Source: Heterodontus francisci
Lineage: Eukaryota
Length of the DNA stretch: 64,000 nt
Assembly: GCF_036365525.1 (NCBI RefSeq)
Contig: NC_090410.1
Span: 9,088,861 to 9,152,860 of the forward strand
Direction of reading: 5' to 3'
Both the position numbers and the translations under genes were made by a program. The notes under the pieces were generated by a model. It was not told where the DNA came from and did not search any database. It saw nothing but the letters and a program-made list of their open reading frames with translations. Of the stretch, positions 1 through 64,000 are shown piece by piece. Position 1 is the first letter of the stretch. Each line of letters opens with the position of its first letter.

Positions 1-1943
1 CTGGTCAATGGTAGCCCCTAGGATGTTGATAGTGGGGGATTCAGTGATGGTAATGCCATTGAATATCATGGGGAGATGGTTAGATTCTCTCTTGTTGGAG
101 ATGGTCATTGCCTTGCAGTTGTGTGGCGCGTATGTTACTTGCCACTTATCAGCCCAAGCCTGGATATTGTCCAGGTCTTGCTGCATTTCTACACGGACTG
201 CTTCAGTATCTGAGGAGTCACGAATGGTGCTGAACATTGTGCAATCATCAGCGAACATCCCCACTTCTCACCTTATGATTGAAGGTAGGTCATTGATGAA
301 GCAGCTGAAGATGGTTGGGCCTCGGACACTACCCTGAGGAACTCCTGCAGTGATGTCCTGGAGCTCAGATGATTGACCTCCAACAACCACAACCATCTTC
401 CTTTGCGCCAGGTATGACTCCAGCCAGTGGAGGGTTTTCCCCCCGATTCCCATTGACCTCAGTTTTGCTAGGGCTCCTTGATGCCATACTCGATCAAATG
501 TTGCCTTGATGTCAAGGGCAGTCACTCACCTCACCTCTTGAGTTCAGCTCTTTTGTCCATGTTTGAACCAAGGCTGTAATGAGTTCAGGAGCTGAGTGGC
601 CCTGGCGGAACCCAAACTGAGCGTCAGTGAGGAGGTTATTGCTAAGCAAGTGCCGCTTGATGGCACTGTTGATGACACCTTCCATCACTTTACTGATGAT
701 TGAGAGTAGACTGATGGGGTGGTAATTGTGTATAGGACATACCTGGACAATTTTCCACATTGCAGGGTAGATGCCAGTGTTGTAGCTGTACTGGAACAGC
801 TTGGCTAGGGGCATGGCAGGTTCTGGAGCACAGGTCTTCAGTACTATTGCCGGAATATTGTCAGGGCCCATAGCTTTTGCAGTATCCAGTGCCTTCAGCC
901 GTTTCTTGATATCACGCGGAGTGAATCGAATTGGCTGAAGTCTGGCATCTGTGATGCTGGGAACTTCAGGAAGAGGCCGAGATGGATCATCAACTCGGCA
1001 CTTCTGGCTGAAGATTGTTGCAAATGCTTCAGCCTGATCTTTCGCACTGATGTGCTGGGCTCGCCAATCATTGAGGATGGGGATATTTGTGGAGCCACCT
1101 CCTCCAGTTAGTTGTTTAATTGTCCACCACCATTCACAGCTGGATGTGGCAGGACTGCAGAGCTTAAATCTGATCTGTTGGTTATGGGATCGCTTAGCTC
1201 TGTCTATCGCATGCTGCTTACGCAGTTTGGCACGCAGATAGTCCTGTGTTGTAGCTTCACCAGGTTGACACCTCATTTTAAGGTATGCCTGGTGCTGCTC
1301 CTGGAATGCCCTCCTGCACTCTTCATTGAACCAGGGTTGATCTCCTGGCTTGAAGGTAATGGTAGAGTGGGGGACATGCCGGGTCATGAGGTTACAGATT
1401 GTGGTTGAGTGCAATTCTGCTGCTGCTGATGGTTCACAGCGCCTCATGGATGCCCAGTTTTTTGCATTGCTAGATCTGTTCAAAACCTATCCCGTTTAGC
1501 ACGGTGGTAGTGCCACACAGCACAATGGACGGTATTCTCAATGTGAAGGCGGGACTTCGTCTCCACAAGGACTGTGCGGTGGTCACTCCTACCAATACAG
1601 TCATGGACAGAAGCATCTGCGGCAGGCAGATTGGTGAGGACGAGGTCAAGTATGTTTTTCCCTCGTATTGGTTCCCTCGCCACCTGCCGCAGACTCAGTC
1701 TGGCAGCTATGTCCTTAAGGACTCGGCCAGCTCGGTCAGTAGTGGTGCTACCGAGCCACTCTTGGTGAAGGACATTGAAGTCCCCCACCCAGAGTACATT
1801 TTGTGCCCTTGCCACCCTCATTGCTTCCTCCAAGTGGTGTTCAACATGGAGGAGTACTGAGTCATCAGCTGAGGGAGGGCGGTAGGTGATAATCAGTAGG
1901 AGGTTACCTTGCCCATGTTTGACCTGATGCCATGAGACTTCAT
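1..1943 (-). mobile_element. CR1/L2-group LINE, 5'-truncated degenerate copy of the tRNA-headed family at 56445-59671 (APE C-terminus + RT); continues left of the window
   Basis: ORFs 1480-2004, 512-1483 and 268-525 give VGDFN, LDLVLTN, SDHRTV (APE) and KAMGPDNIP, QFGFRQGHS, LDIKATFD, GVPQGSV (RT). Nearly collinear with 57075-59030. Frameshifted. Confidence 0.93.
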
Positions 1944-2130
1944 TTAAACAGTATACAGTTTTTCTATTAATATCGCACCGATCAAAAATCCAAAACCACT
2001 TCACATACTATCAATTACTATAAACTGCATTCATTATTCTGGAGGGCATTTCTGTGCACAGCAAGATCCCACAAATAGCAATGAGCTGAATAACGTAGTC
2101 ACTACTTTTGTTGGGGGGGGTCTGTTAAGG

Positions 2131-2448
2131 CAGTGATTAACAAACCTTTTTGGTTGAAAGACCCCTTTTCAAATAGATTAGTATTCACTGACACCCCATT
2201 TAAATTATAATGCCGCACAATAATGAGAATACTGCACACAAACATGATTTTAATAAAGCTTTTGAGAAAGCAAGTATTTACCTTGTGCTGTTCTCTGCAC
2301 TCCTCCTAGCACACTGCCCTAAGTGAGAGTGCCAGCCCACTCTATGCTGCACATATGGCAGCCAGACTCCACACCCACCTTCGCGGACCTCCCTGCAAAG
2401 TCTCTCCGGAGTCCCAAGGGTCCATGGACCCCAGTTTGAGGGCCAATG
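2131..2448. mobile_element. Non-autonomous hAT (Charlie/MER5-like) MITE
   Basis: Imperfect terminal inverted repeats CAGTGATTAACAAAC ... GTTTGAGGGCCAATG. Both ends are shared with 40467-40973. Degenerate 8-bp flanks tgttaagg / ggtcaaga. Confidence 0.6.
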
Positions 2449-3382
2449 GGTCAAGAGAGGTGTCGCTTAGGACACAAGAGGAACACTGTCCCTGCTTTTC
2501 AAATAATGCAGAGCGATGTTTAATATCCACATTAACAGCACTTGGTTTGATACCTCATCTGAAGAGGAAAGGAAGGGGATTAAAAGAGGGGGGGGGGGGG
2601 GGGAGAGGGGGAAATGAGAAAGGATGTGGTTGTCAACTTATGCTGTCGGTATCCTTGAAGGTTCTTTCATTACATGAGGCTCCAACCACGGTCCCCCAAA
2701 TCACTGGTCAAACCCTCCCCAATTAAAAGCCAACACACTGTTACCCAATTGACAGACAAGAATTATCTAAACACCTTTCCCTCCCCATCTTCCATATATG
2801 TTAACTAATAAAAGTGTTCAAAGATTTTTTTTTTAAATACCCCAATAATTTCTCTCCTGAGTCGCTTGCAGCAGTATCCCAGGGATTAAACCTTGATTGC
2901 TGGAGACTGCAGGACGATCCTAGAGGATTGGCAACCTCAGAGTGAGTAGGAGAAAAGGGGATCCATCCTGTGCTTCCGGATACATTAGGACTGGGTGGAT
3001 GGGCAATGGTGGAACTCCACAAATTAATAAAGGCCGGTGATAACGGGTAAATGTGCCCTTCTCCACCAGGCAAGGAAAGGAGGCAGCGCCAGTGGCAGTA
3101 AGTCGGTGCAAGAGCCGCCCCCTTACGAATTGCACCCTCTTTTGCATGGGCCAAAAAAATGTAGAACGCGCAATCGGCCCATCCACACGGTGCAATCACC
3201 GAGCGACCCCGGCCTCGCCAATGACCACGCTATTTTCTTTGCTGCAACGGTTATATGTGTAGACTTTTTTGTTTGCACAGCCTCCTCCATCCAACCTTTC
3301 GATACGTTATTACAATGCTTTTACTTTTTTTGTGGCAAAAAAACCCCGAAAATGATGATTCAATTCAACTATCCCATCGAAA

Positions 3383-3600
3383 CTCACCTCTTTTAAAAAA
3401 AAACCCCCTCTTGACAAACTGATACACAAGCGTTGCAAGTTGCTACACTTTGAGTGACAGCTGCCTGCGCCTCGAGGCCTCCCGGGCCAACATTTCAGGC
3501 ACTTCCGGTACTCACACAAGCCCCGCCCTCCCCTCGTCGGCGCATGCGCGGTGCATTCTGCGGGTTGTAGTTTCTCTGCTGGATATTTGTAGTTTTACCA
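3383..3600 (-). promoter_or_regulatory. CpG-rich housekeeping promoter and probable first non-coding exon of an unidentified gene transcribed leftwards
   Basis: ZNF143/Staf-type ACTACAACCCGCAGAATGCA on the - strand (about 3553-3572), a second ACTACAAAT half-site near 3590, NRF1 palindrome GCGCATGCGC (3540-3549), GC box CCCCGCCC, ETS site ACCGGAAGTG (3500-3509, -), and a - strand donor GAG|GTGAGT near 3387. Confidence 0.65.
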
Positions 3601-3624
3601 CCTCACACCTGCCTGGGAGGGCAA

Positions 3625-3960
3625 TACTTGCATTCATATAGCGCCTTTCACAACCACAGGACGTCCCGAAGCACTTTACGGCCAATGCAGTGACTTTTGA
3701 AGCGCATGGGGAATGCGGCTGCCAATTTGCGCACAGCAAGCTCCCGCAAACTGCAGTGTGATGATGACCAGATCATCTGATTTTAGTGATGTGGATTGTG
3801 GGATAAATATTGGTCCAGGGCACGGGAGAGAACTCCTCTGCTCTTCTTCAAAGTAGTGCTATGGGATCTTTTACGTCCACCTGAGCAGCCAGATGGGGCC
3901 TCGGCTTAACATCTCATCTGAAAGACAGCACCTCCGGCACTGCAGCACTCCTTTAGTAGG
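3625..3960 (-). mobile_element. DeuSINE (SacSINE1/AmnSINE-like) copy
   Basis: Deu core AAAGATCCCATAGCACTAC...CCAATATTTATCCC...GCTTGCTGTGCGCAAATTGGC and L2-type tail GAAAGGCGCTATAT..ATGCAAG, read on the - strand. Confidence 0.8.
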
Positions 3961-4829
3961 TTACAGAGTAGGGGAGAGTAGATTGGTCGAGTTAGAGTCC
4001 ATAGAAAAAAGGGGTATACAGTCTGTGGCATTTGGTGATTTGGCTGGCTTCTAGCTGAATTTGGTAGTCCTGAGGCTTTTGGTTTGAAGAGGTAGATGAC
4101 TGGATTGGTGAGTCTCTTGGAGGTAGTGATGAGGATGATTTCCTCCAACAGGGTTTCTGATTGTAGCTGGAGTTGGAAAAGGTCAAATCAACAAGCAGTA
4201 TTTGAAGGTTTTAAACTGGAATGGAGAAGGGGACCCTCACTTGGGTCTGCAAGTGTCAGAGTCCAGACGCTTCTCTTCCCTGCTGCAGAAAAGCACAAGC
4301 TTAAAACCACAGATAGGGAGGGGCTTGTCACATGACAGTCACCCAGTGATTCAAACTTGGTAGCAGTGTTTCTTCTTGCTAAAAAGAACAGGCAGTTCCC
4401 TTAGACTTCCTGGGTCTTGGTTCTTGCTGGGATGAGCAGCCATTTTGTCTCCACCTCACAGGCCTTGCAATGTAGGATACAGTGTTGCCATCCTAAGCTG
4501 TCAGCAAAGACATCCTTCATCTGTTCTCTCTTAAATTTATTCAAAAAATATAAATTCAGATCTCCAGTCAGTGGATTAAAGAGAATTATCATTCAACAAA
4601 GCAAGTTGGCGTGACACATTCAAGTCCTGGAATGGAATTTGAACCCTGACCCCTTCCAACCCGAGTCCTATGACTCAGTCATGATAGAGCTACAGCTGAC
4701 ACCTAGGAAGCATGAAGTGCCATTCCTCCTCTCATCCTAGGTTGACCTTGACTTGTCTCTTTTCTGAGGTCCTCAGTAGGCCCATAGATAATTAGCTGCT
4801 GCATTTAAGGGGAACGGCAACTTTTTTTT

Positions 4830-5480
4830 TTCACCAGTGCCTTCAACGTAAAAACACACCCCAAGATGCTTCACAGGAGCATTATCAAAAAAAAATGACG
4901 CTGAGCCACACAATGAGACATTAGGTCAGATAACCAAAGGCTTGGTCAAAGAGGTAAATTTTAAAGAGTGTCTTAAAGGAGGAAAGCGAGGTGGCGAGGT
5001 TTAGGGAGGTCATTCCAGAGCTTAGGGCCTGGGCAACTGAAGGCACAGCCACCGATGGTGGAGCGATTAAAATCGGGGATGCTCAAGAGGCCAGAATTAT
5101 AGGAGCACAGATATCTCAGAGGTTGTGGGGCTGGAGGAGATTACAGAGATAGGGAGGGGGCGAGGCCATGGAGGGATCTGAAAACAAAGGTGAAACTTTT
5201 GAAATCAAGACATTGCTTGACCGGGGGCCAATGTAGGTCAGTGAGCACAGGGGTGTTGGGGAACGGGACTTGGTGCAAGTTAAGATACAGGCAGCAGAGT
5301 TTTGGAAGATCTCAAGTTTACAGAAGGTAGAATGTGCGAGACCAGGAGAGCATTGAAATAGTCAAGTCTAGAGGTAACAAAGGCGTGGATGAGGCTTACA
5401 GTAGCAGATGAGCTGAGACAGGGGCGAAGTGGGGTGATATTACGGAGGTGGAAATAGGCACTCTTAGTGATGGCATAAAT
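4830..5480 (-). mobile_element. L2-type LINE 3' fragment
   Basis: Shares CCCTCCCTATCTCTGTAATCTCCTCCAGCCCCACAACC...AAGCTCTGGAAT...CTCTTTGACCAAGC with several other copies in the window. Confidence 0.7.
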
Positions 5481-6469
5481 ATGAGAAAGCTAGATAAACA
5501 CATGAAGGAGAAAAGCCTAGAAGGTTAGGCTGATAGAGTTAGATGAGAGGAGGCTCACGTGGAGCATAAACACCGACATGGACCAGTTGAGTTGAATAGC
5601 CTGTTTCTGTGCTGTAGTTCCGATGTAGCTAATTGCAACCTCAGATATGGGTCTTTTAATGAAAAGGGAAATATACTTTAGTGAGTTAAGACTCCTAACC
5701 CAATGCCAAATGTTATTAAAAAAAACTCTGATCTTATCAATGCCTCTCAGGTTGCCTAGTTTTGGATCTTGGAGTAGTCCCTTATGTTTTCTCCGTATCC
5801 CCCTTCCAGCAGTTCCAGCCCCTCATAATCTCTGCAATCCTCCAACTCCGGACTCTGGTTCATCTCCCCAGACCCTTCACCCCAACATGGTGGCTGTGCT
5901 TTCAACTTTCTCGACCCTAATTCTTTCCCTGAACCTCTCCAATCTCTTCATCACTCCTCTTTTAAAATGCTCCTTAAATCTTACATCTTTGTCATCACCT
6001 GTCCTAGCGTCTCCTAATTTGTCACTTTGTCGCTTTTTGTCTGATTTCCACACCTGTGAAATGCGAAGGAGCTATAACAACGTAACTTGCCGTTGTAGAA
6101 GTCACATCAGGTTCTACCTCGATGCTGTCCCCACTGTTATATCAGAGGTTTTCACCTGGATATGTCTTAGATATTGATATTTGATTTTTTTTGCTACTAC
6201 CATACGAAAGGAGATCCCTTGTGACCTAAAATGATAGAATTTTACAGCATTGAAGGGGCCATTCAGCCCATCGCTCCTGTGCTAGCTCTCTAATGGAGTT
6301 GCCCACTTAATCCGATTCCCCTCCCCTATTGCCATATCCATTAAAAAATACTTTTCATGTATTTACCCTGTTTCCTTGTAGCATCTATTATGGCTTCTGC
6401 TTCGACCACAGTTCTATCAGGAGAATACAATGACATATTGACATACTTGGTCTTTCTACAGCTCTTTCC

Positions 6470-6875
6470 ACTACCTCAGGGCATCCCAGAGCACTTTACA
6501 ATGAGGTACTTTTGAAGTGTAATCCCTGTTGTAATGTAGGAAACACTGCAGCCAATTTGCACACAGACAAGTTCCCACAAACAGCAATGATCAGATAATC
6601 TGCTTTAGCTATGTTGGCTGAGTGATAAATATTGGTCGGGACACTTGGGAGCATTCCCCTCCTCTACTTTGAAATAGTACAGTGGGATCTTTTACATCTA
6701 CCTGAACAAACAGAGTTGAACCTCAGTTTAACATCTTATGTAATAGGACAACACCTCTGACAGTGCAGCACTCCCTCAATACTGTACTGGGAGTGTCAGT
6801 TTAGATGCTCAAGCACTTGGAGTGGGACATGAAGCCACAACCTTCTGACTCAGAGACTCAAGTGCTACCCACTGA
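6470..6875 (-). mobile_element. DeuSINE copy
   Basis: tRNA-like head (CAGTGGGTAGCACT...GGCTTCATGTCCCACTCCA on -), Deu core and L2-type tail. Confidence 0.78.
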
Positions 6876-7000
6876 ACTTTAATTTGCAATTTCCATTTTT
6901 ACTGTTGGCTTCTTGCTTTCCTGATGTATTTTGAAGTGTGGATCCAATGATCCCTCCCCTCAACTATATTCTATTGGCTGTATTACTACCAGAATACCCA

Positions 7001-7634
7001 TAAACTTAACTGGAGTAGTCACATGAATACTGGGATTACAAGAGCAGGTCAGAGGCTGGGAATTCTGCGGCGAGTAACTCACCTCCCCAAAGCCTGTCCA
7101 CCATCTACAAGGCACAAGTCAGGAGTGTGATGGAATACTCTCCACTTGCCTGGATGGGTGCAGTTCCAACAACACTCAGGAAGCTCAACACCATCCAGAA
7201 CAAAGCAGCCCACTTGGTTGGCACCCCATCCACCACTTTAAACATTCACTCCCTCCACCACCGACACACAGTGGCAGCAGTGTGTACCATCTACAAGATG
7301 CACTGCAGCAACTCACCAAGGCTCCTTCAACAGCACCTTCCAAACCCGCGACCTCCACCACCTAGAGGGACAAGGGCAGCAGATGCATGGGAACACCACC
7401 ACTTGCAAGTTACCCTCCAAGCCACACACCATCCTGACTTGGAACTATATCACCGTTCCTTCACTGTCGCTGGGTCAAAATCCTGGAACTCCCTAACAGC
7501 ACTGTGAGTGTACCTACAAACTACAGGAGTTCAAGAAGGTGGCTCACCACGACCTTCTCGAGGACAATTAGCGATGGGCAATAAATACCAGCCTTGCCAG
7601 CGACGCCCACATCCTGTGAATGAGTAAAAAAAAA
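7001..7634 (+). mobile_element. 3' fragment of the tRNA-headed LINE family
   Basis: ORF 7127-7507 (MEYSPLAWMGA...HSLHHRHTVAAVCTIYKMH) matches ORF 56503-57006. Ends CCCACATCCTGTGAATGAGT followed by an A-run. Confidence 0.88.
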
Positions 7635-7724
7635 TACCCACACGCCAATTGCTCCTGTACAAGGAGGAAACATGGCGCAAAGAAAAGCAAGGAAAAGTAG
7701 CCAGAATTCACAAAGAAAACACAC

Positions 7725-7730
7725 TTTAAT
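7725..7730 (-). terminator. Probable nanos2 poly(A) signal ATTAAA
   Basis: The - strand reads TGTATATTAAAGTGTGTTTTCTTTGTG: upstream UGUA, hexamer, then a GU/U-rich tract. An alternative proximal AATAAA lies at 7966-7971. Confidence 0.5.
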
Positions 7731-8030
7731 ATACAACAATGTTTCTGGGGCAAAAAAAAACACTTTGAAGACAAGTCATTTTTTTTTTACAATCTTGTAT
7801 CAAGCCACTTTCCAGTGTCCAAAATAAAAACTTTAGTAGGTCATCACCTTAAATATAAATAAACATAAAACCATCCCCCTGTTCACTGGGTGATGTCCCT
7901 CAGAACCTTGTCCTTATTTCAAACATTATTATTATTGTCATTGCTATCTACAGATATTTCTCCTTTTTATTTTACAACTGTACATTTAACAACAAGTCTT
8001 TCTTTTTTTCCTTCCCGTCTCACTCTGCTT

Positions 8031-8522
8031 TTAACGCCTTGATTTCTTCCCCACCGAGTTGCGTCCATTGTTGCGGTACAAAGACTGCTTCTCGGGGTTG
8101 AAGCCGCAATATTTCAGGGTGTGGGCAGCATCGCCTGTGGCCTTGCAGAGGGGGCAGACGTAGTTACGCAGGATGGGGCACAGCACCTTCCCGCTGTCTG
8201 CCTTTAGCACGTGCGAGGAGTAAACTTTCCGCGACTCGCCGTTGTGCTTGCAGAAGGTGCAGATGCCGGTCGTCCGCTTTGGGGGGTTGTCGCGGCCCCC
8301 GTTGTTTGCCCAGCCCCCAGCGCCCTCATCGGAGGAGGGGTCCCCGCCCACCACGAGCGGGCGGAAGGCGCCTTTGGCGGGCGAGCTGACCTTGCCAGTC
8401 TCCTGCGTGTCCATTCCAGGCCGCCAGATCTCTTTGACCTTCATCGACAGTTGCAAGTAGTCCTTCCATATATCAAAATCCTTCTGCTTTCCAGGAGGAC
8501 ATTTGGGGGTAACTCTCTCCAT
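8031..8522 (-). CDS. nanos2: Nanos homolog 2 (163 aa, single coding exon)
   Basis: ATG at 8522 in strong Kozak context (GCCATGG). NOT1-interacting motif FDIWKDYLQL. Two CCHC fingers (CTFCKHNGE..HVLK..C; CPLCKATGDAAHTLKYC). C-terminus QSLYRNNGRNSVGKK resembles NANOS2 QSLYRRSGRNSAGRR. Linkage to fbxo46 and qpctl mirrors human 19q13.32. Confidence 0.93.
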   Translation of the reverse strand: MERVTPKCPPGKQKDFDIWKDYLQLSMKVKEIWRPGMDTQETGKVSSPAKGAFRPLVVGGDPSSDEGAGGWANNGGRDNPPKRTTGICTFCKHNGESRKVYSSHVLKADSGKVLCPILRNYVCPLCKATGDAAHTLKYCGFNPEKQSLYRNNGRNSVGKKSRR

Positions 8523-9114
8523 GGCCACTTCTGTTCAGGCTGCAAACACTCTTCAGTAGAGCTTTTCACCACAAACCATTAAGAGGGGGAGGGGGTGTGT
8601 AGCACTGAAATAACAAGGGGGTGTTCCCAAGAGTATTTTAATTTTAAAGCCCAGCTTGTCATCTCTTCTGGTCCCAGGTTCCCGGACAGGTAACAAGTTT
8701 ACAGACTATTTAATTCTGCCCCCTCTCCACACACCCACAAGCCCATGACATTTCAGTATTCAACTATTATTAAACTTAACAAAATTGCCTAATTTCTTTT
8801 GGTTTGCATTGCTGCATTGAGTGAATGCAGAATGGAAAAATGAACTGCACGATTAATGTGCAATTGACTGCAGTCTTCCTATGCGCTCTGCATTGCTGGC
8901 TTGCAACTGGTTTAATCTGCAACACAGACCCAATGCCTGTTGGGCTTACACTTGTCTAGTGTCTGTTGGGAGGGGGAGGAGGGGAGAGATGCAGGTAGGG
9001 AAAGCAGTAAACAATGTAATCCCTTAAATATCTAATGAATTCTACAGAAACAAGATCCCTGTTGGACTATACCACAGATAAAAGGGTGGTTCCATTTCCC
9101 TTCAGTCAAACAAA

Positions 9115-9540
9115 AAGAAAAAAAAAACTTGCATTTATATAGCGCCTTTCACGACTACTGGACATCTCAAAGCTTTACAGCCAATGAAGTACTTTCGAAA
9201 CCTCGTTGCAGTTGTAATGCAGCTGCTAATTTGCACATAACAAGCTCCCACAAACAGCAACACGATAATGGCCATATAATCTTTTTGTGATGTTGGTTGA
9301 GGGATATATATTGGCCAGGACACTGGGGAGAACTCCCCTGCACTTCTTTGAAATAGCGCCAAGGGATCTTTTACGTCCACCTGATAGGGCAGACCTGGGT
9401 TTTAATGTCTCATCCAAAATACAACACCTCCGACAGCGCAGCACTCCCTCTGTACTGCACTGAGTGTATCAGTCTGGATTCTGTCCCCGAGTCTCTGGAA
9501 TGGGACTGGAACCCAGGAGGGGAGAATGTTCCCCACTGAT
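9115..9540 (-). mobile_element. DeuSINE copy
   Basis: Deu core and tail GAAAGGCGCTATATAAATGCAAG followed by a T-run on the - strand. Confidence 0.8.
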
Positions 9541-9769
9541 CTTCAGTTTCTCATTACTAAGGGCTCCTCCTCGGCAAACTCTTTCTACACCCTCTCTATG
9601 GCCTTGACATTCTTCCTAGTGCGGTGTTCTCAATATGTTAGCCATCAGCCATAGTAAATTAAAAGATGAGTAACAGACACCATCACTGGGCCTGTGGTCT
9701 CAACACTCGCATTCTCATGGTGTATGCGTGTGAACTTGAAATGTTTTTAGAACATAAGAACACAAGAAA

Positions 9770-10121
9770 TTGCCTCGCCCCTCCCTATCTCTGTAACCTC
9801 CTCCAGCCCCACAACCCTCCAAGATCTCTGTGCTCCTCTAATTCTGTTCTCTTGTGCATCCCTGATTTTGATCACTCCACCATTGGTGGCCGTGCCTTCA
9901 GTTGCCTAGGCCTTAAACTCTGGAATACCATCCCTACACCTCTCCATCTCCTCTCTTTCCTCCTTTAAGACTCTCCTTAAAACCTACCTCTTTGACCAAG
10001 CTTTGACCCAATGTCTCCTTTTGTGGCTTGGTGTCATACTTTGTTTTATAACGCTCCTGTGAAGCGCCTTGGGACTTTTGTTACGTTTAAAGGTGTTACA
10101 TAAATACAAGTTGTTGTTGTT
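9770..10121 (+). mobile_element. L2-type LINE 3' end
   Basis: Conserved 3' region ending AAAGGTGTTACATAAATACAAG(TTG)n. It interrupts a CR1 tail (AGAACATAAGAACACAAGAAAT ... GAAATAAGAACAGGAGTAGGCC). Confidence 0.72.
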
Positions 10122-10430
10122 GAAATAAGAACAGGAGTAGGCCATTCAGCCCCTCGAGCCTGCTCTGCCGTTCAATAAAATCATGGCTGATCTTTGACCT
10201 CAACTCCACTTTCCTACCCTATCCCTCGATTCTCTTAGTGTTCAAAAATCTCTTGATCTCAGCCTTAAATATACTCAAAGGCTGAGCATCCACAGCTCTC
10301 TGGGGTAGGAAATTCCAACGATTCACAACCCTCTGAGTGATGAAATTTCTCCTCATCTCAGACCTAAATGGCCGAACCCTTATCCTGAGATTGTGACCTC
10401 TAGCCAGGGGGGAAACAGCCCCTCAGCATT
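10122..10430 (-). mobile_element. CR1 LINE 3' fragment
   Basis: CR1-type 3' region (CTCAGAGGGTTGTGAATC...GGCTGAATGGCCTACTCCTGTT on -). Confidence 0.7.
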
Positions 10431-11264
10431 TTTCTAAGTTTGTTGGTAAATTGGTAAGATGAAAGAAAGCAGAGTGAGTGTTATTTAACAGGGCACAATA
10501 TTTCTAATGATGGTGTAACCAACAGAGTCAGAGTTGTACAGCACAGAAACAGGCCCTTCGGCCCATTGTGTCCGTGCCGGCCATCAAGCACCCATTCTAA
10601 TCCCATTTTCCAGCGTTTGGCCCGCAGCCTTGTATGCTATGGCGTCTCAAGTGCTCATCCAGGTACGTCTTAAATAATGACTTGTACAGGTTTAGCATTA
10701 CCTCTGATTTTGTACTTTATGCCTTTATATGAAAGCTTGGTTTGAAAACTTTTCTTGACAGTGCTATCAGCTTGTTCTCCTACTTACAAAGTTTTCGGCA
10801 TCAGACCCACACCTTCATCTCCACGCCTTGTTCAAATTGTACAATTTCACGTACTGGTGCACAATTCCTCCTTCTTCATGACTGTATCGCCTCACGCATC
10901 TCTGCTGTTAATTTTCATCTGACATTCATCCAGCCGATCAGCCTTGTTGCTCATGTCTTCTAGAGAATGATGCGCCCGGAATTTCTCCGGAGGAAGGGAG
11001 GAAGGGGTTTCTTCTTTCAGGGCATCCCAAAGAAATGGCGGCAGCTGGGCAAACCCCCCACTGTGTTTAACCTGACCTGCCCCTTTAAGCCTGAGGCCGG
11101 GTTATCATGGTCACAAGGACCGGCAGGAAATGACTGGCTCTCTTCCCTTTTTAAATCCAATCAAAATGTCACTTTTGGAGCACGACGGACTTATGCTGTA
11201 TAAAACTAGCCAATCTGCTGTGACGTTGCTCACTGTCAGAGGATGTTCCATTTCTTTTACGAAC

Positions 11265-11560
11265 AGGAAAGATAGACTTGCATTTAGATAGCCCAAAGCA
11301 CTCAGCAGCCAATTAAATGCAGTCGCTGCTGTAATGCAGGAAGCGCAGCTGCCAATTTGCACACAGCAAGATCCCACAAACTGCAATGTGATAATGACCA
11401 GTTAAACTGTTTTAGCAATGTTGGTTGAGGGATAAATATTGGTCAGCACTTCCTTCAAATAATGCAATAGGATCCATCTGAGAGGGCAGACAGGGCCTCA
11501 GTTTAACATCTCATCAGAAAGATGGCACCTCTGAAAGTGCAGCACTCCTTCAGCACTGCA
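11265..11560 (-). mobile_element. DeuSINE copy (partial)
   Basis: Deu core motifs and tail. Confidence 0.72.
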
Positions 11561-12089
11561 TCATCCAGCCACTGCTCATGCTATTATTCTATGTAAAGTA
11601 GAATGCATTCATCTGCTGATAAAGCATAGGTGTGGGTCCCTTTAAGGCAGCAGGGTCTAATTGATAAGTAAACACTGGATCAGTTCATTCAAAGGTTAAA
11701 TTGTATTCAGTGCTGGAGATCAGAGCCCTGGCCCTGCTTTGGGCAAGGTCAGTTAAAGCTTGTAGACTTAGTGGCTCCGCACTGTATTGTCCCTGGAGAG
11801 GTTTGCTGTACATTGTTGCTTTACATACACTTATCATGTTAAAACAAAGTTTTTTTTCCCTCTTATTTTGCATCAGCAACATTTTAATTATCTAATAATT
11901 TGAGAAGAGCGAGATTCTGGTGATTAAAAAAAATAGATAATTTGAAATAAGTAACTTGAAATTAAAAGTAGACCACTTTTTTAAGTGTGATGCAGAAGTT
12001 TGAATTTGACTCTGTGATACGTATGTAAAGTTTTGCTCAACTCTTATCTACATCGACATTTATAATGAACACAGCTATGTTAACTTGTG

Positions 12090-12425
12090 CCAGGACACCA
12101 TGTGAGAACTCCTCTTTTGGAATAGTGCCTTGGGATCTTTCACATCCACCTGAGAAAGCAGACATCCTCAGTTTAACATCTCATCCAGAAGACAGCACCT
12201 CCAACAGTACAGCACTCCTTTAGTACTGCACTGGACTGTCAGCCTAGACTTTTGTGTCCAATTTCTGGAGTGGGACTTAAAACTACAACCTTCCAACTTA
12301 GAGTCAAAGAGTGCCACAACTGAAATGGCCAAGTCATTTTACATTCTAACAGTGACTACACTTCAAAAGGTACTTCATTGGCTGTAATGCACTTTGGGAC
12401 ATATAAATGCAAGTCTTTTCTTTTG
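12090..12425. mobile_element. DeuSINE pieces: 5' half on - (12090-12330) and 3' tail on + (12340-12425)
   Basis: Head and core motifs on -; AACAGTGACTACACTTCAAAAGGTACTTCATTGGCTG...ATAAATGCAAG on +. Confidence 0.65.
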
Positions 12426-12589
12426 TCACACTGCAATTACACACTCCCCCTATGGAGGCGCTGCATCGCCATCACTGGCAGGAGGCTGTAATTGCAGCAT
12501 GAAAAGTTTACATAGGCGGTTTCCATTATAAATGTGGATATAGGAATGTAGAATCAAAATATAAAGATGTACACATCTTCGTCTAATTA

Positions 12590-12860
12590 TCAACAACAAC
12601 TTGTATTTATATAGCGCCTTTAACGTCATAAAATGTCCCAAGGCATTCACAGGAACATTTAAAAAACAAAATATGACACAGAGACACATAAGGTGATCTT
12701 AGGGCTAATGACCAAAAGGTTGGTCAAAGTGGTAGGTTTTAAGGGGTGTCTTAAAAGGAGGAAAGTGAGGTCGAGAGGCAGGAGGTTTAGGGAGGGAATT
12801 CCTGAGCTTAGGGCCCAGGCAGCTGAAAGCACGGCCGCCAATGGTGGAGCGATTAAAATC
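12590..12860 (-). mobile_element. L2-type LINE 3' end
   Basis: The + strand reads (CAA)n CTTGTATTTATATAGCGCCTTT followed by the conserved L2 3' region. Confidence 0.72.
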
Positions 12861-12870
12861 TACAGCCTTC

Positions 12871-13221
12871 TTAGTTTAGTTTAGAGATACAGCACTGAAA
12901 CAGGCCCTTCGGCCCACCGAGTCTGTGCCGACCATCAACCACCCACTTATACTAATCCTACACTAATCCCATATCCCTACCACATCCCCACCTGTCCCTG
13001 TATTTCCCTACCACCTACCTATACTAGGGGCAATTTATAATGGCCAATTAACCTATCAACCTGCAAATCTTTGGCATGTGGGAGGAAACCGGAGCACCCG
13101 GAGGAAACCCACGCAGACACAGGGAGAACTTGCAAACTCCACACAGGCAGTACCCAGAATTGAACCTGGGTCGCTGGAGCTGTGAGGCTGCAGTGCTAAC
13201 CACTGCGCCACTGTGCCGCCC
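12871..13221 (-). mobile_element. HE1-type V-SINE
   Basis: tRNA head GGGCGGCACAGTGGCGCAGTGGTTAGCACTG...GGTTCAATTC, V-domain GGTTTCCTCCGGGTGCTCCGGTTTCCTCCCAC, CR1/HER1 tail GGGCCGAAGGGCCTGTTTCAGTGCTGTATCTC(TAAAC)n. Confidence 0.9.
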
Positions 13222-13619
13222 ACTGACTCATATGTGAAAGTGTTACCCACAGTGACACTGTCATGTAAAATTCTAAGTCTTCCTCTTTCAGATGCTGGCT
13301 GGCTGTCTCGCTGTATGTTTTCAGCACTTTCTGTATTTACTCCAGCTTTGCAGTGTTCACACTTTCTCCTTATCTCTGATATATGAACACGGTGTCTCAA
13401 GGCACTCAGTCTTGGAACAGAATACGTCACCATTACCTAAGCCTGCTGTAATCCGAAGCATTTTTTGCCAACCAAGCATGTAGGCTAACAGACACATTGT
13501 GGCTTTAAAGTGTATTGTTACACTGGCTGTGCAAAAATTAAGTTATATTTTATGCAAGTTCTGCCGTTGTTGTCTTTGCACTGTTACATTTTATTCTGAT
13601 TCTGCTGCATCCTGCTGCA

Positions 13620-16566
13620 GTCGAAGGGGGTCGAGGTCAAGGAGGATCTCCAAGAGGTGAAGAGCCAGCAGGCCTCACTCTTTGCCACGGAGGCCTCCAA
13701 GATCATCATCTGGTCCAGAGTCCCGCTCTGTGGAGCAGGATGAGACATGCCCGTGCTTCTTCTTCCAAAAGGTACACACAGAGAGCTCTGTGATCAGCAG
13801 CCTGAAGGAAGAGGACGGCTCAGTAACGTCATCGCAGGACATACTAAGCATCAGCAAATCCTTTTATGCCGGGCTGTATGACATGAAGCCCACGAACAGC
13901 AGAGCCTCCCAGTCCTTCCTGTCCTCTATCACAGAGGTCTTAGATGACAGTACACTTGAGAATCTGGACAAACAGCTAACACTGAACAAGCTGACAAAGG
14001 CCTTCAGGTCCTTCGAGACCAGTAAAACTCCCAGAAGCGACGGCTTACCGGTTGAGTTGTATTCGACTCTGTGGGACTGGATCGGCCCAGACCTGCAGTA
14101 AGTGTACGAGGGTATGCTTCTAGACGGCAGCTTGTCAGAATCCATGAGGAAAGGCATCATCACCCTCATCTACAAGCGGAAGGGGAAGAGGGAGGAAATC
14201 AGAAATTGACGGCCCATCTCACTGCTCAATCTAGACTACAAGATTCTGTCCAAAGTCATCGCCAGTCGGGTCAAGTCTGATCTGCAGTTGGTGATTCACC
14301 CTGACCAGACTTGCACTGTACCCGGCAGGAAGATCTCCGATAGTCTTGCGTTACTCAGGGATACGATAGCCTATGTACGGGACAGGAGGGTGGACACCTG
14401 CCTCATCAGCTTGGACCAGGAGAAGGCTTTTGACAGGATATCGCACACCTACATGATGAACGTGCTTTCCAAAATGGGGTTTGGGGAGGGAATCAAAAAT
14501 TGGATCAAACTGCTCTACACAAAGATCAATCAGCAGTCTCAATCAATGGGTGGGAATCAGAAAGCTTCCCGATCAAATCTGGAGTCAGACAGGGCTGTCC
14601 TCTCTCCCCTGTCTTATTTGTTTCCTGTATCGAACCTTTTGCCGAGTCCATTAGGAAGGATACAGGCATAAGAGGGGCGACAATCCCAGGCAGCGGAGGC
14701 ACTCAGGTCAAAGCCTCCCAGTACATGGACGACGTCGCTGTCTTCTGCTCAGATCCGCTGTCCGTTTGCAGACTGATGAGCATCTTCGACCAGCTCGAAC
14801 TGGCCTCGGGAGCCAAACTAAATCACGGCAAGAGTGAGGCCATGTTCTTTAGGAACTGGGCTGACCAATTCTTTGTCCCCTTCACTGTCAGGATGACCTG
14901 AAGGTGCTGGGGATATGGTTCAGAGGGGCCGGGGTGTGCACTAAAAACTGGAAGGAGCGAGTAGCCTTGGTGAAACGGAAACTGGTCATGTGGGAGAAGC
15001 GCTCTCAGTGTTGCTGTATGAGGCACAGGTCTGGCCCATACCCTGCTCCTGCGCTGTGGCAGTACCCAAGCCATCTTCCGCTTTATCTGGAGATCGAAAG
15101 TGGACTGTGTCCTCAGGGAGACGATGTTCAAACATCTGGATATAGGGGCCTTTTTGTGCGGCTGCATCAAACTGTGCGTAGAGCCCCAGTATGCAAACAC
15201 TATGTGTCACTACGTGTTGAGGTTCTATAGGTCCCTGGTGTTTAGTTTAGAGTTTAGAGATACAGCACTGAAACAGGCCCTTCGGTCCACCATGGTCGGT
15301 CCACTGTGCCGACCATCAACCACCCATTTATACTTATCCTACACTAATCCCATATTCCTACCACATCCCCCCCTGTCCCTATATTTCCCAACCACCTACC
15401 TATACTAGGGGCAATTTATAATGGCCAATTTACCTACCAACCTGCAAGTCTTTTGGCTTGTGGGAGGAAACCGGAGCACCCGGAGGAAACCCACACAGAC
15501 ACAGGGAGAACTTGCAAACTCCACACAGGCAGTGCCCAGAATTGAACCCGGGTCGCTGGAGCTGTGAGGCTGCGGTGCTAACCACTGCGCCCCTGTGCCG
15601 CCCCTGTGTTGCGAAGGATGGGTCTGGTCACATTGCCACGTAACGCTCCATCCAGTTGGACTGTGCTGTACTACCTATCCTTCGTGGAATAGTTTGTGCA
15701 GAAAAACACCTTTGACCACCAATCCATCAGGCAGTGGTCTGCACAGAATGTCCTCAAGGCCTAAGGGAAAAGGAGATAGTGGACCCTGTCAGATAGTTCC
15801 CCGAGCAGACTGTCAAAGTCATTTGGCGGAATGCCTCATCACCAGAACTTTCAAACAAGCACCAAGACGTAGCTTGGCTGGTGGTGAGAAGGGCCCTCCC
15901 CGTCAGATCCTTCCTGCATGCCTGGAGTCTCACCCCCTCCGCATGCTGCCCTCGAAGTGGCTGTGGTGGGGAAAGACAGTTGCCCACCTCCTTCTGGAAT
16001 GTGCCTTTGCAAAGCAGGTCTGGAAAGAGATGCAGCGGTTTTTGTCGAGGTTCATCCCAAGCAGATCTGTAACACAGGAGTCTGTGCTCTACGGGCTCTT
16101 CCCAGGGACGCACACCGAGACAAACATCAACTGCTGCTGGAGGAACATCAGCTCCGAGAAAGCCGCTCTTTGGTCTGCCTGAAACCTGCTGGTCTTCCAG
16201 TACAAAGAGCGGTCCACGACCGAGTGTTGCAGACTGGCACATTGCAATGTCCAGGACTACATGTTGAAGGATGCACTAAAGCCTGGGGCAGCCGCCACAG
16301 AGGCTCAATGGGGAAAGGCTGCTCCCGCAATAGTATACTGAGGAGCAGGAAACCATGTAAAACTCCTCAGGCTGTATGCACCAGAGAATGTTTTTGCAAT
16401 GTAATGCAAATGTACATTGTATATAAAATGGAACAGCAAGAGTTGTGAGGCACCTCACGTTCTGTATCGAAAGAAACTGATCTTTATTGCACTTTCTGAA
16501 ATGTCCAATTTGAATTGTTTTGTAATTAATTTTTTATGAATAAAGTATATTTTTGGGGGGAAAAAT
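13620..16566 (+). mobile_element. Tx1-type (L1 clade) retrotransposon, 5'-truncated degenerate ORF2 plus 3' UTR, interrupted by an HE1 SINE
   Basis: KTPRSDGLPVELY, IHPDQTCTVPGR, LDQEKAFDRISH, GVRQGCPLSP and QYMDD motifs; C-terminal CP..GC...TVAHLLLECAFAKQVW zinc motif; ends AATAAAGTATATTTTTGGGGGGAAAAA. Confidence 0.9.
15241..15604 (-). mobile_element. HE1-type V-SINE nested in the Tx1 element
   Basis: Same head, V-domain and tail as 12871-13221. Tx1 sequence resumes on both sides. Confidence 0.9.
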
Positions 16567-16737
16567 TACTGATTTACACTGCAGATACCCTGTACTAGTG
16601 AGGAATACATTCATGCTTCCTCTTTCTACATGTAGAAGGATGGCCTGTCTACAGGCCTCAGTTCCTCCCCTCTTGTCGGAAAGATCTTTCTGTTACCAGC
16701 TGCCTGAGCTCCAAGGGGTGTTTTTATTTTATTTTGT

Positions 16738-17037
16738 TATTTAGGGATACAGCACCGAAACAGGCCCTTCGGCCCACTGAGTCTGTGCCGACCAACAACC
16801 ACCCATTTATACTAACCCTACAGTAATCCCATATTCCCTAACACCTACACTAGGGGCAATTTACAACAGCCAATTTACCTATCAACCTGCAAGTCTTTGG
16901 TGGTAGGAGGAAACCGGAGCACCCGGCGAAAACCCACGCGGTCACAGGGAGAACTTGCAAACTCCGCACAGGTAGTACCCAGAATTGAACCCGGATCCCT
17001 GGAGCTGTGAGGCTGCGGTGCTAACCACTGCGCCACT
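16738..17037 (-). mobile_element. HE1-type V-SINE
   Basis: V-domain and HER1 tail. Confidence 0.88.
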
Positions 17038-17134
17038 CATATGAAATGCATGCACACGTGATTCCATTCACTAAACAGGAACCGCAGAGGAGATAAAATG
17101 GTAAATGCCCAGTTGAATTACCTATTTCAAACAG

Positions 17135-17460
17135 TTACATTGAGTTACATCAGATTTAACAGCAAAGGTTAGGCATTTTTATGCCCCACACGAGCCTCCT
17201 CCCACCTTACTCTAACCCTATCATATCCTTCTATGCCTTTCTCCCTCATGTACTTATTTAGTTTCCCCTCATTTGCCTCAACCACTCCATATGGTAGCGA
17301 GTTCCACATTTTAGCCGCTCTCTGGGTAAGGAAGTTTCTCCTCAATTCTTCATTGAATTTATTAGTGACTGTCTTATATTTATGGTCCCTAGTTTCCAAT
17401 GCCTCCACAAGAGGAAACATCATTACGTCTGTGCTATCAAACCTTCATAGTCTTAAAGGC
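17135..17460 (-). mobile_element. CR1 LINE 3' fragment
   Basis: ORF 17169-17423 resembles the CR1 ORF2 C-terminus (RRNFLTQRAAKMWNSLP). Confidence 0.75.
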
Positions 17461-17496
17461 ATTCTGAGGAGGTGAAAGGCAGGATGCAAATGCAAA

Positions 17497-17833
17497 GTTT
17501 AGTTTAGAGATACAGCGCTGAAACGGGCCCTTCGGCCCACCGAGTCTGTGCCGACCATCAACCACCCATTTATACTAATTCCTACCCTAATTCCATATTC
17601 CTACCACATCCTCACCTGTCCCTATATTTCCCTACCACCTACTTGTACTAGGGGCAATTTATAAGGGCCAATTAACCTATCACCCTGCAAGTCTTTGGCA
17701 TGTGGGAGGAAACCGGAGCACCCGGAGGAAACCCACACAGACACAGGGAGAACTTGCAAACTCCACACAGGCAGTACCCAGAATTGAACCCGGGTCGCTG
17801 GAGCTGTGAGGCTGCGGTGCTAACCACTGTGCC
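17497..17833 (-). mobile_element. HE1-type V-SINE
   Basis: V-domain and HER1 tail. Confidence 0.88.
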
Positions 17834-18124
17834 TATAATCCAGGTGGACAGAAGCCAACTAAATACCCCCGGAGCAGATTACACAGCCTGGACAAGTGGT
17901 TGGAGCTTCTCACCCATCGTAAGTGACACTGGGTTGGCCTGGGTTCGGGGGGAGGTTGCAAAAGGTAAATGGGGACTACATCTCCCAACATGTTTTGTGT
18001 CAAATTGGTTTAGTTTTTTTTAATTAAAAAAAAATTACACTCTTTATAATCGTTTACAACGGCCTGTTGGTGAAGTAATGTCTGAAATTACTCGAGTGGA
18101 TCAATAAGGATTAGGCCTTGTCTT

Positions 18125-18291
18125 CATGATCCAATCAGTGGACTACAATTCCCAGAAGGCATTGCGAACGGGACCCAACGTGCCCCGCCCTCTCCTGTAC
18201 GTCATGACGTTTTGAGGCACGTACGTCGCCAGGAAGTGGGGATTAAATGGCCTGAATGGAGGAGAGGAGCAGTGCAGGAGGACAGGTAAAC
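18125..18291 (+). promoter_or_regulatory. Housekeeping promoter and first non-coding exon (probably fbxo46)
   Basis: CCAAT (18131-18135), extended ZNF143 motif GACTACAATTCCCAGAAGGCATTGCG (18141-18166), GC box CCCCGCCC (18183-18190), CRE-like ACGTCATGACGT (about 18199-18210), ETS CAGGAAGTG (18230-18238) and donor CAG|GTAAAC at 18285/18286. Confidence 0.75.
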
Positions 18292-18654
18292 ACCTCACCT
18301 GTTATACCTGGGCATTGGAGATAAGAGAGACAGTTACAAACTGTGCCTTATTTTAGAGGAGGGTGAAGGAAATATCAATGCAGAAAGATTAAATTATCAT
18401 TAAGGAGAAAATTGAGATTGTGTTAAGTTAGACTGTATGTAAATAACATAGTCACAATTGGACTTGCCCTGAGCAACTCTTAACTTCGATGGGCATCTTA
18501 GTGGGAAAAGCATTTTAAACCTTTTGCGTTGCCTAACACCTCATGCTCGTCATGGTAACGCTGCTAACTGCTGCCAGCTGACTCAATACCAACTGTAATC
18601 AGGCCTGAGATCTTCCTGTACTGTGTGGCTCTGCTACGTGCTGCATAAGCTATT

Positions 18655-18900
18655 GAAAGAAATATTTTCGCCTATACAACACCTTTCACCACCTCGGGAT
18701 GTCCCAAAGCGCCTGGCAGCCAATGAAATCCTTTTGAAGTCACTGTTGTAATGTCGATGTGGCAGCCTGTTTGTGCACAGCAAGCTCCCACACACGGCAA
18801 TTAGATATTGACCAGATCATCAGATTTAGTGATGTTGGTTAAGGGGTAATTAATGGGCAGAACACCGGGGAGAACTTCCCTGCTCTTCTTTGAAATACTC
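18655..18900 (-). mobile_element. DeuSINE 3' half
   Basis: Deu core motifs. Confidence 0.7.
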
Positions 18901-18904
18901 TCAA

Positions 18905-19160
18905 GGGATCTGGCATACTCCCGGGAACCCCCTGCAAATACTGAGGTGCTCCTGGCCATCCTCTGCAAATACTGACCCATCCCCAGGGACCCCTTTCAAA
19001 TATTGACACAGTCGCAGGGATTGCCTGTAAATAATGACACACACCCTGGGGTCGCATGTAAATACTGATGCACTCCCAAGGACTCCCTGTAAATACTGGC
19101 ATACCCCCGGGGACCCCCTCTAAATACTGACACACTCCAGGCAAATACCCCCCCACAGCC
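18905..19160. repeat. Degenerate 31-bp minisatellite (about 8 units)
   Basis: AAATA[CT]TG-like anchor recurs at 18936, 18967, 18998, 19029, 19060, 19091 and 19122. Confidence 0.8.
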
Positions 19161-19924
19161 CCATCCTATCTTAACCTCCAAAAGACACTCAAGCTGCCCG
19201 AAGGAAAACAACAGTATCACTGCCAAAGCTGTCTTTTTATTCATGTACAGCAACAGAAGTAATGTTCGTTTGAGTCAACAAATACAGAAAAACTATAATG
19301 GAGAGCATTGACCCCGTCGAGAATCTGGCATCAGTTTGCAGGCTCCAGGATTCCCAGTTGGAAATGTGTTGGTGAAATCCATATTCTGACTCGCTTGGAA
19401 AATTGACATCAGGATGTTGAATCAGAGAAGACTGCCCTTTTTACACCCATTGTTCAGCTCTGCTGTGCTCTGTGAAACAGTAATGGGTGTGGAAGAATGG
19501 GCATAGGGTTGGATAATGAGTGGAGGAGACTATTGGAGGAAAAACTTGTGAGAGAGCCCATAGTTCCTGCGGTGTGGGGTAAAACAGTCTGAGTTAATGG
19601 AACAAGAGTCAAGAGGGTAATCATTCTAGCCCGGATGGATGGATGAATGTAAGAGGAGGTTACATAGCTCTGGATACATAGCTGAGGTGGCAGGTGGAAT
19701 GACAAGAGATTGTTTAGAAGTGTATAATTCCACAACCTGTATACCGAAGTGTTTGAAAGTTGGGTGCCAGAGATGCAGGATATAGCAAGGACATCACAGG
19801 GGAACCAGACTGGTTTCTTGGATTAGACGAGCTTTCAAGGTGATGGATCATTTGAGAGATAACAGCAGCACCTATATGCTTAGAAAGTACCAATGTGAGG
19901 GCAGTGCAGTGGGAACTAGGTATC

Positions 19925-20360
19925 CAGCTGTGGCTCACTGCAGGGCTCTCTTGCCTCTGGGGCAGAAGGTTGTGGGTTCAAGTCTGTCTCGCGATTTCAG
20001 CACATAATCTAGGCTGGCACTCCCAGTGCCAGTACTGAGCGAGTACTGCACTGTTGGAAGCCTCCTTTCATATGAGATGTTAAACCAAGGCCCGGTCTGC
20101 CCTCTCGTATGGCTGTAAAAGATCCCATGATACTATTTCGAAAAAGAACAAGACATTTCTCCCAGGGGCCAATATTTATCCCTCAACCAACAGCACTAAA
20201 ACAAATGATCTAGTTATTATAACATTGCTGTATGTAGGACCTTACTGTGTGCAAATTGGCTGAGGCATTTCCTGCACTACGACAGTGTCTGCACTTCAAA
20301 ATGCTCTGGAACGTCCTGAGGTTGTGACAGGTGCTATATAAATGCAAATCTTTCCTTCAT
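19925..20360 (+). mobile_element. DeuSINE copy (near full length)
   Basis: Head GTGGCTCAC...GGGTTCAAGTC, Deu core, tail GGTGCTATATAAATGCAAATC. Confidence 0.8.
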
Positions 20361-21199
20361 AGCAATAGAGTGAGCATGAACAAGTTACTGAAGAAACAGT
20401 GGACTCGGAGTGAGAGATGGTATAGTACTTCAATAAATTCAGAAGCACACATGTTCAGGGTATAAGATACCATCAGGACCAGAGATATTACTGGAGTCCA
20501 GGGAGTGTGAGGACCCAACAGATATGGCAGCAATAAATCTAATGAAAGGAGGTTATTTGCCTAAATCATTCAGATTAGTCACAGAAGAGAAATGGGCAGT
20601 AAATAAAATAACTGATACCCGGGAGTGAATTGCAGGCTGGAATTTGAACGAGGCGTTTATATAACAAATAACGAACACCCAGTCTTGAATCTAATAAGGA
20701 CAGTGAACTTCTATACTAAAAGGTCATTGACAGGGGAACAGACACAGACTGGAAAGCATCCTCCCTTCCCCAAGGCTAGGGAGTCTGTGGGTGGGAATCA
20801 GTGGTGGTTCCTGCTCCTCTCCAACTGTCCTTGGCTCGAAAGTGCACATGTAGGGGCATTCAGTAAGAGCAGTATTAGGTTCAACTGCAATACCCTCCCC
20901 ACCCCCCCACCCCCCGCCCCCCAACGGAAAAATAGCATGCTGATGCATACTGTCTGGGCCCGACATAAAGAGTGCGCACGTGGAGATGCTTGCACTCCAG
21001 GGCTATGAGATAAAGATTCTGCATGGATTTTTTAAAAAAAGAATCTTGTTCTTCGTCTTTCTGTTGGACATGCTGTTCATGCCCAGTTGGTAGAATGCAA
21101 TCTGCAGTTCCCTTGCAAAACTCCCATCTATTAATAGACAAGATTCAGAGCTGACCTTGGAATCACTAGCCTGTATCCAACGTTCAACAACAACCGAAG

Positions 21200-21625
21200 C
21201 CTGCATTTATATAGTGCCTTTCATAACCTTGGAACGTCCCAAAGTGCTTCACAGCCAATGAAGTACTTTTGAAGTGTAGTCACTGTTGTAATATAGAAAA
21301 CACAGCAGCCAGTGTGCACACAGCAAGATCCCACAAACAGCAATGTGATCATGACCAGATAATCTGTACTTAGCGATGGTGGTTGAGGGATAAATGTTGG
21401 CCAGGCCACCGGGGAGAACTCCCCTGATCTTCTTCAAAATAGTGCCACGGGAACTTTTACTTCGACCCGAGAGAGAAGGTGGGGCCTTGGTTTAATTTCT
21501 TATCCGAAAAATAGCACCTCTGACAGTGCAGCACTCCCTCAGTACTGCACTGGAAGTGTCAGCCTAGATTTTGAGCTCAAGACTTGAGCTCAAGACTTGA
21601 ACCCACGACCTTTTGACTCAAAATT
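21200..21625 (-). mobile_element. DeuSINE copy
   Basis: Deu core and tail. Confidence 0.8.
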
Positions 21626-21859
21626 GAAAAGTGTCACTAGAAGGTCTTCCCTCCCCTCAAAAATAACTTCTCCAAATCCGAGGGACAGATCAGCCTGGGA
21701 TCACCCTCCTCACCTGTGCAGATGCAGCTTTTGACCGTGATGCGCTCCCCATGGTCGAATAGTCAGCCGAATATTCACCGTCTGAAAAGTGGACGACCCG
21801 ATTGGAGTGCGCCGGGCGCCTATCAAACCCGCGACACAACGAGAGACAAGCCTTCAGCA

Positions 21860-22145
21860 GTCCAACACACTTTTCAAATGAGGTGTTAAACTCTCAGATA
21901 GATATTAATGACCCCATTGCACTATTCATTAAAGAGAAAGGAGGGTTATCCCCAGTGTCCTGGCCAATATTTATCCCGCTACTGACATCAGTAAAAAAAA
22001 TAAGCTATTATTGCATTGCTGTTTGTGGGATCTTGCTGTGTGCAAACTGGCTGCCGTGTTTCCTACAATACAACAGTGACTACACTTCAAAAGTACTGCG
22101 ATAGCTGTAAAGCGTGAAAGGCGCTATATAAATGTAAGTCTTTCT
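21860..22145 (+). mobile_element. DeuSINE copy (partial)
   Basis: Deu core and tail. Confidence 0.72.
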
Positions 22146-24631
22146 ATTTTAAAAATAAAGCCTCCTTTTTCCGCTGGTGCGGGAGTCCAGGACAAGGGGA
22201 CGAATCAGAGCCAGGATATTCGGAAGGAATTTCGGAAACATTTGTTCACGCAAAGGAATGTGGATCTCTCTCCCGCGAAACGCAGCAATTGCACGCTCAA
22301 TTAATAATCTTGAAATCGAAAAGATTTTAATGGGCAAGTGTATTAAGGGGATATGGAGCGAAGGCCTGTAAATGGAGTTCAGATACAGATCAGCCATGAT
22401 CTGATTGAATGTCGCAACAGGCCGAAGGGGCTGAATGGCCTCCTCCGGTTCCTATATTCGCCGCATTGTGTTTACACTTGGCGTAACAGGAGGCCTGTCT
22501 GGGCAGGAATGGGTTAACTCTCCTATCCCATTCACTCCACAGTCTGTAGCTATGTTGAGCCTCTTATTCTTCCTAACAGGCCCTGGCAGATCAGAGTAAC
22601 TCTGCCGTCCATATATAGACATGCCGTGAATTCTGGCTCATGATAGGCTCTTGGTCTCTCGCAAGTGTCTGTCAACAAATGGCCTACCTCCCTTAGCTTT
22701 GCAGATATTGTTTAACCGAGAAGTATTATTTCAGCTTTCCAAACGCTGAGCCTCCCCAGCCAGTTTCACCTTGAACAGGGAGGGGGGGTGGGGGGAGGGG
22801 AGGGGGGGGAAGGATTTAGAGTTAATTGGAGCTATGTTACGGGATGCAGCTTTCCGCAGAATCTGAATCATTTCTTTCTCTCCTGCTAATCTCTGAGTGA
22901 GACCTTCCCACTTGTGGCCTGCAGCAGATGGCGAAGCAGGGGACTAGATTAGCAGCAACACTGGACAGGAGGCACAGTACTCTGCTACCTGCTTCTTTGT
23001 GATGAAGGTAAGAGGGGAGACTGGGGAGTCACTGAAAACAGCCTGCGAGTTAATTCAAGAAGAGAACAGCTTTTGTTGAGTCCCGAATTTAATATTCTAT
23101 TGCTACTAGGGACCGTAACCCGTCTCTGGAGCTGAGTGTTGTGGGATGCTTAACTCAAGTCCCTTTCCAGACCTGTCGTGTGGGGTGAGACCCCCCCCCC
23201 CCACCGCCCGCCCGCCCGCCCCCCCCCTCCTGAGGTTGATTAGAATAAAATGTCACTTGTTTTCAATGTGTCTTGTTCCTTAGTGCAAGCCCAGCTCAGT
23301 GTGTTTTACCTGACTTTCTATTATCTGATCCTTCAGTAGCCCTGCTGTTGGCATCTTTCCCTATGGCACAGCCCGGACTCGGTAACTCGGGTCTGCTACC
23401 CCATTCAGTGTGCACGAGCCTGCGGATGGACGCAGAGCAAGGAACCTGGACTTTCTCCTCACTTTCCCCTTCTGAGGGACTCCACATAACATAGTGATTC
23501 CGGTTAGACTTTCTTCAGGTAAACATCTTAACATTGGCACACCACTAGGAAAACTGGGTTAAACACGCTGTCAATCGCTCCTAGATAAAGGAAGATAAAG
23601 CCGATGTAATTCTTTGATGCAATGTGCTTCACCTCACTGTTATTTTTTTTTTTACTTACATTGATAAGCCTAAATGAAAGGCTCAATCTCCCAGTGCAGG
23701 GCACACTGCAGCTGAAGGGAAGGCTAGTGGGGTAGGTGCTGCCAGCCAAGCTTGGGTTTTAGAGGTTGTAAGAGGAACGGGGGAACTGGGAGCGGCATCA
23801 TTACAGCACTAAGGTCCTGGGGACGCAGTACTGGCATGAGGGGGAGGCTAAATGTGGCATAACATTGAATTATTGTAATTGATCCACCCAGGACAGTGAC
23901 TAGAGTCTGTGTCGTAGGCCGTGACTGTGCTTTGAGGCTGAGCTTGCAAAATGGCCCCTTCGTCCTGGGTTGCCAACAGATCAATAAATGCGACTGATAT
24001 CGAATGGTGTTGCGGGGGGTGGGGGGGGGTCAGTAGTAAAAATGCAACCCTTTTCTACCTTGTGGAAGACAATAAGCATACTTTAAGTATCTCCCACACA
24101 GTGGCTCTATTGCACTGACTTCCCACACTGGTTTGCAGTCAGTGTTATTTACATTGCCTGAGAGGTTGAAGTTTGCAGCTGGAGATAAACAGGGTCCACC
24201 AACCCAACCAATGCACCCCCCCCCCCCTCCCTCCCCCTTGTGATACAAAGCAGAAAGGCCCAGCTTCAACCTCTGGTCTCTGCTGAGTCAGCAGCTTAGA
24301 GAGCCTCTGCACCAGGGTTCCAGCTCCTAATTATTATCCCCTTGACCACACTGCCTCCAACAGGAGTCAGGCCCTGGGGAACTGCCCCCCCCCCCCACCC
24401 CCCACCTCCACCCAACAGGAGTCAGGGCCTACAGGCGAGGAGAGAAAACTATGTTTAGAACTTCACAGCAGTCAGTATGAAGGCGAATCATACAGACTCC
24501 AAGCCACAGCAGATTTTGCAGAGTGTCCACACCAGATGCAGAGTGCTCTCAGTCTGTGTCCCCATGCAAATCATATCCCTGGAGTGTGGCTCATACTCCT
24601 TGGACAATCCAGGGAAGCAATGTGTGCGATA

Positions 24632-25240
24632 GTTATAGAGTCATAGAGTCGTACAGCATAGAAACAGGCCCTTTGGCCCACCGCGTCCATGCCAACCATA
24701 ATGGATATCTATACTAATCCCACCTGCCTGCATTAACTCCATATCCCTCTATGCCTTGCTCATTCAAGTACCTGTCCAGATGCCTTTTAAATGTCGCTAC
24801 TGTTCCTGCCTCCACCACCACCTTCTCAGGCAGCTCATTCCAGATACCCACGATTCTTCGTGTGAAAAATTTACCCCTTTGATCCCCTTTAAACCTCCTC
24901 CCTCTCACATTAAATCTATGCCCTCTAGTTTTAGTCACCCCTACCATGGGAAACAGACTTTGGCTATCAACCCTATCTATGCCTCTCATAATTTTATATA
25001 CCTCGATCATGTCCCCTCTCAGCCTCCTTCGCTCCAGGGAAAACAGACCCAGCCTATTCAATCTCTCTTTATAACTCAAGCCCTCCAAACCAGGCAACAT
25101 CCTTGTAAATCTTTTCTGCACCCTCTCTAGCTTAATCACATCTTTCCAGTAGTGCGGCGACCAGAACTGCACACAGTACTCCAAATGCGGCCTAACCAAC
25201 GTTATGTACAACTGTAACATGACGTCCCAACTTGTTGGGA
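24632..25240 (-). mobile_element. HER1-like CR1 LINE 3' fragment
   Basis: ORF 24714-25376 contains LYITLVRPHLEYCVQFWSP...LERRRLRGDMIEVYKI...WNELP; (CTATGACT)n tail. Confidence 0.9.
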
Positions 25241-25361
25241 CAAGTTGCAGCATCTTCACACTCCCAGCCCTCCTCACCCGACTTCCACACGTAAACGCCA
25301 CGCCCCCCCCCCCCCCCCCCCCCACCCCCAAACCCTCTAGCCAGACTCTTCGATAGCGATC

Positions 25362-25725
25362 AGGAGACGGTGACATAGTGGTAATGTCTCTGGACTAGTA
25401 ATAGAGGCCCAGCCTAACGTCCTGGGGAGACAGGTTCAAATCCCAACACGGCTGGTGGAATTAAAATTTAATAAGTAAAAATCTGGAATTGGAAGCTAGT
25501 TGCAGTTATGATGCCATGATTGTCGTAAAAACCCATCTGGTTCAGTAATGTCCTTTAGGGATGGAAATCTGCCATACTTACATGGTCTGGCCTACATGTG
25601 ACTCCAGGCACACATCAATGTGGCTGACTCTTAACTGCCCCCTGAAATGGCCCAGCAAGCCACTTCAGGGCAATTAGGGATGGGCAACAAATATCTACCA
25701 GTGATGCCCACATCCCATGAAAAAA
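25362..25725 (+). mobile_element. tRNA-headed SINE: head and leader of the 56.4-59.7 kb LINE joined to its 3' tail
   Basis: A box TGACATAGTGG, B box GGTTCAAATCC, body matching 59390-59671 (-), then AGGGCAATTAGGGATGGGCAA...CCCACATCCCATGAA matching 56455-56515 (-). Confidence 0.85.
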
Positions 25726-25789
25726 GGAGCAAGAGCCCCAACCAACGTTCCCTTTCCTACCCCAGGAACACCAAAGGCCAATTTTAGAA

Positions 25790-26108
25790 CCGCTCTCCCC
25801 TCCGAGCTAGAAGATCGTAGGTGCAAGTCCCACTCCGGAGAACATCATCTAGGCAGTAGGGAGGGAGTGCTGCACTGTCAGAGGTGCCATCTTTCGGATG
25901 AGATGTTTAACTGAGACCCCTTCTGCCCTCTCAGGCGGTAAAAAGAAATGTCCATGGGAACTTTTACGTCCACCTGAGGGGCCAGAAGGGCCTAATTTAA
26001 CATCTCAGCTGAAAGACGGAGATAAAAGATCCCACAGACACTATTTCGAAGAAGGACAGGGGAGTTCGCCCACTGGTGTCCTGGCTAATATTTATCCCTC
26101 AACCAACA
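25790..26108 (+). mobile_element. DeuSINE 5' part, truncated at a minisatellite
   Basis: Deu core up to AATATTTATCCCTCAACCAACAT. Confidence 0.68.
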
Positions 26109-26895
26109 TAAACACAGGCCCACACTGAGTCCGATATGCAGTATAAACACAGGCCCACACTGAGTCCGATATACAGTATAAACACAGGCCCACACTGAGT
26201 CCGATATACAGTATAAACACAGGCCCACACTGAGTCCGATATGCAGTATAAACACAGGCCCACACTGAGACCGATATACAGTATAAACACAGGCCCACAC
26301 TAAGTCCGATATACAGTATAACACAGGCCCACACTGAGTCCGATATACAGTATAAACACAGGCCTACACTGAATCCGATATACAGTATAAACACAGGCCC
26401 ACACTGAGTCCGATATACAGTATAAACACAGGCCCACACTGAGTCCGATATACAGTATAAACACAGGCCCACACTGAGTCCGATATACAGTATAAACACA
26501 GACCCACACTCATTTGGGTATACAGTATAAACAGGCCCACATGCAGCCCGGTATATAGTGTGTAAACACAGGCCCACACTCAGTCCAGTTTACAGTATAA
26601 GCACAGACCCACACTCAATCCGGTATACAGTATAAACACAGACCCACACTCAGTCCGATATACAGTATAAACACAGACCCACACTCATTTGGGTATACAG
26701 TATAAACAGGCCCACATGCAGCCCGGTATATAGTGTGTAAACACAGGCCCACGCTCAGTCCAGTAGACAGTATAAACACAGGCCCATACTCAGTCCTGTA
26801 TACAGTATATAAACACAGGCCCAAACTTAAGTCTAATGTACACAGTATAAACACACGCTAGTACCCAGTCTAACAGATACAGGATAAACACAGTC
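26109..26895. repeat. 35-bp minisatellite (about 22 units), consensus TAAACACAGGCCCACACTGAGTCCGATATACAGTA
   Basis: Units start at 26111, 26146, 26181 and onward. Near-perfect on the left and diverged on the right. Confidence 0.95.
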
Positions 26896-27024
26896 CAATT
26901 TTCAGCCAGAATTTATATAACATCAGCATTGCAAAGTACAGTACAGATGTTCCAATACTGACGTTCTTTACATTTCTTGTTTCGGGAGATCAGCCTCTGT
27001 CTAATGGGTGCTAGCCTCCACCAT

Positions 27025-27465
27025 GTAAAGAAAGACTTGCATTTATATAGCGCCTTCCTTGACCTCAGGACATTCCAAAGTGCTTTACAGCCAGTGAAGT
27101 ACTTTTGCAGTGTAGTTGCTGTTGTCACATAGGAAACGTGGCAGCAATTTGCACACAGCAAGCTCCCACAAGTATCAATGTGATAATGACCAGATAATCT
27201 ATTTTAGTGATGTTGGTTAAGAGATAAATATTTGCCAGGACACCGGGGAGAACTTCACAATAGTGCTTTGGGATCTTTTACATCCAACTGAGAGGGCGGT
27301 TTAACGTCTCTTTTGAAAGACAGCACATGTGACAATGCAGCGCTCCCTCAGTACTGCACTGGAGTGTTAGCCTTGCTAAGATGCTTAAATCTCTGGAGTG
27401 GGTCTCGAACCCACAACCTTCTGACTCAGAGGTGAGAGTGCTACCCACTGAGCTACAGCTGGCAC
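27025..27465 (-). mobile_element. DeuSINE copy (full length)
   Basis: Head GCCAGCTGTAGCTCAGTGGGTAGCACTCTC...GGGTTCGAGACCC, Deu core, tail. Confidence 0.85.
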
Positions 27466-28143
27466 CCAAAATGTAGACTCTGAACATGAACAAGCAAGGC
27501 TGGCTTCCAGCCTTAGATGAGCACTTGAAACGCCATAGCATACAAGGCTACGGGCCAAGTGCTGGAAAATGGGATTAGAATAGGTAGGTGTTTGATGGCT
27601 GGCGCAGACACGATGGGCCGAAGGGCCTGTTTCTGTGATGTATGACTCTATGACTCTAATTACTCCACTGAAACAGGACCAGTAAGCAGGTTTACCGGCC
27701 ACGCTTTCTTGGTTTTCTATTGGTGACATGAATGTCGGGTCGTTTATAATCCAGGAGCTCAACCGATAGAGAGAGCCCGTCTGCTGCCAGCTGCGTTGCT
27801 ATCGTGTACAAGCATTTTACGATTCCAACTGTCGCACTGCATCCAATTACCAGCTGATCTCATATATAGGATTACAGAGACGTTATAGCACAGAAACAGG
27901 CCATTTGGCCCAACTATTCTATGCTGGTGTTTACTCTCCACACGAGCCTCCTCCCATCCTACTTCATTTCACCCTATTAGCATAACCTTTTATTTCTTTC
28001 TACCTCATGTACTCGCCTAACTTCCCCGTAAAGGTATCTGTTATTCGCCTCAACTCCTCCACATTCTCACTAATCTCTGCATAAAGAGGTTTCTCCTGAA
28101 TTCCTTCTTGGATATATTAGTGACTGTCTTATATTTATGACAC

Positions 28144-28495
28144 GGGGCGGCACAGTGGCGCAGTGGTTAGCACCGCAGCCTCACAGCTCCAGCGACCCGG
28201 GTTCAATTCCGGGAACTGCCTGTGTGGAGTTTGCAAGTTCTCCCTGTGTCTGCGTGAGTTTCCTCCGGGTGCTCCGGTTTCCTCCCACATGCCAAAAGAC
28301 TTGCAGGTTGATAGGTTAATTGGCCATGATAAGTTACCCCGAGGATAGGTAGGTGGTCGGGAAATATAGGGACAGGTGGGGATGTGGTAGGAATATGGAA
28401 TTAGTATAGGATTAGTATAAATGGGTGGTTGATGGTCGGCACAGATTCGGTGGGCCGAAGGGCCTGTTTCAGTGCTGTATCTCTAAAAAAAAAAT
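28144..28495 (+). mobile_element. HE1-type V-SINE
   Basis: Full head, V-domain and HER1 tail. Confidence 0.9.
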
Positions 28496-29009
28496 TCCTA
28501 GCTTTGCACAGGTGGAAATGCCTGCTCCATTGTGATTCCTTGTGTAATTTTTCTGTGCTTTTTCTATATATGAATCCCATTCACAATCTTGAAGCGCTCT
28601 GTTAGGCGTCCCCTCAGTGATCTCTTTTGTCGAGCCACAGACCTTCTGTGGGTTTGCGTGAAGGATCCGGTGCACAGTTGTGATGTTCACCTGTCAATCG
28701 GATCTTGCTTTACTTTGCAAAATCTGAGGAATTGCAGCTGGGGCCGCATCGCAAAGCAGTTCTGATTGGTTGCGAATTTCAGGGCCCAGCTCAATAACTG
28801 GCTTTCCTATTTTCTTTCCCTTTAAAGATCATTTTGCATCTGTAGCAAAGTGTGTGACACCTTGACGTTTACCAGGATTAGCTATCCCTCTTTAACAGAG
28901 AGAACGTTCCGGGGCATTTCACAGAGGCACGAAGGAAGATAGACACCGAGCCAAGAGGAAGAGGTTAGGAGGGATGGCCAATGGACTATTTGGAGAGAGA
29001 GGTTTTCAA

Positions 29010-29250
29010 AAGAAAAATTTGCATTTATATAGCGCCTTTCACGACCTCAGGACATCCCAAAGTGTTTCGCAACCAATGAAGTACTTTTGAAGTGTAGTCA
29101 CTGTTATAATGTAGGAAACATGGCAGCCAATCTGTGCACAGTAAGCTCCCATAAGTAGCAGTGTGATAATGACCAGTGATGTTGGTTGAGGGATATATTG
29201 GCCAGGACACCGGGGAGAACTCCCCTGCTCTTCTTTGAAATAATGCCATG
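29010..29250 (-). mobile_element. DeuSINE 3' half
   Basis: Deu core and tail. Confidence 0.75.
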
Positions 29251-29259
29251 GGACTATAT

Positions 29260-29890
29260 TATGTTCTCTTTCTCTTTTGGGCCTCCTTATCTCGAGAGAC
29301 AATGGATACGCGCCTGGAGGTGGTCAGTGGTTTGTGAAGCAGCGCCTGGAGTGGCTATAAAGGCCAATTCTAGATTAGATTAGATTAGAGATACAGCACT
29401 GAAACAGGCCCTTCGGCCCACCGAGTCTGTGCTGACCATCAACCACCCACTTATACTAATCCTACACTAATCCCATATTCCTACCAAACATCCCCACCTG
29501 TCCCTATATTTCCCTACCACCTACCTATACTAGTGACAATTTATAATGGCCAATTTACCTACCAACCTGCAAGTCTTTTGGCTTGTGGGAGGAAACCGGA
29601 GCACCCAGAGAAAACCCACGCAGACACAGAGAGAACTTGCAAACTCCACACAGGCAGTACCCAGAATCGAACCCAGGTCCCTGGAGCTGTGAGGCTGCAG
29701 TGCTAACCACTGCGCCACTGTGACAGGCTCTTCCACAGGTGCTGCAGAGAAATTTGTTTGTCGGGGCTGTTGCACAGTTGGCTCTCCCCTTGCGCCTCTG
29801 TCTTTTTTCCTGCCAACTACTAAGTCTCTTCGACTCACCACATTTTAGCCCTGTCTTTATGGCTGCCCGCCAGCTCTGGCGAATGCCACC
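29260..29890 (-). mobile_element. RTE-clade LINE 3' end, split by an HE1 SINE
   Basis: The reading WRAAIKTG...KRQRRK...FLCSTCGRACHS resumes after the SINE as RIGLYSHSRRC, the RTE C-terminal zinc-finger-like motif. Confidence 0.78.
29371..29721 (-). mobile_element. HE1-type V-SINE
   Basis: V-domain, HER1 tail, (CTAAT)n end. Confidence 0.9.
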
Positions 29891-29899
29891 GTCACAATT

Positions 29900-30450
29900 A
29901 TAACTCAGTGGTTTGGCCTCACCTGGAGTATTGTGTCCAGTTCTGGGCAGCATACTTTTGGAAGGATGGCAAAGCCTTGGAGAGGGTGCAGAGGAGGTTT
30001 ACGAGAATGGTACCAGAAATGAGGGACTTCAGTTTCGTGGAGAGATTAGAAAATCTGGGATTGTTCTCTTTCGAGCTAGGGGAAGTTTAATAGAGCTGCT
30101 CAGAATCATGAGGAGTTTTGATCGAGTAAATAGGGAGAAACTGTTTCCAGTGGCGGGAGGGTTGGTAACCAGAGGACACAGATTTAAAAATAATTGTCAA
30201 ATATTTCAGGAGGGAAATGTGGAGAATTTTTATGCAGGGCATTGTTATAATCTAACAGTCACGGCCTGAAAGGGCGGTGGAAGCAGATTCCATCGTAACT
30301 TTCAAAATGAAATGGGATAAATAGTTGAAAAGGAGAAATTTGCAGGGCGATGTGGAAAGAGCAGGGGAGTGGGGCTAATTGGACAGCTCTTTAAAAGGGC
30401 TTGCACAGACTCAGTGGGTGAATGGCCTCCTGTGGTGTATGATTCTATGA
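29900..30450 (+). mobile_element. CR1 LINE 3' fragment
   Basis: PHLEYCVQFW...LERVQRRFTRMVP motifs. Confidence 0.82.
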
Positions 30451-30939
30451 TCAGAAAAACAGTAGTAGGGACAAGTGGCCTCACTCGATGTAGAAGAAGC
30501 AAGTTCTACAATGGCAGCAGATGTACTTCAAAAGGTAAATCGTTAAGACACACTGAGGATGTGAAGGTGCTATAGAAATGCAAGCTTGCTGTTTCTTGCA
30601 GCAAGAAGGTAACCGCAGAGCCAATAGACCTGATTGTTGCTGTTGGCTCCACGTTGCTCTCTGCCCAGGGACTCTGGGGTTCACCAGCCCTAGGGAGACG
30701 GCAATACAGGCTTCAGTTGGGTCTTTTGGATGAGATGTTAAACCGAGGTCCCATTTGCCTCTTTGGATAGGTATTAAAGATCCCATGGCACTATTGGAAG
30801 AAGAGCAGGGGAGTTCTCCCCTGGTGTACTTGCCAACATTCCTCCTTTGATCAGATTAACTTGTCATTCATTTCATTGGCTCTTTGTGGGATCTTGTGGG
30901 TGTGGATCACGCATTTTATTTGCCCCCGTAACAACAATC

Positions 30940-31425
30940 ATTCCACCTCTGTAACATCGCTTGTCTCCGTCCCTGCTCCACTATTGCTCCAACACTTATC
31001 CACGTCTTTGTTACCTCCTGACCTGATTATTCAAATACTCTCCTGGCCAATGCCCCCACCTCCATTAACCTGAGCTCATCCAAAACTTTGCCCATATCCT
31101 AACTCGCATCAAGTCCCATTCGCCCATCACTCTTCTACTTGACCACCTACATTGGCTCATGTCTACCATTGCATCAATCTTTAAATTTCTCATTCTTGTT
31201 TTCAAATCCCTCCATGGCACATCACCCCTCCGTATCTCTGTAACCTCCTCCAGTCCCACAACCCTCTTAGATCTCTGCACTCCTCTGATTCCGACCTCTT
31301 GTGTATCGCAGAGTTTTGTCATCTGCCATTGGTGGCCAAGCCTTCAGCCGCCTTGGCCCTAAGCTCTGGACTTCCCTCCCTAAACCTCGCCACTCCTCTA
31401 CCCTTCTCTCCTCCTAAAGACACTC
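30940..31425 (+). mobile_element. L2-type LINE 3' fragment
   Basis: HLHWL..FKFLILVFKSLHG-type coding remnant and L2 3' region. Confidence 0.7.
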
Positions 31426-31427
31426 CT

Positions 31428-32735
31428 TACATGGAATTACATAGGGGTTTACAGCACAGAAACAGGCTCAACTGGTCCATGCCCGTGTTTATGCTCCACA
31501 TGAGCCTTCTCCCATGTTTTCATGTCACCCTATCAGCTGAACCTTCTATTCCTTTCTCCCTCATGTACTTATCTAGCTTCCCCTTAAATGAATCTATTCA
31601 CCTCACTACTCCATATGGTAACAAGTTCCACATTCTCATCACTCTCTGGGTGAAGGCGTTTCTCCTGAGTTCCTTATTGGATTTAATAGTCCTAATTTTA
31701 GGACTCCTGCATGCGGTAATATTTTCTCTATGCCTATCCTAACAAACCCTTTGATAATCTTTCAAGTTACCCTTCAGCATTCTCATTATGGAGAAAAGAG
31801 CCGCAGCCTATTCAGCCTTTCATGGTAGTTGTAACCTCTCAATTCTGGTATCGCACTCATCAATCTGGTTTGCACCTTTTCCAGTGCCTCTGTATCCTTT
31901 CTGGAGAGCAGATCTGTGCACAGTACTCCCAAGTGTGGTCTAACCAAGGTTCATTACATGTTTAACATAACTTTATTGCTTTTAATTCTATCGCTCTAGA
32001 AATGAACCCCATTATTTCTATTACTGTTAATTTTTTTTTAAGGTGCCCTCTCGTCCCCCAACTCCAAACCTGAGCATTCACCAGCCTAGATAGAGAGCAA
32101 GCAAATCCAGGTTACCTCCAATCCTGCTGTTGAAACAGCCGGCAAGAGGTGTGAGCATTCCCGGTCTTGATACTTTTCCCTGATCTCGTTCTGTTTCTCT
32201 GTGTTTGGAAGTATCCCAGTTCACAAGGGAGTTCTTCCCAAAGGTGTGCCAGCCAATATTAATCCCTAAAGGATCATCACCAAAAATGGATTATCTGGTC
32301 ATAAGAAATAGGAGCAGGTCATTCAGCCCTTTGAGCCTGCACTATCCCCATATTCCTTGATTCCCTTTGTATCTAAAAATCTGTCGACCTCTATCATGAA
32401 TATACTCAACAACTGAGCATCCACAGCCCTCTGGGGTAGAGAATTCCAAAGGTTCACGACCCTTTGAGTGAAGAAATTCCTCCTCATCTCAGTCCCAAAT
32501 GGCCTACCCCTTATTCAGAGACTGAGACACCATATTGTAGACTCTCCAGCCAGGTGGAAACATCCTCCCATCATCTATCCCATCAATCTCCTTAAAAAAA
32601 TGTAATATGTTTCAATGAGATCACCTCTCATTCTTCTAAACACCAATCTCTCCTCATAGGACAATCCCCTCATCCCAGGATATCAGTCTGGTGAACCTTT
32701 GTTGCACTCCCTCCAAGGCAAATAGGTCTTTCCTT
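31428..32735 (-). mobile_element. Cluster of degenerate CR1 3' fragments, partly inserted in a DeuSINE
   Basis: CR1 3' region motifs; LVRPH-EYCAQ remnant near 31920-31950 on the - strand. Confidence 0.6.
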
Positions 32736-33337
32736 TATGGCCATTATTGCATTTCTGTTTGTGGGACCTTGCTGTGCACGAATTGGCTGCCTGTTTCCCT
32801 GTATTAAGCCTACACTTCATGAAGCAGTTCATTGACTGTATTTAAAATCTACCTCTTTGACCAAGCTTTTAGTTGTCTGTCCTATTATCTCCCTGTGTGG
32901 CTCAGTGCCAGAACATGCTGAATATGCTCCTGTGTAGAGCCTTGGGACATTTTGCTACATTAAAGGTGCTGCGTAAATGCCAGGTGTTGTTGTACAAATA
33001 ACTCATTTGTTCTGTGAAGAATGTATAATTGGTGTGTGTGTGTGTGTGTGTGCAGGAGCGGGGCAGTGAGGGTCTTCAGAATACGACACCTATAAATTCA
33101 AATTGGTTTAGTGGCTTGTTGTGTGAATGCTCTACCCTGAGTGGTACTGAGGTTTACAGACTAGGCTCGGTAATGTGTCTGCAGATCAGAGTCAGGGAGG
33201 AAGTCGGGGGTTCTCCGGTTGGATGGGGATGGGAAGAATCAAGTAGCACGTGAACCTCGTGATAGGGTCCAGGATCAGGCTCGGGGGCAGTGTGGCCTTT
33301 AGCCCAAAAGCCTCGCATGTAAAGGGTGGCTATCTAG

Positions 33338-33752
33338 GTGTCAGCCGAAGCTCAGTGGGCAACATTCCCGCCTCTGAAGGTTCTGGGTTCAAGTCCCACT
33401 CCAGATACTCATGCACATAATCGAGGCTGACACACCCAATGCAGTGCTGAGGGAGTGCTGCACTACCTGAGGCGCCGTCTGCCCTCCCGTGTGAGCATAA
33501 GGGATCCCGTGGCCTTATTTGAAGAAGAGCAGGGGCGTTCTCCCCAGTGTCCTGGCCAATATTTACCCCTCAAAGGACATTTAAAAAAAAGCAGATGATC
33601 TGGTCATTATCGAATTGTTGTTTGTGGAATCTTGCTGTGTGCAAATTGTCTGCCGTGTTTCCTACATTATAACAGTAACTACACTTCAAAGGTACTTCAT
33701 TGACTGTAAGTACTTTGGGACGTCGCGAAAGCTGCTATAGAAATGCAAGTTC
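33338..33752 (+). mobile_element. DeuSINE copy (full length)
   Basis: Head GCTCAGTGGGC...GGGTTCAAGTCCC, Deu core, tail. Confidence 0.82.
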
Positions 33753-33992
33753 TTGGTGAGGATGGTCAGCATGTCTAGAACCCTCCTTACCTGCGGGTGT
33801 GCTCAGGGGAGGGATGTAGAAAGAGCAGAGAGAGAGAGGTTAACACTTTAGGTGAGATGCTCGCAGACATTCAACATCTCTCACTCTCTCTCTCTTGTTT
33901 TGCAGGCGAGGTCAAAACTGGACGCGTCTCCTTCGAACTGAATGAACGGGAAACGGAGACTGTGAGAGCTGGGGCCTGGCGGCCACAAAAGA

Positions 33993-35984
33993 ATGGAACA
34001 AAACACTTTCTCTCGCATAAGACTTTGGTGCCCCAGGCCTCTTGGCACCTACTCTCAGAACAAGCAGTGCTGCATCAGCGTCAAGAAGACCACGGGCGAT
34101 GCCAGGACCAAAGAGAATGAGCCCTCGTGCTCAGAGAACATGCCTCCTCCTCCCTCTACCACTGGCGGGGGCACTGCCCCGGGGGATGGGCAAGGGGAGG
34201 AAGGGCGGGTCATGCTGGATACCTGGTATGTCATCAAGCCAGGCAACACCAAGGAGAAGATCGCCTTCTTCGTCGCTCACCAGTGTGGTGGTGGCGGCAG
34301 CCGGAGCAACGCGGTGAAGGTCAAGGGCAATTGGAGTACAGATGGGACTAAGCCCAAGAGGAGGCGGAAGTCGCACGACCCTACCAAGGGCTGCCCAGCA
34401 AGGCTGAGGGAGCCGTGCCGGCTGGCGGAGAGGCTTTGCGTCTGCTCGGACCCCGTGGAACCGCCCTGTGAGACGGACCCGGTTTCAGTGGCGGAGATGG
34501 TGGCACGGGTGGAGCAGCGGGCGACGGCGGCCCCGCGGGGACAGGCCCGTCCGCCCCCGGAGCCATGCGGGGCGACGGGCGGGCAGGCGGGTGAGCCGCC
34601 GCCCCCGCCCATGGTGGTCCCCGAGGAGCAGGAGTCTGGCAGAGGGAGGGACGGGGGCGCCGATACCAGCCGGGTGGCCGAGGCCATTGCCAAGTTTGAG
34701 TCTGCGCAGCGGGGCAGTGGGGGTGAGGACGGCGGAGGGCGGCGCAATGGGCTTGCAAAGGGCGAGGGGGCCGGCGCCGGGGGGGGTGGAGATCGTGCCC
34801 CCTGTTCCGCCGGTGAAGTGCGCATTGCCTTCCGGGTGGCCAGCGGGGACACCCGCTCACCGGCGGAGGCGCAGTCCAGCACGGGGCCCAGCTGCATCTT
34901 CATGAGCTGCAACCACACCGTCTGCAGTGGGGCCATGGAGAAGATCACCTGCGACCTCTACCATATCGTCAGCCCCTCTTCCTCCTCCTCCTCCTCCTCC
35001 TCCTCTGTGTCTGCTGCTGACTTCCCGCCCGGAGGCGGTGGCGGCAGCAGCAACAACCACGGCAGTTTGGCCCGCTCCCGGTCGGATGTGGAGATGACGA
35101 CGCCCCACCCAGTCGAAGAGCAGCGGAACGACAGCCTCCCCGACGGCGCCGCCGCTACCACCCCTTCCTCGGAGAAGAGCGTGCCGCGGGACTGCCTGAA
35201 CGGCTTCCACGTGGAGGTAGTGGTGACGGGTGGCGTGGACCAGTGCGTCTTCTTCGGGCGGGAGGGAGCCCAGGGCGACAAGGAGGACACGGTCTGCGTG
35301 ACGGTCAGCGGCCCCAGCCAAGACGCCAAGTGCCTGGCCTGCGAGGACCCTCCGCCAGGCCAGCTCTTCTTCCTCCACTCTCTGGCCCAGAGCCCCGAGG
35401 CGGACCCCTCGGCGGACGAGTCGTCCGACAGGAAGCCCAGCCCGACCAGGCAGGGCCTGCCAGAGGCCAAGGAGAAGGCGGTCCTCTTGAGCCCCGAAAC
35501 CGACCCGCAGGACGCCTCGCTCTACTGCCTCTACCGCCACGTCTCGCATGACTTCCTGGAGATCCGGTTCAAGATCCAGCGCCTACTGGAACCCCGGCAG
35601 TACCTGCTTCTCCTCCCTGACCATGTGACAGTGAAGATCCTGAGCTACCTCCCAACCCGGGCCCTGGCCGCCCTCAAGTGCGTCTGCCACCACTTCAAGG
35701 CCGTCATTGAAGCCTACGGGGTCCGTGCCACTGACTCTCGGTGGAACCGAGACCCACTTTACCGCGATGACCCCTGCAAACAATGCAAGAAGCGCTATGA
35801 GAGGGGCGACGTCTCGCTCTGCCGCTGGCATCCCAAACCTTATCACCACGACCTGCCTTATGGACGCTCCTACTGGATGTGTTGCCGACGGAAAGACAGG
35901 GACACACCGGGCTGCCGAATCGGACTCCATGACAATAACTGGGTGCAGCCCAGTGACACATTAAAGAGGGAGGAGGGGAGGTAA
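33993..35984 (+). CDS. fbxo46: F-box only protein 46 (663 aa, single coding exon)
   Basis: N-terminal LWCPRPLGTYSQN; FBXO34/46 motifs LDTWYVIKPGNTKEKIAFFVAHQ, SVAEMVARVEQRA and HVSHDFLEIRFKIQRLLEP; F-box LPDHVTVKILSYLP; C-terminal YRDDPCKQC..CRWHPKPY..YWMCC. Acceptor (CT)n TTGTTTTGCAG| at 33905/33906. Confidence 0.95.
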   Translation: MEQNTFSRIRLWCPRPLGTYSQNKQCCISVKKTTGDARTKENEPSCSENMPPPPSTTGGGTAPGDGQGEEGRVMLDTWYVIKPGNTKEKIAFFVAHQCGGGGSRSNAVKVKGNWSTDGTKPKRRRKSHDPTKGCPARLREPCRLAERLCVCSDPVEPPCETDPVSVAEMVARVEQRATAAPRGQARPPPEPCGATGGQAGEPPPPPMVVPEEQESGRGRDGGADTSRVAEAIAKFESAQRGSGGEDGGGRRNGLAKGEGAGAGGGGDRAPCSAGEVRIAFRVASGDTRSPAEAQSSTGPSCIFMSCNHTVCSGAMEKITCDLYHIVSPSSSSSSSSSSVSAADFPPGGGGGSSNNHGSLARSRSDVEMTTPHPVEEQRNDSLPDGAAATTPSSEKSVPRDCLNGFHVEVVVTGGVDQCVFFGREGAQGDKEDTVCVTVSGPSQDAKCLACEDPPPGQLFFLHSLAQSPEADPSADESSDRKPSPTRQGLPEAKEKAVLLSPETDPQDASLYCLYRHVSHDFLEIRFKIQRLLEPRQYLLLLPDHVTVKILSYLPTRALAALKCVCHHFKAVIEAYGVRATDSRWNRDPLYRDDPCKQCKKRYERGDVSLCRWHPKPYHHDLPYGRSYWMCCRRKDRDTPGCRIGLHDNNWVQPSDTLKREEGR

Positions 35985-37794
35985 AACGGATAAATAAAAA
36001 AAAAGGAACACCCACGGAAGGCTTTTTTTCTATATAATCCTCGCCCTCCTTCCCTACTCCGTCCTGTGATTGAACATTCTGGCTTCTTGTGTGCTAGAGC
36101 TATTTAATTTTTGTTTTGTTTGAGGTTGGGAGCGACGGGGGAGGAAGGGGTCGTATGGTGTGAGATTATTTGTTGAGAGCATGATAACGATTGTGTTTTT
36201 TTTCTTCCCTGTTATCCAAATATATTGAAACATAATTTAAGATCAATGCAAATGCAGCCTCGTTCATCTGCCTGCCCCTTGTTCACTCAAGGGCAAATTC
36301 TCCAGGGGTGTTTCCTTAACAATCACTTGGCCTTTCTACCAGCCCCTCACCCTGGTTCTTCTCATGCTATCGGGCTGAGAGGCCCATTAGCGGCTGTGAC
36401 TCACATGCTCAGAAACAAAATTAGGGGCTTTGTCCCTCCAAGGATAAGCCCCTCCCCTCTCACCTCACCCACGGCTCAGTTTGTGTAACCTTTGACCGCG
36501 AGCCATTCCTCGCAGGAAGGCCCCAGGCCTGTGCAGAGTTAGCAAACCTTGGGGGTGCTACAACTGAGTTGGGAGAGCGGGAGGGGGGAGCAGGTGTGGA
36601 GAGAGAGAGAGAGAGAGGGGTGGGGGGAGCTGGTGAGGTGGGATTCAGTCAGGGTTCCCAAACCCAATCCCCAAGCCATTCCCCACTGCTGGATAGTGGG
36701 CACCAGGCAAAGACAGCATTAGAATCGGTCGTGACTCCCATTCGCAACCAATTAACCGGCGCAGGTGGAGAATGGCCGTGGTGGGGGAGGGGGCAGAATT
36801 GGAATATGCCCCCCAACAGGAAGGGAGCACCTTCAGGAAATGAGACTATTGGGGACGGGAGGAAACAGGAAATCACAAAAAAAATCAATACCTTCACTTC
36901 AACGATCTGATTATATTTATTGCTGAGAATCGATTTGAAACAAAATGGCAACCAGCATGAAACACAGGCCACAAACACTTATTACCTCCAAACCACATTG
37001 CTGACATAGACCACCCATTTCCATTTCGGGACAGTTGGGCTCAAGGGGATTGTTTCAAAGAACTTATTGAAAGGTTAGAAAGACAGTCAATCAGGAATAA
37101 AACGGCACCGGATCTGTCCTCATGGGAATCTTTCGGGAGAGTGGGAGGGGTGTTGGAGGGGAGAGGGTTTGGGCGGGCTGTCTTTTTCTATCTCACCCCC
37201 CCACCCCACCCCAGTGACTGTTCATAAGTAGGAGGGCATTAACATTCTAGCCCATTGCCTATCCTTACCGCTGGTTTATCTGTCGCTGGACATTGGGGCG
37301 TTACAGAACCCCCTACTACTGTCCTGGCTGGAGTTCACAGGCCACAGGTCGAAACTCGGGCCTGCTGGTCTGCCTGGGGGAGTGGCAAAGCTTTTACCCT
37401 CTGAATTAGTAAGTGTGTCTGTTGAATACTTTCCAGGCTGTCCGATAAAGGGCAAGATAATATATACCTCACCATCAACAAAAACCATCACTTGCTAAAC
37501 CACATCTCAACAGCAGGGTGTCATGTCCAAATATTTCAGCACAGCTTCCCTGGTCTGGCACAGTATCTGAATTGGCTTAAGGCAGTGAGGAGTTAAAATC
37601 TCCCTGAATGATTTTTTTTTAACATATCCGGTAATAAACTTGTTTCTCACAGTGTTGTAACGGTTCTATTATTTAGGGTATTTAACAGAATTCAAAACCA
37701 TTATCGAGGCCGATGCACTGGTATAATATGGCAGGACGGTGAGGGGGTGCTACCATGCCAGGGATGCCAAAGTTCAGATAAAAGGTTCATCTCA

Positions 37795-38190
37795 GGCCCT
37801 CTCGCCTCTTGAGTCAGAAGTTTGTGGGTTCAAGTCCTGCCCCAGAGACTTGAGCACAAAACCTAGGCTGGCACTCCCCGTGCTGTGTTGGCAGAGGTGT
37901 GGTCGTAAGGATGAAACGTTAAACCAAGGGCCCTGTCCGCCTTCTCAGGCGAATGTAAAATATCTGACGGCACTATTGGTAGATGAGCGGGGGAGTTCTC
38001 CCTGGTGTCCTTACCAAAATTCCTCTCTCAACTAATCAACATCGCCAAAAACAGTTGAACTGCCTGTTCGTCTCGTTGCTGCTTGTGGGATCTTGCTGTG
38101 TATGTAGTGGCTGCCACGTTTGGCTGCACTTGAGTGTAATTGTGTTGAGGCGTTGAGATATTTCAAGGTGCGATATAATTGCAAATGTTT
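37795..38190 (+). mobile_element. DeuSINE copy (diverged)
   Basis: Head and Deu core. Confidence 0.7.
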
Positions 38191-38569
38191 AATTAATATT
38201 TTTCATCCAGTTCTGGGATCTCTCTTCCCAAATTCTCTGAACCATTTGGGTGAAGACACCTGGAAGCTGCCTTCAATTTCCATCCAATCCTGTGGCCATT
38301 CCCCACCTCTCCAAAGCAACAAGACTGAAATTAGGAACTCAGCAGAGTGGTGGGGGGGAAGGGGGAAATGTACCCCTATATTAATGCCCTGCAATACTGA
38401 CCTCAATGGATGTGACCATGAATCAGATGCTCACGTGTTCATTTCGATGATTCCGAATTTTATGAAAATGCTCAAATTCCCCACCTAGGTCCACAGTGAC
38501 AGAAGGGGCTGGGTGACCATGTAAACTTCTTTAACTCAGAGAGTGGTGAGAATGTGGAACTTGCTACCA

Positions 38570-39125
38570 CTGAGAGTGGTCTCCCACATTCTGCGCTCCG
38601 TAAACTTGAGGTCATCCAAAACTCTGCTGCCTGTGTCTTAACTCGCAGCAGATCCATTCACCCACCACCCCTGTGCTCGCTGACCTACATTGGCTCCCGG
38701 TCAAGCAACGTCTTGAATTTAAAATTCTCATCCTTGTTCTCAAATTCCTTTGTGGCCCTGGCCTCCACCACCCCCCCTCCCCTCCCCCATTTCTGTAATC
38801 TCTTCCAGCCCCACAACCCTCCAAGATCTCTGCACTCCTCTAATTATGGCCTTATGTGCATCCCCGATTTTAATCGTTATGCCATTGGCCTTCAGTTGCC
38901 TAGGCCCCAAGCTCTGGAATACCCTCCCTAAACCTCTCCCCCCCCCCCCCCCCCCCTAACTCCCTTTCCTCCTTTAGGATGAACCTTAAAACCTATCTCT
39001 TTGACCAAGCTTTTGGTCATCTGACTTGTGGCTCGGTGTCATACTTTATTTTATAACACTCCTGTAAAATGCGTTGGGACATTTCATTATGTTAAAGGCG
39101 CTATTATAAATATAAGTTGTTGTTG
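38570..39125 (+). mobile_element. L2-type LINE 3' end
   Basis: IQNSAACVLTRS remnant; tail AAAGGCGCTATTATAAATATAAG(TTG)n. Confidence 0.78.
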
Positions 39126-39359
39126 AGACAAATAGCACAGATACATTTAAGGGGAAGCTAGATTTGGCATGGCAATAGGTCAGTACCATCGTCTACATAC
39201 TAGATGATGGTGCAGTGCTCAGATAACTGCTCCTGTGGTAGATTCTGTAACGGTGCAGTACTTTAGGGGCTAATTCTAAACTTCCTGGAGTGAACAGAGT
39301 GGTATGAGGTGATTTGACATTCATTGCTTCCTTCGAGTTCCAAGTGCCAGCTTGGAGCT

Positions 39360-39950
39360 GTCAAAAGGGCTGGAATTGAAAAGGGTGAAAGTTCTGTTAC
39401 AGTTATATAAAGCTCTGGTTAGACCCCATCTGCAGTAACTTGTGTTCAGTCCTGGCCACTACACTGAGGAAGGATCTGTTAACCTTGGACAGGTGCAGTG
39501 CAGATTCACCAGGGCTAAAAGGGTTAAATTAAAGGGACATGCTACATAGACTAGGCTTGTATTCCCCAGAATATAGAAGATTAAGGGGTGGATCTAATTG
39601 AGGTATTTAAGATTAAAGGATTTGAGAGGATAGATAGAGAGAAACTGATTCCTCTGGTTGGGGGAGTCCAGACAAAGGGGGCATCACCTTAAAATTAGAA
39701 CCAGGCCATTCAGGGGTGATGTCCAGAAGCACATCTTCACACAAGGGGGGCTGGAAATCTGGAACTCTTTCCCCCCGCCCAAAATGCTGTTGAGGCTCAG
39801 GGTCAATTAAAAATGTCAAAGCTGAGATTGCTAGATTGTTTTTTTAGCAACTGGTGTTAAGGAACGTGGGTAAGTCGATGGAGTTCAGGTACAGATCAGC
39901 AGTGGCCTAATTGAGTGGCACAGCAGCCCCCTTCTGTTCCTGTGTTCCAA
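39360..39950 (+). mobile_element. Degenerate CR1 3' fragment
   Basis: LYKALVRPHL and RRLRG remnants and CR1 3' UTR. Confidence 0.7.
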
Positions 39951-40007
39951 CCAAAGTGAGCAAAAGTTAACTGCGCTGTGACTTTAACCTTACTAGTCAA
40001 TCATTTG

Positions 40008-40401
40008 TTTCATTTTTTCATGGGGCATGGGCATCACTGGCAAAGCCAGCATTTGTTGCCCATCCCTAATTGTCCTTGAATTGAGAGGCTTGCTCGGCCA
40101 TTTCAGAGGGTAGTTAAGAGTCAACCACATTGCTGTGGGTCTGGAGTCATATGTAGGCCAGACCGGGTAAGAACAGCAGATTTCCTTCCCTAAAGTGAAC
40201 CAGATGGGTCCTTACAACAACGATAGCTTCATGTCGCCATTACTGAGACGAGCTTCCAATTTCAGATTTTTAAAAAATTCATTAACTGAATTTAAATTCC
40301 ACCAGCTGCCATGGTGGGATTTGATCCTGTTTCTCCAGGGCATTAGCCTGGGCCTCTGGATTACTAATCCAGTGACATTACCACTACACCACCGTCTCCC
40401 C
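40008..40401 (-). mobile_element. tRNA-headed SINE (derivative of the 56.4-59.7 kb LINE family)
   Basis: The - strand reads GGGGAGACGGTGGTGTAGTGGTAATGTCACTGGATTAGTAATCCAG...GATCAAATCCCACC, then leader, then the LINE 3' tail CAAGGACAATTAGGGATGGGCAA. Confidence 0.85.
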
Positions 40402-40466
40402 ATAAATCTCCCGTAGCATTGTAGGGAGTCGAGCAAATGTAGTCTTCAGGTCAAGTGAGGTTAGAG

Positions 40467-40973
40467 CAGTGCTTCTCAAGCTTTTTTGATTGAAGGACGC
40501 TTTTCAAATGGGTTAGTAATCACGGAACTCCCCCATCTAAATTATAATACTATATAATACTCATGAAAAGGTTACATATAAGGAGTGTTTATATAATGCT
40601 TTTAAGTTGAGGTATTGCAGATATCAGTGAGATGGGTGTGACTGCTTCTCACTGTACGGTGTGTAATATTTAAATACTTTTCAAAAACTCCCTGCTCTTG
40701 AGCAAGGCTGAACTCACCTGGCACCCACCCCCAGCCTCTGTACCTGCGGGTTACCTGGCGGATCTTTCTTCTGCTCTCAGCACTCCGCATTGTGCGTTCC
40801 CCTCTCAGGTTAGGAAGCTCACCCTCTCTGCGCTTCACGTATGGCAACCACATTCTGCTGTTGCCTCCCAGCTTGCACCAAGCCGGCCTCCAGCCAACCA
40901 ATTATTTTACAGACACCTTAGAAAGTCTCTATAGACTCCTAGGGCTCCACGGACCCCAGTTTGCAAACTACTG
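40467..40973. mobile_element. Non-autonomous hAT (Charlie/MER5-like) MITE
   Basis: Ends CAGTGCTTCTCAAG ... GGACCCCAGTTTGCAAACTACTG; termini homologous to 2131-2448. Confidence 0.62.
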
Positions 40974-41087
40974 AGTTAGTAGTAGGGGCATGGACTAGGG
41001 AGTGCAGATGTAAATTAGCCCCCAATTTAAAGTCACACATTCTGCCCTTATTTCTGTATTTGCATTCTGAACTTTCTAATGGACACG

Positions 41088-41800
41088 TTGTTCTCCCGAA
41101 GACCGAGCGAGACTGGTGTGATCCCCTACCTCACCTTCCCCAGATGGTGCGGGAGGAGGGGCTCACTGGGAATGAAGGGCGGGACGTTAGATATTGTTAT
41201 CTGCTGCGCAGTGGCCCCAGAGGGTCCGCTGGCAGGAAAGTCCTGCCCAGGGTGAGCCCCCTACTCAGGGCCAGGGATACCGCCTGCTCGGTTTTCAGAA
41301 AAAATACTGCCTTCCTGTACATCTTTGAGGCTGCCACAATGGCCGAGGGGCTGACAACCTTGGCCATTGCCTTTACACGAGCCTCTATAGACATGTTGGG
41401 GTGGGCATAGCTCTTCACCCCATGGCTAGACGTTATTAATTTAAAAGGACTATATGGGCGGCCACAGAGGCTGCAGCCGCATGAGAGGGACCTGCCACCG
41501 GTGATTATGGGCTCGCCATGGGTTCAAGAGCCAAACCCACCCCAAGTTGTAGGCTTGCAAAAGTTGGCAAGAAATAACATAGAAACAAATAGTAGGTTCA
41601 GGGAGAGGCTGAGGGTACACAGGAAAGGGGAAAGATCGGCTGTAAGCGATTACTTTTGCTTTAAGGGTGGTACACAGTGCACTCTAAACAGTCCTGAGTA
41701 ACACTCTTGGTCTTCTGGTTGCGGGAGGGGTCTTCACCTGGATCAGCTGAAAGCTGCCCAGGCACTAGCTATATCCTTCTGTCTCTTTAGCCAGGCAGCT
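41088..41800 (-). mobile_element. Tx1-type retrotransposon 5' part (ORF1 N-terminal half)
   Basis: SIEARVKAMAKVVSPSAIVAASKMYRKAVFFLKTE and, after a frameshift, QQITISNVPPFIPSE, typical of Tx1 ORF1. Confidence 0.72.
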
Positions 41801-41962
41801 TCAGCTGACCCAGGCTGGCCAATTGGGGTGGGGAAGTGGAGCTTTCTTGTGTATTCAATGCAATTGCACAGCTCCTTATAGAATTGTACACCCCTTGTTG
41901 CTCCAGCCACTTCCACCTCCCGCAACAGTCCAAGTCAAACAAAGGTCTCGTGCTCATCCACC

Positions 41963-42272
41963 CACAGTGGTGCAGTGGTTAGCACTGCAGCCTCACAGCT
42001 CCAGGGACCCGGGTTCGATTCTGGGTACTGCCTGTGCGGAGTTTGCAAGTTCTCCCTGTGTCTGTGTGGGTTTTCGCCGGGTGCGCCGGTTTCCTCCCAC
42101 ATCCAAAAGACTTGCAGGTGATAGGTAAATTGGCCATTGTAAATTGCCCCGAGTATAGGTAGGTGATAGGGAATATGGGATTACTGTAGGGTTAGTATAA
42201 ATGGGTGGTTGTTGGTCGGCACAGACTTGGTGGGCCGAAGGGCCTGTTTCAGTGCTGTATCTCTAAAAAAAA
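41963..42272 (+). mobile_element. HE1-type V-SINE
   Basis: Head, V-domain, HER1 tail. Confidence 0.88.
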
Positions 42273-42446
42273 AAGCAGCCTTATTTCTCCAAAGTCTTTT
42301 CCTCCTCTTCAGCAAATGTTGTCCAAAAGTGTTTCAGCTCTTACCCTAGCTCCCCCGCTCCAGCAGCAACTCCAGAAACTGACTGCAGCACCTCGTTGAT
42401 GCACTCAGCACTCCCAATCAGGCAGCAGCAAACCCTGTTTTTTTTT

Positions 42447-42612
42447 TCTGTACCTGTCCTGGGAGTGTTTGATGGGGACAGTATAGTGGGGGCTTTACTC
42501 TAACCCCATTTTTTTTTTGTATCTAACCCCGTGCTGTACCTGTCCTGGGAGTGTTTGATGGGGACGGTGTAGAGGGAGCTTTACTCCATATCTAACCCTG
42601 GGCTGTACCTGT
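42447..42612. repeat. About 2.3 units of a roughly 68-bp satellite-like repeat
   Basis: GTACCTGTCCTGGGAGTGTTTGATGGGGAC..G.AG.GGG.GCTTTACTC..TATCTAACCC is repeated in tandem. Confidence 0.75.
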
Positions 42613-42854
42613 GCTCCCCTCCAAACCCTAATCCGCCCTCTTGTCCCAACCCACCCTCCCCTCCAAATAATACAACCCAAGTATTGTAATTTCTGCAATA
42701 ACACCCAGCAGCAGAAAAGCCTCTGGACTGGCACATTCCAAGCTCTGAGTTATGCCTGAATATGATATACTGAAAGGCCTTCTTCTGTGTTGCTTTGTGA
42801 TGCATTTTATCTCTAAAATTGCTTTGTTAGATTCTATGTGCTACATACCAGCGC

Positions 42855-45800
42855 CACTGCACCTCCTCCCACTCTCCCTATACACCTCCAACAGACGGTT
42901 CCAGAGCCGTGGTTTTCATGGCCTCTGGAGGTGAGGGGGGTGCCTGTCTGAGTGGAAGGAAGACGCGGAGAAAGAATAAACACCGAGAGGTGAGTCACCT
43001 GGACACTGTGGCACAACCTGAGCCTGAGCTCAGCCCAAGGCCCAATCCCAGGGAACCCACCTGCCCCAGGCTGGGCTCGGGGCCCAGGGTAACCAGGCAA
43101 AAGGAGGAGGCGGAGGCCTCTGATGACATGGAGGACACTGAGCCTCCGCGCCCTAGTGGGAAAAAGAGGAGAAGGCACCCCTCCACAGAGGTAACACCCT
43201 GAGGTGCAGGGCCCATCTGCTGGAAGGGAGCTGTCTCCTGATGCGGGTCCCCAGGTTTCCCCTGCCACCACCATCATAAAGGCTGTAAAGCCTGGGCAGG
43301 AGCTTCCTACCCCTCATGATGGAGAGGAGGGGGAGAACCCTGTACATGTGGCCCTTACTGAAGGAGCTTGTGGTGTGGGAGCCTGGAGCTGCTCCTGGAG
43401 AAGCCTCCCCGTCTCCCACTGCGTCGGGTGCCGAGTGGATGGGAGGGCGAGGCTCTGAAGGGTCTGCCCTCCCAGCCAAAATCCACTCCCGACCAGGTTG
43501 TATCCAACCCAGTTATGGATGAAAATGCTGTCCACTCTGCTGGGCCTGTGGGCACTGGCAGGGCGGGATTGGCCTCCTCCCTCTGCCTCCCGTCCAGGCT
43601 CCGGCTGGAGTTCCAGACTCAGGAGCTACCATCTCCCCTGGGCCGCACATTGGGAAGTGGAATGGGGTTCTGAACCGCTGGTGCCCATAGGCTCCAGCCC
43701 GATAGATTAACCTAAAGAGGACTTCTCCGCCATCGATCCTGGGTGGGATCATGATGAAGGTGGGACCAGCTGGCACAGCCGGGACTTCCACCCCGCGGTG
43801 TGTAGTTGGTGTGTTGGCCGCTGGTGGTGACGACCAGGAGGAGGATGTAGACTTGGTGTGGGGCACGGAGGATGACCTTGAATCCGCCAGTGAGGCGGTG
43901 GACTCCCTCGTGCCTCCCACCAAGTCTCCTCTCATCCCCACCATGAACTCCGGGCCTTCCTCGCGGCATGCAGGGGTTGTCTCAATAATGTTCAGCTGGC
44001 CCTCGGTCGATGGTCGAGTTTGACGCTGTTCAGCCAGTCCATCTGTGTCACCCTCGGAGGCGGGGAAGGGCACAGGCGTGAAACTGGTTGAGAGGCTCCA
44101 TTTCTCAATGGGTTGCTTGGGGAGTGGAAGGCAAAATGCACTTCTGCTCCCTCCTCACAGTGAGACGATGGTGACGGGTTCTAAGTACTTTTGACATAAA
44201 GATAACCATAGCCAGCCTCAACATCAACGGCAGCAGGGGGTCTCTCCACAGATTTCACAATCCCGCAGTCCTCAGGGAAGGGAGCTATGCGGTGAACTTT
44301 CTGCAGGAAACCTACACTGTTCCGGGAGACACCTGGCTCCTGGAGTGGCAGGGTAGGGTCTATATGAGTCACCTCACCCCTATTTCTAGTGGGGTGGCTA
44401 ACTTGTTGGCCCGACTTTTCAGCTGGAGATCTTGTGGGTCAGGGAGCTTGTGCCGGGCCGCTTGCTCCACCTCGCTGTTCGCCTGGGTAGCGTGCCGCTC
44501 CACTTTGTGGACGTGCACGTGCCTGGGCCCAGCGCATTGTAAGCGCGCTTCTTTAAAGAAGTGTCCACTCTCTTGAGCTCTATCAATAGCGGCGACTGCA
44601 TTATCCTTGGTGGGGGGGGGGGGGGGAAATTTAACTGCACCCTTGAGGTGAGGGATTGCTCTGGTCCCCAGCAGAGCCAAGCATCGGTGGAGAAGTTGAG
44701 GGAACTGATCAGCTCCTTCCACTTGGTGGATGTCTGGCAGAATCTCGATCCTGACTCCAGCGCCTTAACCTGGAGGTCTGGAGGAGGAGGGTCCCGAATC
44801 GACCGCCTCTACATTTCGCAGGCATACGTCTCCCGCTTCTCGGCGGCCTCCATGCGGCTGGTGCCGTGCTCGGACCACCACCTGCTGTGGGCGGAGTTGA
44901 CTCCGCTCCGCACGCGGGCGGGGTCCGCGTACTGGCACTTTAACAACCGGCTGCTCGAGGACGAGCGATTTCGGGACTCTTTCTGTTGATTCTGGGCCGA
45001 CTGGAGAAGGAAGCAGGGGGGCTTCCCCTCCTTGAGGCTATGTTGGGATGTGGGCAGGAGTATGCGTAGGGGTTGACCAAGAGGTGGAAAGCTGAGATGG
45101 GGCGCCTAGAGAGGGAGGTGCTCGACTTGGAGTCCTGTCTCGGTCATGCCGTCGCGGACCTGGCCCTGTGACAGGCGTACAATGAGTGTGCTGAGGGACC
45201 TGCAGCTCATAGGGTCCTGAGGCGCATACGTGAGGTCGCGGGTCCAGGTCCTGGAACATTTGGACCGTGCCTCACCCTCTTCTACTCGCTGGAAAAATGG
45301 CGGGGGTTCCGTAAGCAGCTCGTTGAGCTGCTGGCCGACGACAGATCTTCCATCACGGATCCGGAGGGAATGGGCCTTTTGGTCCATACCTATTACTGCA
45401 CGTTATTCTCTCTGGATCCATACAGCGAGGACGCATACAGAGTTTTGTGGGAGGACCTGCCGAAGGTCAGCCCAGAGGGTGCCAAAGGATTAGAGGCTCT
45501 GCTAACGTTGGCGGAGCTGACCGGTGCCCTCCACCAGCTCTTGAGGGGCAAATCCCCGGGGCTGGACAGGCTGATCTTGGAGTTCATCAGGGCATTCTGG
45601 GACGTCCTGGGGGGCAATTACACGTGGGTTCTGGGGGAAAGCCTGGCGACTGGGGGGATGCCCCTCTCCTGGCACAGGGCGATCTGCGCTTACTTAACAG
45701 CTGTAGTCTGATCTCCCTCCTCAGCACGGATGATAAGATCTTTACCCGGGCTATGTCTACCCGCCTGGGCTCTGTGCTGGCCCACATGATCCACCCTGAC

Positions 45801-46000
45801 CAGTCCTGCACGGGCCTGGGCCTGGGCCGGTCCATCCAGGACAACATCCACCTGGTCTGGGACCTGATCCATCTTTCCCAGAGGTTTCGCCTGTTGGTCG
45901 CCTTTCTCTCCCTCAATCAAGGGAAGGCGTTCAACAGGATGGATCACAAATATCTTTTCAGGACTCTGCGTGTGGTCGGACTCGGGCCACATTTTATATA
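42855..46000 (+). mobile_element. Tx1-type retrotransposon: low-complexity ORF1 C-terminus plus degenerate ORF2 (APE + partial RT)
   Basis: IASLNINGSR near 44208, FLQET, SRIDRLYIS, CSDHH, AYWHFNNRLLED, KSPGLD, MIHPDQS and LNQGKAFNRMDH; many frameshifts. Confidence 0.88.
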
Positions 46001-46834
46001 TGTGGCCCCTGGTTTTGGTCTCCCCACAAATGGAAACATCTCTATGTCTACCTTATTGAGCTCCCTCATAATCTTAAAGACCTATATCAGGCCACCCCTC
46101 TCTTCTCAAGAAAATAGTTCCAATCCTTTCAATCTTTTCCTTCCTTGCACATCACAGAGTATTAGCATTAACAAAGACTACAGTTGTGTGAGTGGGTAGT
46201 AGCTGCCCAAAGATCCTGGGAATGCTCTGCTGAGAGGGTGAATGCATTGCCTGGTGTGCTGCTGGCCAGAGAGTCACAGGTCTTCCCCTCCCTTCCCCAA
46301 CCCCCCACTCCGGTTGATGCTATGGTACCTCAACTGTGCTGGGGTTGCTTTAATTAGCCCCTGGGCTGGGAGGAGAGGGGGAATCAGACAGAATTCCAGC
46401 TCATGATTTACACAGAACATACGGAACACAACAGGCCATTCAGCTCTACTTGTCCATACTAGTCCACACAAGCTTCCATCCTCCTTCATCTCACCCTATC
46501 AGCATATCCTTCGATTCCTTTCTCCCTCACATGCTTATCTAGTTTCCCTTTAAATGCATCTATGCTGTTTGTCTCAACTATGCCACATGCTAGTGAGTTC
46601 CACATTCTTACCACTCTTGAGAAAACTGCCCACCAAGTAAGTATAGGTTTGTAGACACAGGCATTGGATTTGACTGCGATGCCTCCCATGGTCGACACCA
46701 CCTTGGCTCACACATGTATAATGAAGAGAGAATTAGCAGAGGGCAGGCAAGCACCTCTTGGAAACCTACCCTGCAAGAGGCAACATCATCAAGGGAGCAG
46801 GGAACATGGAATTGATACTGATTCCCATTGTAAG

Positions 46835-47052
46835 GTATCCATCCTGACTTGGAACTATATCACCATTCCTTCACTGTCGCTGGGTCAAAATCCTGGAACT
46901 CCCTCCCTAACACTGTGGGTGTACCTACACCGCAAGGACTGCAGTGGTTCAAGAAGGCAGCTCACCACCACCTTCTCAAGAACAATTAGGGATGTGCAAT
47001 AAATGCTGACCTTGCCAGTGACGCCCACATCCTGAGAATGAATTTTTTTAAA
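46835..47052 (+). mobile_element. 3' fragment of the tRNA-headed LINE family
   Basis: CATCCTGACTTGGAACTATATC...CAATTAGGGATG...GCCCACATCCTGAGAATGAAT. Confidence 0.8.
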
Positions 47053-47234
47053 AACTGACAAGTACGTAACTATGTACATGGTACTGAGTAAAGCGGAACC
47101 TTACCTCCCAACAAAGCCTTTGTTATAATTTTCTGGGTGTTGTACAAATTTTGTTATTCCTGATTGGAATGTTTCCTGTGTTGATCGGCCCATCAATCAC
47201 TGTGCTGCTCATAAGTCAACTTTTCGATGAAAGG

Positions 47235-47600
47235 AGAATTTGGACTCCGTCATCCCCTCTGACCTTCACCTCTCTGACTCCAAATGATCCAGCAAAGGCC
47301 TCAGCTTCATTCCTTATGCCCCCACCTCAAGAATTTCGAGCTGAGATCTTCTTCAATTGACTTCGCCTTTACATCTACATCCTTGACCAGGAGTCTTCCC
47401 CTCTAGAGTAGACCCTTTCTCCCATCTTCAGAATTCTCACTCCACCTGAACCCCTCCCTCTAGCCTCTTACCCTCTCTAGATTTTTTTGTGACATTGGCC
47501 GTCTCAATTTCTCTGCTCCCTTACTCACTTTAACCTCTCTCCCTCTGAACTTGCAGCATTCCATTCTCTCGGTCCAACACTAACATTGTCATCTCTAACT
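47235..47600 (+). mobile_element. Degenerate Penelope-like ORF fragment
   Basis: SKGLSFIP... remnant (AGCAAAGGCCTCAGCTTCATTCC) typical of the region N-terminal to PLE reverse transcriptases; pyrimidine-rich. Confidence 0.5.
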
Positions 47601-47617
47601 TATTCCAGAATCGTTGA

Positions 47618-47850
47618 CTCATGAAACTACTGGATTGTTATAAAAACCCATCTGGTTCACTAATGTCCTTCAGGGAAGGAAATCTGCCATCCTTACCTGG
47701 TCTGGCCTACATGTGTCTCCAGATCCACGGCAATGTAGTTGACCCTTAACTGCCCTCTGAAATGGCCTAGCAAGCCACTCAGTTGTATCAGACTGCCACA
47801 GAATAGCACTGTGAGTGTACCTACCTACACCACATGGACTGCAGCAGTCT
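47618..47850 (+). mobile_element. Headless fragment of a tRNA-headed SINE (leader joined to a longer LINE 3' piece)
   Basis: AAAAACCCATCTGGTTCACTAATGTCC...GAAATGGCCTAGCAAGCCACTCAGTTGTATC, then AGCACTGTGAGTGTACCTAC..CACATGGACTGCAG. Confidence 0.78.
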
Positions 47851-48334
47851 TGCCTGTGATGCTCTCTTCCCCAAGAACAAATTAAAAAAAGATGGTCAAA
47901 CCTATGTTCCCATGGTGCTACTTGGACGAGCAGAAGAGTCAACATTTACCTCTCAGCCAGCATGACCAAAACAAATTAATGGGTTATTGTATTGCTCCTT
48001 GTGGGATCTTGCTGTGCACACATTGGCTCAAATAGCAGTGACTACACTCCCAAAGTTAGCATTATCTATGAGGCCCTTTGGAATGTTTAATTGTGTTATC
48101 TCTCTTTTATCACTCACAGTTTCGAGCCTGAATTACATTTACGAGATTTGGCTGGTGAAATAGATGGATATTCAACCTGGCCAGTCCCTTTAAGGCCACT
48201 GGCCACACGCTTCCTGCTGACAAATCCAGAGAATTATGGCTGCTTGTGAAATTCAATTAGAATTTAAGTGTATTCACTTGTAAATGTTTGGCTCCACCTC
48301 ATGACAATTTCACAATCCTTGGCAATGGAAAAAA

Positions 48335-48785
48335 GAAAGATTTGCACTAATTTACATAATTCCTTTCATGCGCCTGGGGCATCTCAACGCGTTTTGCAAC
48401 CAATTAAGTAGTTTTGAAATGTTGTCAACTGTTGTAATGTAGGAAATGTGCAGGCAATTTGCACACAGCTAGCTCCCACAAACAGCAATGTGATAATGAC
48501 CAGATCATCTGTGTTGTCATATAAATATTGGCTTGGACACCAGGGAGAATTCCCTTGCTCTTCTTCGAAATGGTGTCACAGGATCCTTTGTATCCACCTG
48601 AAAGGGCAGACATGTCTAGGTTTAGCATTACATCCAAAAGACAGCACCTCCAACAGTGCAGCATTCCCTCAGTACTGCACTGGAGCATCAGCCTTAAATC
48701 TTTGAGATGAAGCCCTTGAGTGGGACTTGAACTCAATTTTTTGACTTGGAGAGAAGAACCCACTGAACCACATCTGACACCTGTT
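48335..48785 (-). mobile_element. DeuSINE copy
   Basis: Head, Deu core, tail. Confidence 0.75.
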
Positions 48786-48999
48786 GGCACCACCGGGTGG
48801 CACCACCCTAATCGGACACAGGTTCAAACTGAAAAAGGCATTTTTAAGACTGATGATCGGGTATTCATCACATAGTCAAACCTGTGCAATGGGAGGAAAG
48901 CAGATGTCCAAAAACGATGATTCTCTTTAGGAATTGACGTCGTGATGGGGCACTGCAGACTTTCCTTGATAAATGAACTAAGATGTGGCCTATCCCTAC

Positions 49000-50165
49000 T
49001 GGGTGCCAGTTTGGCTCAGTAGGGAGCACTCTTGCCTCTGATTCCAGATTCAAGTCCCACTACAGGACTGTGGGCATATATTGTAGTCCGATGCATCAGC
49101 ACAGTAGTGAGGTTGTGTGCCGTCTTTCAGACAACAGGGTAAACCGAGACCCATCAGATTCAAAGATCCCACAGCGATCTTTCACAAAAGAGCAGGGGAG
49201 TTATCCCCGGTGTTCTGGCCAATATTTAACCCCCGACCAACATCAATAAAACAGATTATCTGGTCATTAACTGCTTGTGGGATAAAACCAGAAAGTGCTG
49301 GAAAACAAAAGGCAAAGGTATGTGACAGGGCAGAGGGCAGGAGAGATTAAATGGCAAAATTGGTGTGACCGAACACAGATTGGGTGACTGCTTTGCGGAA
49401 CACCTCTGCTCAGTTCGCAAGCATGACCCCAAGCTTTCAGTTGCTTGCCATTTCAATTCACCCCCCTGCTCTCATGCCCACATTTCTGTCCTTGGCCTGC
49501 AGTGTTCCAGTGGCCATCAACACAAGCTCGAGGAACAGCACTTCATTTTCCAATTAGGCACTCTACAGCCTTCCGGACTCAACATTGAGTTCAGCAATTT
49601 CAGAGAATGACTGTCCTTTTTCTAATTATTATATCTTTAAATTATTTTTTAACCATGTGCCTGCCTTAACTTTGGTTTTTTATGTTTGTGCTTTTGGACA
49701 GAGCTGTTCATTACTCTGCCATTAACACTCTCTCTGGACTAATGCTTTATCTTTCACTACAACCATAAGCACTCCCGTTGCCTTTGTCCCATGACATCTT
49801 TGTCATTTAATGTCTCCTGCCCTCTGCCCTATCAAACACCTTCACTTTTGTTCTCTTCCACCACCCCCCACTGGCTTTACTTGCTTAAAACCTATTACAT
49901 TTCTAATCTTTGCCAGTTCTGGTGAAAGGTCACAGACCTGAAACGTTAACTCTGCTTCTCTCTCCACAGATGCTGCCAGACCTGCTGAGTATTTCCAGCA
50001 CTTGCTGTTCATATTTCAGATTTCCAGCATCTGCAGTGCTTGTGGGAGCTTGCTGTGTGCAAACTGGCTGCCTCGTTTCCTACAACACCTCAAAAAGTAC
50101 TTCATTGGCTGTAACATGTTTTGGGATGTCCTGGGGCGATGGAAGGCGCTACATAAATGCAAGCC
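49000..50165 (+). mobile_element. DeuSINE split by a Penelope insertion (49000-49282 and 50037-50165)
   Basis: The core stops at TGCTTGTGGGA and resumes at TGCTTGTGGGAGCTTGCTGTGTGC. Confidence 0.75.
49283..50036 (+). mobile_element. Penelope-like element 3' end (GIY-YIG C-terminus + pseudo-LTR) with inverted pLTR piece and 11-bp TSD
   Basis: ORF 49365-49610 RLGDCFAEHLCSV..VACHFN..KLEEQHFIFQLGTLQPSGLN. 49305-49360 is an inverted copy of about 49800-49855. TSD TGCTTGTGGGA at 49272-49282 and 50037-50047. Confidence 0.85.
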
Positions 50166-50579
50166 TTTGAGTCAAAAGCAGAGCATGATTTTGATGAGTG
50201 GCATGTGTAACTCAGGGTCTTATGTGGACAATGTTAGATGCACTAATTTGTCAGCATCACTGCAGTGGTGACTGTCAATGAATTGCAATCTCAGACTAAG
50301 GGGAGGTACCTTTTTAAGAATCGATAACACCCACAATATGTCATCATTCTGCGTCGCTGCTGTGAACAGTTTAAAGTGGGATAAGGGTAGAAACTGCTCA
50401 GTAGAATAGGGAAGCTGTGCTTTTAAGCACTGAAACTGGCATGAAACTGACCAGTGGGAACTTATGCTTAGGAATGACATCGGAACTCCTGTGATTGTGT
50501 GTTCTCTTTCAGGTGCAAATGTACATTCTTTTTTTTTTAAAAAGCAGTTTGATCTGATGGATTGATCCTTTCACCCATC

Positions 50580-50765
50580 ATGTCAAAATCAGGCAGGCAT
50601 CACCGCGCCTCCCGCACCGACAAGCGCACCAATCTGGTCAAGATGCCCCGGCTTGTTGTCTTGCTCTCGGCTTTCTTCGCTGTCGCGGTCCCCTGCATTG
50701 TTTGGGGGTTTTATTTCACAGCTGAACAAGCTGTCGAACCACAGGCGGATTGGACCCGGCGGAAG
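50580..50765 (+). CDS. qpctl: Glutaminyl-peptide cyclotransferase-like (isoQC), coding exon 1 (62 codons)
   Basis: MSKSGRHHRASRTDKRTNLVKMPR is a basic cytosolic tail, followed by a hydrophobic signal anchor LVVLLSAFFAVAVPCIVWGFYF and ...DWTRRK. Phase-0 donor AAG|GTACGT. Splices in frame to 60535. Confidence 0.85.
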
Positions 50766-51254
50766 GTACGTGGCTCCCGACAAAAAGATTGTAACATTAA
50801 TCTGCAACAATGTGACTTCAGCAATCACACAGCCCGCAACTGCTACAGGTTCTCCCCTATTAAATATTTGAATGAATTTGATTTTAATCTTTAATCTAAA
50901 TAGATTTTTTTTTTACAAATTTAGTTTATTTTTGTAATTTAGCCTGATATGATTTTGCTGCCATCTGTTGTAAGTCCCTCTGTTAATGAAACGCCCTGGG
51001 TTGACGCCAGGTTCTATCTACGTGTCGCATCCTGTTTTGTGGGTTTATGTGCAGAATTATTTGCCCTGTTGTGTTTGTAACCGAGTGTTGCGGGGTCTTT
51101 TTGTTTCTAATTGCTACAATTGGGCAACGAAGTGGCAGATGCAGTTTATTGCCAGTATGTGTGAGGTTTTGCTTTCTTTGGAGAAAAAAATATAGTAATT
51201 TACAATTGTGAATCTTTATAAAACCTTGGTATGACCTCAAATGAACGGGGTACC

Positions 51255-54200
51255 ACAAGGATCGGTACTTGGGGCCCCAACTGTTCACTAGACATGTCAA
51301 TGATTTGGATGTGGGGACCAAATGTAATATTTCCAAGTTTGCGGATGACACAAAACTAGGTGGGAATGTGTGTTGTGAGGAAGATGCAAAGTGGCTTCAA
51401 GGGGATTTGGACAGTCTTAGTGAGTGGGCAAGAACATGGCAGGTGGAATATAATGTGGAAAAATGTGAGCTTATGCACTTTGGCAGCAGGAACTGATGTG
51501 CAGGGTATTTCTTAGATGGTAAGAGATTAGAAAGTGTAGCTGTACAAAGTGACTTGGGTGTCCTCGTCAATAAGTCACTGAAAGCTAACACACAGATGCA
51601 GCAAGCAATTAGGAAGGCTAATGGTATGTTAGCCTTTATTACAAGAGGATTTGAGTGCAGGAGTAGTGAAGTCTTGCTTCAATTGTATAGAACCTTGGTT
51701 AGAACACACCTGGAGTACTGTGTGCAGTTTTGGTCCCCTTATCTTAGGAAGGATATTATTGCCATAGAGGGAGTGCAATGAAGATTCACCAGACTTGTAC
51801 CTGGGAAGGTGGGACTGTCCTCTGAAGAGAAATTGGGGAAAATGGGCCTGTATTGTCTAGAGTTTTGAAGAATGAGAGGTGATCTTATTGAATCCTACAA
51901 AATACTGAAGGGATAGATGTGGTAGATACAGGTTAGATGATACCCCCTGGTTGGGAAGTCTAGAAGCAGGGGACACAATTTCAAATTAAGGAGGAAGCCA
52001 CTTAGGACTGAGAAGAGGAGAAGTTTCTTTAGAATCATAGAACGTTTAAGGCCACCTTCCAACATCTGGTCCGTAACCCTGCAGCTTACGGCACGTGAGG
52101 TGCATATCCAGACTCCTTTTGAATGAGTTGAGGGTCTCTGCCTCAATACCCTTTCAGGCAGAGAGTTCCAGACCCCCACCACTCTCTGGGTGAAGAAGGT
52201 TTTCTTCATCTCCCCTCTAATTTTTCTCCCAATCACTTTAAATCTATGCCCCCTTGTCACTGACCTCTCTGCTAAGCTGGATAGACCCTTCACCTCCACT
52301 CTATCCGGGCCCCTCAAAATTTTGTACATTTCAATGAGATCTCCCCTCAGCCTTCTCTGTTCCAAGGAGAACAACCCCAGCCTATCCAATCTTTCCTCAT
52401 TGCTGCATTTTTCCAGTCCTGGCATCATCTGCGTCAATCTCCTCTGTACCCTCTCTAGTGCAATTACAACATTTCTGAAATGAGGTGACCAGAACTGCAC
52501 ACAGTACTCAAGTTGTGGCCTAACCAATGAGTTATACAGTTCCAGCAGAACCTACCTGCTCTTGTATTCTGTACCACGGCTAATAAGGGAATGGGTTCCA
52601 TATGCCTTCTTAACCACCTTATCGATCTGTCCTGCTACCTTCAGGGATCTATGGACATTCAAGGTCCCTTACTTCCTCTATACTTCTCCGTATTTTCCCC
52701 ATTAATCATGTATTCCTTTGCCTTGTTTGACCTCCCCGAATGCATCACCTCACACTTCTCCAGGTTGAATTCCATTTGCCACTTTTCTGTCCATCTGACC
52801 AGACCATCAATATCTTCCTGTAGCCTGCAGCTATCCTCCTCGCTATCTACCACACGGCCAATCTTTGTGTCATCTGCAAACTTCTTGATCATACCTGCTA
52901 CATTAAGGTCCAAATTGTTAATATACACCACAAAAAGCAGGGGACCCAGTACTGAGCCCTACGGAATGCCACTGGAAACAGCCGTCCAGTCGCTAAAACA
53001 ACCGTCAACAATTACCCTTTGTTTCCTGCCACTGAGCCCATTTTGTATCCACTGCTGCATTTCCCTGGATTCCATGGGATTTTATTTTTTTTAACCAGTC
53101 TGCCATGTGAGACCTTGTCAAAAGCCTTGCTAAAATCCATGTAGACCACATCACCTGCACTACCTTCATCTTTCTTCCTTGTTACTTCTTCAAAAAATTC
53201 AATCAAAATTGTCAAACAAGATCTTCCCTTAACAAATCCATGCTGACTATCCTTAATTGATCTGTGCTTTTCTAAGTGATAGTTTATCCTGTCTCTCAGA
53301 ATAGGTTCCAATAATTTGCCCCCTACTGAGGTTAGCCTGTAACTATTCGGTCTATCCTCACTCCATTTTTAAACAGAGGTACAACATTAGCAATTCTCCA
53401 ATCCTCCGACACCACACCTGTCTCCAGTGAGGACTGGAAAATGATGGTCAGACCCTCTGCTATTTCCTCCCTTGCTTCTTTTGACAGCCTAGGATACATT
53501 TCACCTGGCCCTGGTGATTTATCAACTCTCAAGGATGCTAATCCCATTAATATTTCCTCTCTCCCTATGTTTATCACATCCAATGCTTCACACTCTTCCT
53601 CCTTAACTACAATATCTGCATCATCCCCCTCTTTTGTGAAGACAGACGCAAAGTATTCATTAAGAACCATACCAACATCTTCTGCTCCTACACATAGGTT
53701 ACCTTTTTGGTCTTTTATGGGTCCTACTCTTTCCTTAGTTATCCTCTTACTCTTAATGTATTGATAAAACATCTTTGGGTTCACCTTGATTTTTCTTGCC
53801 AATATTCTTTCATGCCCTCTCTTTGCGTCCTAATTTCCTTTTTGATTTTATCCCTCCACTTTCTATAATCCTCTCGGCTTTCTGTAGTATTGAATTCTTG
53901 GTGTCGGACATAAGCTTTCCTTTTCTGCCTTATCTTACCCTGTAAGCTCCTTGACATTCATGGGGCTTTAGATTTGGCCGTCTCACCCTTTTTCTTTGTG
54001 GGAACATGTTTACAGTGAACCCCTTGAATCTCTCCTTTGAATGTCTCCCACTGCTCTGATACTGATTTACCTTCAAGTAGCTGTTTCCAGTCCACTTTCG
54101 CTAAATCGCTCCTCAGTTTACTAAAATTGGCCTTGCCCCAATTGAGAACTCTAACTCCTGTTTAAACTCTGTGGTTTTCCATAATTATGTTTAAACTGAC

Positions 54201-55175
54201 TGAATTTAGTTATAGACTATGGATTATGATCACTACCACCAAAATGCTCTCCCACTGCCACTTCTTCCACCTGCCCATCTTCATTTCCTAAAACTACGTC
54301 TAAAACTGTGCCCTCTCTTGTGGGACTTGCTACGTACTGGGCAAACAAGTTCTTCTGAATGCACCTCAAGAATTCTGCTCCCTCAATTCCTTTCAAACTA
54401 TCCCAGTTAATATTGGGGTAATTAAAATCCCCTACTATTACTGCCTTACTGTTCTTGCACTTCTCAGAGATTTGCCAACATATCTGCTCTTCTATCTCCC
54501 TCTGACTAGTTGAGAGTCTATGGTGCACTCCCAGCAGTGTGATTGCCCCTTTTTTGATCCTTAGCTCAATCCATATGGCCTCATTTGATGAGCCTTCCAA
54601 CATATCATCTCTCCTCACAGCTGTAATAATTTCTTTGACCAAAACTGCCACTCCTCCTCCTTTCTTTTCTCCCTCCCTATCGCATCTGAAAACCCAGTAA
54701 CCAGGAATGTTGAGCTGCCATTCCTGTCCCTCCTTAAGCCATGTTTCTGTAATAGCTATGATATCATACTGCCACGTGTCTATCTGCGCCTGCAGCTCAT
54801 CTGCTTTATTTGCTATACTCCTTGCATTGAAATAGATACCATTGAGCACTGCCAAAGTCTCTCTAACCCTCATTTTCTAACCCTCATTTCCTCTGTCTTC
54901 CAGACTCATCCATTAATTTTCCGCCTTCCATTTTAATTTCTGATTTACTCAGAGGGTTGTGAATCTTTGGAATTCTCTACTCCAGAGGGCTGTGGAAGCT
55001 CAGTCATTGAGTATGTTTAAAGTAGAGATTGACAGATTTCTAAATGCCAATAATATAAAGGGATCTGGGGATAGTGTGGGAAGTAGGCATTGAAGTGGAT
55101 GATCAGCCATGATTGTATTGAATGGCGGAGCAGGCTCGATGGGCTGAATGGCCTTCTCCTCCTATGTTCCTATGT
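51255..55175 (+). mobile_element. CR1 LINE 3' half (51255-52030 and 54945-55175), split by a nested antisense CR1
   Basis: SKFADDTKLGG and LYRTLVRTHLEYCVQFWSP. Sequence breaks at AGTTTCTTT and resumes at ACTCAGAGGGTTGTGAATC. Confidence 0.85.
52031..54900 (-). mobile_element. HER1-like CR1 LINE, nearly complete degenerate ORF2
   Basis: APE IYFNARSI..IAITETWL..VGDFN..SDH; RT KSPGPG, SQHGFVKGRSC, MDFSKAFDKV, KFADDTK; C-terminus VRPQLEYCVQFWSP..WNSLP; stops and frameshifts. Confidence 0.93.
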
Positions 55176-55411
55176 TAGTATCTTGGGGGACGGGTGGGTG
55201 ATGGAGTTGAGATACAGATGTAATTATAATCTAATTGAAGGGTGGAACAGATTTGATGGGCTGAATGGCCTATACTGAGGGATTTGGGGTTCAGGTTCTT
55301 GAGATATTAAAAGCAACATATCAAGTGGATAAGGCCATTTAAAAAAAAAAATGAATGGAATACTAGGTTTGATGAACCTTTATAAAACCTTCGGATGACC
55401 TCAAATGAAAG

Positions 55412-55472
55412 GTGTGTGTGTGTGTGGTGTGTGTGTGTGTGGTGTGGTGTGTGTGTGGGTGTGTGTGTGTGT
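55412..55472. repeat. Interrupted (GT)n microsatellite
   Basis: Read directly. Confidence 0.9.
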
Positions 55473-55799
55473 CGCGCCTTTCAGGACTTCTCAAAGTGCT
55501 TTACAGCCAATGAAATACTGAAGTTGTAAAATACTGAAGTTGTAATGTAGACAACGCAGTAGCCAATTTGACCACAGCTGAAATATTGTGTACAATTTTG
55601 AGCTCCACATTATCGTAAGGATATTGAGGCAGTTAGCATCCGGTGTACTATGATGCTAACTAAGATGAGGAATTACAAAGTCTTTTTTTTTAAAATGGGG
55701 CTATTTTTGTTACAACTGAAGTAATTAAGAGGTGACTTGATGGAGATGTTTAAAATTATGAAGGGACAGCATAGATTGAAACAGATAAAGAAGATGATT

Positions 55800-56008
55800 A
55801 GTGGGTATCTGGAATGAGCTGCCTGAGGAGGTGGTGGAGGCAGGAACAGTAGCGACATTTAAGAGGCATCTGGACAGGTACTTGAATGAGCAAGGCATAG
55901 CGGGATATGGATTTAATGCAGGCAGGTGGGATTAGTACAGATAGGCATCATGGACGCGGTGGGCCGAAGGGCCTGTTTCTATGCTGTACAACTCTATGAC
56001 TCTATGAT
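55800..56008 (+). mobile_element. HER1-like CR1 3' tail
   Basis: Matches 24640-24860 (-); (CTATGACT)n end. Confidence 0.8.
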
Positions 56009-56444
56009 TACATGTAAGGAGAGTGATCATAGAATCAAAGAACACAGGAGGCCATTCAGCCCTTTGAAAGAACTATCCAGTTAACTCCACATAGCCCTGC
56101 AAATTTCTCCTTTTTTTTTCTTTTTAGTAACATAGCTAATTGCCTTTTGAAAGTGACTATTGAATCTGCTTCAGTTAGCACATTCCAGTCCATCATTAAC
56201 ATGTTGCATGGAAAAATAAACTAATTTCCCTCCTGGAATATTTGACAATTATATTAAACCTGTGTCCTCTGCTTCCCGACCTTCCTGCCACTGGAAAAAG
56301 TTTCTCCCTATTCACACTATCAAAACCCCTTCTGATTTTAAACTTCTTTGGGCAAAACTTTTGTTTTCAACACGGAAGGTTGTGAGGCAGTGGAATGTAC
56401 TCAAGGAGTTAGCGATTGACGCAGAGACCATGTATGTTAGCAAC

Positions 56445-59400
56445 TTTTATTCATTCATGGGATGTGGGTGTCGCTGGCTATGCCAGCATTTATTGCCCAT
56501 CCCTAATTGCCCTTGAGAAGGTGGTGGTGAGCTGCCTTCTTGAACCGCTGCAGTCCGTGTGGGGTAGGTATTGTGCTGGTAGCAAGGGGGTCCCAGGATT
56601 TTGACCCAGTGACAGTGAAGGAACGGCGATATAGTTCCAAGTCAGGATGGTGTGTGACTTGGACGGGAACTTGCAGGTGGTGGTGTTCCCATGTATTTGC
56701 TGCCCTTGTCCTTTTAGTTGGTAGAGGTCGCGGGTTTGGAAGGTGCTGTTGAAGGAGCCTTGGTGCATTGCTGCAGTGCATCTTGTAGATGGTACACACT
56801 GCTACCACTGTGTGCCGGTGGTGGAGGGAGTGAATGTTTGTAGATGGGGTGCCAATCAAGCAGGCGGCTTTGTCCTGATTGGTGTCGAGCTTCTTGAGTG
56901 TTGGAGCTGCAACATCCAGGCAATTGGAGAGTATTCCATCACACTCCTGACTTGTGCCTTGTAGATGGTGGACAGGCTTTGGGGAGTCAGGAGGTGAGTT
57001 AGTCACCTCAGGATTCCTAGCCTCTGACCTGCTCTTGTAGCCACAGTATTTATATGGCTACTCCAGTTCAGTTTCTGGTCGATCGTAGCCCCTAGGATGT
57101 TGATAGTGGGGGATTCAGCGATGATAATGCTGTTGAATGTCAAGGGGAGATGGTTAGATTCTCTCTTGTTGGAGATGGTTTCTGCCTGGCACTTGTGTGG
57201 TGCGAATGTTACTTGCCACTTGTCAGCCCAAGCCCGGATATTGTCCAAGTCTTGCTGCATTTCTACACGGACTGCTTCAGTATCTGAGGAGTCACGAATG
57301 GTGCTGAACATTGTGCAATCATCAGCGAACATCCCCACCTCTGACCTAATGATTGAAGGAAGGTCATTGATGAAGCAGCTGAAGATGGTTGGGCCTAGGA
57401 CACTACCCTGAGGAACTCCTGCAGTGATGTCCTGGAGCTCAGATGATTGACCTCCAACAACCACAACCATCTTCCTTTGCGCCAGGTATGACTCCAGCCA
57501 GCGGAGGGTTTTCCCCCTGATTCCCATTGACCTCAGTTTTGCTAGGGCACCTTGATGCCAGACTCCGTCAAATGCTGCCTTGACGTCAAGGGCAGTCATT
57601 CTCACCTCACCTCTGGAGTTCAGCTCTTTTGTCCATGTTTGAATGAAGGCTGTAATGAGGTCAGGAGCTGAGTGGCCCTGGCGGAACCCAAACTGCGCGT
57701 CACTGAGGAGGTTATTGCTAAGCAAGTGCCGCTTGATGGTACTGTTGATGACACCTTCCATCCCTTTACTGATGATAGAGAGTAGGCTAATGGGGCGGTA
57801 ATTGGCTGGGTTGGACTTGTCCTGCTTTTTGTGTACAGGACATACCTGGGCAATTTTCCACATTGCAGGGTAGATGCCAGTGTTGTAGCTGTACTGGAAC
57901 AGCTTGGCTAGGGGCGCGGCAAGTTCTGGAGCAGAGGTCTTCATTACTATTGCCGGGATATTGTCAGGGGCCCACTGCCTTTGCAGTATCCAGTGCCTTC
58001 AGTCGTTTCTTGATATCACGCGGAGTGAATCGAATTGGCTGAAGTCTGGCATCTGTAATGCTGGGGACTTCAGGAGGAGGCCGAGATGGATCAACAACTC
58101 GGCACTTCTGGCTGAAGATTGTTGCAAATGCTTCTGCCTTATCTTTCGCACTGATGTGCTGGGCTCCCCCATCATTGAGGATGGGGATATTTGTGGAGCC
58201 ACCTCCTTCAGTTAGTTGTTTAATTGTCCACCACCATTCACGGCTGGATGTGGCAGGATTGCAGAGCTTAGATCTGATCCGTTGGTTATGGGATCGCTTA
58301 GCTCTGTCTATCGCATGCTGCTTATGCAGTTTGGCACGCAGATAGTCCTGTGTTGTAGCTTCACCAGGTTGACACCTCATTTTGAGGTATGCCTGGTGCT
58401 GTTCCTGGCATGCCCTCCTGCACTCTTCATTGAACTAGGGTTGGTCTCCTGGCTTGATGGTAGAGTGGGGGATATGCCGGGCCATGAGGTTACAGATTGT
58501 GGTTGAGTACAATTCTGCTGCTGCTGATGGCCCACAGCTCCTCATGGATGCCCAGTTTTGCATTGCTAGAACTGTTTGAAATCTATCCCATTTAGCACTG
58601 TGGTAGTGCCACACAACACGATGGACGGTATCCTCAATGTGAAGGCGGGACTTCATCTCCACAAGGACTGTGCGGTGGTCACTCCTACCAATACTGTCAT
58701 CGACAGATGCCTCTGCGGCAGGCAGATTGGTGAGGACGAGGTCAAGTATGTTTTCCCCTCTTGTTGGTTCCCTCACCACCTGCCGCATACCCAGTCTAGC
58801 AGATATGTCCTTTAGGGCTCGATCAGTAGTGGTGTTACCGAGCCACACTTGGTGATGGACATTGAAGTCCCCCACCCAAAGTACATTCTGTGCCCTCGCG
58901 ACCCTCCGTGCTTCCTCCAAGTGCTGTTCAACATGGAGGAGTACTGAGTCATCAGCTGAGGGAGGGCGGTAGGTGGTAATCAGCGGGAGGTTTCCTTATC
59001 CATGTTTGATCTGATGCCATGAGACTTCATGGGGTCCCGAGTCAATGTTGAGGACTCCCAGGGCAACTCCCTTCCTGCTGTATACCACTGTGCCACCACC
59101 TCTGGTGGGTCTGTCCTGCTGGTGGGACAGGACATACCTGGTGATGGCAGTGTCTGGGACATTGTCAGTCAGGTATGATTCTGTGAGTATGACTATGTCG
59201 GGCTGTTGCTTGACTAGTCTGTGGGACAGCTCTCCCAACTTTGGTACAAGCCCCCTGATGTTAGTAAGGAGGACTTTGCAGGGTTGACGGGGCTGGGTTT
59301 GCCATTGTAGTTTCCGGTGCCTAGGTCGATGCCGGGTGACCCGTCCGGTTTCATTCCTTTTTATTGACTTTGTAGCGGTTAGGTACAACTGAGTGGCTTG

Positions 59401-59671
59401 CTCGGCCATTTCAGAGGGCATGTAAGAGTTAACCACATTGCTGTGGGTCTGGAGTCACATGTAGGCCAGACCAGGTAAGGACAGGAGATTTCCTTCCCTA
59501 AAGGACATTAGTGAATTTTTACAACCATCAACAATGATTTCATGGCCATCTAGTTTTTTAATTCCAGATTTATTAATTGAATTCAAATTTCATCTTCTGC
59601 TGTGGTGGGATTTGAACCCATGTCCCTGGGTCTCTGATCCAGTGACAATACCACTATGCCACCGCCTCCCC
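56445..59671 (-). mobile_element. Full-length 3.2-kb single-ORF CR1/L2-group LINE with a tRNA-derived 5' head (this copy is frameshifted)
   Basis: A box TGGCATAGTGG (59651-59661) and B box GGTTCAAATCC (59608-59618). ORF pieces 58996-59436, 58435-58920, 57964-58380, 57003-57944 and 56503-57006 assemble into APE (LLTNIRGL, LTESYL, GGG, VGDFN, SDH) plus RT (NYRPISLL, QFGFR, GVPQGSVLGP, FADD). Tail (GAAT)2 AAAA. Confidence 0.92.
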
Positions 59672-59994
59672 TCAGAATGGATTTGATAGGTAGTTGAAGA
59701 AAACGGGAATAATCGGAGTGAAACGGGCACGTGGGATTAGGATACTGCTGATGTGGAGGATTAGCACCAACTTGGAATGACTGGGCTCCATCTCAGTTGT
59801 GAATTATCTTTAGCTAACTCGGGACAGACTGGGAATCAAAACTAGGATCTTCTCATCTGTGTGGATTGGTCACAGGTGTGTAATCAGGAGAATTATCTGA
59901 ATTTTTTCAATTATTTCTGTGTTAGGTTAAAGTTGTGTCCATCTTGACTGGTGGTTTCAGTGAAATTCACTCTCCTCTTCCGCCCTCTGTAAAC

Positions 59995-60460
59995 CCATAG
60001 TTCATCTAAAACTCGGCTGCCCCCGGATCCTAACTCGGACCAAGTCCTGTTAACCCGTCACTTCTATTCTTGACGACCGACGTTGGCTTCCAGTTCAGCA
60101 ACGCCTCAAATTTAAAATTCTCCTTATCTCTCTAATCTTCTCCAGCCCTACAAACGTCCGAGATCTCTGTGCTCCTCCATCTCTGATCTTTTGTGCATCT
60201 CCAGTATCTTTTGTTCCACTGTTGGTGGCCGTGCCTTCAGCTGTCTAGGCCCCAAGCCCTAGAATTTCCTCCCTAAACCTCTCTGTCTCTCTATCTGTCT
60301 CTTCTCCTTTTAAGACACTGCTTAAAAAAACAAACTATCTCTTTGCCTGTCCTAATATCTCCTCCTGTGGCCCAATGTCAAATTTTGTCTGATAACTCTC
60401 CTGGAAAGTGGCTTGGGACATTTGGCTATGTTAAAGGCACTTTATAAATATAAGTTATTC
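59995..60460 (+). mobile_element. L2-type LINE 3' end
   Basis: Conserved L2 3' region and AAAGGCACTTTATAAATATAAG tail. Confidence 0.72.
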
Positions 60461-60534
60461 TTTCAGTTCCTCATGGTTAGATTGAATGAAAATTACACTC
60501 CTGTTGTATTCTTAAACATTTGCTTTTAAAACAG

Positions 60535-60681
60535 TTTGAACACAAACCAAAGAGCGTCATGTCAAGTCAAGTGAGGCACCTCGCCTCGCTCATCGACTTC
60601 CAACGTCTGTGGAATGTTTTCTTGATGCCAATGCTAATCGAGCGATACCCAGGGTCAGGGGGAATCGAATTTGTCCGTCAG
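60535..60681 (+). CDS. qpctl: qpctl coding exon 2 (49 codons; not called in the ORF track)
   Basis: Acceptor TTTGCTTTTAAAACAG| and donor CAG|GTACGT, 147 nt, phase 0/0. Translates FEHKPKSVMSSQVRHLASLIDFQRLWNVFLMPMLIERYPGSGGIEFVRQ, resembling QPCT LLIERYPGS and QPCTL DPQRLW..L.PLL. Confidence 0.92.
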
Positions 60682-62171
60682 GTACGTTCGTAGCTGAAAT
60701 ATTTCTTTTGTTGTTGTGGTTTCAGAATCAACTCCCACGATTTTTCAAAGGTACTCCTGATAGCAACCAAGCTCGGGTCTCAAGCAAATGTGGAACTGAA
60801 AGGGGTTGTTACAATTCAGGATGTTTCCCAATACTCCATTCACATAAAGCCACTGCTTTCTAGTGTGACATCTTCAGTCTGTATTGTATACATTTTCATG
60901 CGTTCGGGCTCTAATAAATGCCAGTTATTGTGTCATTCAGGCTAAACAATAAATTGAATTTACTGTAAGAAATAAAATTATACAGACACAAAACAATATA
61001 ATTCCAAAGATAAACATAACAGATACAGATCTTGGCAATGCTGCTGTTTCTGTCTTCTAAGGGAAACCCACTGCTCAGCTTATTAGCCCAATCAGTCCGT
61101 TGAGAGGGACATTTGTTCAGTGGATTCCATGAACACAGAAAGACCCTGTGAAAATTATCAATGCATTTCAACTTTTTACTGTTGGCGACATTGATAATTT
61201 TCATGTGCTCTCTCCAAGTTTGGGAGACTTCACTTGACAAATTGTAACCTGTGAAAGGCATCCTGCACTTCCCACTGGTAATAAAGGCCTGTGCTTGAAG
61301 GGGGTAAATACAAAACTAATCTATGGAAACATGGAATCATAGAGTGGTACTGCACAGAAGGAGGCTATTCGGCCCATCATGCCTGTGTTAGAGCTAGTAA
61401 ATTAATCCCACTCCATCTACTCTTTCTCTGTAGCCCTGCAATTTCTTCCCCTTCAAGTATTTATCCAATTCCTTTTGAAAGTTGCTATTGAATCTGCTTC
61501 CACTGCCCTTTCAGGCAGTGCGTTCCAGATCCCAACTCACTCTGTAACACATTTATGGAACAGGCTCCCTAAGTGGAGTGAGATATTATTGATTTAATTA
61601 AAATTAGATTTCTTTCACAAGTTAATATTTTGCAATACAGTATAAGAGTAACTGGAGACATGACGTGTTGGGAGAAACTTTGGACTTACGGTTCGCAAAA
61701 CTCTCCACCACAAGGATTTTCCTCGCCTTGTGTCTGGGTCTGTTGTAAACTAGTTGATGGAGATTGCTGTATTATCACAGGGCTGAAGGCAGTGAATGAG
61801 CCTGGATCTTTTTTTTTGATCTGGAAATCCCTATTTTTCGATGAACTTCAACACTGAGCCGGGGGGGGGCAAGTTTGAGGGAGTGGAAAAGTTGCATAAT
61901 CAGTGATTCATTAAAATAATGCGCTGAGATCCTGGCCAGGCAGCCTCTCAATTCAGATTTACTGCATTGGAGTCACTCAAGGAGGCTGTGGTGAGTGATA
62001 GGTTTCAATAGAACATATAAAATTCTTAGAGGGTTTGTCAAGGTAGAGGCTGACTGGAGAGTCTAGACGTACGATAACCTACACGGCTACAGAAAGTAGG
62101 ATTATGCTGGATAGCCCTTTTGTGGCTGGCATAGACACAAGGGGCCAAATGGCCTCCTGTTTTATTAATTT

Positions 62172-62590
62172 TGGGGCATTTATTGCCCATCCCTAATTGA
62201 CCTTGGAAAAAGTGGTGGTGAGCTGCCTTCTTTGACCGCTACAGTCCGTGTGATGTAGCTATACCCATGAGTGCTTCTCGTTCTTTGGCAGTTTGATGCA
62301 ACTGAGTGGCTTGCTAGGCCATTTCAGAGGGCAGTTAAGAGTCGACCACATTGCTGTGGGTCTGGAGTCACATGTAGGTCAAACTGGATAAGGACTGCAG
62401 ATATCCTTCCCTGAAGGACGTTAGTGAATCCGATAGGTAGTTTCATGATCATTATTAATGAGATTAGCATTTTATTGCAAATTTATTAATTGAATTTAGA
62501 TTCCCTCAGCTGCCAGAGTGGGATTTGAACTCCTGTTTCTGGAGCATAAGGCTGGGCCTCTGGATTACTAGTCCAGTAACATCACCACTA
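62172..62590 (-). mobile_element. tRNA-headed SINE (derivative with a longer LINE 3' piece)
   Basis: The - strand has TAGTGGTGATGTTACTGGACTAGTAATCCAG..GTTCAAATCCC, then leader, then CACACGGACTGTAGCGG..CTCACCACCAC..CAATTAGGGATGGGCAATAAATG. Confidence 0.82.
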
Positions 62591-62754
62591 ATTGTGGCTG
62601 CAATTTCTAATGCAGTGAGAACTAGGAGTCATTGTCTCAGGGTTAAGGGATCAGCCATTTAGGACTGAGTTGAGGAGCAATTTTTTTCTCTTTTGAGAGT
62701 TGTGTCTCTTTTGGAATTCTCTACTCCAGGAGGATTCTCAGTTGTTAAGTAAAT

Positions 62755-63232
62755 TCAGGAGGTTCACCAGACTAATCCCTGCGATGGCGGGATTATTTTA
62801 TGAGGAGAGATTGAGGAAACTGGGCCTGTATTCTTTAGAGTTTCAAAGAATGAGAGGTGATCTCATTGAAACTCAGAAAATTCTTACAGGGCGTGACAGG
62901 GTTGATGTGGATAGGATGTTTCCCCTGGCTGGTGAGTCTAGAACCAGGGGACACAGTCTCCGAATAAGGGACAAGTCATTTAAGATGGAGATGAGGAGGA
63001 GGTTCTTCACTCAGAGGGTGGTGAATCTTTGGAATTCTCTACCCCAGAGGGCTGTGGAAGCTCAATCATTGAGCATGTTCAAGACAGAAATCGATAGATA
63101 TCTGGATACTCATGACATCAAGGGATTTGGGGGTAATGCGGGAACGTGACGATGAGGTAGATGAACAGCCAAGATCTAAATGAATGGCGGAGCAGGCTCG
63201 ATGGGCTGAATGGCCTACTCCTGTTCCCATGA
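62755..63232 (+). mobile_element. CR1 LINE 3' fragment
   Basis: RRFTRLIP..YEERLRKLGLYSLE..RFFTQRVVNLWNSLP. Confidence 0.88.
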
Positions 63233-63287
63233 CTGAGATCAATAGATTCTTGGGCATTCAGGGAATATGGGGATAGTGTGGGCAAGT

Positions 63288-63653
63288 GGGCGGCACAGTG
63301 GCGCAGTGGTTAGCACCGCAGCCTCACAGCTCCAGGGACCCGGGTTCGATTCCGGGTACTGCCTGTGTGGAGTTTGCAAGTTCTCCCTGTGTCTGCGTGG
63401 GTTTTCTCCGGGTGCTCCGGTTTCCTCCCACAAGCCAAAAGACTTGCAGGTTGATAGGTTAATTGGCCATTATAAATTGTCACTAGTATAGGTAGGTGGT
63501 AGGGAAATATAGGGACAGGTGGGGATGTTTGGTAGGAATATGGGATTAGTGTAGGATTAGTATAAATGGGTGGTTGATGTTCGGCACAGACTCGGTGGGC
63601 CGAAGGGCCTGTTTCAGTGCTGTATCTCTAATCTAATCTAGAATCTAATCTAA
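63288..63653 (+). mobile_element. HE1-type V-SINE
   Basis: Full head, V-domain, HER1 tail with (CTAAT)n. Confidence 0.9.
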
Positions 63654-64000
63654 AGTGGAATTGATGTAGATCAGCTGTGAGCTAATTGAATGGCAGAGCA
63701 GACTTGAGGGTCTGTCCAAGACAGATTCCCCAACCCCCCACCCCTCCTATCCGTACTCCACCCTTTGTGACCTGGGAAATTGTCAGTCGCCTTTGTTGAT
63801 GAAAAAATCACTGCGGAGTGTATCCTGGTGGCTCGATTGGTAAGTCCGACCCCTGCACTCTGAGAGTAATTTGACAGCTGAGACCTTTGTCGATGGGTTA
63901 AATTTGCCTCTGTTCCCTGATTTAGGGAGGTCAAAAAATGCATCTCCGAGTTCTAATTGCCCATGTGCCAATGCCGGGCAAGGAGAGAGTTTGGGCTCCA

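Follow-up and report, generated by a model that had tools for sequence, protein, structure and literature searches.

SINEs are commonly thought to arise when a head derived from a small RNA is added to the tail of a LINE. Zenon-derived deletion elements are already known, but without a Pol III head. Persaeus, which derives from the lepidopteran Zenon (Wang et al. 2019, PMC6740152), joins the 5′ UTR and ORF start of its parent to the ORF end and 3′ UTR, has several independent origins, and was proposed in that study to form by microhomology and template jumping. Persaeus is a SIDE and not a SINE, since it shows neither tRNA homology nor a Pol III promoter, whereas the shark derivatives described here inherit the tRNA head of their parent. 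The bipartite RTE/Vingi elements Bov-tA, CoeSINE4 and SINE2_Gav (Kojima 2018, PMC5786205) do combine a tRNA head with LINE 5′ and 3′ parts, but their head was added by template switching after the deletion, whereas the autonomous shark LINE is already headed. In the sections of the same paper that were available, RTE-1_DAn and the elements related to it are likewise LINEs with tRNA-like sequence, although they belong to another clade.

The long element studied here is the published elasmobranch Zenon LINE (CR1 group), for which Zenon-1 consensuses exist from CarCar, RhiTyp, ScyCan, SquAca and HypSab (Stuart et al. 2026, PMC13343379) and which appears as "CR1-Zenon like" in bioRxiv 10.1101/443036. 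Our comparison, made by eye over the first 400 bases of seven elasmobranch rows in the accessible part of the PMC13343379 supplement, demonstrated the same leader motifs, the same ATGGCCTAGCAAGCC and a length of ~3.3 kb; the lack of an ORF1 and the poly-A tail are also shared (PMC13343379). A 15-base leader motif occurs five times in that supplement, and the head together with ATG-GCC-TAG is present in the published consensuses of five elasmobranch species, one of them a ray. The main text of PMC13343379 makes no mention of tRNA, polymerase III or internal deletion, and the accessible parts of the paper as a whole hold no description of the head, the T-run avoidance, the amber codon or the short derivatives. 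What is new here is the pairing of LINE and SINE subfamilies, together with evidence of repeated origin.

A tRNA-headed LINE

The window (the whole 64,000-nucleotide stretch of Heterodontus francisci DNA analyzed) contains a full-length but decayed tRNA-headed Zenon LINE of the young subfamily LY at 56445..59671 on the minus strand, with no run of four T (T4) on its sense strand and 5.0% off the consensus (21 copies aligned). Its tRNA-like head (59608..59661, minus strand) carries an A box at 59651-59661 and a B box at 59608-59618; in another LINE copy the Rfam tRNA match reaches 22.8 bits (E 0.019), which is under the gathering score of 29. The shared leader ends in an in-frame ATG-GCC-GAG (59398..59409, minus strand), where most copies have TAG as the third codon. 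A basic N-terminal extension and an APE endonuclease region, interrupted by stops, occupy 58435..59454 (minus strand; PF14529 and PF03372, both also matched by LINE copy L236), and the reverse transcriptase region lies at 57003..57998 (minus strand; PF00078, E 1.7e-36). The 3′ tail that is retained in short forms (56445..56575, minus strand) consists of the last ORF codons, with the stop at ~56503-56505, followed by AATAAA, (GAAT)n and an A tail. Three 5′-truncated copies of the same LINE are located at 1..1943 (minus strand, running off the window edge), 6998..7629 (plus strand) and 46839..47043 (plus strand, a tail copy).

The 3.3-kb consensus has a 298-base leader and one 975-codon endonuclease-RT frame, with no ORF1, and ends in a poly-A tail preceded by 1-7 T. 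Full-length copies share a start point, a G 10 bases upstream of the A box, and no target-site duplications are evident around them by eye; truncated copies in a random sample have scattered start points and unrelated flanks. No headless or differently headed form was seen in this genome. In an RT tree that includes no named Zenon reference, the LINE stands apart from avian and shark CR1, among single-frame relatives. The family makes up 6.4% of a 1.0-Mb sample, and our findings therefore bear on shark genome size and repeat annotation.

Short elements in the window

The initial annotation had described four segments in which the leader of the LINE jumps directly to its 3′ end. All four are present at the positions it gave, and each consists of the leader of the LINE at 56445-59671 (minus strand) followed by the 3′ tail of that LINE (self-BLAST E 1e-41 to 1e-84, and alignments). 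Two are type A elements, with head, leader and a short tail: 25362..25725 (plus strand, junction ~25664-25667, from alignments and tree) and 40008..40401 (minus strand, junction ~40079, from the tree). In both, the leader ..CCACTCAGTT is fused to CAAGGGCAATTAG, and both are placed among the type A rows of our leader tree. The other two are type B4 elements, with a longer tail. One, at about 47610..47850 (plus strand, junction ~47805), lacks the head, as had been noticed, but it also ends at ~47850 without the terminal tail; the other (62172..62590, minus strand, junction ~62275) has a shortened 3′ end. The differing breakpoints proposed for the series hold in so far as there are two junction types, but not four, with the copies belonging to two multi-copy families, A and B4. 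The B junction is indeed distinct from that of type A, but sits ~15-20 bases upstream of the point first given, at AGCAC(TGTGGG), which we located at window positions 47805 and 62275; the join had been masked by a small deletion at that point in the window's own LINE copy. The tails of types A and B are partly coding, with the ORF stop codon inside CAATTAG. The four short copies are not offspring of the window's LINE copy, which is a member of the young subfamily.

With regard to class, the short forms are 360-450 bases long, non-coding and dispersed (40 of 40 scored matches per query), with a LINE-derived tail and a tRNA-like head containing A and B boxes. The separate origin of a SINE2 is not what we find: their head and body correspond to the leader of the LINE itself and follow its evolution. 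Like SIDEs, they have the two ends of one LINE and several origins; the absence of tRNA homology seen in SIDEs does not apply to them. A Meta-domain SINE seems improbable, as comparison by eye with the Meta consensus and the Deu blocks (PMC7245038 Fig. S4) showed no likeness, and a motif search of three supplements found no matching SINE row. SacSINE1/Deu and CmiSINE are a different family, their published bodies being of Deu or CORE type and their tail of L2 type.

Subfamily pairing and a probable repeated origin of type B

The initial annotation had proposed a single autonomous parent for both ends of the short forms, and the pairing of short forms with LINE subfamilies at both ends supports this. 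Across 316 columns of the leader, the consensus of B1 differs from that of LY at 7 positions and that of B4 from that of the old LINE subfamily LO at 15, against 33 between B1 and B4 and 34 between B4 and LY. Divergence from their own consensus, in subfamily samples biased to low divergence because they were drawn as best BLAST matches, pairs the young B1 (3.0%) with the young LY (4.4%) and the old B4 (13.5%) with the old LO (13.9%). The short forms are not the far older elements with a single junction that would be expected of an ordinary SINE, as headed long copies have diverged as far as the oldest short forms; for example, a headed long copy (L041) stands at 74% identity versus 73-77% for short forms. 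At the other end, a diagnostic tail column carries C in 16 of 16 LY and 14 of 15 B1 copies, and A in 28 of 35 B4 and 3 of 4 LO copies, tails being available from only 4 LO and 4 LM copies. From the start of the ORF, B forms also retain 15-40 bases, and these carry the variant of the partner subfamily. In a tree of 88 leaders, which has no outgroup and 8 of 85 branches starred, LY, B1 and B23 form a clade (support 100/99), as do all 12 B4 and 6 LO rows (97/93). Trees that unite all B forms in one clade fail the AU test (p 2.5e-43), as do trees with LINEs and short forms each monophyletic (p 9.3e-15). These sequence comparisons indicate that type B likely originated at least twice.

The copies fall into several junction classes. 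The aligned copies (410 kb) also contain 26 one-off internal deletions, and at 12 of these the ends overlap by 1-8 bases. B1, B23 and B4 nevertheless all use one 3′ acceptor, AGCAC. This shared acceptor could mean that there was one old B deletion, whose ends were later exchanged for those of each new LINE subfamily through template switching or gene conversion. An acceptor common to B1, B23 and B4 could reflect recombination with an older B, and B23 and B1 could be nested trims of a single young deletion, given their AATA and TA overlaps. B1 agrees with LY at both ends and breaks at a 5′ site of its own, so such a history needs two replacements, whereas fresh deletion is common, with one-off deletions at many other places, and we regard a refreshed single deletion as decidedly improbable. 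The B acceptor is preceded by a pyrimidine stretch and AG. Splicing was rejected as the source of type B, since the join preserves the AG and no matching GT stands at the donors.

We favor as probable the reading in which these SINEs are a Zenon head and leader joined to the element's own tail by repeated internal deletion, in successive LINE subfamilies, of a parent likely transcribed by Pol III. A reverse transcriptase template jump, or a DNA deletion, would lead from the A-rich ORF start to the tail, often with 1-6 bases of microhomology. The head-and-tail products would then be mobilized in trans, and a few (A, B4 and B1) would amplify. Because the parent is likely transcribed by Pol III, each deletion product would likely be a working SINE at once. 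The dated series of long and short forms thus points to a third way for SINEs to originate, through a single deletion that recurs over time; the origin of SINEs from a coding retrotransposon read by Pol III would be new.

Type A and the direction of origin

Type A is the commonest short form (10 in 1.0 Mb), with one junction and a 2-base variant of it, and with its own diagnostics at both ends. It is now an independent SINE lineage, and the direction of its origin is less certain than for type B. Because its junction is essentially uniform and it forms a lineage apart, the reverse history has to be weighed, i.e., that a tRNA SINE with a Zenon tail, the ancestor of type A, donated its head to the LINE, and that only type B arose by deletion. 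The head must have been acquired at some point, and under this history once, as it is missing from hagfish and coelacanth Zenon 5′ ends and from all 80 metagenome relatives (0/80 with the head; the leader profile gave no match at E up to 10). ARAGORN made one weak tRNA call on these 80 loci. For the 40008 element, none of the best 30 matches to the head continues into the ORF, i.e., type A has no paired LINE among them, and the type A junction is also present in four other organisms. In the leader tree, the A1 rows emerge from a polytomy basal to LM+LY, a pattern that transfer of a head from SINE to LINE would also produce. Against this, type A, at 9.0-10.6%, has diverged less than LO and B4 and takes a position between LO and LM in the tree, the headed LINE is common to sharks and a ray, and the 1.0-Mb sample contained no leader on a recognizable tail of another family (8 of the 30 rows resisted classification). 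By eye, the body shows no match to Meta or Deu alignments either. We consider this SINE-to-LINE transfer improbable, and prefer deletion from the headed LINE for type A as well.

The leader was found in no viral contigs and no prokaryote genomes. A run labelled as a coral metagenome contains the leader and the type A join in a small share, which we do not take to indicate an invertebrate host.

T-run avoidance and RNA polymerase III

The 3.3-kb consensus contains no sense-strand T4 run, against 4.5 expected (base shuffle, P 0.009), and 16 A4 runs. Zero T4 alone is not significant when codon usage is kept (P 0.075-0.088), but the ORF contains 4 TTT against 15.2 expected under the same constraint (0 of 3000 shuffles as low) and no TTTT or TVTTT against 5.0 expected (P 0.007). 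Among xTN codons, those standing before T end in T in 0 of 24 cases, versus 44 of 205 elsewhere. The avoidance concerns T alone and only the sense strand, and it depends on run length (observed/expected 0.72 for TT, 0.29 for TTT and 0 for TTTT); it is also present in consensuses of older copies. For comparison, a conventional CR1 from this genome carries 16 T4 runs, and T4 runs occur in 66 of 66 long headless metagenome relatives, each with a TTT ratio of at least 0.70. Because the avoidance is absent from CR1 and these headless relatives, it suggests Pol III transcription of the long LINE, which from its sequence we consider likely; Pol III would make the 3.3-kb RNA from the internal A/B-box promoter. 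The strict B box is present in 13 of 13 B1 copies and decayed in older ones; in LO, strict A and B boxes occur in 2 and 1 of 14 copies.

Alternatively, the long element could be a Pol II LINE with a passenger tRNA head, its T avoidance otherwise caused and its short forms Persaeus-like SIDEs bearing A/B boxes. In PMC5786205, Pol II is taken to transcribe LINEs and the bipartite elements derived from them, and the present element terminates in AATAAA plus an A tail; AATAAA is, however, tolerated internally, at element positions 119 and 343. The head of 20 young-subfamily copies contains TATTT, a moderate terminator in a B2 assay (PMC8466645), and an uncapped 3.3-kb RNA with upstream ATGs would be hard to translate. 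Against a Pol II transcript stand the restriction of the avoidance to T, to one strand and to run length, its persistence in older consensuses, the common G start of full-length copies shortly upstream of the A box, and the T that precede the A tail; we judge this alternative rather unlikely. At their 3′ ends the T+ SINEs B2, Dip and Ves (PMC8466645) likewise have AATAAA, a variable T run and an A tail, but they are short and non-coding, and the likeness is weak evidence because T runs lengthen after insertion (PMC8466645).

In the full Pol III reading, Pol III would transcribe an autonomous protein-coding retrotransposon over its whole length, and the RNA would be translated capless through a conserved amber codon. 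The element would have been retained since sharks and rays separated and would serve as a SINE factory, in which every deletion of the middle gives a complete tRNA SINE, making SINE and LINE the same element at two lengths. This reading seems to us only just on the probable side. Should Pol III indeed transcribe the long form, two questions become directly testable, namely whether Pol III can make a translated 3.3-kb mRNA in a vertebrate, and how an uncapped RNA without a usable start codon is translated.

Leader and translation

The retained leader had been described as including the first codons of the ORF. Its ATG does share the reading frame of the endonuclease, but the third codon, after ATG-GCC, is TAG in 68 of 100 LINE copies and GAG in 13 of 100, including the window copy. 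The LINE RNA has 8 upstream ATGs, of which an out-of-frame one is not conserved in the old subfamily. Translation likely does not depend on cap-dependent scanning, and would begin at the ATG of the leader and either read through the amber codon or reinitiate after it; this is the weakest part of the proposed mechanism. A search of Rfam gave no match to an IRES (Dicistrovirus-type included) or a pseudoknot at the leader end. The leader fold of one copy is better than those of shuffled sequences (z -2.4), and any functional role for it, or for the hairpin at the amber codon, is speculation. Folds of the alignments vary by class, with only this small hairpin around the amber codon recurring, in 4 of 5 classes.

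Structure and identity of the long element

The long element at 56445-59671(-) carries endonuclease and RT domains and a tRNA-like head with an A box at 59651-59661(-) and a B box at 59608-59618(-). The majority consensus built from 21 aligned copies, most of which diverge from it by 3-6%, is 3.3 kb long with a single 975-codon frame, which follows ATG GCC TAG and reaches into the tail, where it stops at CAATTAG. Among 79 copies picked because their alignment reaches the first bases, G occupies the first three positions in 68, 73 and 78, and no position upstream exceeds 40 of 79. Its RT relatives show at most 46% identity, and most of them are single frames some 950 residues long; in a quick tree the element separates from avian and shark CR1. 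By sequence, it is the already known elasmobranch Zenon of PMC13343379: by eye, within the first 400 characters of that paper's consensus rows, this head and leader stand at the start of seven rows from five species including one ray, and are missing from the start of two hagfish rows and one coelacanth row.

TAG stands at codon 3 in 31 of 43 copies of the young subfamily (LY), 16 of 19 of the middle one (LM) and 21 of 38 of the old one (LO), and the 120-base stretch up to the endonuclease is in frame in 39 of 42 LY and 20 of 32 LO copies but in only 7 of 17 LM copies. The first in-frame Met past the TAG in the consensus is residue 285, beyond the endonuclease; amber read-through and other starts are about equally probable. 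Many LM copies (loci L349-L370) also miss about 12 bases immediately upstream of the ATG, and indels disrupt the frame of their N-terminal stretch; LM may be a non-autonomous full-length subfamily. Two predicted proteins from another eukaryote set (P0123 and P0124) start with translated leader (MAEQA..., MMSFREGNL...), showing that gene callers read into the headed LINE.

Short forms and their junctions

The four short segments listed in the initial annotation are present at 25362-25725(+) and 40008-40401(-), which we class as type A (short tail), and at 47618-47850(+) and 62172-62590(-), which we class as type B4 (longer tail), and, as had been proposed, they carry the long element's leader (about 300 bases) and its 3′ tail. 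In the source genome (6.0 Gb), we analyzed an unbiased 1.0-Mb sample (100 stretches, each of 10 kb and placed at a round-number position), the best-match loci for each junction, an exact-pattern sample and 40 longer regions that surround headed copies. Type A passes from CAGTT or CAGTTGT to CAAGGGCAATTAG, a join also found in contigs of four other organisms (sequencing runs X5, X10, X11 and X16). Type B forms retain 15-40 bases from the start of the ORF before they join at AGCAC, a single 3′ acceptor common to them, after CCGCT in B1, GTCAAT or GGAAT in B23, and CAGAAT or CAGAAAA in B4. Short forms at six further loci, L446, L468, L165(-), L178, L055 and L076, have their join near TGCAGCGGTTCAAG, which may be a third acceptor belonging to an older variant of the tail.

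The headed LINE family occupies 63,962 of the 1,000,000 randomly sampled bases. A leader profile identified 30 rows there, of which 10 are type A, 4 run into the ORF, 1 is joined to a later ORF point, 7 are joined to the element's own tail elsewhere, and 8 are partial or unclassed. No strict type B was present in this sample, and type B is therefore rarer than type A. Of 30 loci with the exact leader-end pattern, 24 go on as LINE, 5 have distinct one-off joins and 1 ends in unrelated sequence.

Direction of the history

The initial annotation suggested that these SINEs may be internal deletions of the tRNA-headed LINE, with acquisition of a SINE head by the LINE as the alternative. Leader consensuses of B1/B23 and LY differ at 7 positions and those of B4 and LO at 15, versus 33 between B1 and B4; ages pair in the same way, and tail diagnostics match, with only four LO tails in the comparison. 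In a tree of 88 leaders, randomly drawn among copies with a nearly whole leader (at most 12 per class), LY, B1 and B23 form a clade (support 100/99) and all B4 group with six LO rows (97/93). AU tests on classes set by junction rejected both a single B clade and separate clades for LINE and short forms. Together, these results indicate that type B had at least two origins, or was refreshed at both ends, and they largely uphold the deletion claim, which we consider very likely for type B.

Type A differs from type B. Private changes mark these forms at both ends, in the head and in the tail; of the 30 best matches to the head of the 40008 segment, none continues into the ORF. In the tree they lie, with no strong support, between LO and LM. 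Their lower divergence favours a parent LINE of intermediate age, and we regard deletion as rather likely; head exchange between SINE and LINE, in either direction, is the less likely reading.

Raw material for short forms is plentiful. In 410 kb of aligned copies there are 26 one-off deletions of more than 150 bases, 12 of which have ends that overlap by 1-8 bases; the random sample contains 9 in 64 kb of headed LINE (4 of them from one locus) versus 2 in 130 kb of conventional CR1. By eye, the recurrent joins overlap by 1-3 bases; the join at locus L472 overlaps by about 6. One whole locus, L190, holds several rearranged and internally deleted headed-LINE pieces within 10 kb.

Avoidance of T runs

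Oligo-T ends transcription by Pol III, whose RNA carries no m7G cap. On the sense strand, the LINE consensus contains zero runs of four T (T4), versus 16 A4, 13 C4 and 8 G4, and older-copy consensuses likewise have none. Base shuffling predicts 4.5 (P 0.009); with codon usage kept the expectation is 2.1-2.3, and the deficit is not significant (P 0.075-0.088). Within the ORF, TTT occurs 4 times versus 15.2 expected, with none of 3000 synonymous shuffles that low, and AAA, CCC and GGG are at expected levels; codons able to end in TT do so before T in 0 of 24 cases, versus 44 of 205 otherwise. The shortest Pol III terminators given in the part of PMC8466645 consulted, TTTT and TVTTT, are together absent from the ORF versus 5.0 expected (P 0.007). 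As controls, a conventional CR1 of the same genome, of which a T-run-rich copy lies at 51650-54900(-), has 16 T4 runs, and of 80 metagenome relatives all 66 with frames of at least 500 codons contain T4, with TTT ratios of 0.70-1.24.

Among 107 parsed 3′ ends (of 171), the A tail is preceded by 3-7 T in 29, but the same part of PMC8466645 notes that such runs can grow after insertion, which weakens them as support for Pol III. Against Pol III stand a TATTT that 20 young copies carry in the head, 8 upstream ATGs, and no IRES family match in Rfam. On balance, these sequence patterns suggest that the full-length element is probably transcribed by Pol III.

Most likely, an ancestral Zenon gained the tRNA-derived head before the shark-ray split, and the headed element would then have come under selection against T runs, as expected of a Pol III template. 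Since promoter and RT recognition site sit at opposite ends, loss of the middle would leave a complete SINE; most deletion products would remain single and a few would amplify alongside their parent subfamily. Deletion derivatives of lepidopteran Zenon are known, but as described in the consulted part of PMC6740152 they lack a Pol III head, unlike the shark short forms with their tRNA-like head. Our literature search, which was incomplete and lay outside Repbase and Dfam, found no description of a Pol III LINE or of these SINEs.

Other features of the window

A single-exon frame at 8031-8534(-) encodes a nanos zinc finger (PF05741, E 1e-25), and a 672-codon frame at 33966-35984(+) has a C-terminal F-box; we take the latter to be FBXO46/FBXO34-like, presumably close to the nanos gene as in mammals. 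A young tRNA-headed SINE family, which we assume to be HE1/V-SINE-like, is present at 12871-13221, 15242-15603, 16733-17037, 17496-17833, 28145-28494, 29371-29722, 41963-42274 and 63285-63647; its consensus contains no T4, and the one ARAGORN call (63292-63364) lies within the last copy. An older abundant family, presumably SacSINE1/Deu-like, occurs at 3617-3958, 9118-9544, 21199-21618, 27027-27466, 48331-48781 and other sites. Fragments of another RT element (PF00078), which we take to be Tx1/L1-like, lie at 14210-16450(+) and 45172-46200(+), and a tandem array (period about 35 bases) spans 26108-26896.

Follow-up and report, generated by a model that had tools for sequence, protein, structure and literature searches.

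Two-ORF LINEs of the CR1/L2 group carry an ORF1 of the esterase, PHD or RRM type upstream of ORF2. In the accessible text of PMC10886601 and PMC5786205, LINEs and SINEs are divided by polymerase and coding capacity, LINEs being Pol II-transcribed and coding, SINEs Pol III-transcribed and non-coding; the available part of Kojima 2024 likewise assigns non-LTR retrotransposons to Pol II and SINEs to Pol III. According to the same portion of PMC10886601, SINEs are non-coding sequences of 100-700 bp, and the Pol III products of mobile elements are held to be short. The origin of SINE bodies is called an open question in the accessible portions of PMC5786205 and PMC5499810, and the dogfish genome paper, in its available part, names two SINEs known from elasmobranchs, HE1 and SacSINE1.

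The window analysed here, a stretch of 64,000 nt from Heterodontus francisci (contig NC_090410.1, positions 9,088,861 to 9,152,860), contains a copy of what is probably a coding retrotransposon made by Pol III. We read the family, with a probability of about 0.7, as a LINE of the CR1/L2 group in the broad sense that is autonomous, has a single ORF and occurs in sharks and rays, and whose 5' end would be an internal type-2 Pol III promoter.

Structure of the element and its family

The copy in the window occupies 56445..59671 on the minus strand, exactly where the original prediction had placed it. It is a decayed full-length copy, 4.9% off the family consensus, and is dead owing to two frameshifts, three premature stops and several deletions. 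Its tRNA-derived head (59598..59671), which lacks 21 nt of the anticodon/variable-arm region, contains an A box (TGGCATAGTGG, 59651..59661) that is identical in the oldest and the youngest subfamily consensus, and a B box (GGTTCAAATCC, 59608..59618) in which subfamilies change between G and A only at two purines, which we take from established tRNA knowledge to be the equivalents of positions 52 and 57. Both boxes are as originally described, +1 lies 10 nt upstream of the A box, and the pattern of paired A and B boxes occurs six times in the window as compared with none in 100 shuffles. The match of the head to the Rfam tRNA model is weak (18.5 bits, E 2.7, under the 29-bit cut-off; 19.7 bits in another copy). 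ARAGORN at default settings did not call the head of the window copy as a tRNA, and it folds the consensus head as a 91-nt long-arm tRNA at relaxed score only. Rfam also returned tmRNA matches, and these are the tRNA-like head.

All further parts lie on the minus strand as well. The leader (59387..59597), an AT-rich part followed by a conserved part, is the body of a partner SINE. Near its end stands ATG-GCC-GAG (59401..59409), which is ATG-GCC-TAG in most copies, followed by an open segment of 41 codons (59278..59400) that has no in-frame AUG and an out-of-frame ATG at 59354. The APE endonuclease domain (58640..59277, recognized by Pfam, with motifs TNI, LTES, TYRPP, GDFN, LDL and SDH) and the reverse transcriptase core (57084..57827, PF00078, E 1.7e-36, FADD motif) precede a C-terminal part (56503..57083) that has no Pfam match and ends in HHHLLKGN-TAG. 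The 3' tail (56445..56514), common to the partner SINE, comprises the last four codons and a 54-nt 3' UTR with a predicted hairpin; in the family it ends in GAATGAAT, followed by one to six T and then an A-run. The prediction that there is no room for an ORF1 was borne out: Pfam recognizes APE and RT, the ATG at 59409 is in frame in this copy, and the 307-nt consensus leader has no ORF of at least 60 amino acids ahead of the main frame.

It had also been proposed that the flanks are two halves of one old CR1 3' end, so that head and ORF would have inserted as one unit. The two flanks do align to adjacent parts of the CR1 target (..552 and 544..), but the scores are weak and with most targets do not exceed the shuffle maximum, and BLAST found no pair with a subject matched by both flanks. 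Common origin of the flanks is thus plausible, not proven, and the movement of head and ORF as one unit is borne out far better by the other copies. In the 6.0-Gb genome, a 29-mer across the leader/ORF junction has 3,375 exact matches, a degenerate 34-nt junction pattern has 7,768 and an APE 31-mer has 8,236; judging by copy divergence, true copy numbers would be several times higher. Among 7,658 candidates for a head-plus-ORF query of the genome, 40 were scored and 20 fetched. The span from head to tail is present in 16 of the 20, with a common sharp 5' end within a few nucleotides and with unrelated flanks. The aligned full-length copies are 2.9-5.3% off a consensus of 3,289 nt, in which a single APE-RT frame of 975 codons is open, as the prediction would have it.

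For an unbiased sample of 5' ends, the first 30 of the 8,236 APE 31-mer matches were taken, chosen on the endonuclease motif alone. Sixteen of these reach the tRNA head (in one case a deletion intervenes and the assignment was made by eye), six end at scattered points within the leader (123-206) and eight within the first codons; an alternative common 5' end or an ORF1-bearing form was not found among the 30. The outcome named beforehand as a refutation, that other copies would be head-less or carry an ORF1, therefore did not occur. Twenty-one near-identical matches starting at one leader position were considered as an alternative 5' end and rejected, since they are a single insertion amplified with its flanks, which we counted once. 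Head, leader and junction recur in older subfamilies (79-86% identity to the young consensus), and the junction is the same across subfamilies 79-97% identical to the consensus; the old and young consensus sequences are 94% identical and are hence not independent observations. Sequencing runs of four organisms cover all 30 bins of the element, and a contig from another organism spans the leader/ORF junction (58919-59453). RT relatives occur in Rhincodon typus, at 59-74% identity, and in Mobula birostris, at 82% across one third of the query. When 1.84 billion representatives were searched with HMMER, intact close relatives were not found except in sharks. Collectively, these data establish the family architecture as a tRNA head, a leader and a single APE-RT frame, with no ORF1.

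Partner SINEs and the coding frame

A pattern in which the leader end is joined directly to the tail is matched exactly 3,516 times in the genome and defines the partner SINE, which consists of LINE nt 1-321/323 and nt 3219/3222 to the end. Two copies lie in the window, at 40017..40401 (minus strand; LINE nt 1-321 joined to nt 3222-end) and, with the same structure, at 25365..25721 (plus strand). Other two-ended forms break at 336|3192, 337|3152, 340|3155 and 359|3141 and retain coding bits of both ends of the ORF; the window holds a 340|3155 derivative at 62176..62590 (minus strand), with bits of both ORF ends, and a 5'-truncated 337|3152 derivative at 47620..47848 (plus strand), in which the LINE ends are likewise joined. 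In a tree of heads and leaders (28 short and 67 long copies), SINE and LINE interleave by age and have diagnostic bases in common. On the simplest reading, the partner SINEs would have arisen by repeated deletion from, or exchange with, contemporary LINEs, and the tRNA head presumably goes back to a single capture event, its source being a tRNA or a SINE. The label SacSINE1/Deu for the body of the partner SINE was considered and rejected, as two Deu motifs (from the SINE2-2_CM/EbuSINE2 alignment, PMC5786205 supplement) have six and seven matches in the window, all of them outside 56445-59671. A possible similarity, noted by visual comparison, is that between 24 nt of the leader and the CORE/Ceph segment of OegopSINE in the same supplement. 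An AATAAA located 45 nt before the end was not relied on as a polyadenylation signal, many older SINE copies having AACAAA.

Turning to the coding frame, 81 synonymous and 32 non-synonymous differences are fixed between the oldest and the young head-bearing subfamilies (pN/pS 0.12; the oldest group being 12 copies, from alignments of < 88% identity only). The catalytic motifs are intact, and APE and RT lie in one frame. The head is present in natural copies whose open frames have 926, 930 and 937 codons; in the two scanned, Pfam found APE and RT only, and no PHD match. The longest open frame, among the 121 copies scored of 948,496 candidates, is that of 937 codons, and none is complete at 975. 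Dispersed copies are anchored at the 3' end, with variable 5' truncation and an A-rich tail. By the substitution pattern, the ORF is functional in the head-bearing lineages and under purifying selection.

These observations bear on two rival readings. A one-off SINE-LINE chimera, or two pieces lying side by side by chance, is refuted: all that speaks for it is that SINE and LINE pieces are both abundant in the window, and against it stand the 3,375 and 7,768 exact junction matches and the junction's retention across subfamilies and in the contig of another organism. It is very improbable, too, that the element is a long non-autonomous SINE with a dead ORF that is moved by another LINE. The stop that follows the sole nearby AUG in most copies would fit this idea, as would the lack of a complete 975-codon copy among those scored, but it is largely refuted by the pN/pS of 0.12 between subfamilies and the intact catalytic motifs, and none of the 30 unbiased copies shows an alternative, ORF1-bearing form.

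A and B boxes, T-runs and the translation start

The head is the most divergent part of the element between subfamilies (14.8%); despite this, the subfamilies have identical A boxes, and their B boxes differ by G to A at two purines only. The conserved part of the leader diverges by 5.1%, as compared with the 14.8% of the head. Pol III terminates at sense-strand T-runs of four nucleotides or longer. In the 3,289-nt consensus, sense-strand runs of at least four number zero for T, 14 for A, 13 for C and 8 for G, and such T-runs are equally absent from the older consensus and from the main aligned stretch of all 12 long-ORF natural copies. Of the control consensus sequences from the same genome, a CR1-like LINE has eight TTTT in 2,036 nt and an RTE-like LINE, the T content of which is the same as the element's, has four in 3,158 nt; TTTT is present in 79 of 80 distant relatives, including all 50 of at least 2 kb. 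The absence of TTTT alone is not significant in dinucleotide-preserving shuffles (P 0.15 and 0.21) or in own-codon shuffles (P 0.08-0.10), and TT dinucleotides are low in general (0.67-0.72). Across codon junctions, TTT was observed 0 times vs 11.6 expected from the element's own codon frequencies (Poisson about 1e-5), the corresponding observed/expected values for A, C and G being 31/41.6, 40/40.9 and 33/29.9. The junction-TTT ratio is 0.45-1.49 in those relatives that have frames of at least 600 codons (55 of 80), and the two same-genome LINE controls gave 15/19.2 and 21/22.2. Windows with four T in five positions are similarly rare in the ORF (one vs 10.8 expected from own codon usage, P 0.004).

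A run of T4-T6 stands right at the 3' end, ahead of the A-run, in 14 of 39 tails; the other 25 have T1-T3 only, so most copies are without a terminator of their own. Upstream of the ORF of distant relatives, the B-box pattern was found in 0 of 80 metagenome loci, many of these contigs beginning close to the ORF. Thus, what had been proposed as a SINE-type promoter on a coding retrotransposon is now backed by a whole family, by box conservation and by the T-run purge, while the Pol III drive itself is deduced from these features; that Pol III transcribes the full-length RNA appears very likely.

How such an RNA might be translated is less straightforward. The ATG at 59409 has a strong context and is retained in all subfamilies. 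It had been taken to open the ORF, and it is indeed in frame in the window copy; in most copies, however, a stop follows two codons on (among the first 100 junction matches listed, 68 have ATG-GCC-TAG and 16 have GAG), so translation needs a non-standard route. The next in-frame Met after the stop is residue 285, beyond APE, and the first 300 nt of the consensus hold nine AUGs. The 41-codon segment between the stop and APE is open and constant in length, with 0 synonymous and five non-synonymous differences between subfamilies, and looks constrained on its nucleotides rather than its residues. A GAG subfamily that restores a simple AUG start was considered and rejected, as GAG/AAG copies (11 of 84 rows) are scattered in the tree, which is of low resolution among young copies, and have no linked site in common. 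Likewise rejected as a start was the ATG at 59354, which is absent in the oldest subfamily and, unless a frameshift occurred, would leave out the conserved TNI strand. Its equivalent is the start of a whale-shark gene model, which looks like a prediction on a decayed copy, and two genome copies show a similar private frameshift. The stop of ATG-GCC-TAG falls in the 7-nt loop of a small predicted hairpin, the fold of which is not significant (z about -1.2); nor is structure in the leader and N-terminal segment (z -0.2 to -2.2). Rfam IRES and ribozyme families had no match in the window copy or in three near-intact copies. Internal entry at the conserved leader, followed by UAG-CAA read-through or by re-initiation, would be the most likely route, and initiation at a non-AUG codon, or at the ATG at 59354 with a subsequent frameshift, may be alternatives. 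The full-length Pol III RNA is likely to be the messenger as well, by some non-standard start.

Taken together, we envisage the following cycle. TFIIIC would bind the A and B boxes, and Pol III would start at +1, transcribe the entire 3.3 kb owing to the loss of sense-strand terminators, and stop where a T-run lies at the 3' end or past it. This RNA, which would be uncapped, would then be translated without a normal start, most probably by internal entry at the conserved leader, with read-through of AUG-GCC-UAG or re-initiation past it, and the APE-RT protein would bind the 3' hairpin and insert copies by target-primed reverse transcription. Internal deletion of the full-length RNA would yield a ready-made tRNA SINE, and would have done so more than once. 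A point against the Pol III reading is that SINE and LINE heads interleave in the tree, so that the boxes could be kept fresh by exchange with SINE RNAs. The full proposition, in which a 3.3-kb uncapped Pol III transcript is at once the only RNA and the messenger of the element across sharks and rays, with no AUG-opened frame and a putative initiation element in the leader, and is the repeated one-step parent of tRNA SINEs that inherit its head, body and tail, has in our estimate a somewhat better than even chance.

Two further readings dispute the role of Pol III in part or altogether. In one, Pol III RNA is copied into insertions and the protein is made from a separate, capped Pol II transcript, which could stem from host read-through, splicing or a start inside the AT-rich leader. 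Such a division of labour would account for the T-run purge and the boxes, as well as for the upstream AUGs and the missing usable AUG. We nevertheless consider it unlikely, as LINEs show cis preference and the strong selection on the ORF would be easier to maintain if the copied RNA also made the protein; moreover, there is no peak of 5' ends in the leader (the six of 30 are scattered at 123-206), and a Pol II start would supply no AUG either. A shade less likely still is an ordinary Pol II LINE that captured its 5' UTR from a SINE, its boxes being passengers refreshed by recombination with SINE RNA and its T-runs avoided for other reasons. That LINEs are held to be Pol II transcripts in the accessible text of PMC10886601 and PMC5786205 speaks for it, as do the interleaved SINE and LINE heads and the generally low TT, and an internal Pol II promoter would likewise yield a sharp +1. 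Against this, the purge is confined to T, the sense strand and the tRNA-headed family, +1 lies 10 nt ahead of the A box, and the purge spans 2.9 kb that have no counterpart in SINEs, so exchange with SINEs cannot explain it.

If the Pol III reading is true, a high-copy vertebrate family is both coding and Pol III-transcribed, which breaks the LINE/SINE rule; Pol III can make a natural 3-kb messenger once terminators are purged, and a vertebrate possesses a natural Pol III protein-coding gene. The element would also contain a cap- and AUG-independent initiation element that is easily tested in reporters, and would show one direct way in which SINEs are born and where the body of one SINE came from.

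Comparison with known retrotransposons

Searches of the open literature yielded neither a description of an autonomous CR1/L2-group LINE with a tRNA head nor a text printing six motifs of the element; the family may already be catalogued in Repbase or Dfam. Like APE-type LINEs of the CR1/L2 group, the element has APE and RT in one frame, a FADD motif, no RNase H match, a (GAAT)n-like end, frequent 5' truncation and short or absent target duplications (at least 6 nt in four of 17 copies vs 22 of 272 mismatched pairs). Unlike them, it has no ORF1, a tRNA head, no AUG start and a purge of T-runs. Its RT is 36.6% identical to the CR1-like control of the same genome and 44-50% identical to LINEs of invertebrates and protists, and in a quick RT tree that was built without named clade references it does not group with the CR1-like control (support 83).

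The tRNA-derived SINEs (SINE2) resemble the element in their A/B-box tRNA head, body, LINE-type tail and lack of internal TTTT, but the element is 3.3 kb long, coding and under purifying selection. The partner SINE in turn resembles the bipartite LINE-derived SINEs (Kojima 2018, PMC5786205), in which body and tail are the 5' and 3' ends of a LINE; in the accessible text of that paper, only RTE and Vingi contribute and a small-RNA head is added after the deletion, whereas here the parent is a CR1/L2-group LINE and the head is already present. The same text says that RTE-1_DAn and relatives contain tRNA-like sequence, which would make them a partial precedent, although they belong to the RTE clade and the comparison is with a one-sentence description. 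SacSINE1 and the Deu-SINEs with L2-2_CM are, like the partner SINE, tRNA-headed shark SINEs with a CR1/L2-group partner (PMC5499810, available part). The partner SINE is a separate family without Deu motifs, as judged by the motifs of SINE2-2_CM/EbuSINE2 and not by the SacSINE1 sequence.

R2 uses a restriction-like endonuclease. According to the accessible portion of PMC3414825, R2 and its SIDEs have a single ORF on an RNA other than an ordinary capped mRNA, as envisaged for the element, and, like it, derivatives with internal deletions. A further likeness is the in-frame stop shortly before the ORF, which in R2 has been proposed to play a part in IRES-type initiation. R2 is site-specific, and an HDV-like ribozyme releases it from an rRNA co-transcript. 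The element differs in its putative internal tRNA-type promoter, in the absence of an HDV-like ribozyme match at the 5' end (Rfam, window copy and three near-intact copies) and in that its deleted derivatives would be Pol III SINEs. By analogy, R2 is a functional analogue for the start problem of the element.

Copies and 3′ tails of the tRNA-headed LINE family

Three further fragments of the tRNA-headed LINE family lie inside the window, at 1-1943 (minus strand), 6998-7623 (plus strand) and 46839-47043 (plus strand). Elsewhere in the genome, 21 loci (L052-L080; contigs C35, C1806, C1960, C334, C1395 and others) proved to be a single truncated copy that was multiplied along with the sequence on either side (98-99% identity); flanks and truncated copy are part of a large repeated unit. 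In the 3′ tails of the family, the lengths of the T-run and the A-run were negatively correlated (r = -0.37, n = 36), the two runs together amounting to ∼10 nt.

The stop codon that follows the leader ATG is turned into GAG by a T-to-G change at consensus nt 305 (window 59403) in ∼16% of the copies among the matches listed. This change is recurrent and has no linked sites. The same nucleotide falls within the 7-nt loop of a predicted hairpin, and this loop resembles an anticodon loop.

Other LINEs and SINEs

Distantly related LINE fragments at 52743-54816 (minus strand), 51248-51799 and 13973-14509 (both plus strand) share 22-34% amino-acid identity with the ORF of the tRNA-headed LINE. An RTE-like family (L039:475-2769, L161-L180) is young and of low copy number (65 candidates), with up to 100% identity between copies and an open frame of 1,033 codons; it may still be active.

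A Deu-domain SINE, a family separate from both the tRNA-headed LINE and its partner SINE, occurs at least 6-7 times within the window (3899, 11496, 12166, 20071, 30729, 37910 and nearby). The sole tRNA called by ARAGORN in the window is the head of another SINE (63292-63450, plus strand), probably an HE1/V-SINE.

Other relatives

The metagenome locus L276 was the sole relative with a partial T-run deficit: TTT across codon junctions occurred 9 times versus 19.8 expected, and 2.5 kb contained one TTTT. No B box was found upstream of its ORF. The APE starts (VLLTNxxGL) closest to that of the tRNA-headed LINE family belong to two LINE proteins of 965-968 aa, P0008 and P0011, one of them encoded on a 3,280-nt contig; in both, a Met opens the protein 7-14 residues upstream of the APE start.

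Follow-up and report, generated by a model that had tools for sequence, protein, structure and literature searches.

RNA polymerase III (Pol III) normally makes short non-coding RNAs only. The locus considered here raises the question of whether this polymerase may also read a complete protein-coding retrotransposon. It lies in a 64,000-nucleotide stretch of Heterodontus francisci DNA, which was analysed as a whole and is called the window below, and it carries on the minus strand a full-length, decayed LINE that begins with a tRNA-like head (Table 1). According to the original prediction, the coding strand of this element has been purged of Pol III terminators, since it lacks runs of four T (T4). 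The counts on which this idea was built were reproduced. Positions 56445-59671 of the plus strand contain no run of A4 or longer, seven A3 runs and 14 runs of at least T4, and the longest A4-free interval of the 64-kb window is found at 56358-59699 (3342 bp). The single A4 reported for the sister copy at 1-1943 (1482-1485) is also present; it corresponds to a CpG C>T change that simultaneously creates a stop codon, and the same site in the 56445-59671 copy reads TTTCAA in the sense direction. The fragment at 7001-7634, described as free of sense TTTT, has its sense on the plus strand, which contains no T4 there.

Table 1. Positions of the tRNA-headed LINE, its parts and related elements in the window.
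Feature	Position	Strand	Remarks
Full-length decayed copy of the tRNA-headed LINE	56445-59671	-	4.4% off the family column majority
tRNA-like head	59598-59665	-	about 21 nt between the boxes deleted in the window copy
A box TGGCATAGTGG	59651-59661	-	10-11 nt from the 5′ end; from sequence and mapping
B box GGTTCAAATCC; family majority GGTTCGAATCC	59608-59618	-	from sequence and mapping
Non-coding 5′ body, also in the SINE	59401-59597	-	contains several short frames opened by upstream AUGs
Remnant of the single 975-codon APE-RT frame	56503-59400	-	
Apurinic-type endonuclease domain	58671-59277	-	PF14529, PF03372 (Pfam); bounds approximate
Reverse transcriptase domain	57084-57827	-	PF00078, E 1.7e-36
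3′ tail, predicted stem-loop and ATGAATGAATAAAA end, common to the SINE	56445-56502	-	
TTGTT windows of the window copy (4 T in 5)	57456-57460, 58093-58097, 59530-59534	-	its only three
SINE copy, head and 5′ body fused straight to the LINE 3′ tail	40008-40401	-	
Second SINE copy, same build	25363-25721	+	
Sister copy, cut by the window edge	1-1943	-	one T4, at 1482-1485
Older 5′-truncated 3′ family fragment	6998-7634	+	no sense T4

The APE-RT frame of the window copy is interrupted by stops at 58998, 58437 and 57005 and by frameshifts near 57966 and 56913, and the state of the source elements was read from the family. The LINE family is abundant: a first look at the 6.0-Gb genome gave 38,110 candidates for it, of which 40 were scored and 30 fetched. 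The column majority of the fetched copies, which lie about 2-4% from it, is 3302 nt long and holds one 975-codon stop-to-stop frame with about 310 nt ahead of it. Of 133 shared non-CpG variants, 76 are synonymous in this frame, as compared with 23 and 25 in the other two. The in-frame excess indicates that the source elements were selected for protein, and it has thus been shown that the APE-RT frame of the family sources is under purifying selection. With APE and RT domains (Pfam) in a long selected frame of the majority, the family has the make-up of an autonomous APE-type LINE, dispersed as scattered copies with a fixed 3′ end, 5′ truncation and no LTR; no consistent target duplication was seen across 22 full-length copies. 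Gene models of Heptranchias, Pristiophorus, Scyliorhinus and Rhincodon contain protein fragments that are 66-89% alike, and 60-85% of the sampled family words are present in five coded organisms, which indicates that the family is spread among sharks.

All family evidence is that of one lineage. The majorities of old and young copies (19 and 80, respectively) differ in 78 of 3278 columns. When three old copies, 75-80% and 68% alike, served as queries for deeper subfamilies, the same lineage came back; hence no independent replicate of the T-tract loss was found. Diagnostic positions are mosaic among the copies, with little tree structure, which suggests many recombining source elements. Outside the family, the closest full-length proteins (unnamed) are 35-42% identical to the family protein, the metagenome relatives of the LINE are distant (23-48% alike), and a search of viral contigs returned no relatives. 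A quick RT tree covering 55 rows out of 57, the other two being too short, puts the family in a clade separate from the HER1-like CR1, and this position, together with about 310 nt before the frame as against an upstream ORF1, places it outside the CR1 clade proper. A possible lead to its clade is CR1-Zenon. The CR1-Zenon label has been reported for whale shark repeats in a passage of 10.1101/443036.

Several other features share the window with these copies. More head, body or tail fragments of the family lie at 62283-62542 (-), 47656-47800 (+), 46839-47043 (+) and 62176-62262 (-). A tRNA-like call with undetermined anticodon at 63292-63364 (+) is probably another SINE head. Two decayed LINEs at 14200-16400 (+) and 45172-46200 (+) are labelled here as Tx1-like, and the first is the source of a control family used below. 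At 33966-35984 (+) an intact frame of 672 codons in a single exon carries an F-box domain (PF12937, PF00646) and is presumably FBXO34/46-like, a nanos zinc finger frame (8031-8534, -; PF05741, E 9.6e-26) is located about 400 bp from the family fragment 6998-7634, and a tandem repeat at about 26090-26590 appears as a repetitive open frame.

The tRNA-derived head is an integral part of the LINE. Apart from the window copy, all 29 fetched head matches (40 scored, 30 fetched) continue into the LINE body, although the head query contained bases specific to the LINE and thereby biased the search towards LINE copies and away from SINEs. Moreover, among the 90 copies reaching the first 400 nt, 57 start within positions 1-6, most of these (45) at 4-5, and their flanks are unrelated. 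In family coordinates the A box starts at 15 and the B box at 79, both boxes being assigned by the box consensus, and a putative start some 10 nt ahead of the A box gives the element the layout of a Pol III type 2 unit. The Rfam tRNA match of the head is weak (E 0.45, under the gathering score), ARAGORN called no tRNA at the LINE head, and the cloverleaf folds poorly with both boxes intact. Among copies the boxes are no more conserved than the 5′ body. The blank result of ARAGORN in all 36 scanned loci (of 80) of the metagenome relatives says little, because the program also misses the LINE head; a loose A-plus-B pattern is present in one of 20 long relatives. None of six Deu, Meta or UCON3 motifs taken from a passage of PMC7245038 was found in the 5′ body with at most one mismatch, a comparison that covers short motifs only.

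The head might act as an RNA structure and not as a promoter, either by mimicking a tRNA for cleavage by RNase P or by providing a host co-transcript with a site of ribosome entry. The uniform 5′ ends and the fold of the 5′ 435 nt, slightly better than that of shuffles (z -2.0), are consistent with such a role, and the passage on R2 and L1Tc in PMC6765202 provides a ribozyme precedent. However, the cloverleaf is poor though the boxes are intact, no Rfam ribozyme match occurs in the element, and a loss of T tracts across 3 kb is not predicted by such a role of the head, which makes this explanation very improbable.

With regard to the terminators themselves, the absence of T4 extends from the window copy to the family column majority, which has none. 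Sense-strand T is low (20%), and the strength of the observation depends on how this is taken into account. The absence stands out against base shuffles at P of about 0.01 (4.3-4.5 expected, P 0.006-0.008), but it is not significant against dinucleotide shuffles (1.7-1.9 expected, P 0.13-0.18) or against codon shuffles of the family frame (2.1 expected, P 0.09). Taken alone, it is therefore weak evidence that cannot carry the claim of purging. After removal of 9 duplicates from 128 matches of 1.2 kb or more, 119 distinct copies remain, with 48 T4 in 289,640 bp, 13 of them at one CpG where the change makes a stop, and the carriers of three recurrent T4 sites share no clear excess of rare variants over background. 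The HER1-like element at 52031-54900 (-), put forward as an internal control with more than ten A4 runs, indeed has 16, yet this is about three times the T4 number expected from its bases, so it is not a matched control. TTT accounts for four of 18 Phe codons in the family frame. The headless relative L081, which lacks a B box and belongs to the wider clade, does not share the depletion, having 20 T4 against 20 expected for its composition. L081, with Met at residue 21, is the sole wider-clade relative with DNA.

Termination of human Pol III is brought about also by T3VT2, T2VT3, T3VT, TVT3 and T2VT2, while T2GT2, like T3, is almost inactive, according to the passage on these motifs in Orioli et al. 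(PMC3141230). The rules applied to the shark LINE thus derive from human cells. A wider class was defined as five-base windows with at least four T, a statistic picked after the first look. The family frame has one such window against 10.7 expected, and none of 1000 codon shuffles is as low. The corresponding A, C and G windows are not depleted, with observed and expected numbers of 58 and 59.6, 75 and 64.4, and 52 and 51.2, respectively. The Tx1-like family, which at 21% T is the better control, has 32 T windows against 33.9 and 4 T4, and the HER1-like family has 62 against 54 and 19 T4. Of the 80 metagenome relatives, 63 have a matching frame of 300 codons or more; their ratio of T windows has a median of 1.03 and a minimum of 0.49, and that of the family is 0.09. 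In the window copy, T4 together with T3VT, TVT3, T2AT2 and T2CT2 sum to 0 against 9.3, and one of 1000 dinucleotide shuffles is as low. The single T window of the majority frame is TTGTT, as are the three survivors of the window copy. T runs of exactly two are at expectation (69 against 68.8), whereas runs of three number 4 against 10.7 (9/2000), all four being Phe TTT codons; TTT is the most depleted non-CpG trinucleotide, and TTA is used for none of 92 Leu. The loss of T runs on the sense strand is real, family-wide and specific to T runs. The claim of purging thus gains support from the wider class of T tracts and not from the T4 statistic.

These numbers also bear on the idea that a T-poor, Phe-poor frame of one lineage merely happens to lack T4. 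In its favour are the P values of 0.09-0.18 for T4 alone under matched controls, the frames of two short T-poor relatives (L085 and L141), which are also without T4, and the choice of the four-T-in-five statistic after a first look. The rank of TTT as the most depleted non-CpG trinucleotide, a ratio of 0.09 that is far under all 63 relatives and both in-genome controls, and motif classes taken from a paper and not fitted to the data speak against it, and chance or composition is hardly credible as the whole explanation.

How far the signal reflects a general scarcity of TT was determined by fixing the codon-junction counts of TT, TA and CG. Under this control T3 number 4 against 6.1 (39/400), T4 0 against 0.5, and the active motifs 0 against 3.1 (16/400; 7/400 with all 16 dinucleotides held), although the control removes part of the effect that selection on runs would itself cause. 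Since much of the deficit disappears, the T-tract signal and the scarcity of TT overlap. Host mutation does not account for the gap, because dead copies gain T beside T at about ordinary rates (A>T, G>T). T3-creating C>T changes are a little less frequent in the copies as well (0.017 against 0.027), and one of 37 shared T gains makes T3 as compared with 9% of private gains, numbers too few for power. A loss of conserved Phe is not supported, as 12 of 16 Phe columns are kept, like in the relatives, with overall Phe low (1.8%).

The LINE could also be transcribed by Pol II or by host read-through, with a SINE-type head obtained by template switch and T tracts avoided for some other reason, for example cryptic splicing, U-rich signals of decay or cleavage, innate recognition of U-rich RNA or slippage of the RT on U runs. 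Passages of PMC5786205 and PMC2666806 hold LINEs to be Pol II elements, fixing the TT counts takes away much of the signal, and codons ending in TA and TT (TTA and TTT, counted above) are rare too. Nevertheless, isolated TT at its expected frequency is contrary to plain UU avoidance, pyrimidine tracts that are not depleted (35 against 26.5 expected) are contrary to avoidance of splicing, and the persistence of AATAAA (4 against 1.1 expected) and of the GU-rich TTGTT is contrary to avoidance of polyadenylation. Two other LINE families of the same genome, moreover, retain their T tracts. On this evidence, a Pol II origin of the transcript is unlikely.

If Pol III transcribes the element, the unit itself should be free of terminators. 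No T4 or strong interrupted T tract lies inside it, and the 3′ tail of the family majority is without an internal terminator. One weak motif, TATTTCT, is found between the boxes in the younger majority (38 of 61 copies), and under human rules it is a weak terminator.

The frame poses a second problem, that of translation. No in-frame Met precedes residue 285 of the family frame, the ten AUGs upstream belong to other or short frames, and the stop codon immediately ahead of the frame is the source state of the family. GAG or CAG at this stop was considered as a mark of AUG-start sublineages and rejected, as no variants are common to the 16 carriers (of 80 copies) and other CCTAG sites also have an elevated T>G. 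Recurrent T>G or A>C changes at CCTAG/CTAGG sites (e.g., majority 309, 2188 and 2335) are well over the 0.7% background and form an apparent mutation hot spot. Near an out-of-frame AUG at about residue 16, considered as the origin of a possible frameshift, no shared non-CpG variants were found. The basic N-terminal stretch of the frame resembles the nearest relative, P0048, which begins there with Met. Three shared changes right after the stop are synonymous in the frame, which hints weakly at a start close to the stop.

A division of labour between two polymerases would account both for the loss of T tracts and for the protein supply: the Pol III RNA would be copied, and read-through by Pol II at the same or sister loci would furnish capped transcripts for the protein. 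Pol III RNAs are as a rule untranslated, as stated in a passage of PMC2666806, which agrees with such an arrangement. With ten upstream AUGs and none in frame, however, cap scanning would be poor too, and selection on the source frame requires that template and protein be closely coupled, a coupling that supply in trans would weaken. We consider this arrangement improbable, more so than transcription by Pol II throughout.

The two copies of the SINE in the window are informative about the history of the unit. The SINE, about 400 bp long, consists of the first 327 nt and the last 75 nt of the LINE (88.6% and 92% alike), and the 30 copies fetched agree with their own majority at 91% and so look older. 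It is likely that the SINE arose as an internal deletion of the LINE lineage, or else donated the LINE head. T4 or longer occurs in 11 of 30 SINE copies, nine of them at one T/A site. This site (near 125) is tentatively read as decay, because its lengths vary, the query carried T4 and it is like the T-then-A tracts at LINE tails. At those tails (L193, L196, L197, L200 and L208) A runs have given way to T-then-A tracts of varied length. TTTT stands directly at the tail of 7 of 56 complete LINE 3′ ends, and it may be either decay or a terminal terminator in some sources.

The LINE shares with the single-ORF APE-RT LINEs of the CR1 group the APE-then-RT frame, the 3′ stem-loop, short or absent target duplications and 5′-truncated copies, and differs from them in the tRNA-derived head with A and B boxes, the lack of an in-frame AUG and the loss of T tracts. 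At 3.3 kb and with an APE-RT frame it is not a SINE2, and the short, non-coding build of that class fits only the 400-bp partner, which has the tRNA head, non-coding body and LINE-type tail of SINE2 elements including the shark SacSINE1 and CmiSINEs (partner L2-2_CM), as described in a passage of PMC5499810. By that description the latter are non-coding and share only the 3′ tail with their LINE, whereas in the present case head and body belong to the LINE itself. RTE-1_DAn and related elements (PMC5786205) are LINEs which, as here, hold tRNA-like sequence matching SINE2 heads, but they belong to the RTE clade, and the passage concerned gives no head position, promoter role or terminator analysis. 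The bipartite non-autonomous LINEs treated in the same source (RTE, Ingi, Vingi and R2 SIDEs) combine LINE 5′ and 3′ ends like the 400-bp SINE; they are described there from four clades only and are regarded as products of Pol II to which a head is added afterwards, whereas in the shark the parent is already headed. R2 and L1Tc, in the part of PMC6765202 devoted to them, resemble the proposed shark LINE RNA in their single frame, uncapped RNA and presumed translation by a 5′ structure, but an HDV-like ribozyme releases them from Pol I or polycistronic transcripts, and no such ribozyme was found in the shark LINE.

Taken together, the head, the T-tract loss and the selected frame make it probable that the LINE is a Pol III-transcribed autonomous element translated without an in-frame AUG. 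Pol III would initiate 10-11 nt before the A box, driven by the internal A and B boxes, and would read the entire 3.3 kb of the source elements. Mutations creating T4 or interrupted T tracts would truncate the RNA ahead of the 3′ recognition hairpin and thereby be lost from source lineages. Pol III would stop at the first T tract of the flank, in an Alu-like manner; the first T4 is encountered at 0-708 nt in 50 of 56 flanks. The uncapped LINE RNA might then be translated from a cap-independent, non-canonical start, and the APE-RT protein may copy its own RNA in cis by target-primed reverse transcription, without ORF1. Individual steps have precedents in the passages available from earlier work: Pol III RNAs retrotranspose with ORF2p alone, although as a rule they do not code (Kroutter et al., PMC2666806), the uncapped RNAs of R2 and L1Tc are thought to be translated via an IRES-like 5′ structure (PMC6765202), and functional Pol III mRNA was the subject of Gunnery and Mathews 1995, as cited in PMC5703244. 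Four sequencing runs, two guessed to be RNA and two DNA, cover all 30 family bins as contigs that carry no start, strand, cap or level.

The full account, in which a shark Pol III protein-coding retrotransposon has had its 2.9-kb frame rewritten to dodge terminators, relies on uncapped non-AUG translation, does without ORF1 and has given rise to a SINE by deletion, is drawn from sequence features, and we give it an even chance of being correct in all its parts. A search of the open literature, a scope that excludes Repbase Reports and subscription journals, turned up no account of either a Pol III LINE or the present LINE family, and the passages covered of the papers on MetaSINE (PMC4824008), hagfish SINE (PMC7245038), bivalve SINE (PMC11481361) and whale shark (10.1101/443036) give no match.

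The divide between LINEs and SINEs rests on the polymerase, Pol II for coding and Pol III for non-coding elements, as set out in a passage of PMC2666806, and a Pol III LINE, if true, would break this rule. It would also be a natural long Pol III message, which would make uncapped translation and the loss of ORF1 testable, and its compact unit of promoter and RT may be of use as a tool. For the origin of SINEs it would mean that one step, deletion of the middle of a Pol III LINE, may be sufficient, beside the head-capture model presented in a passage of PMC5786205.
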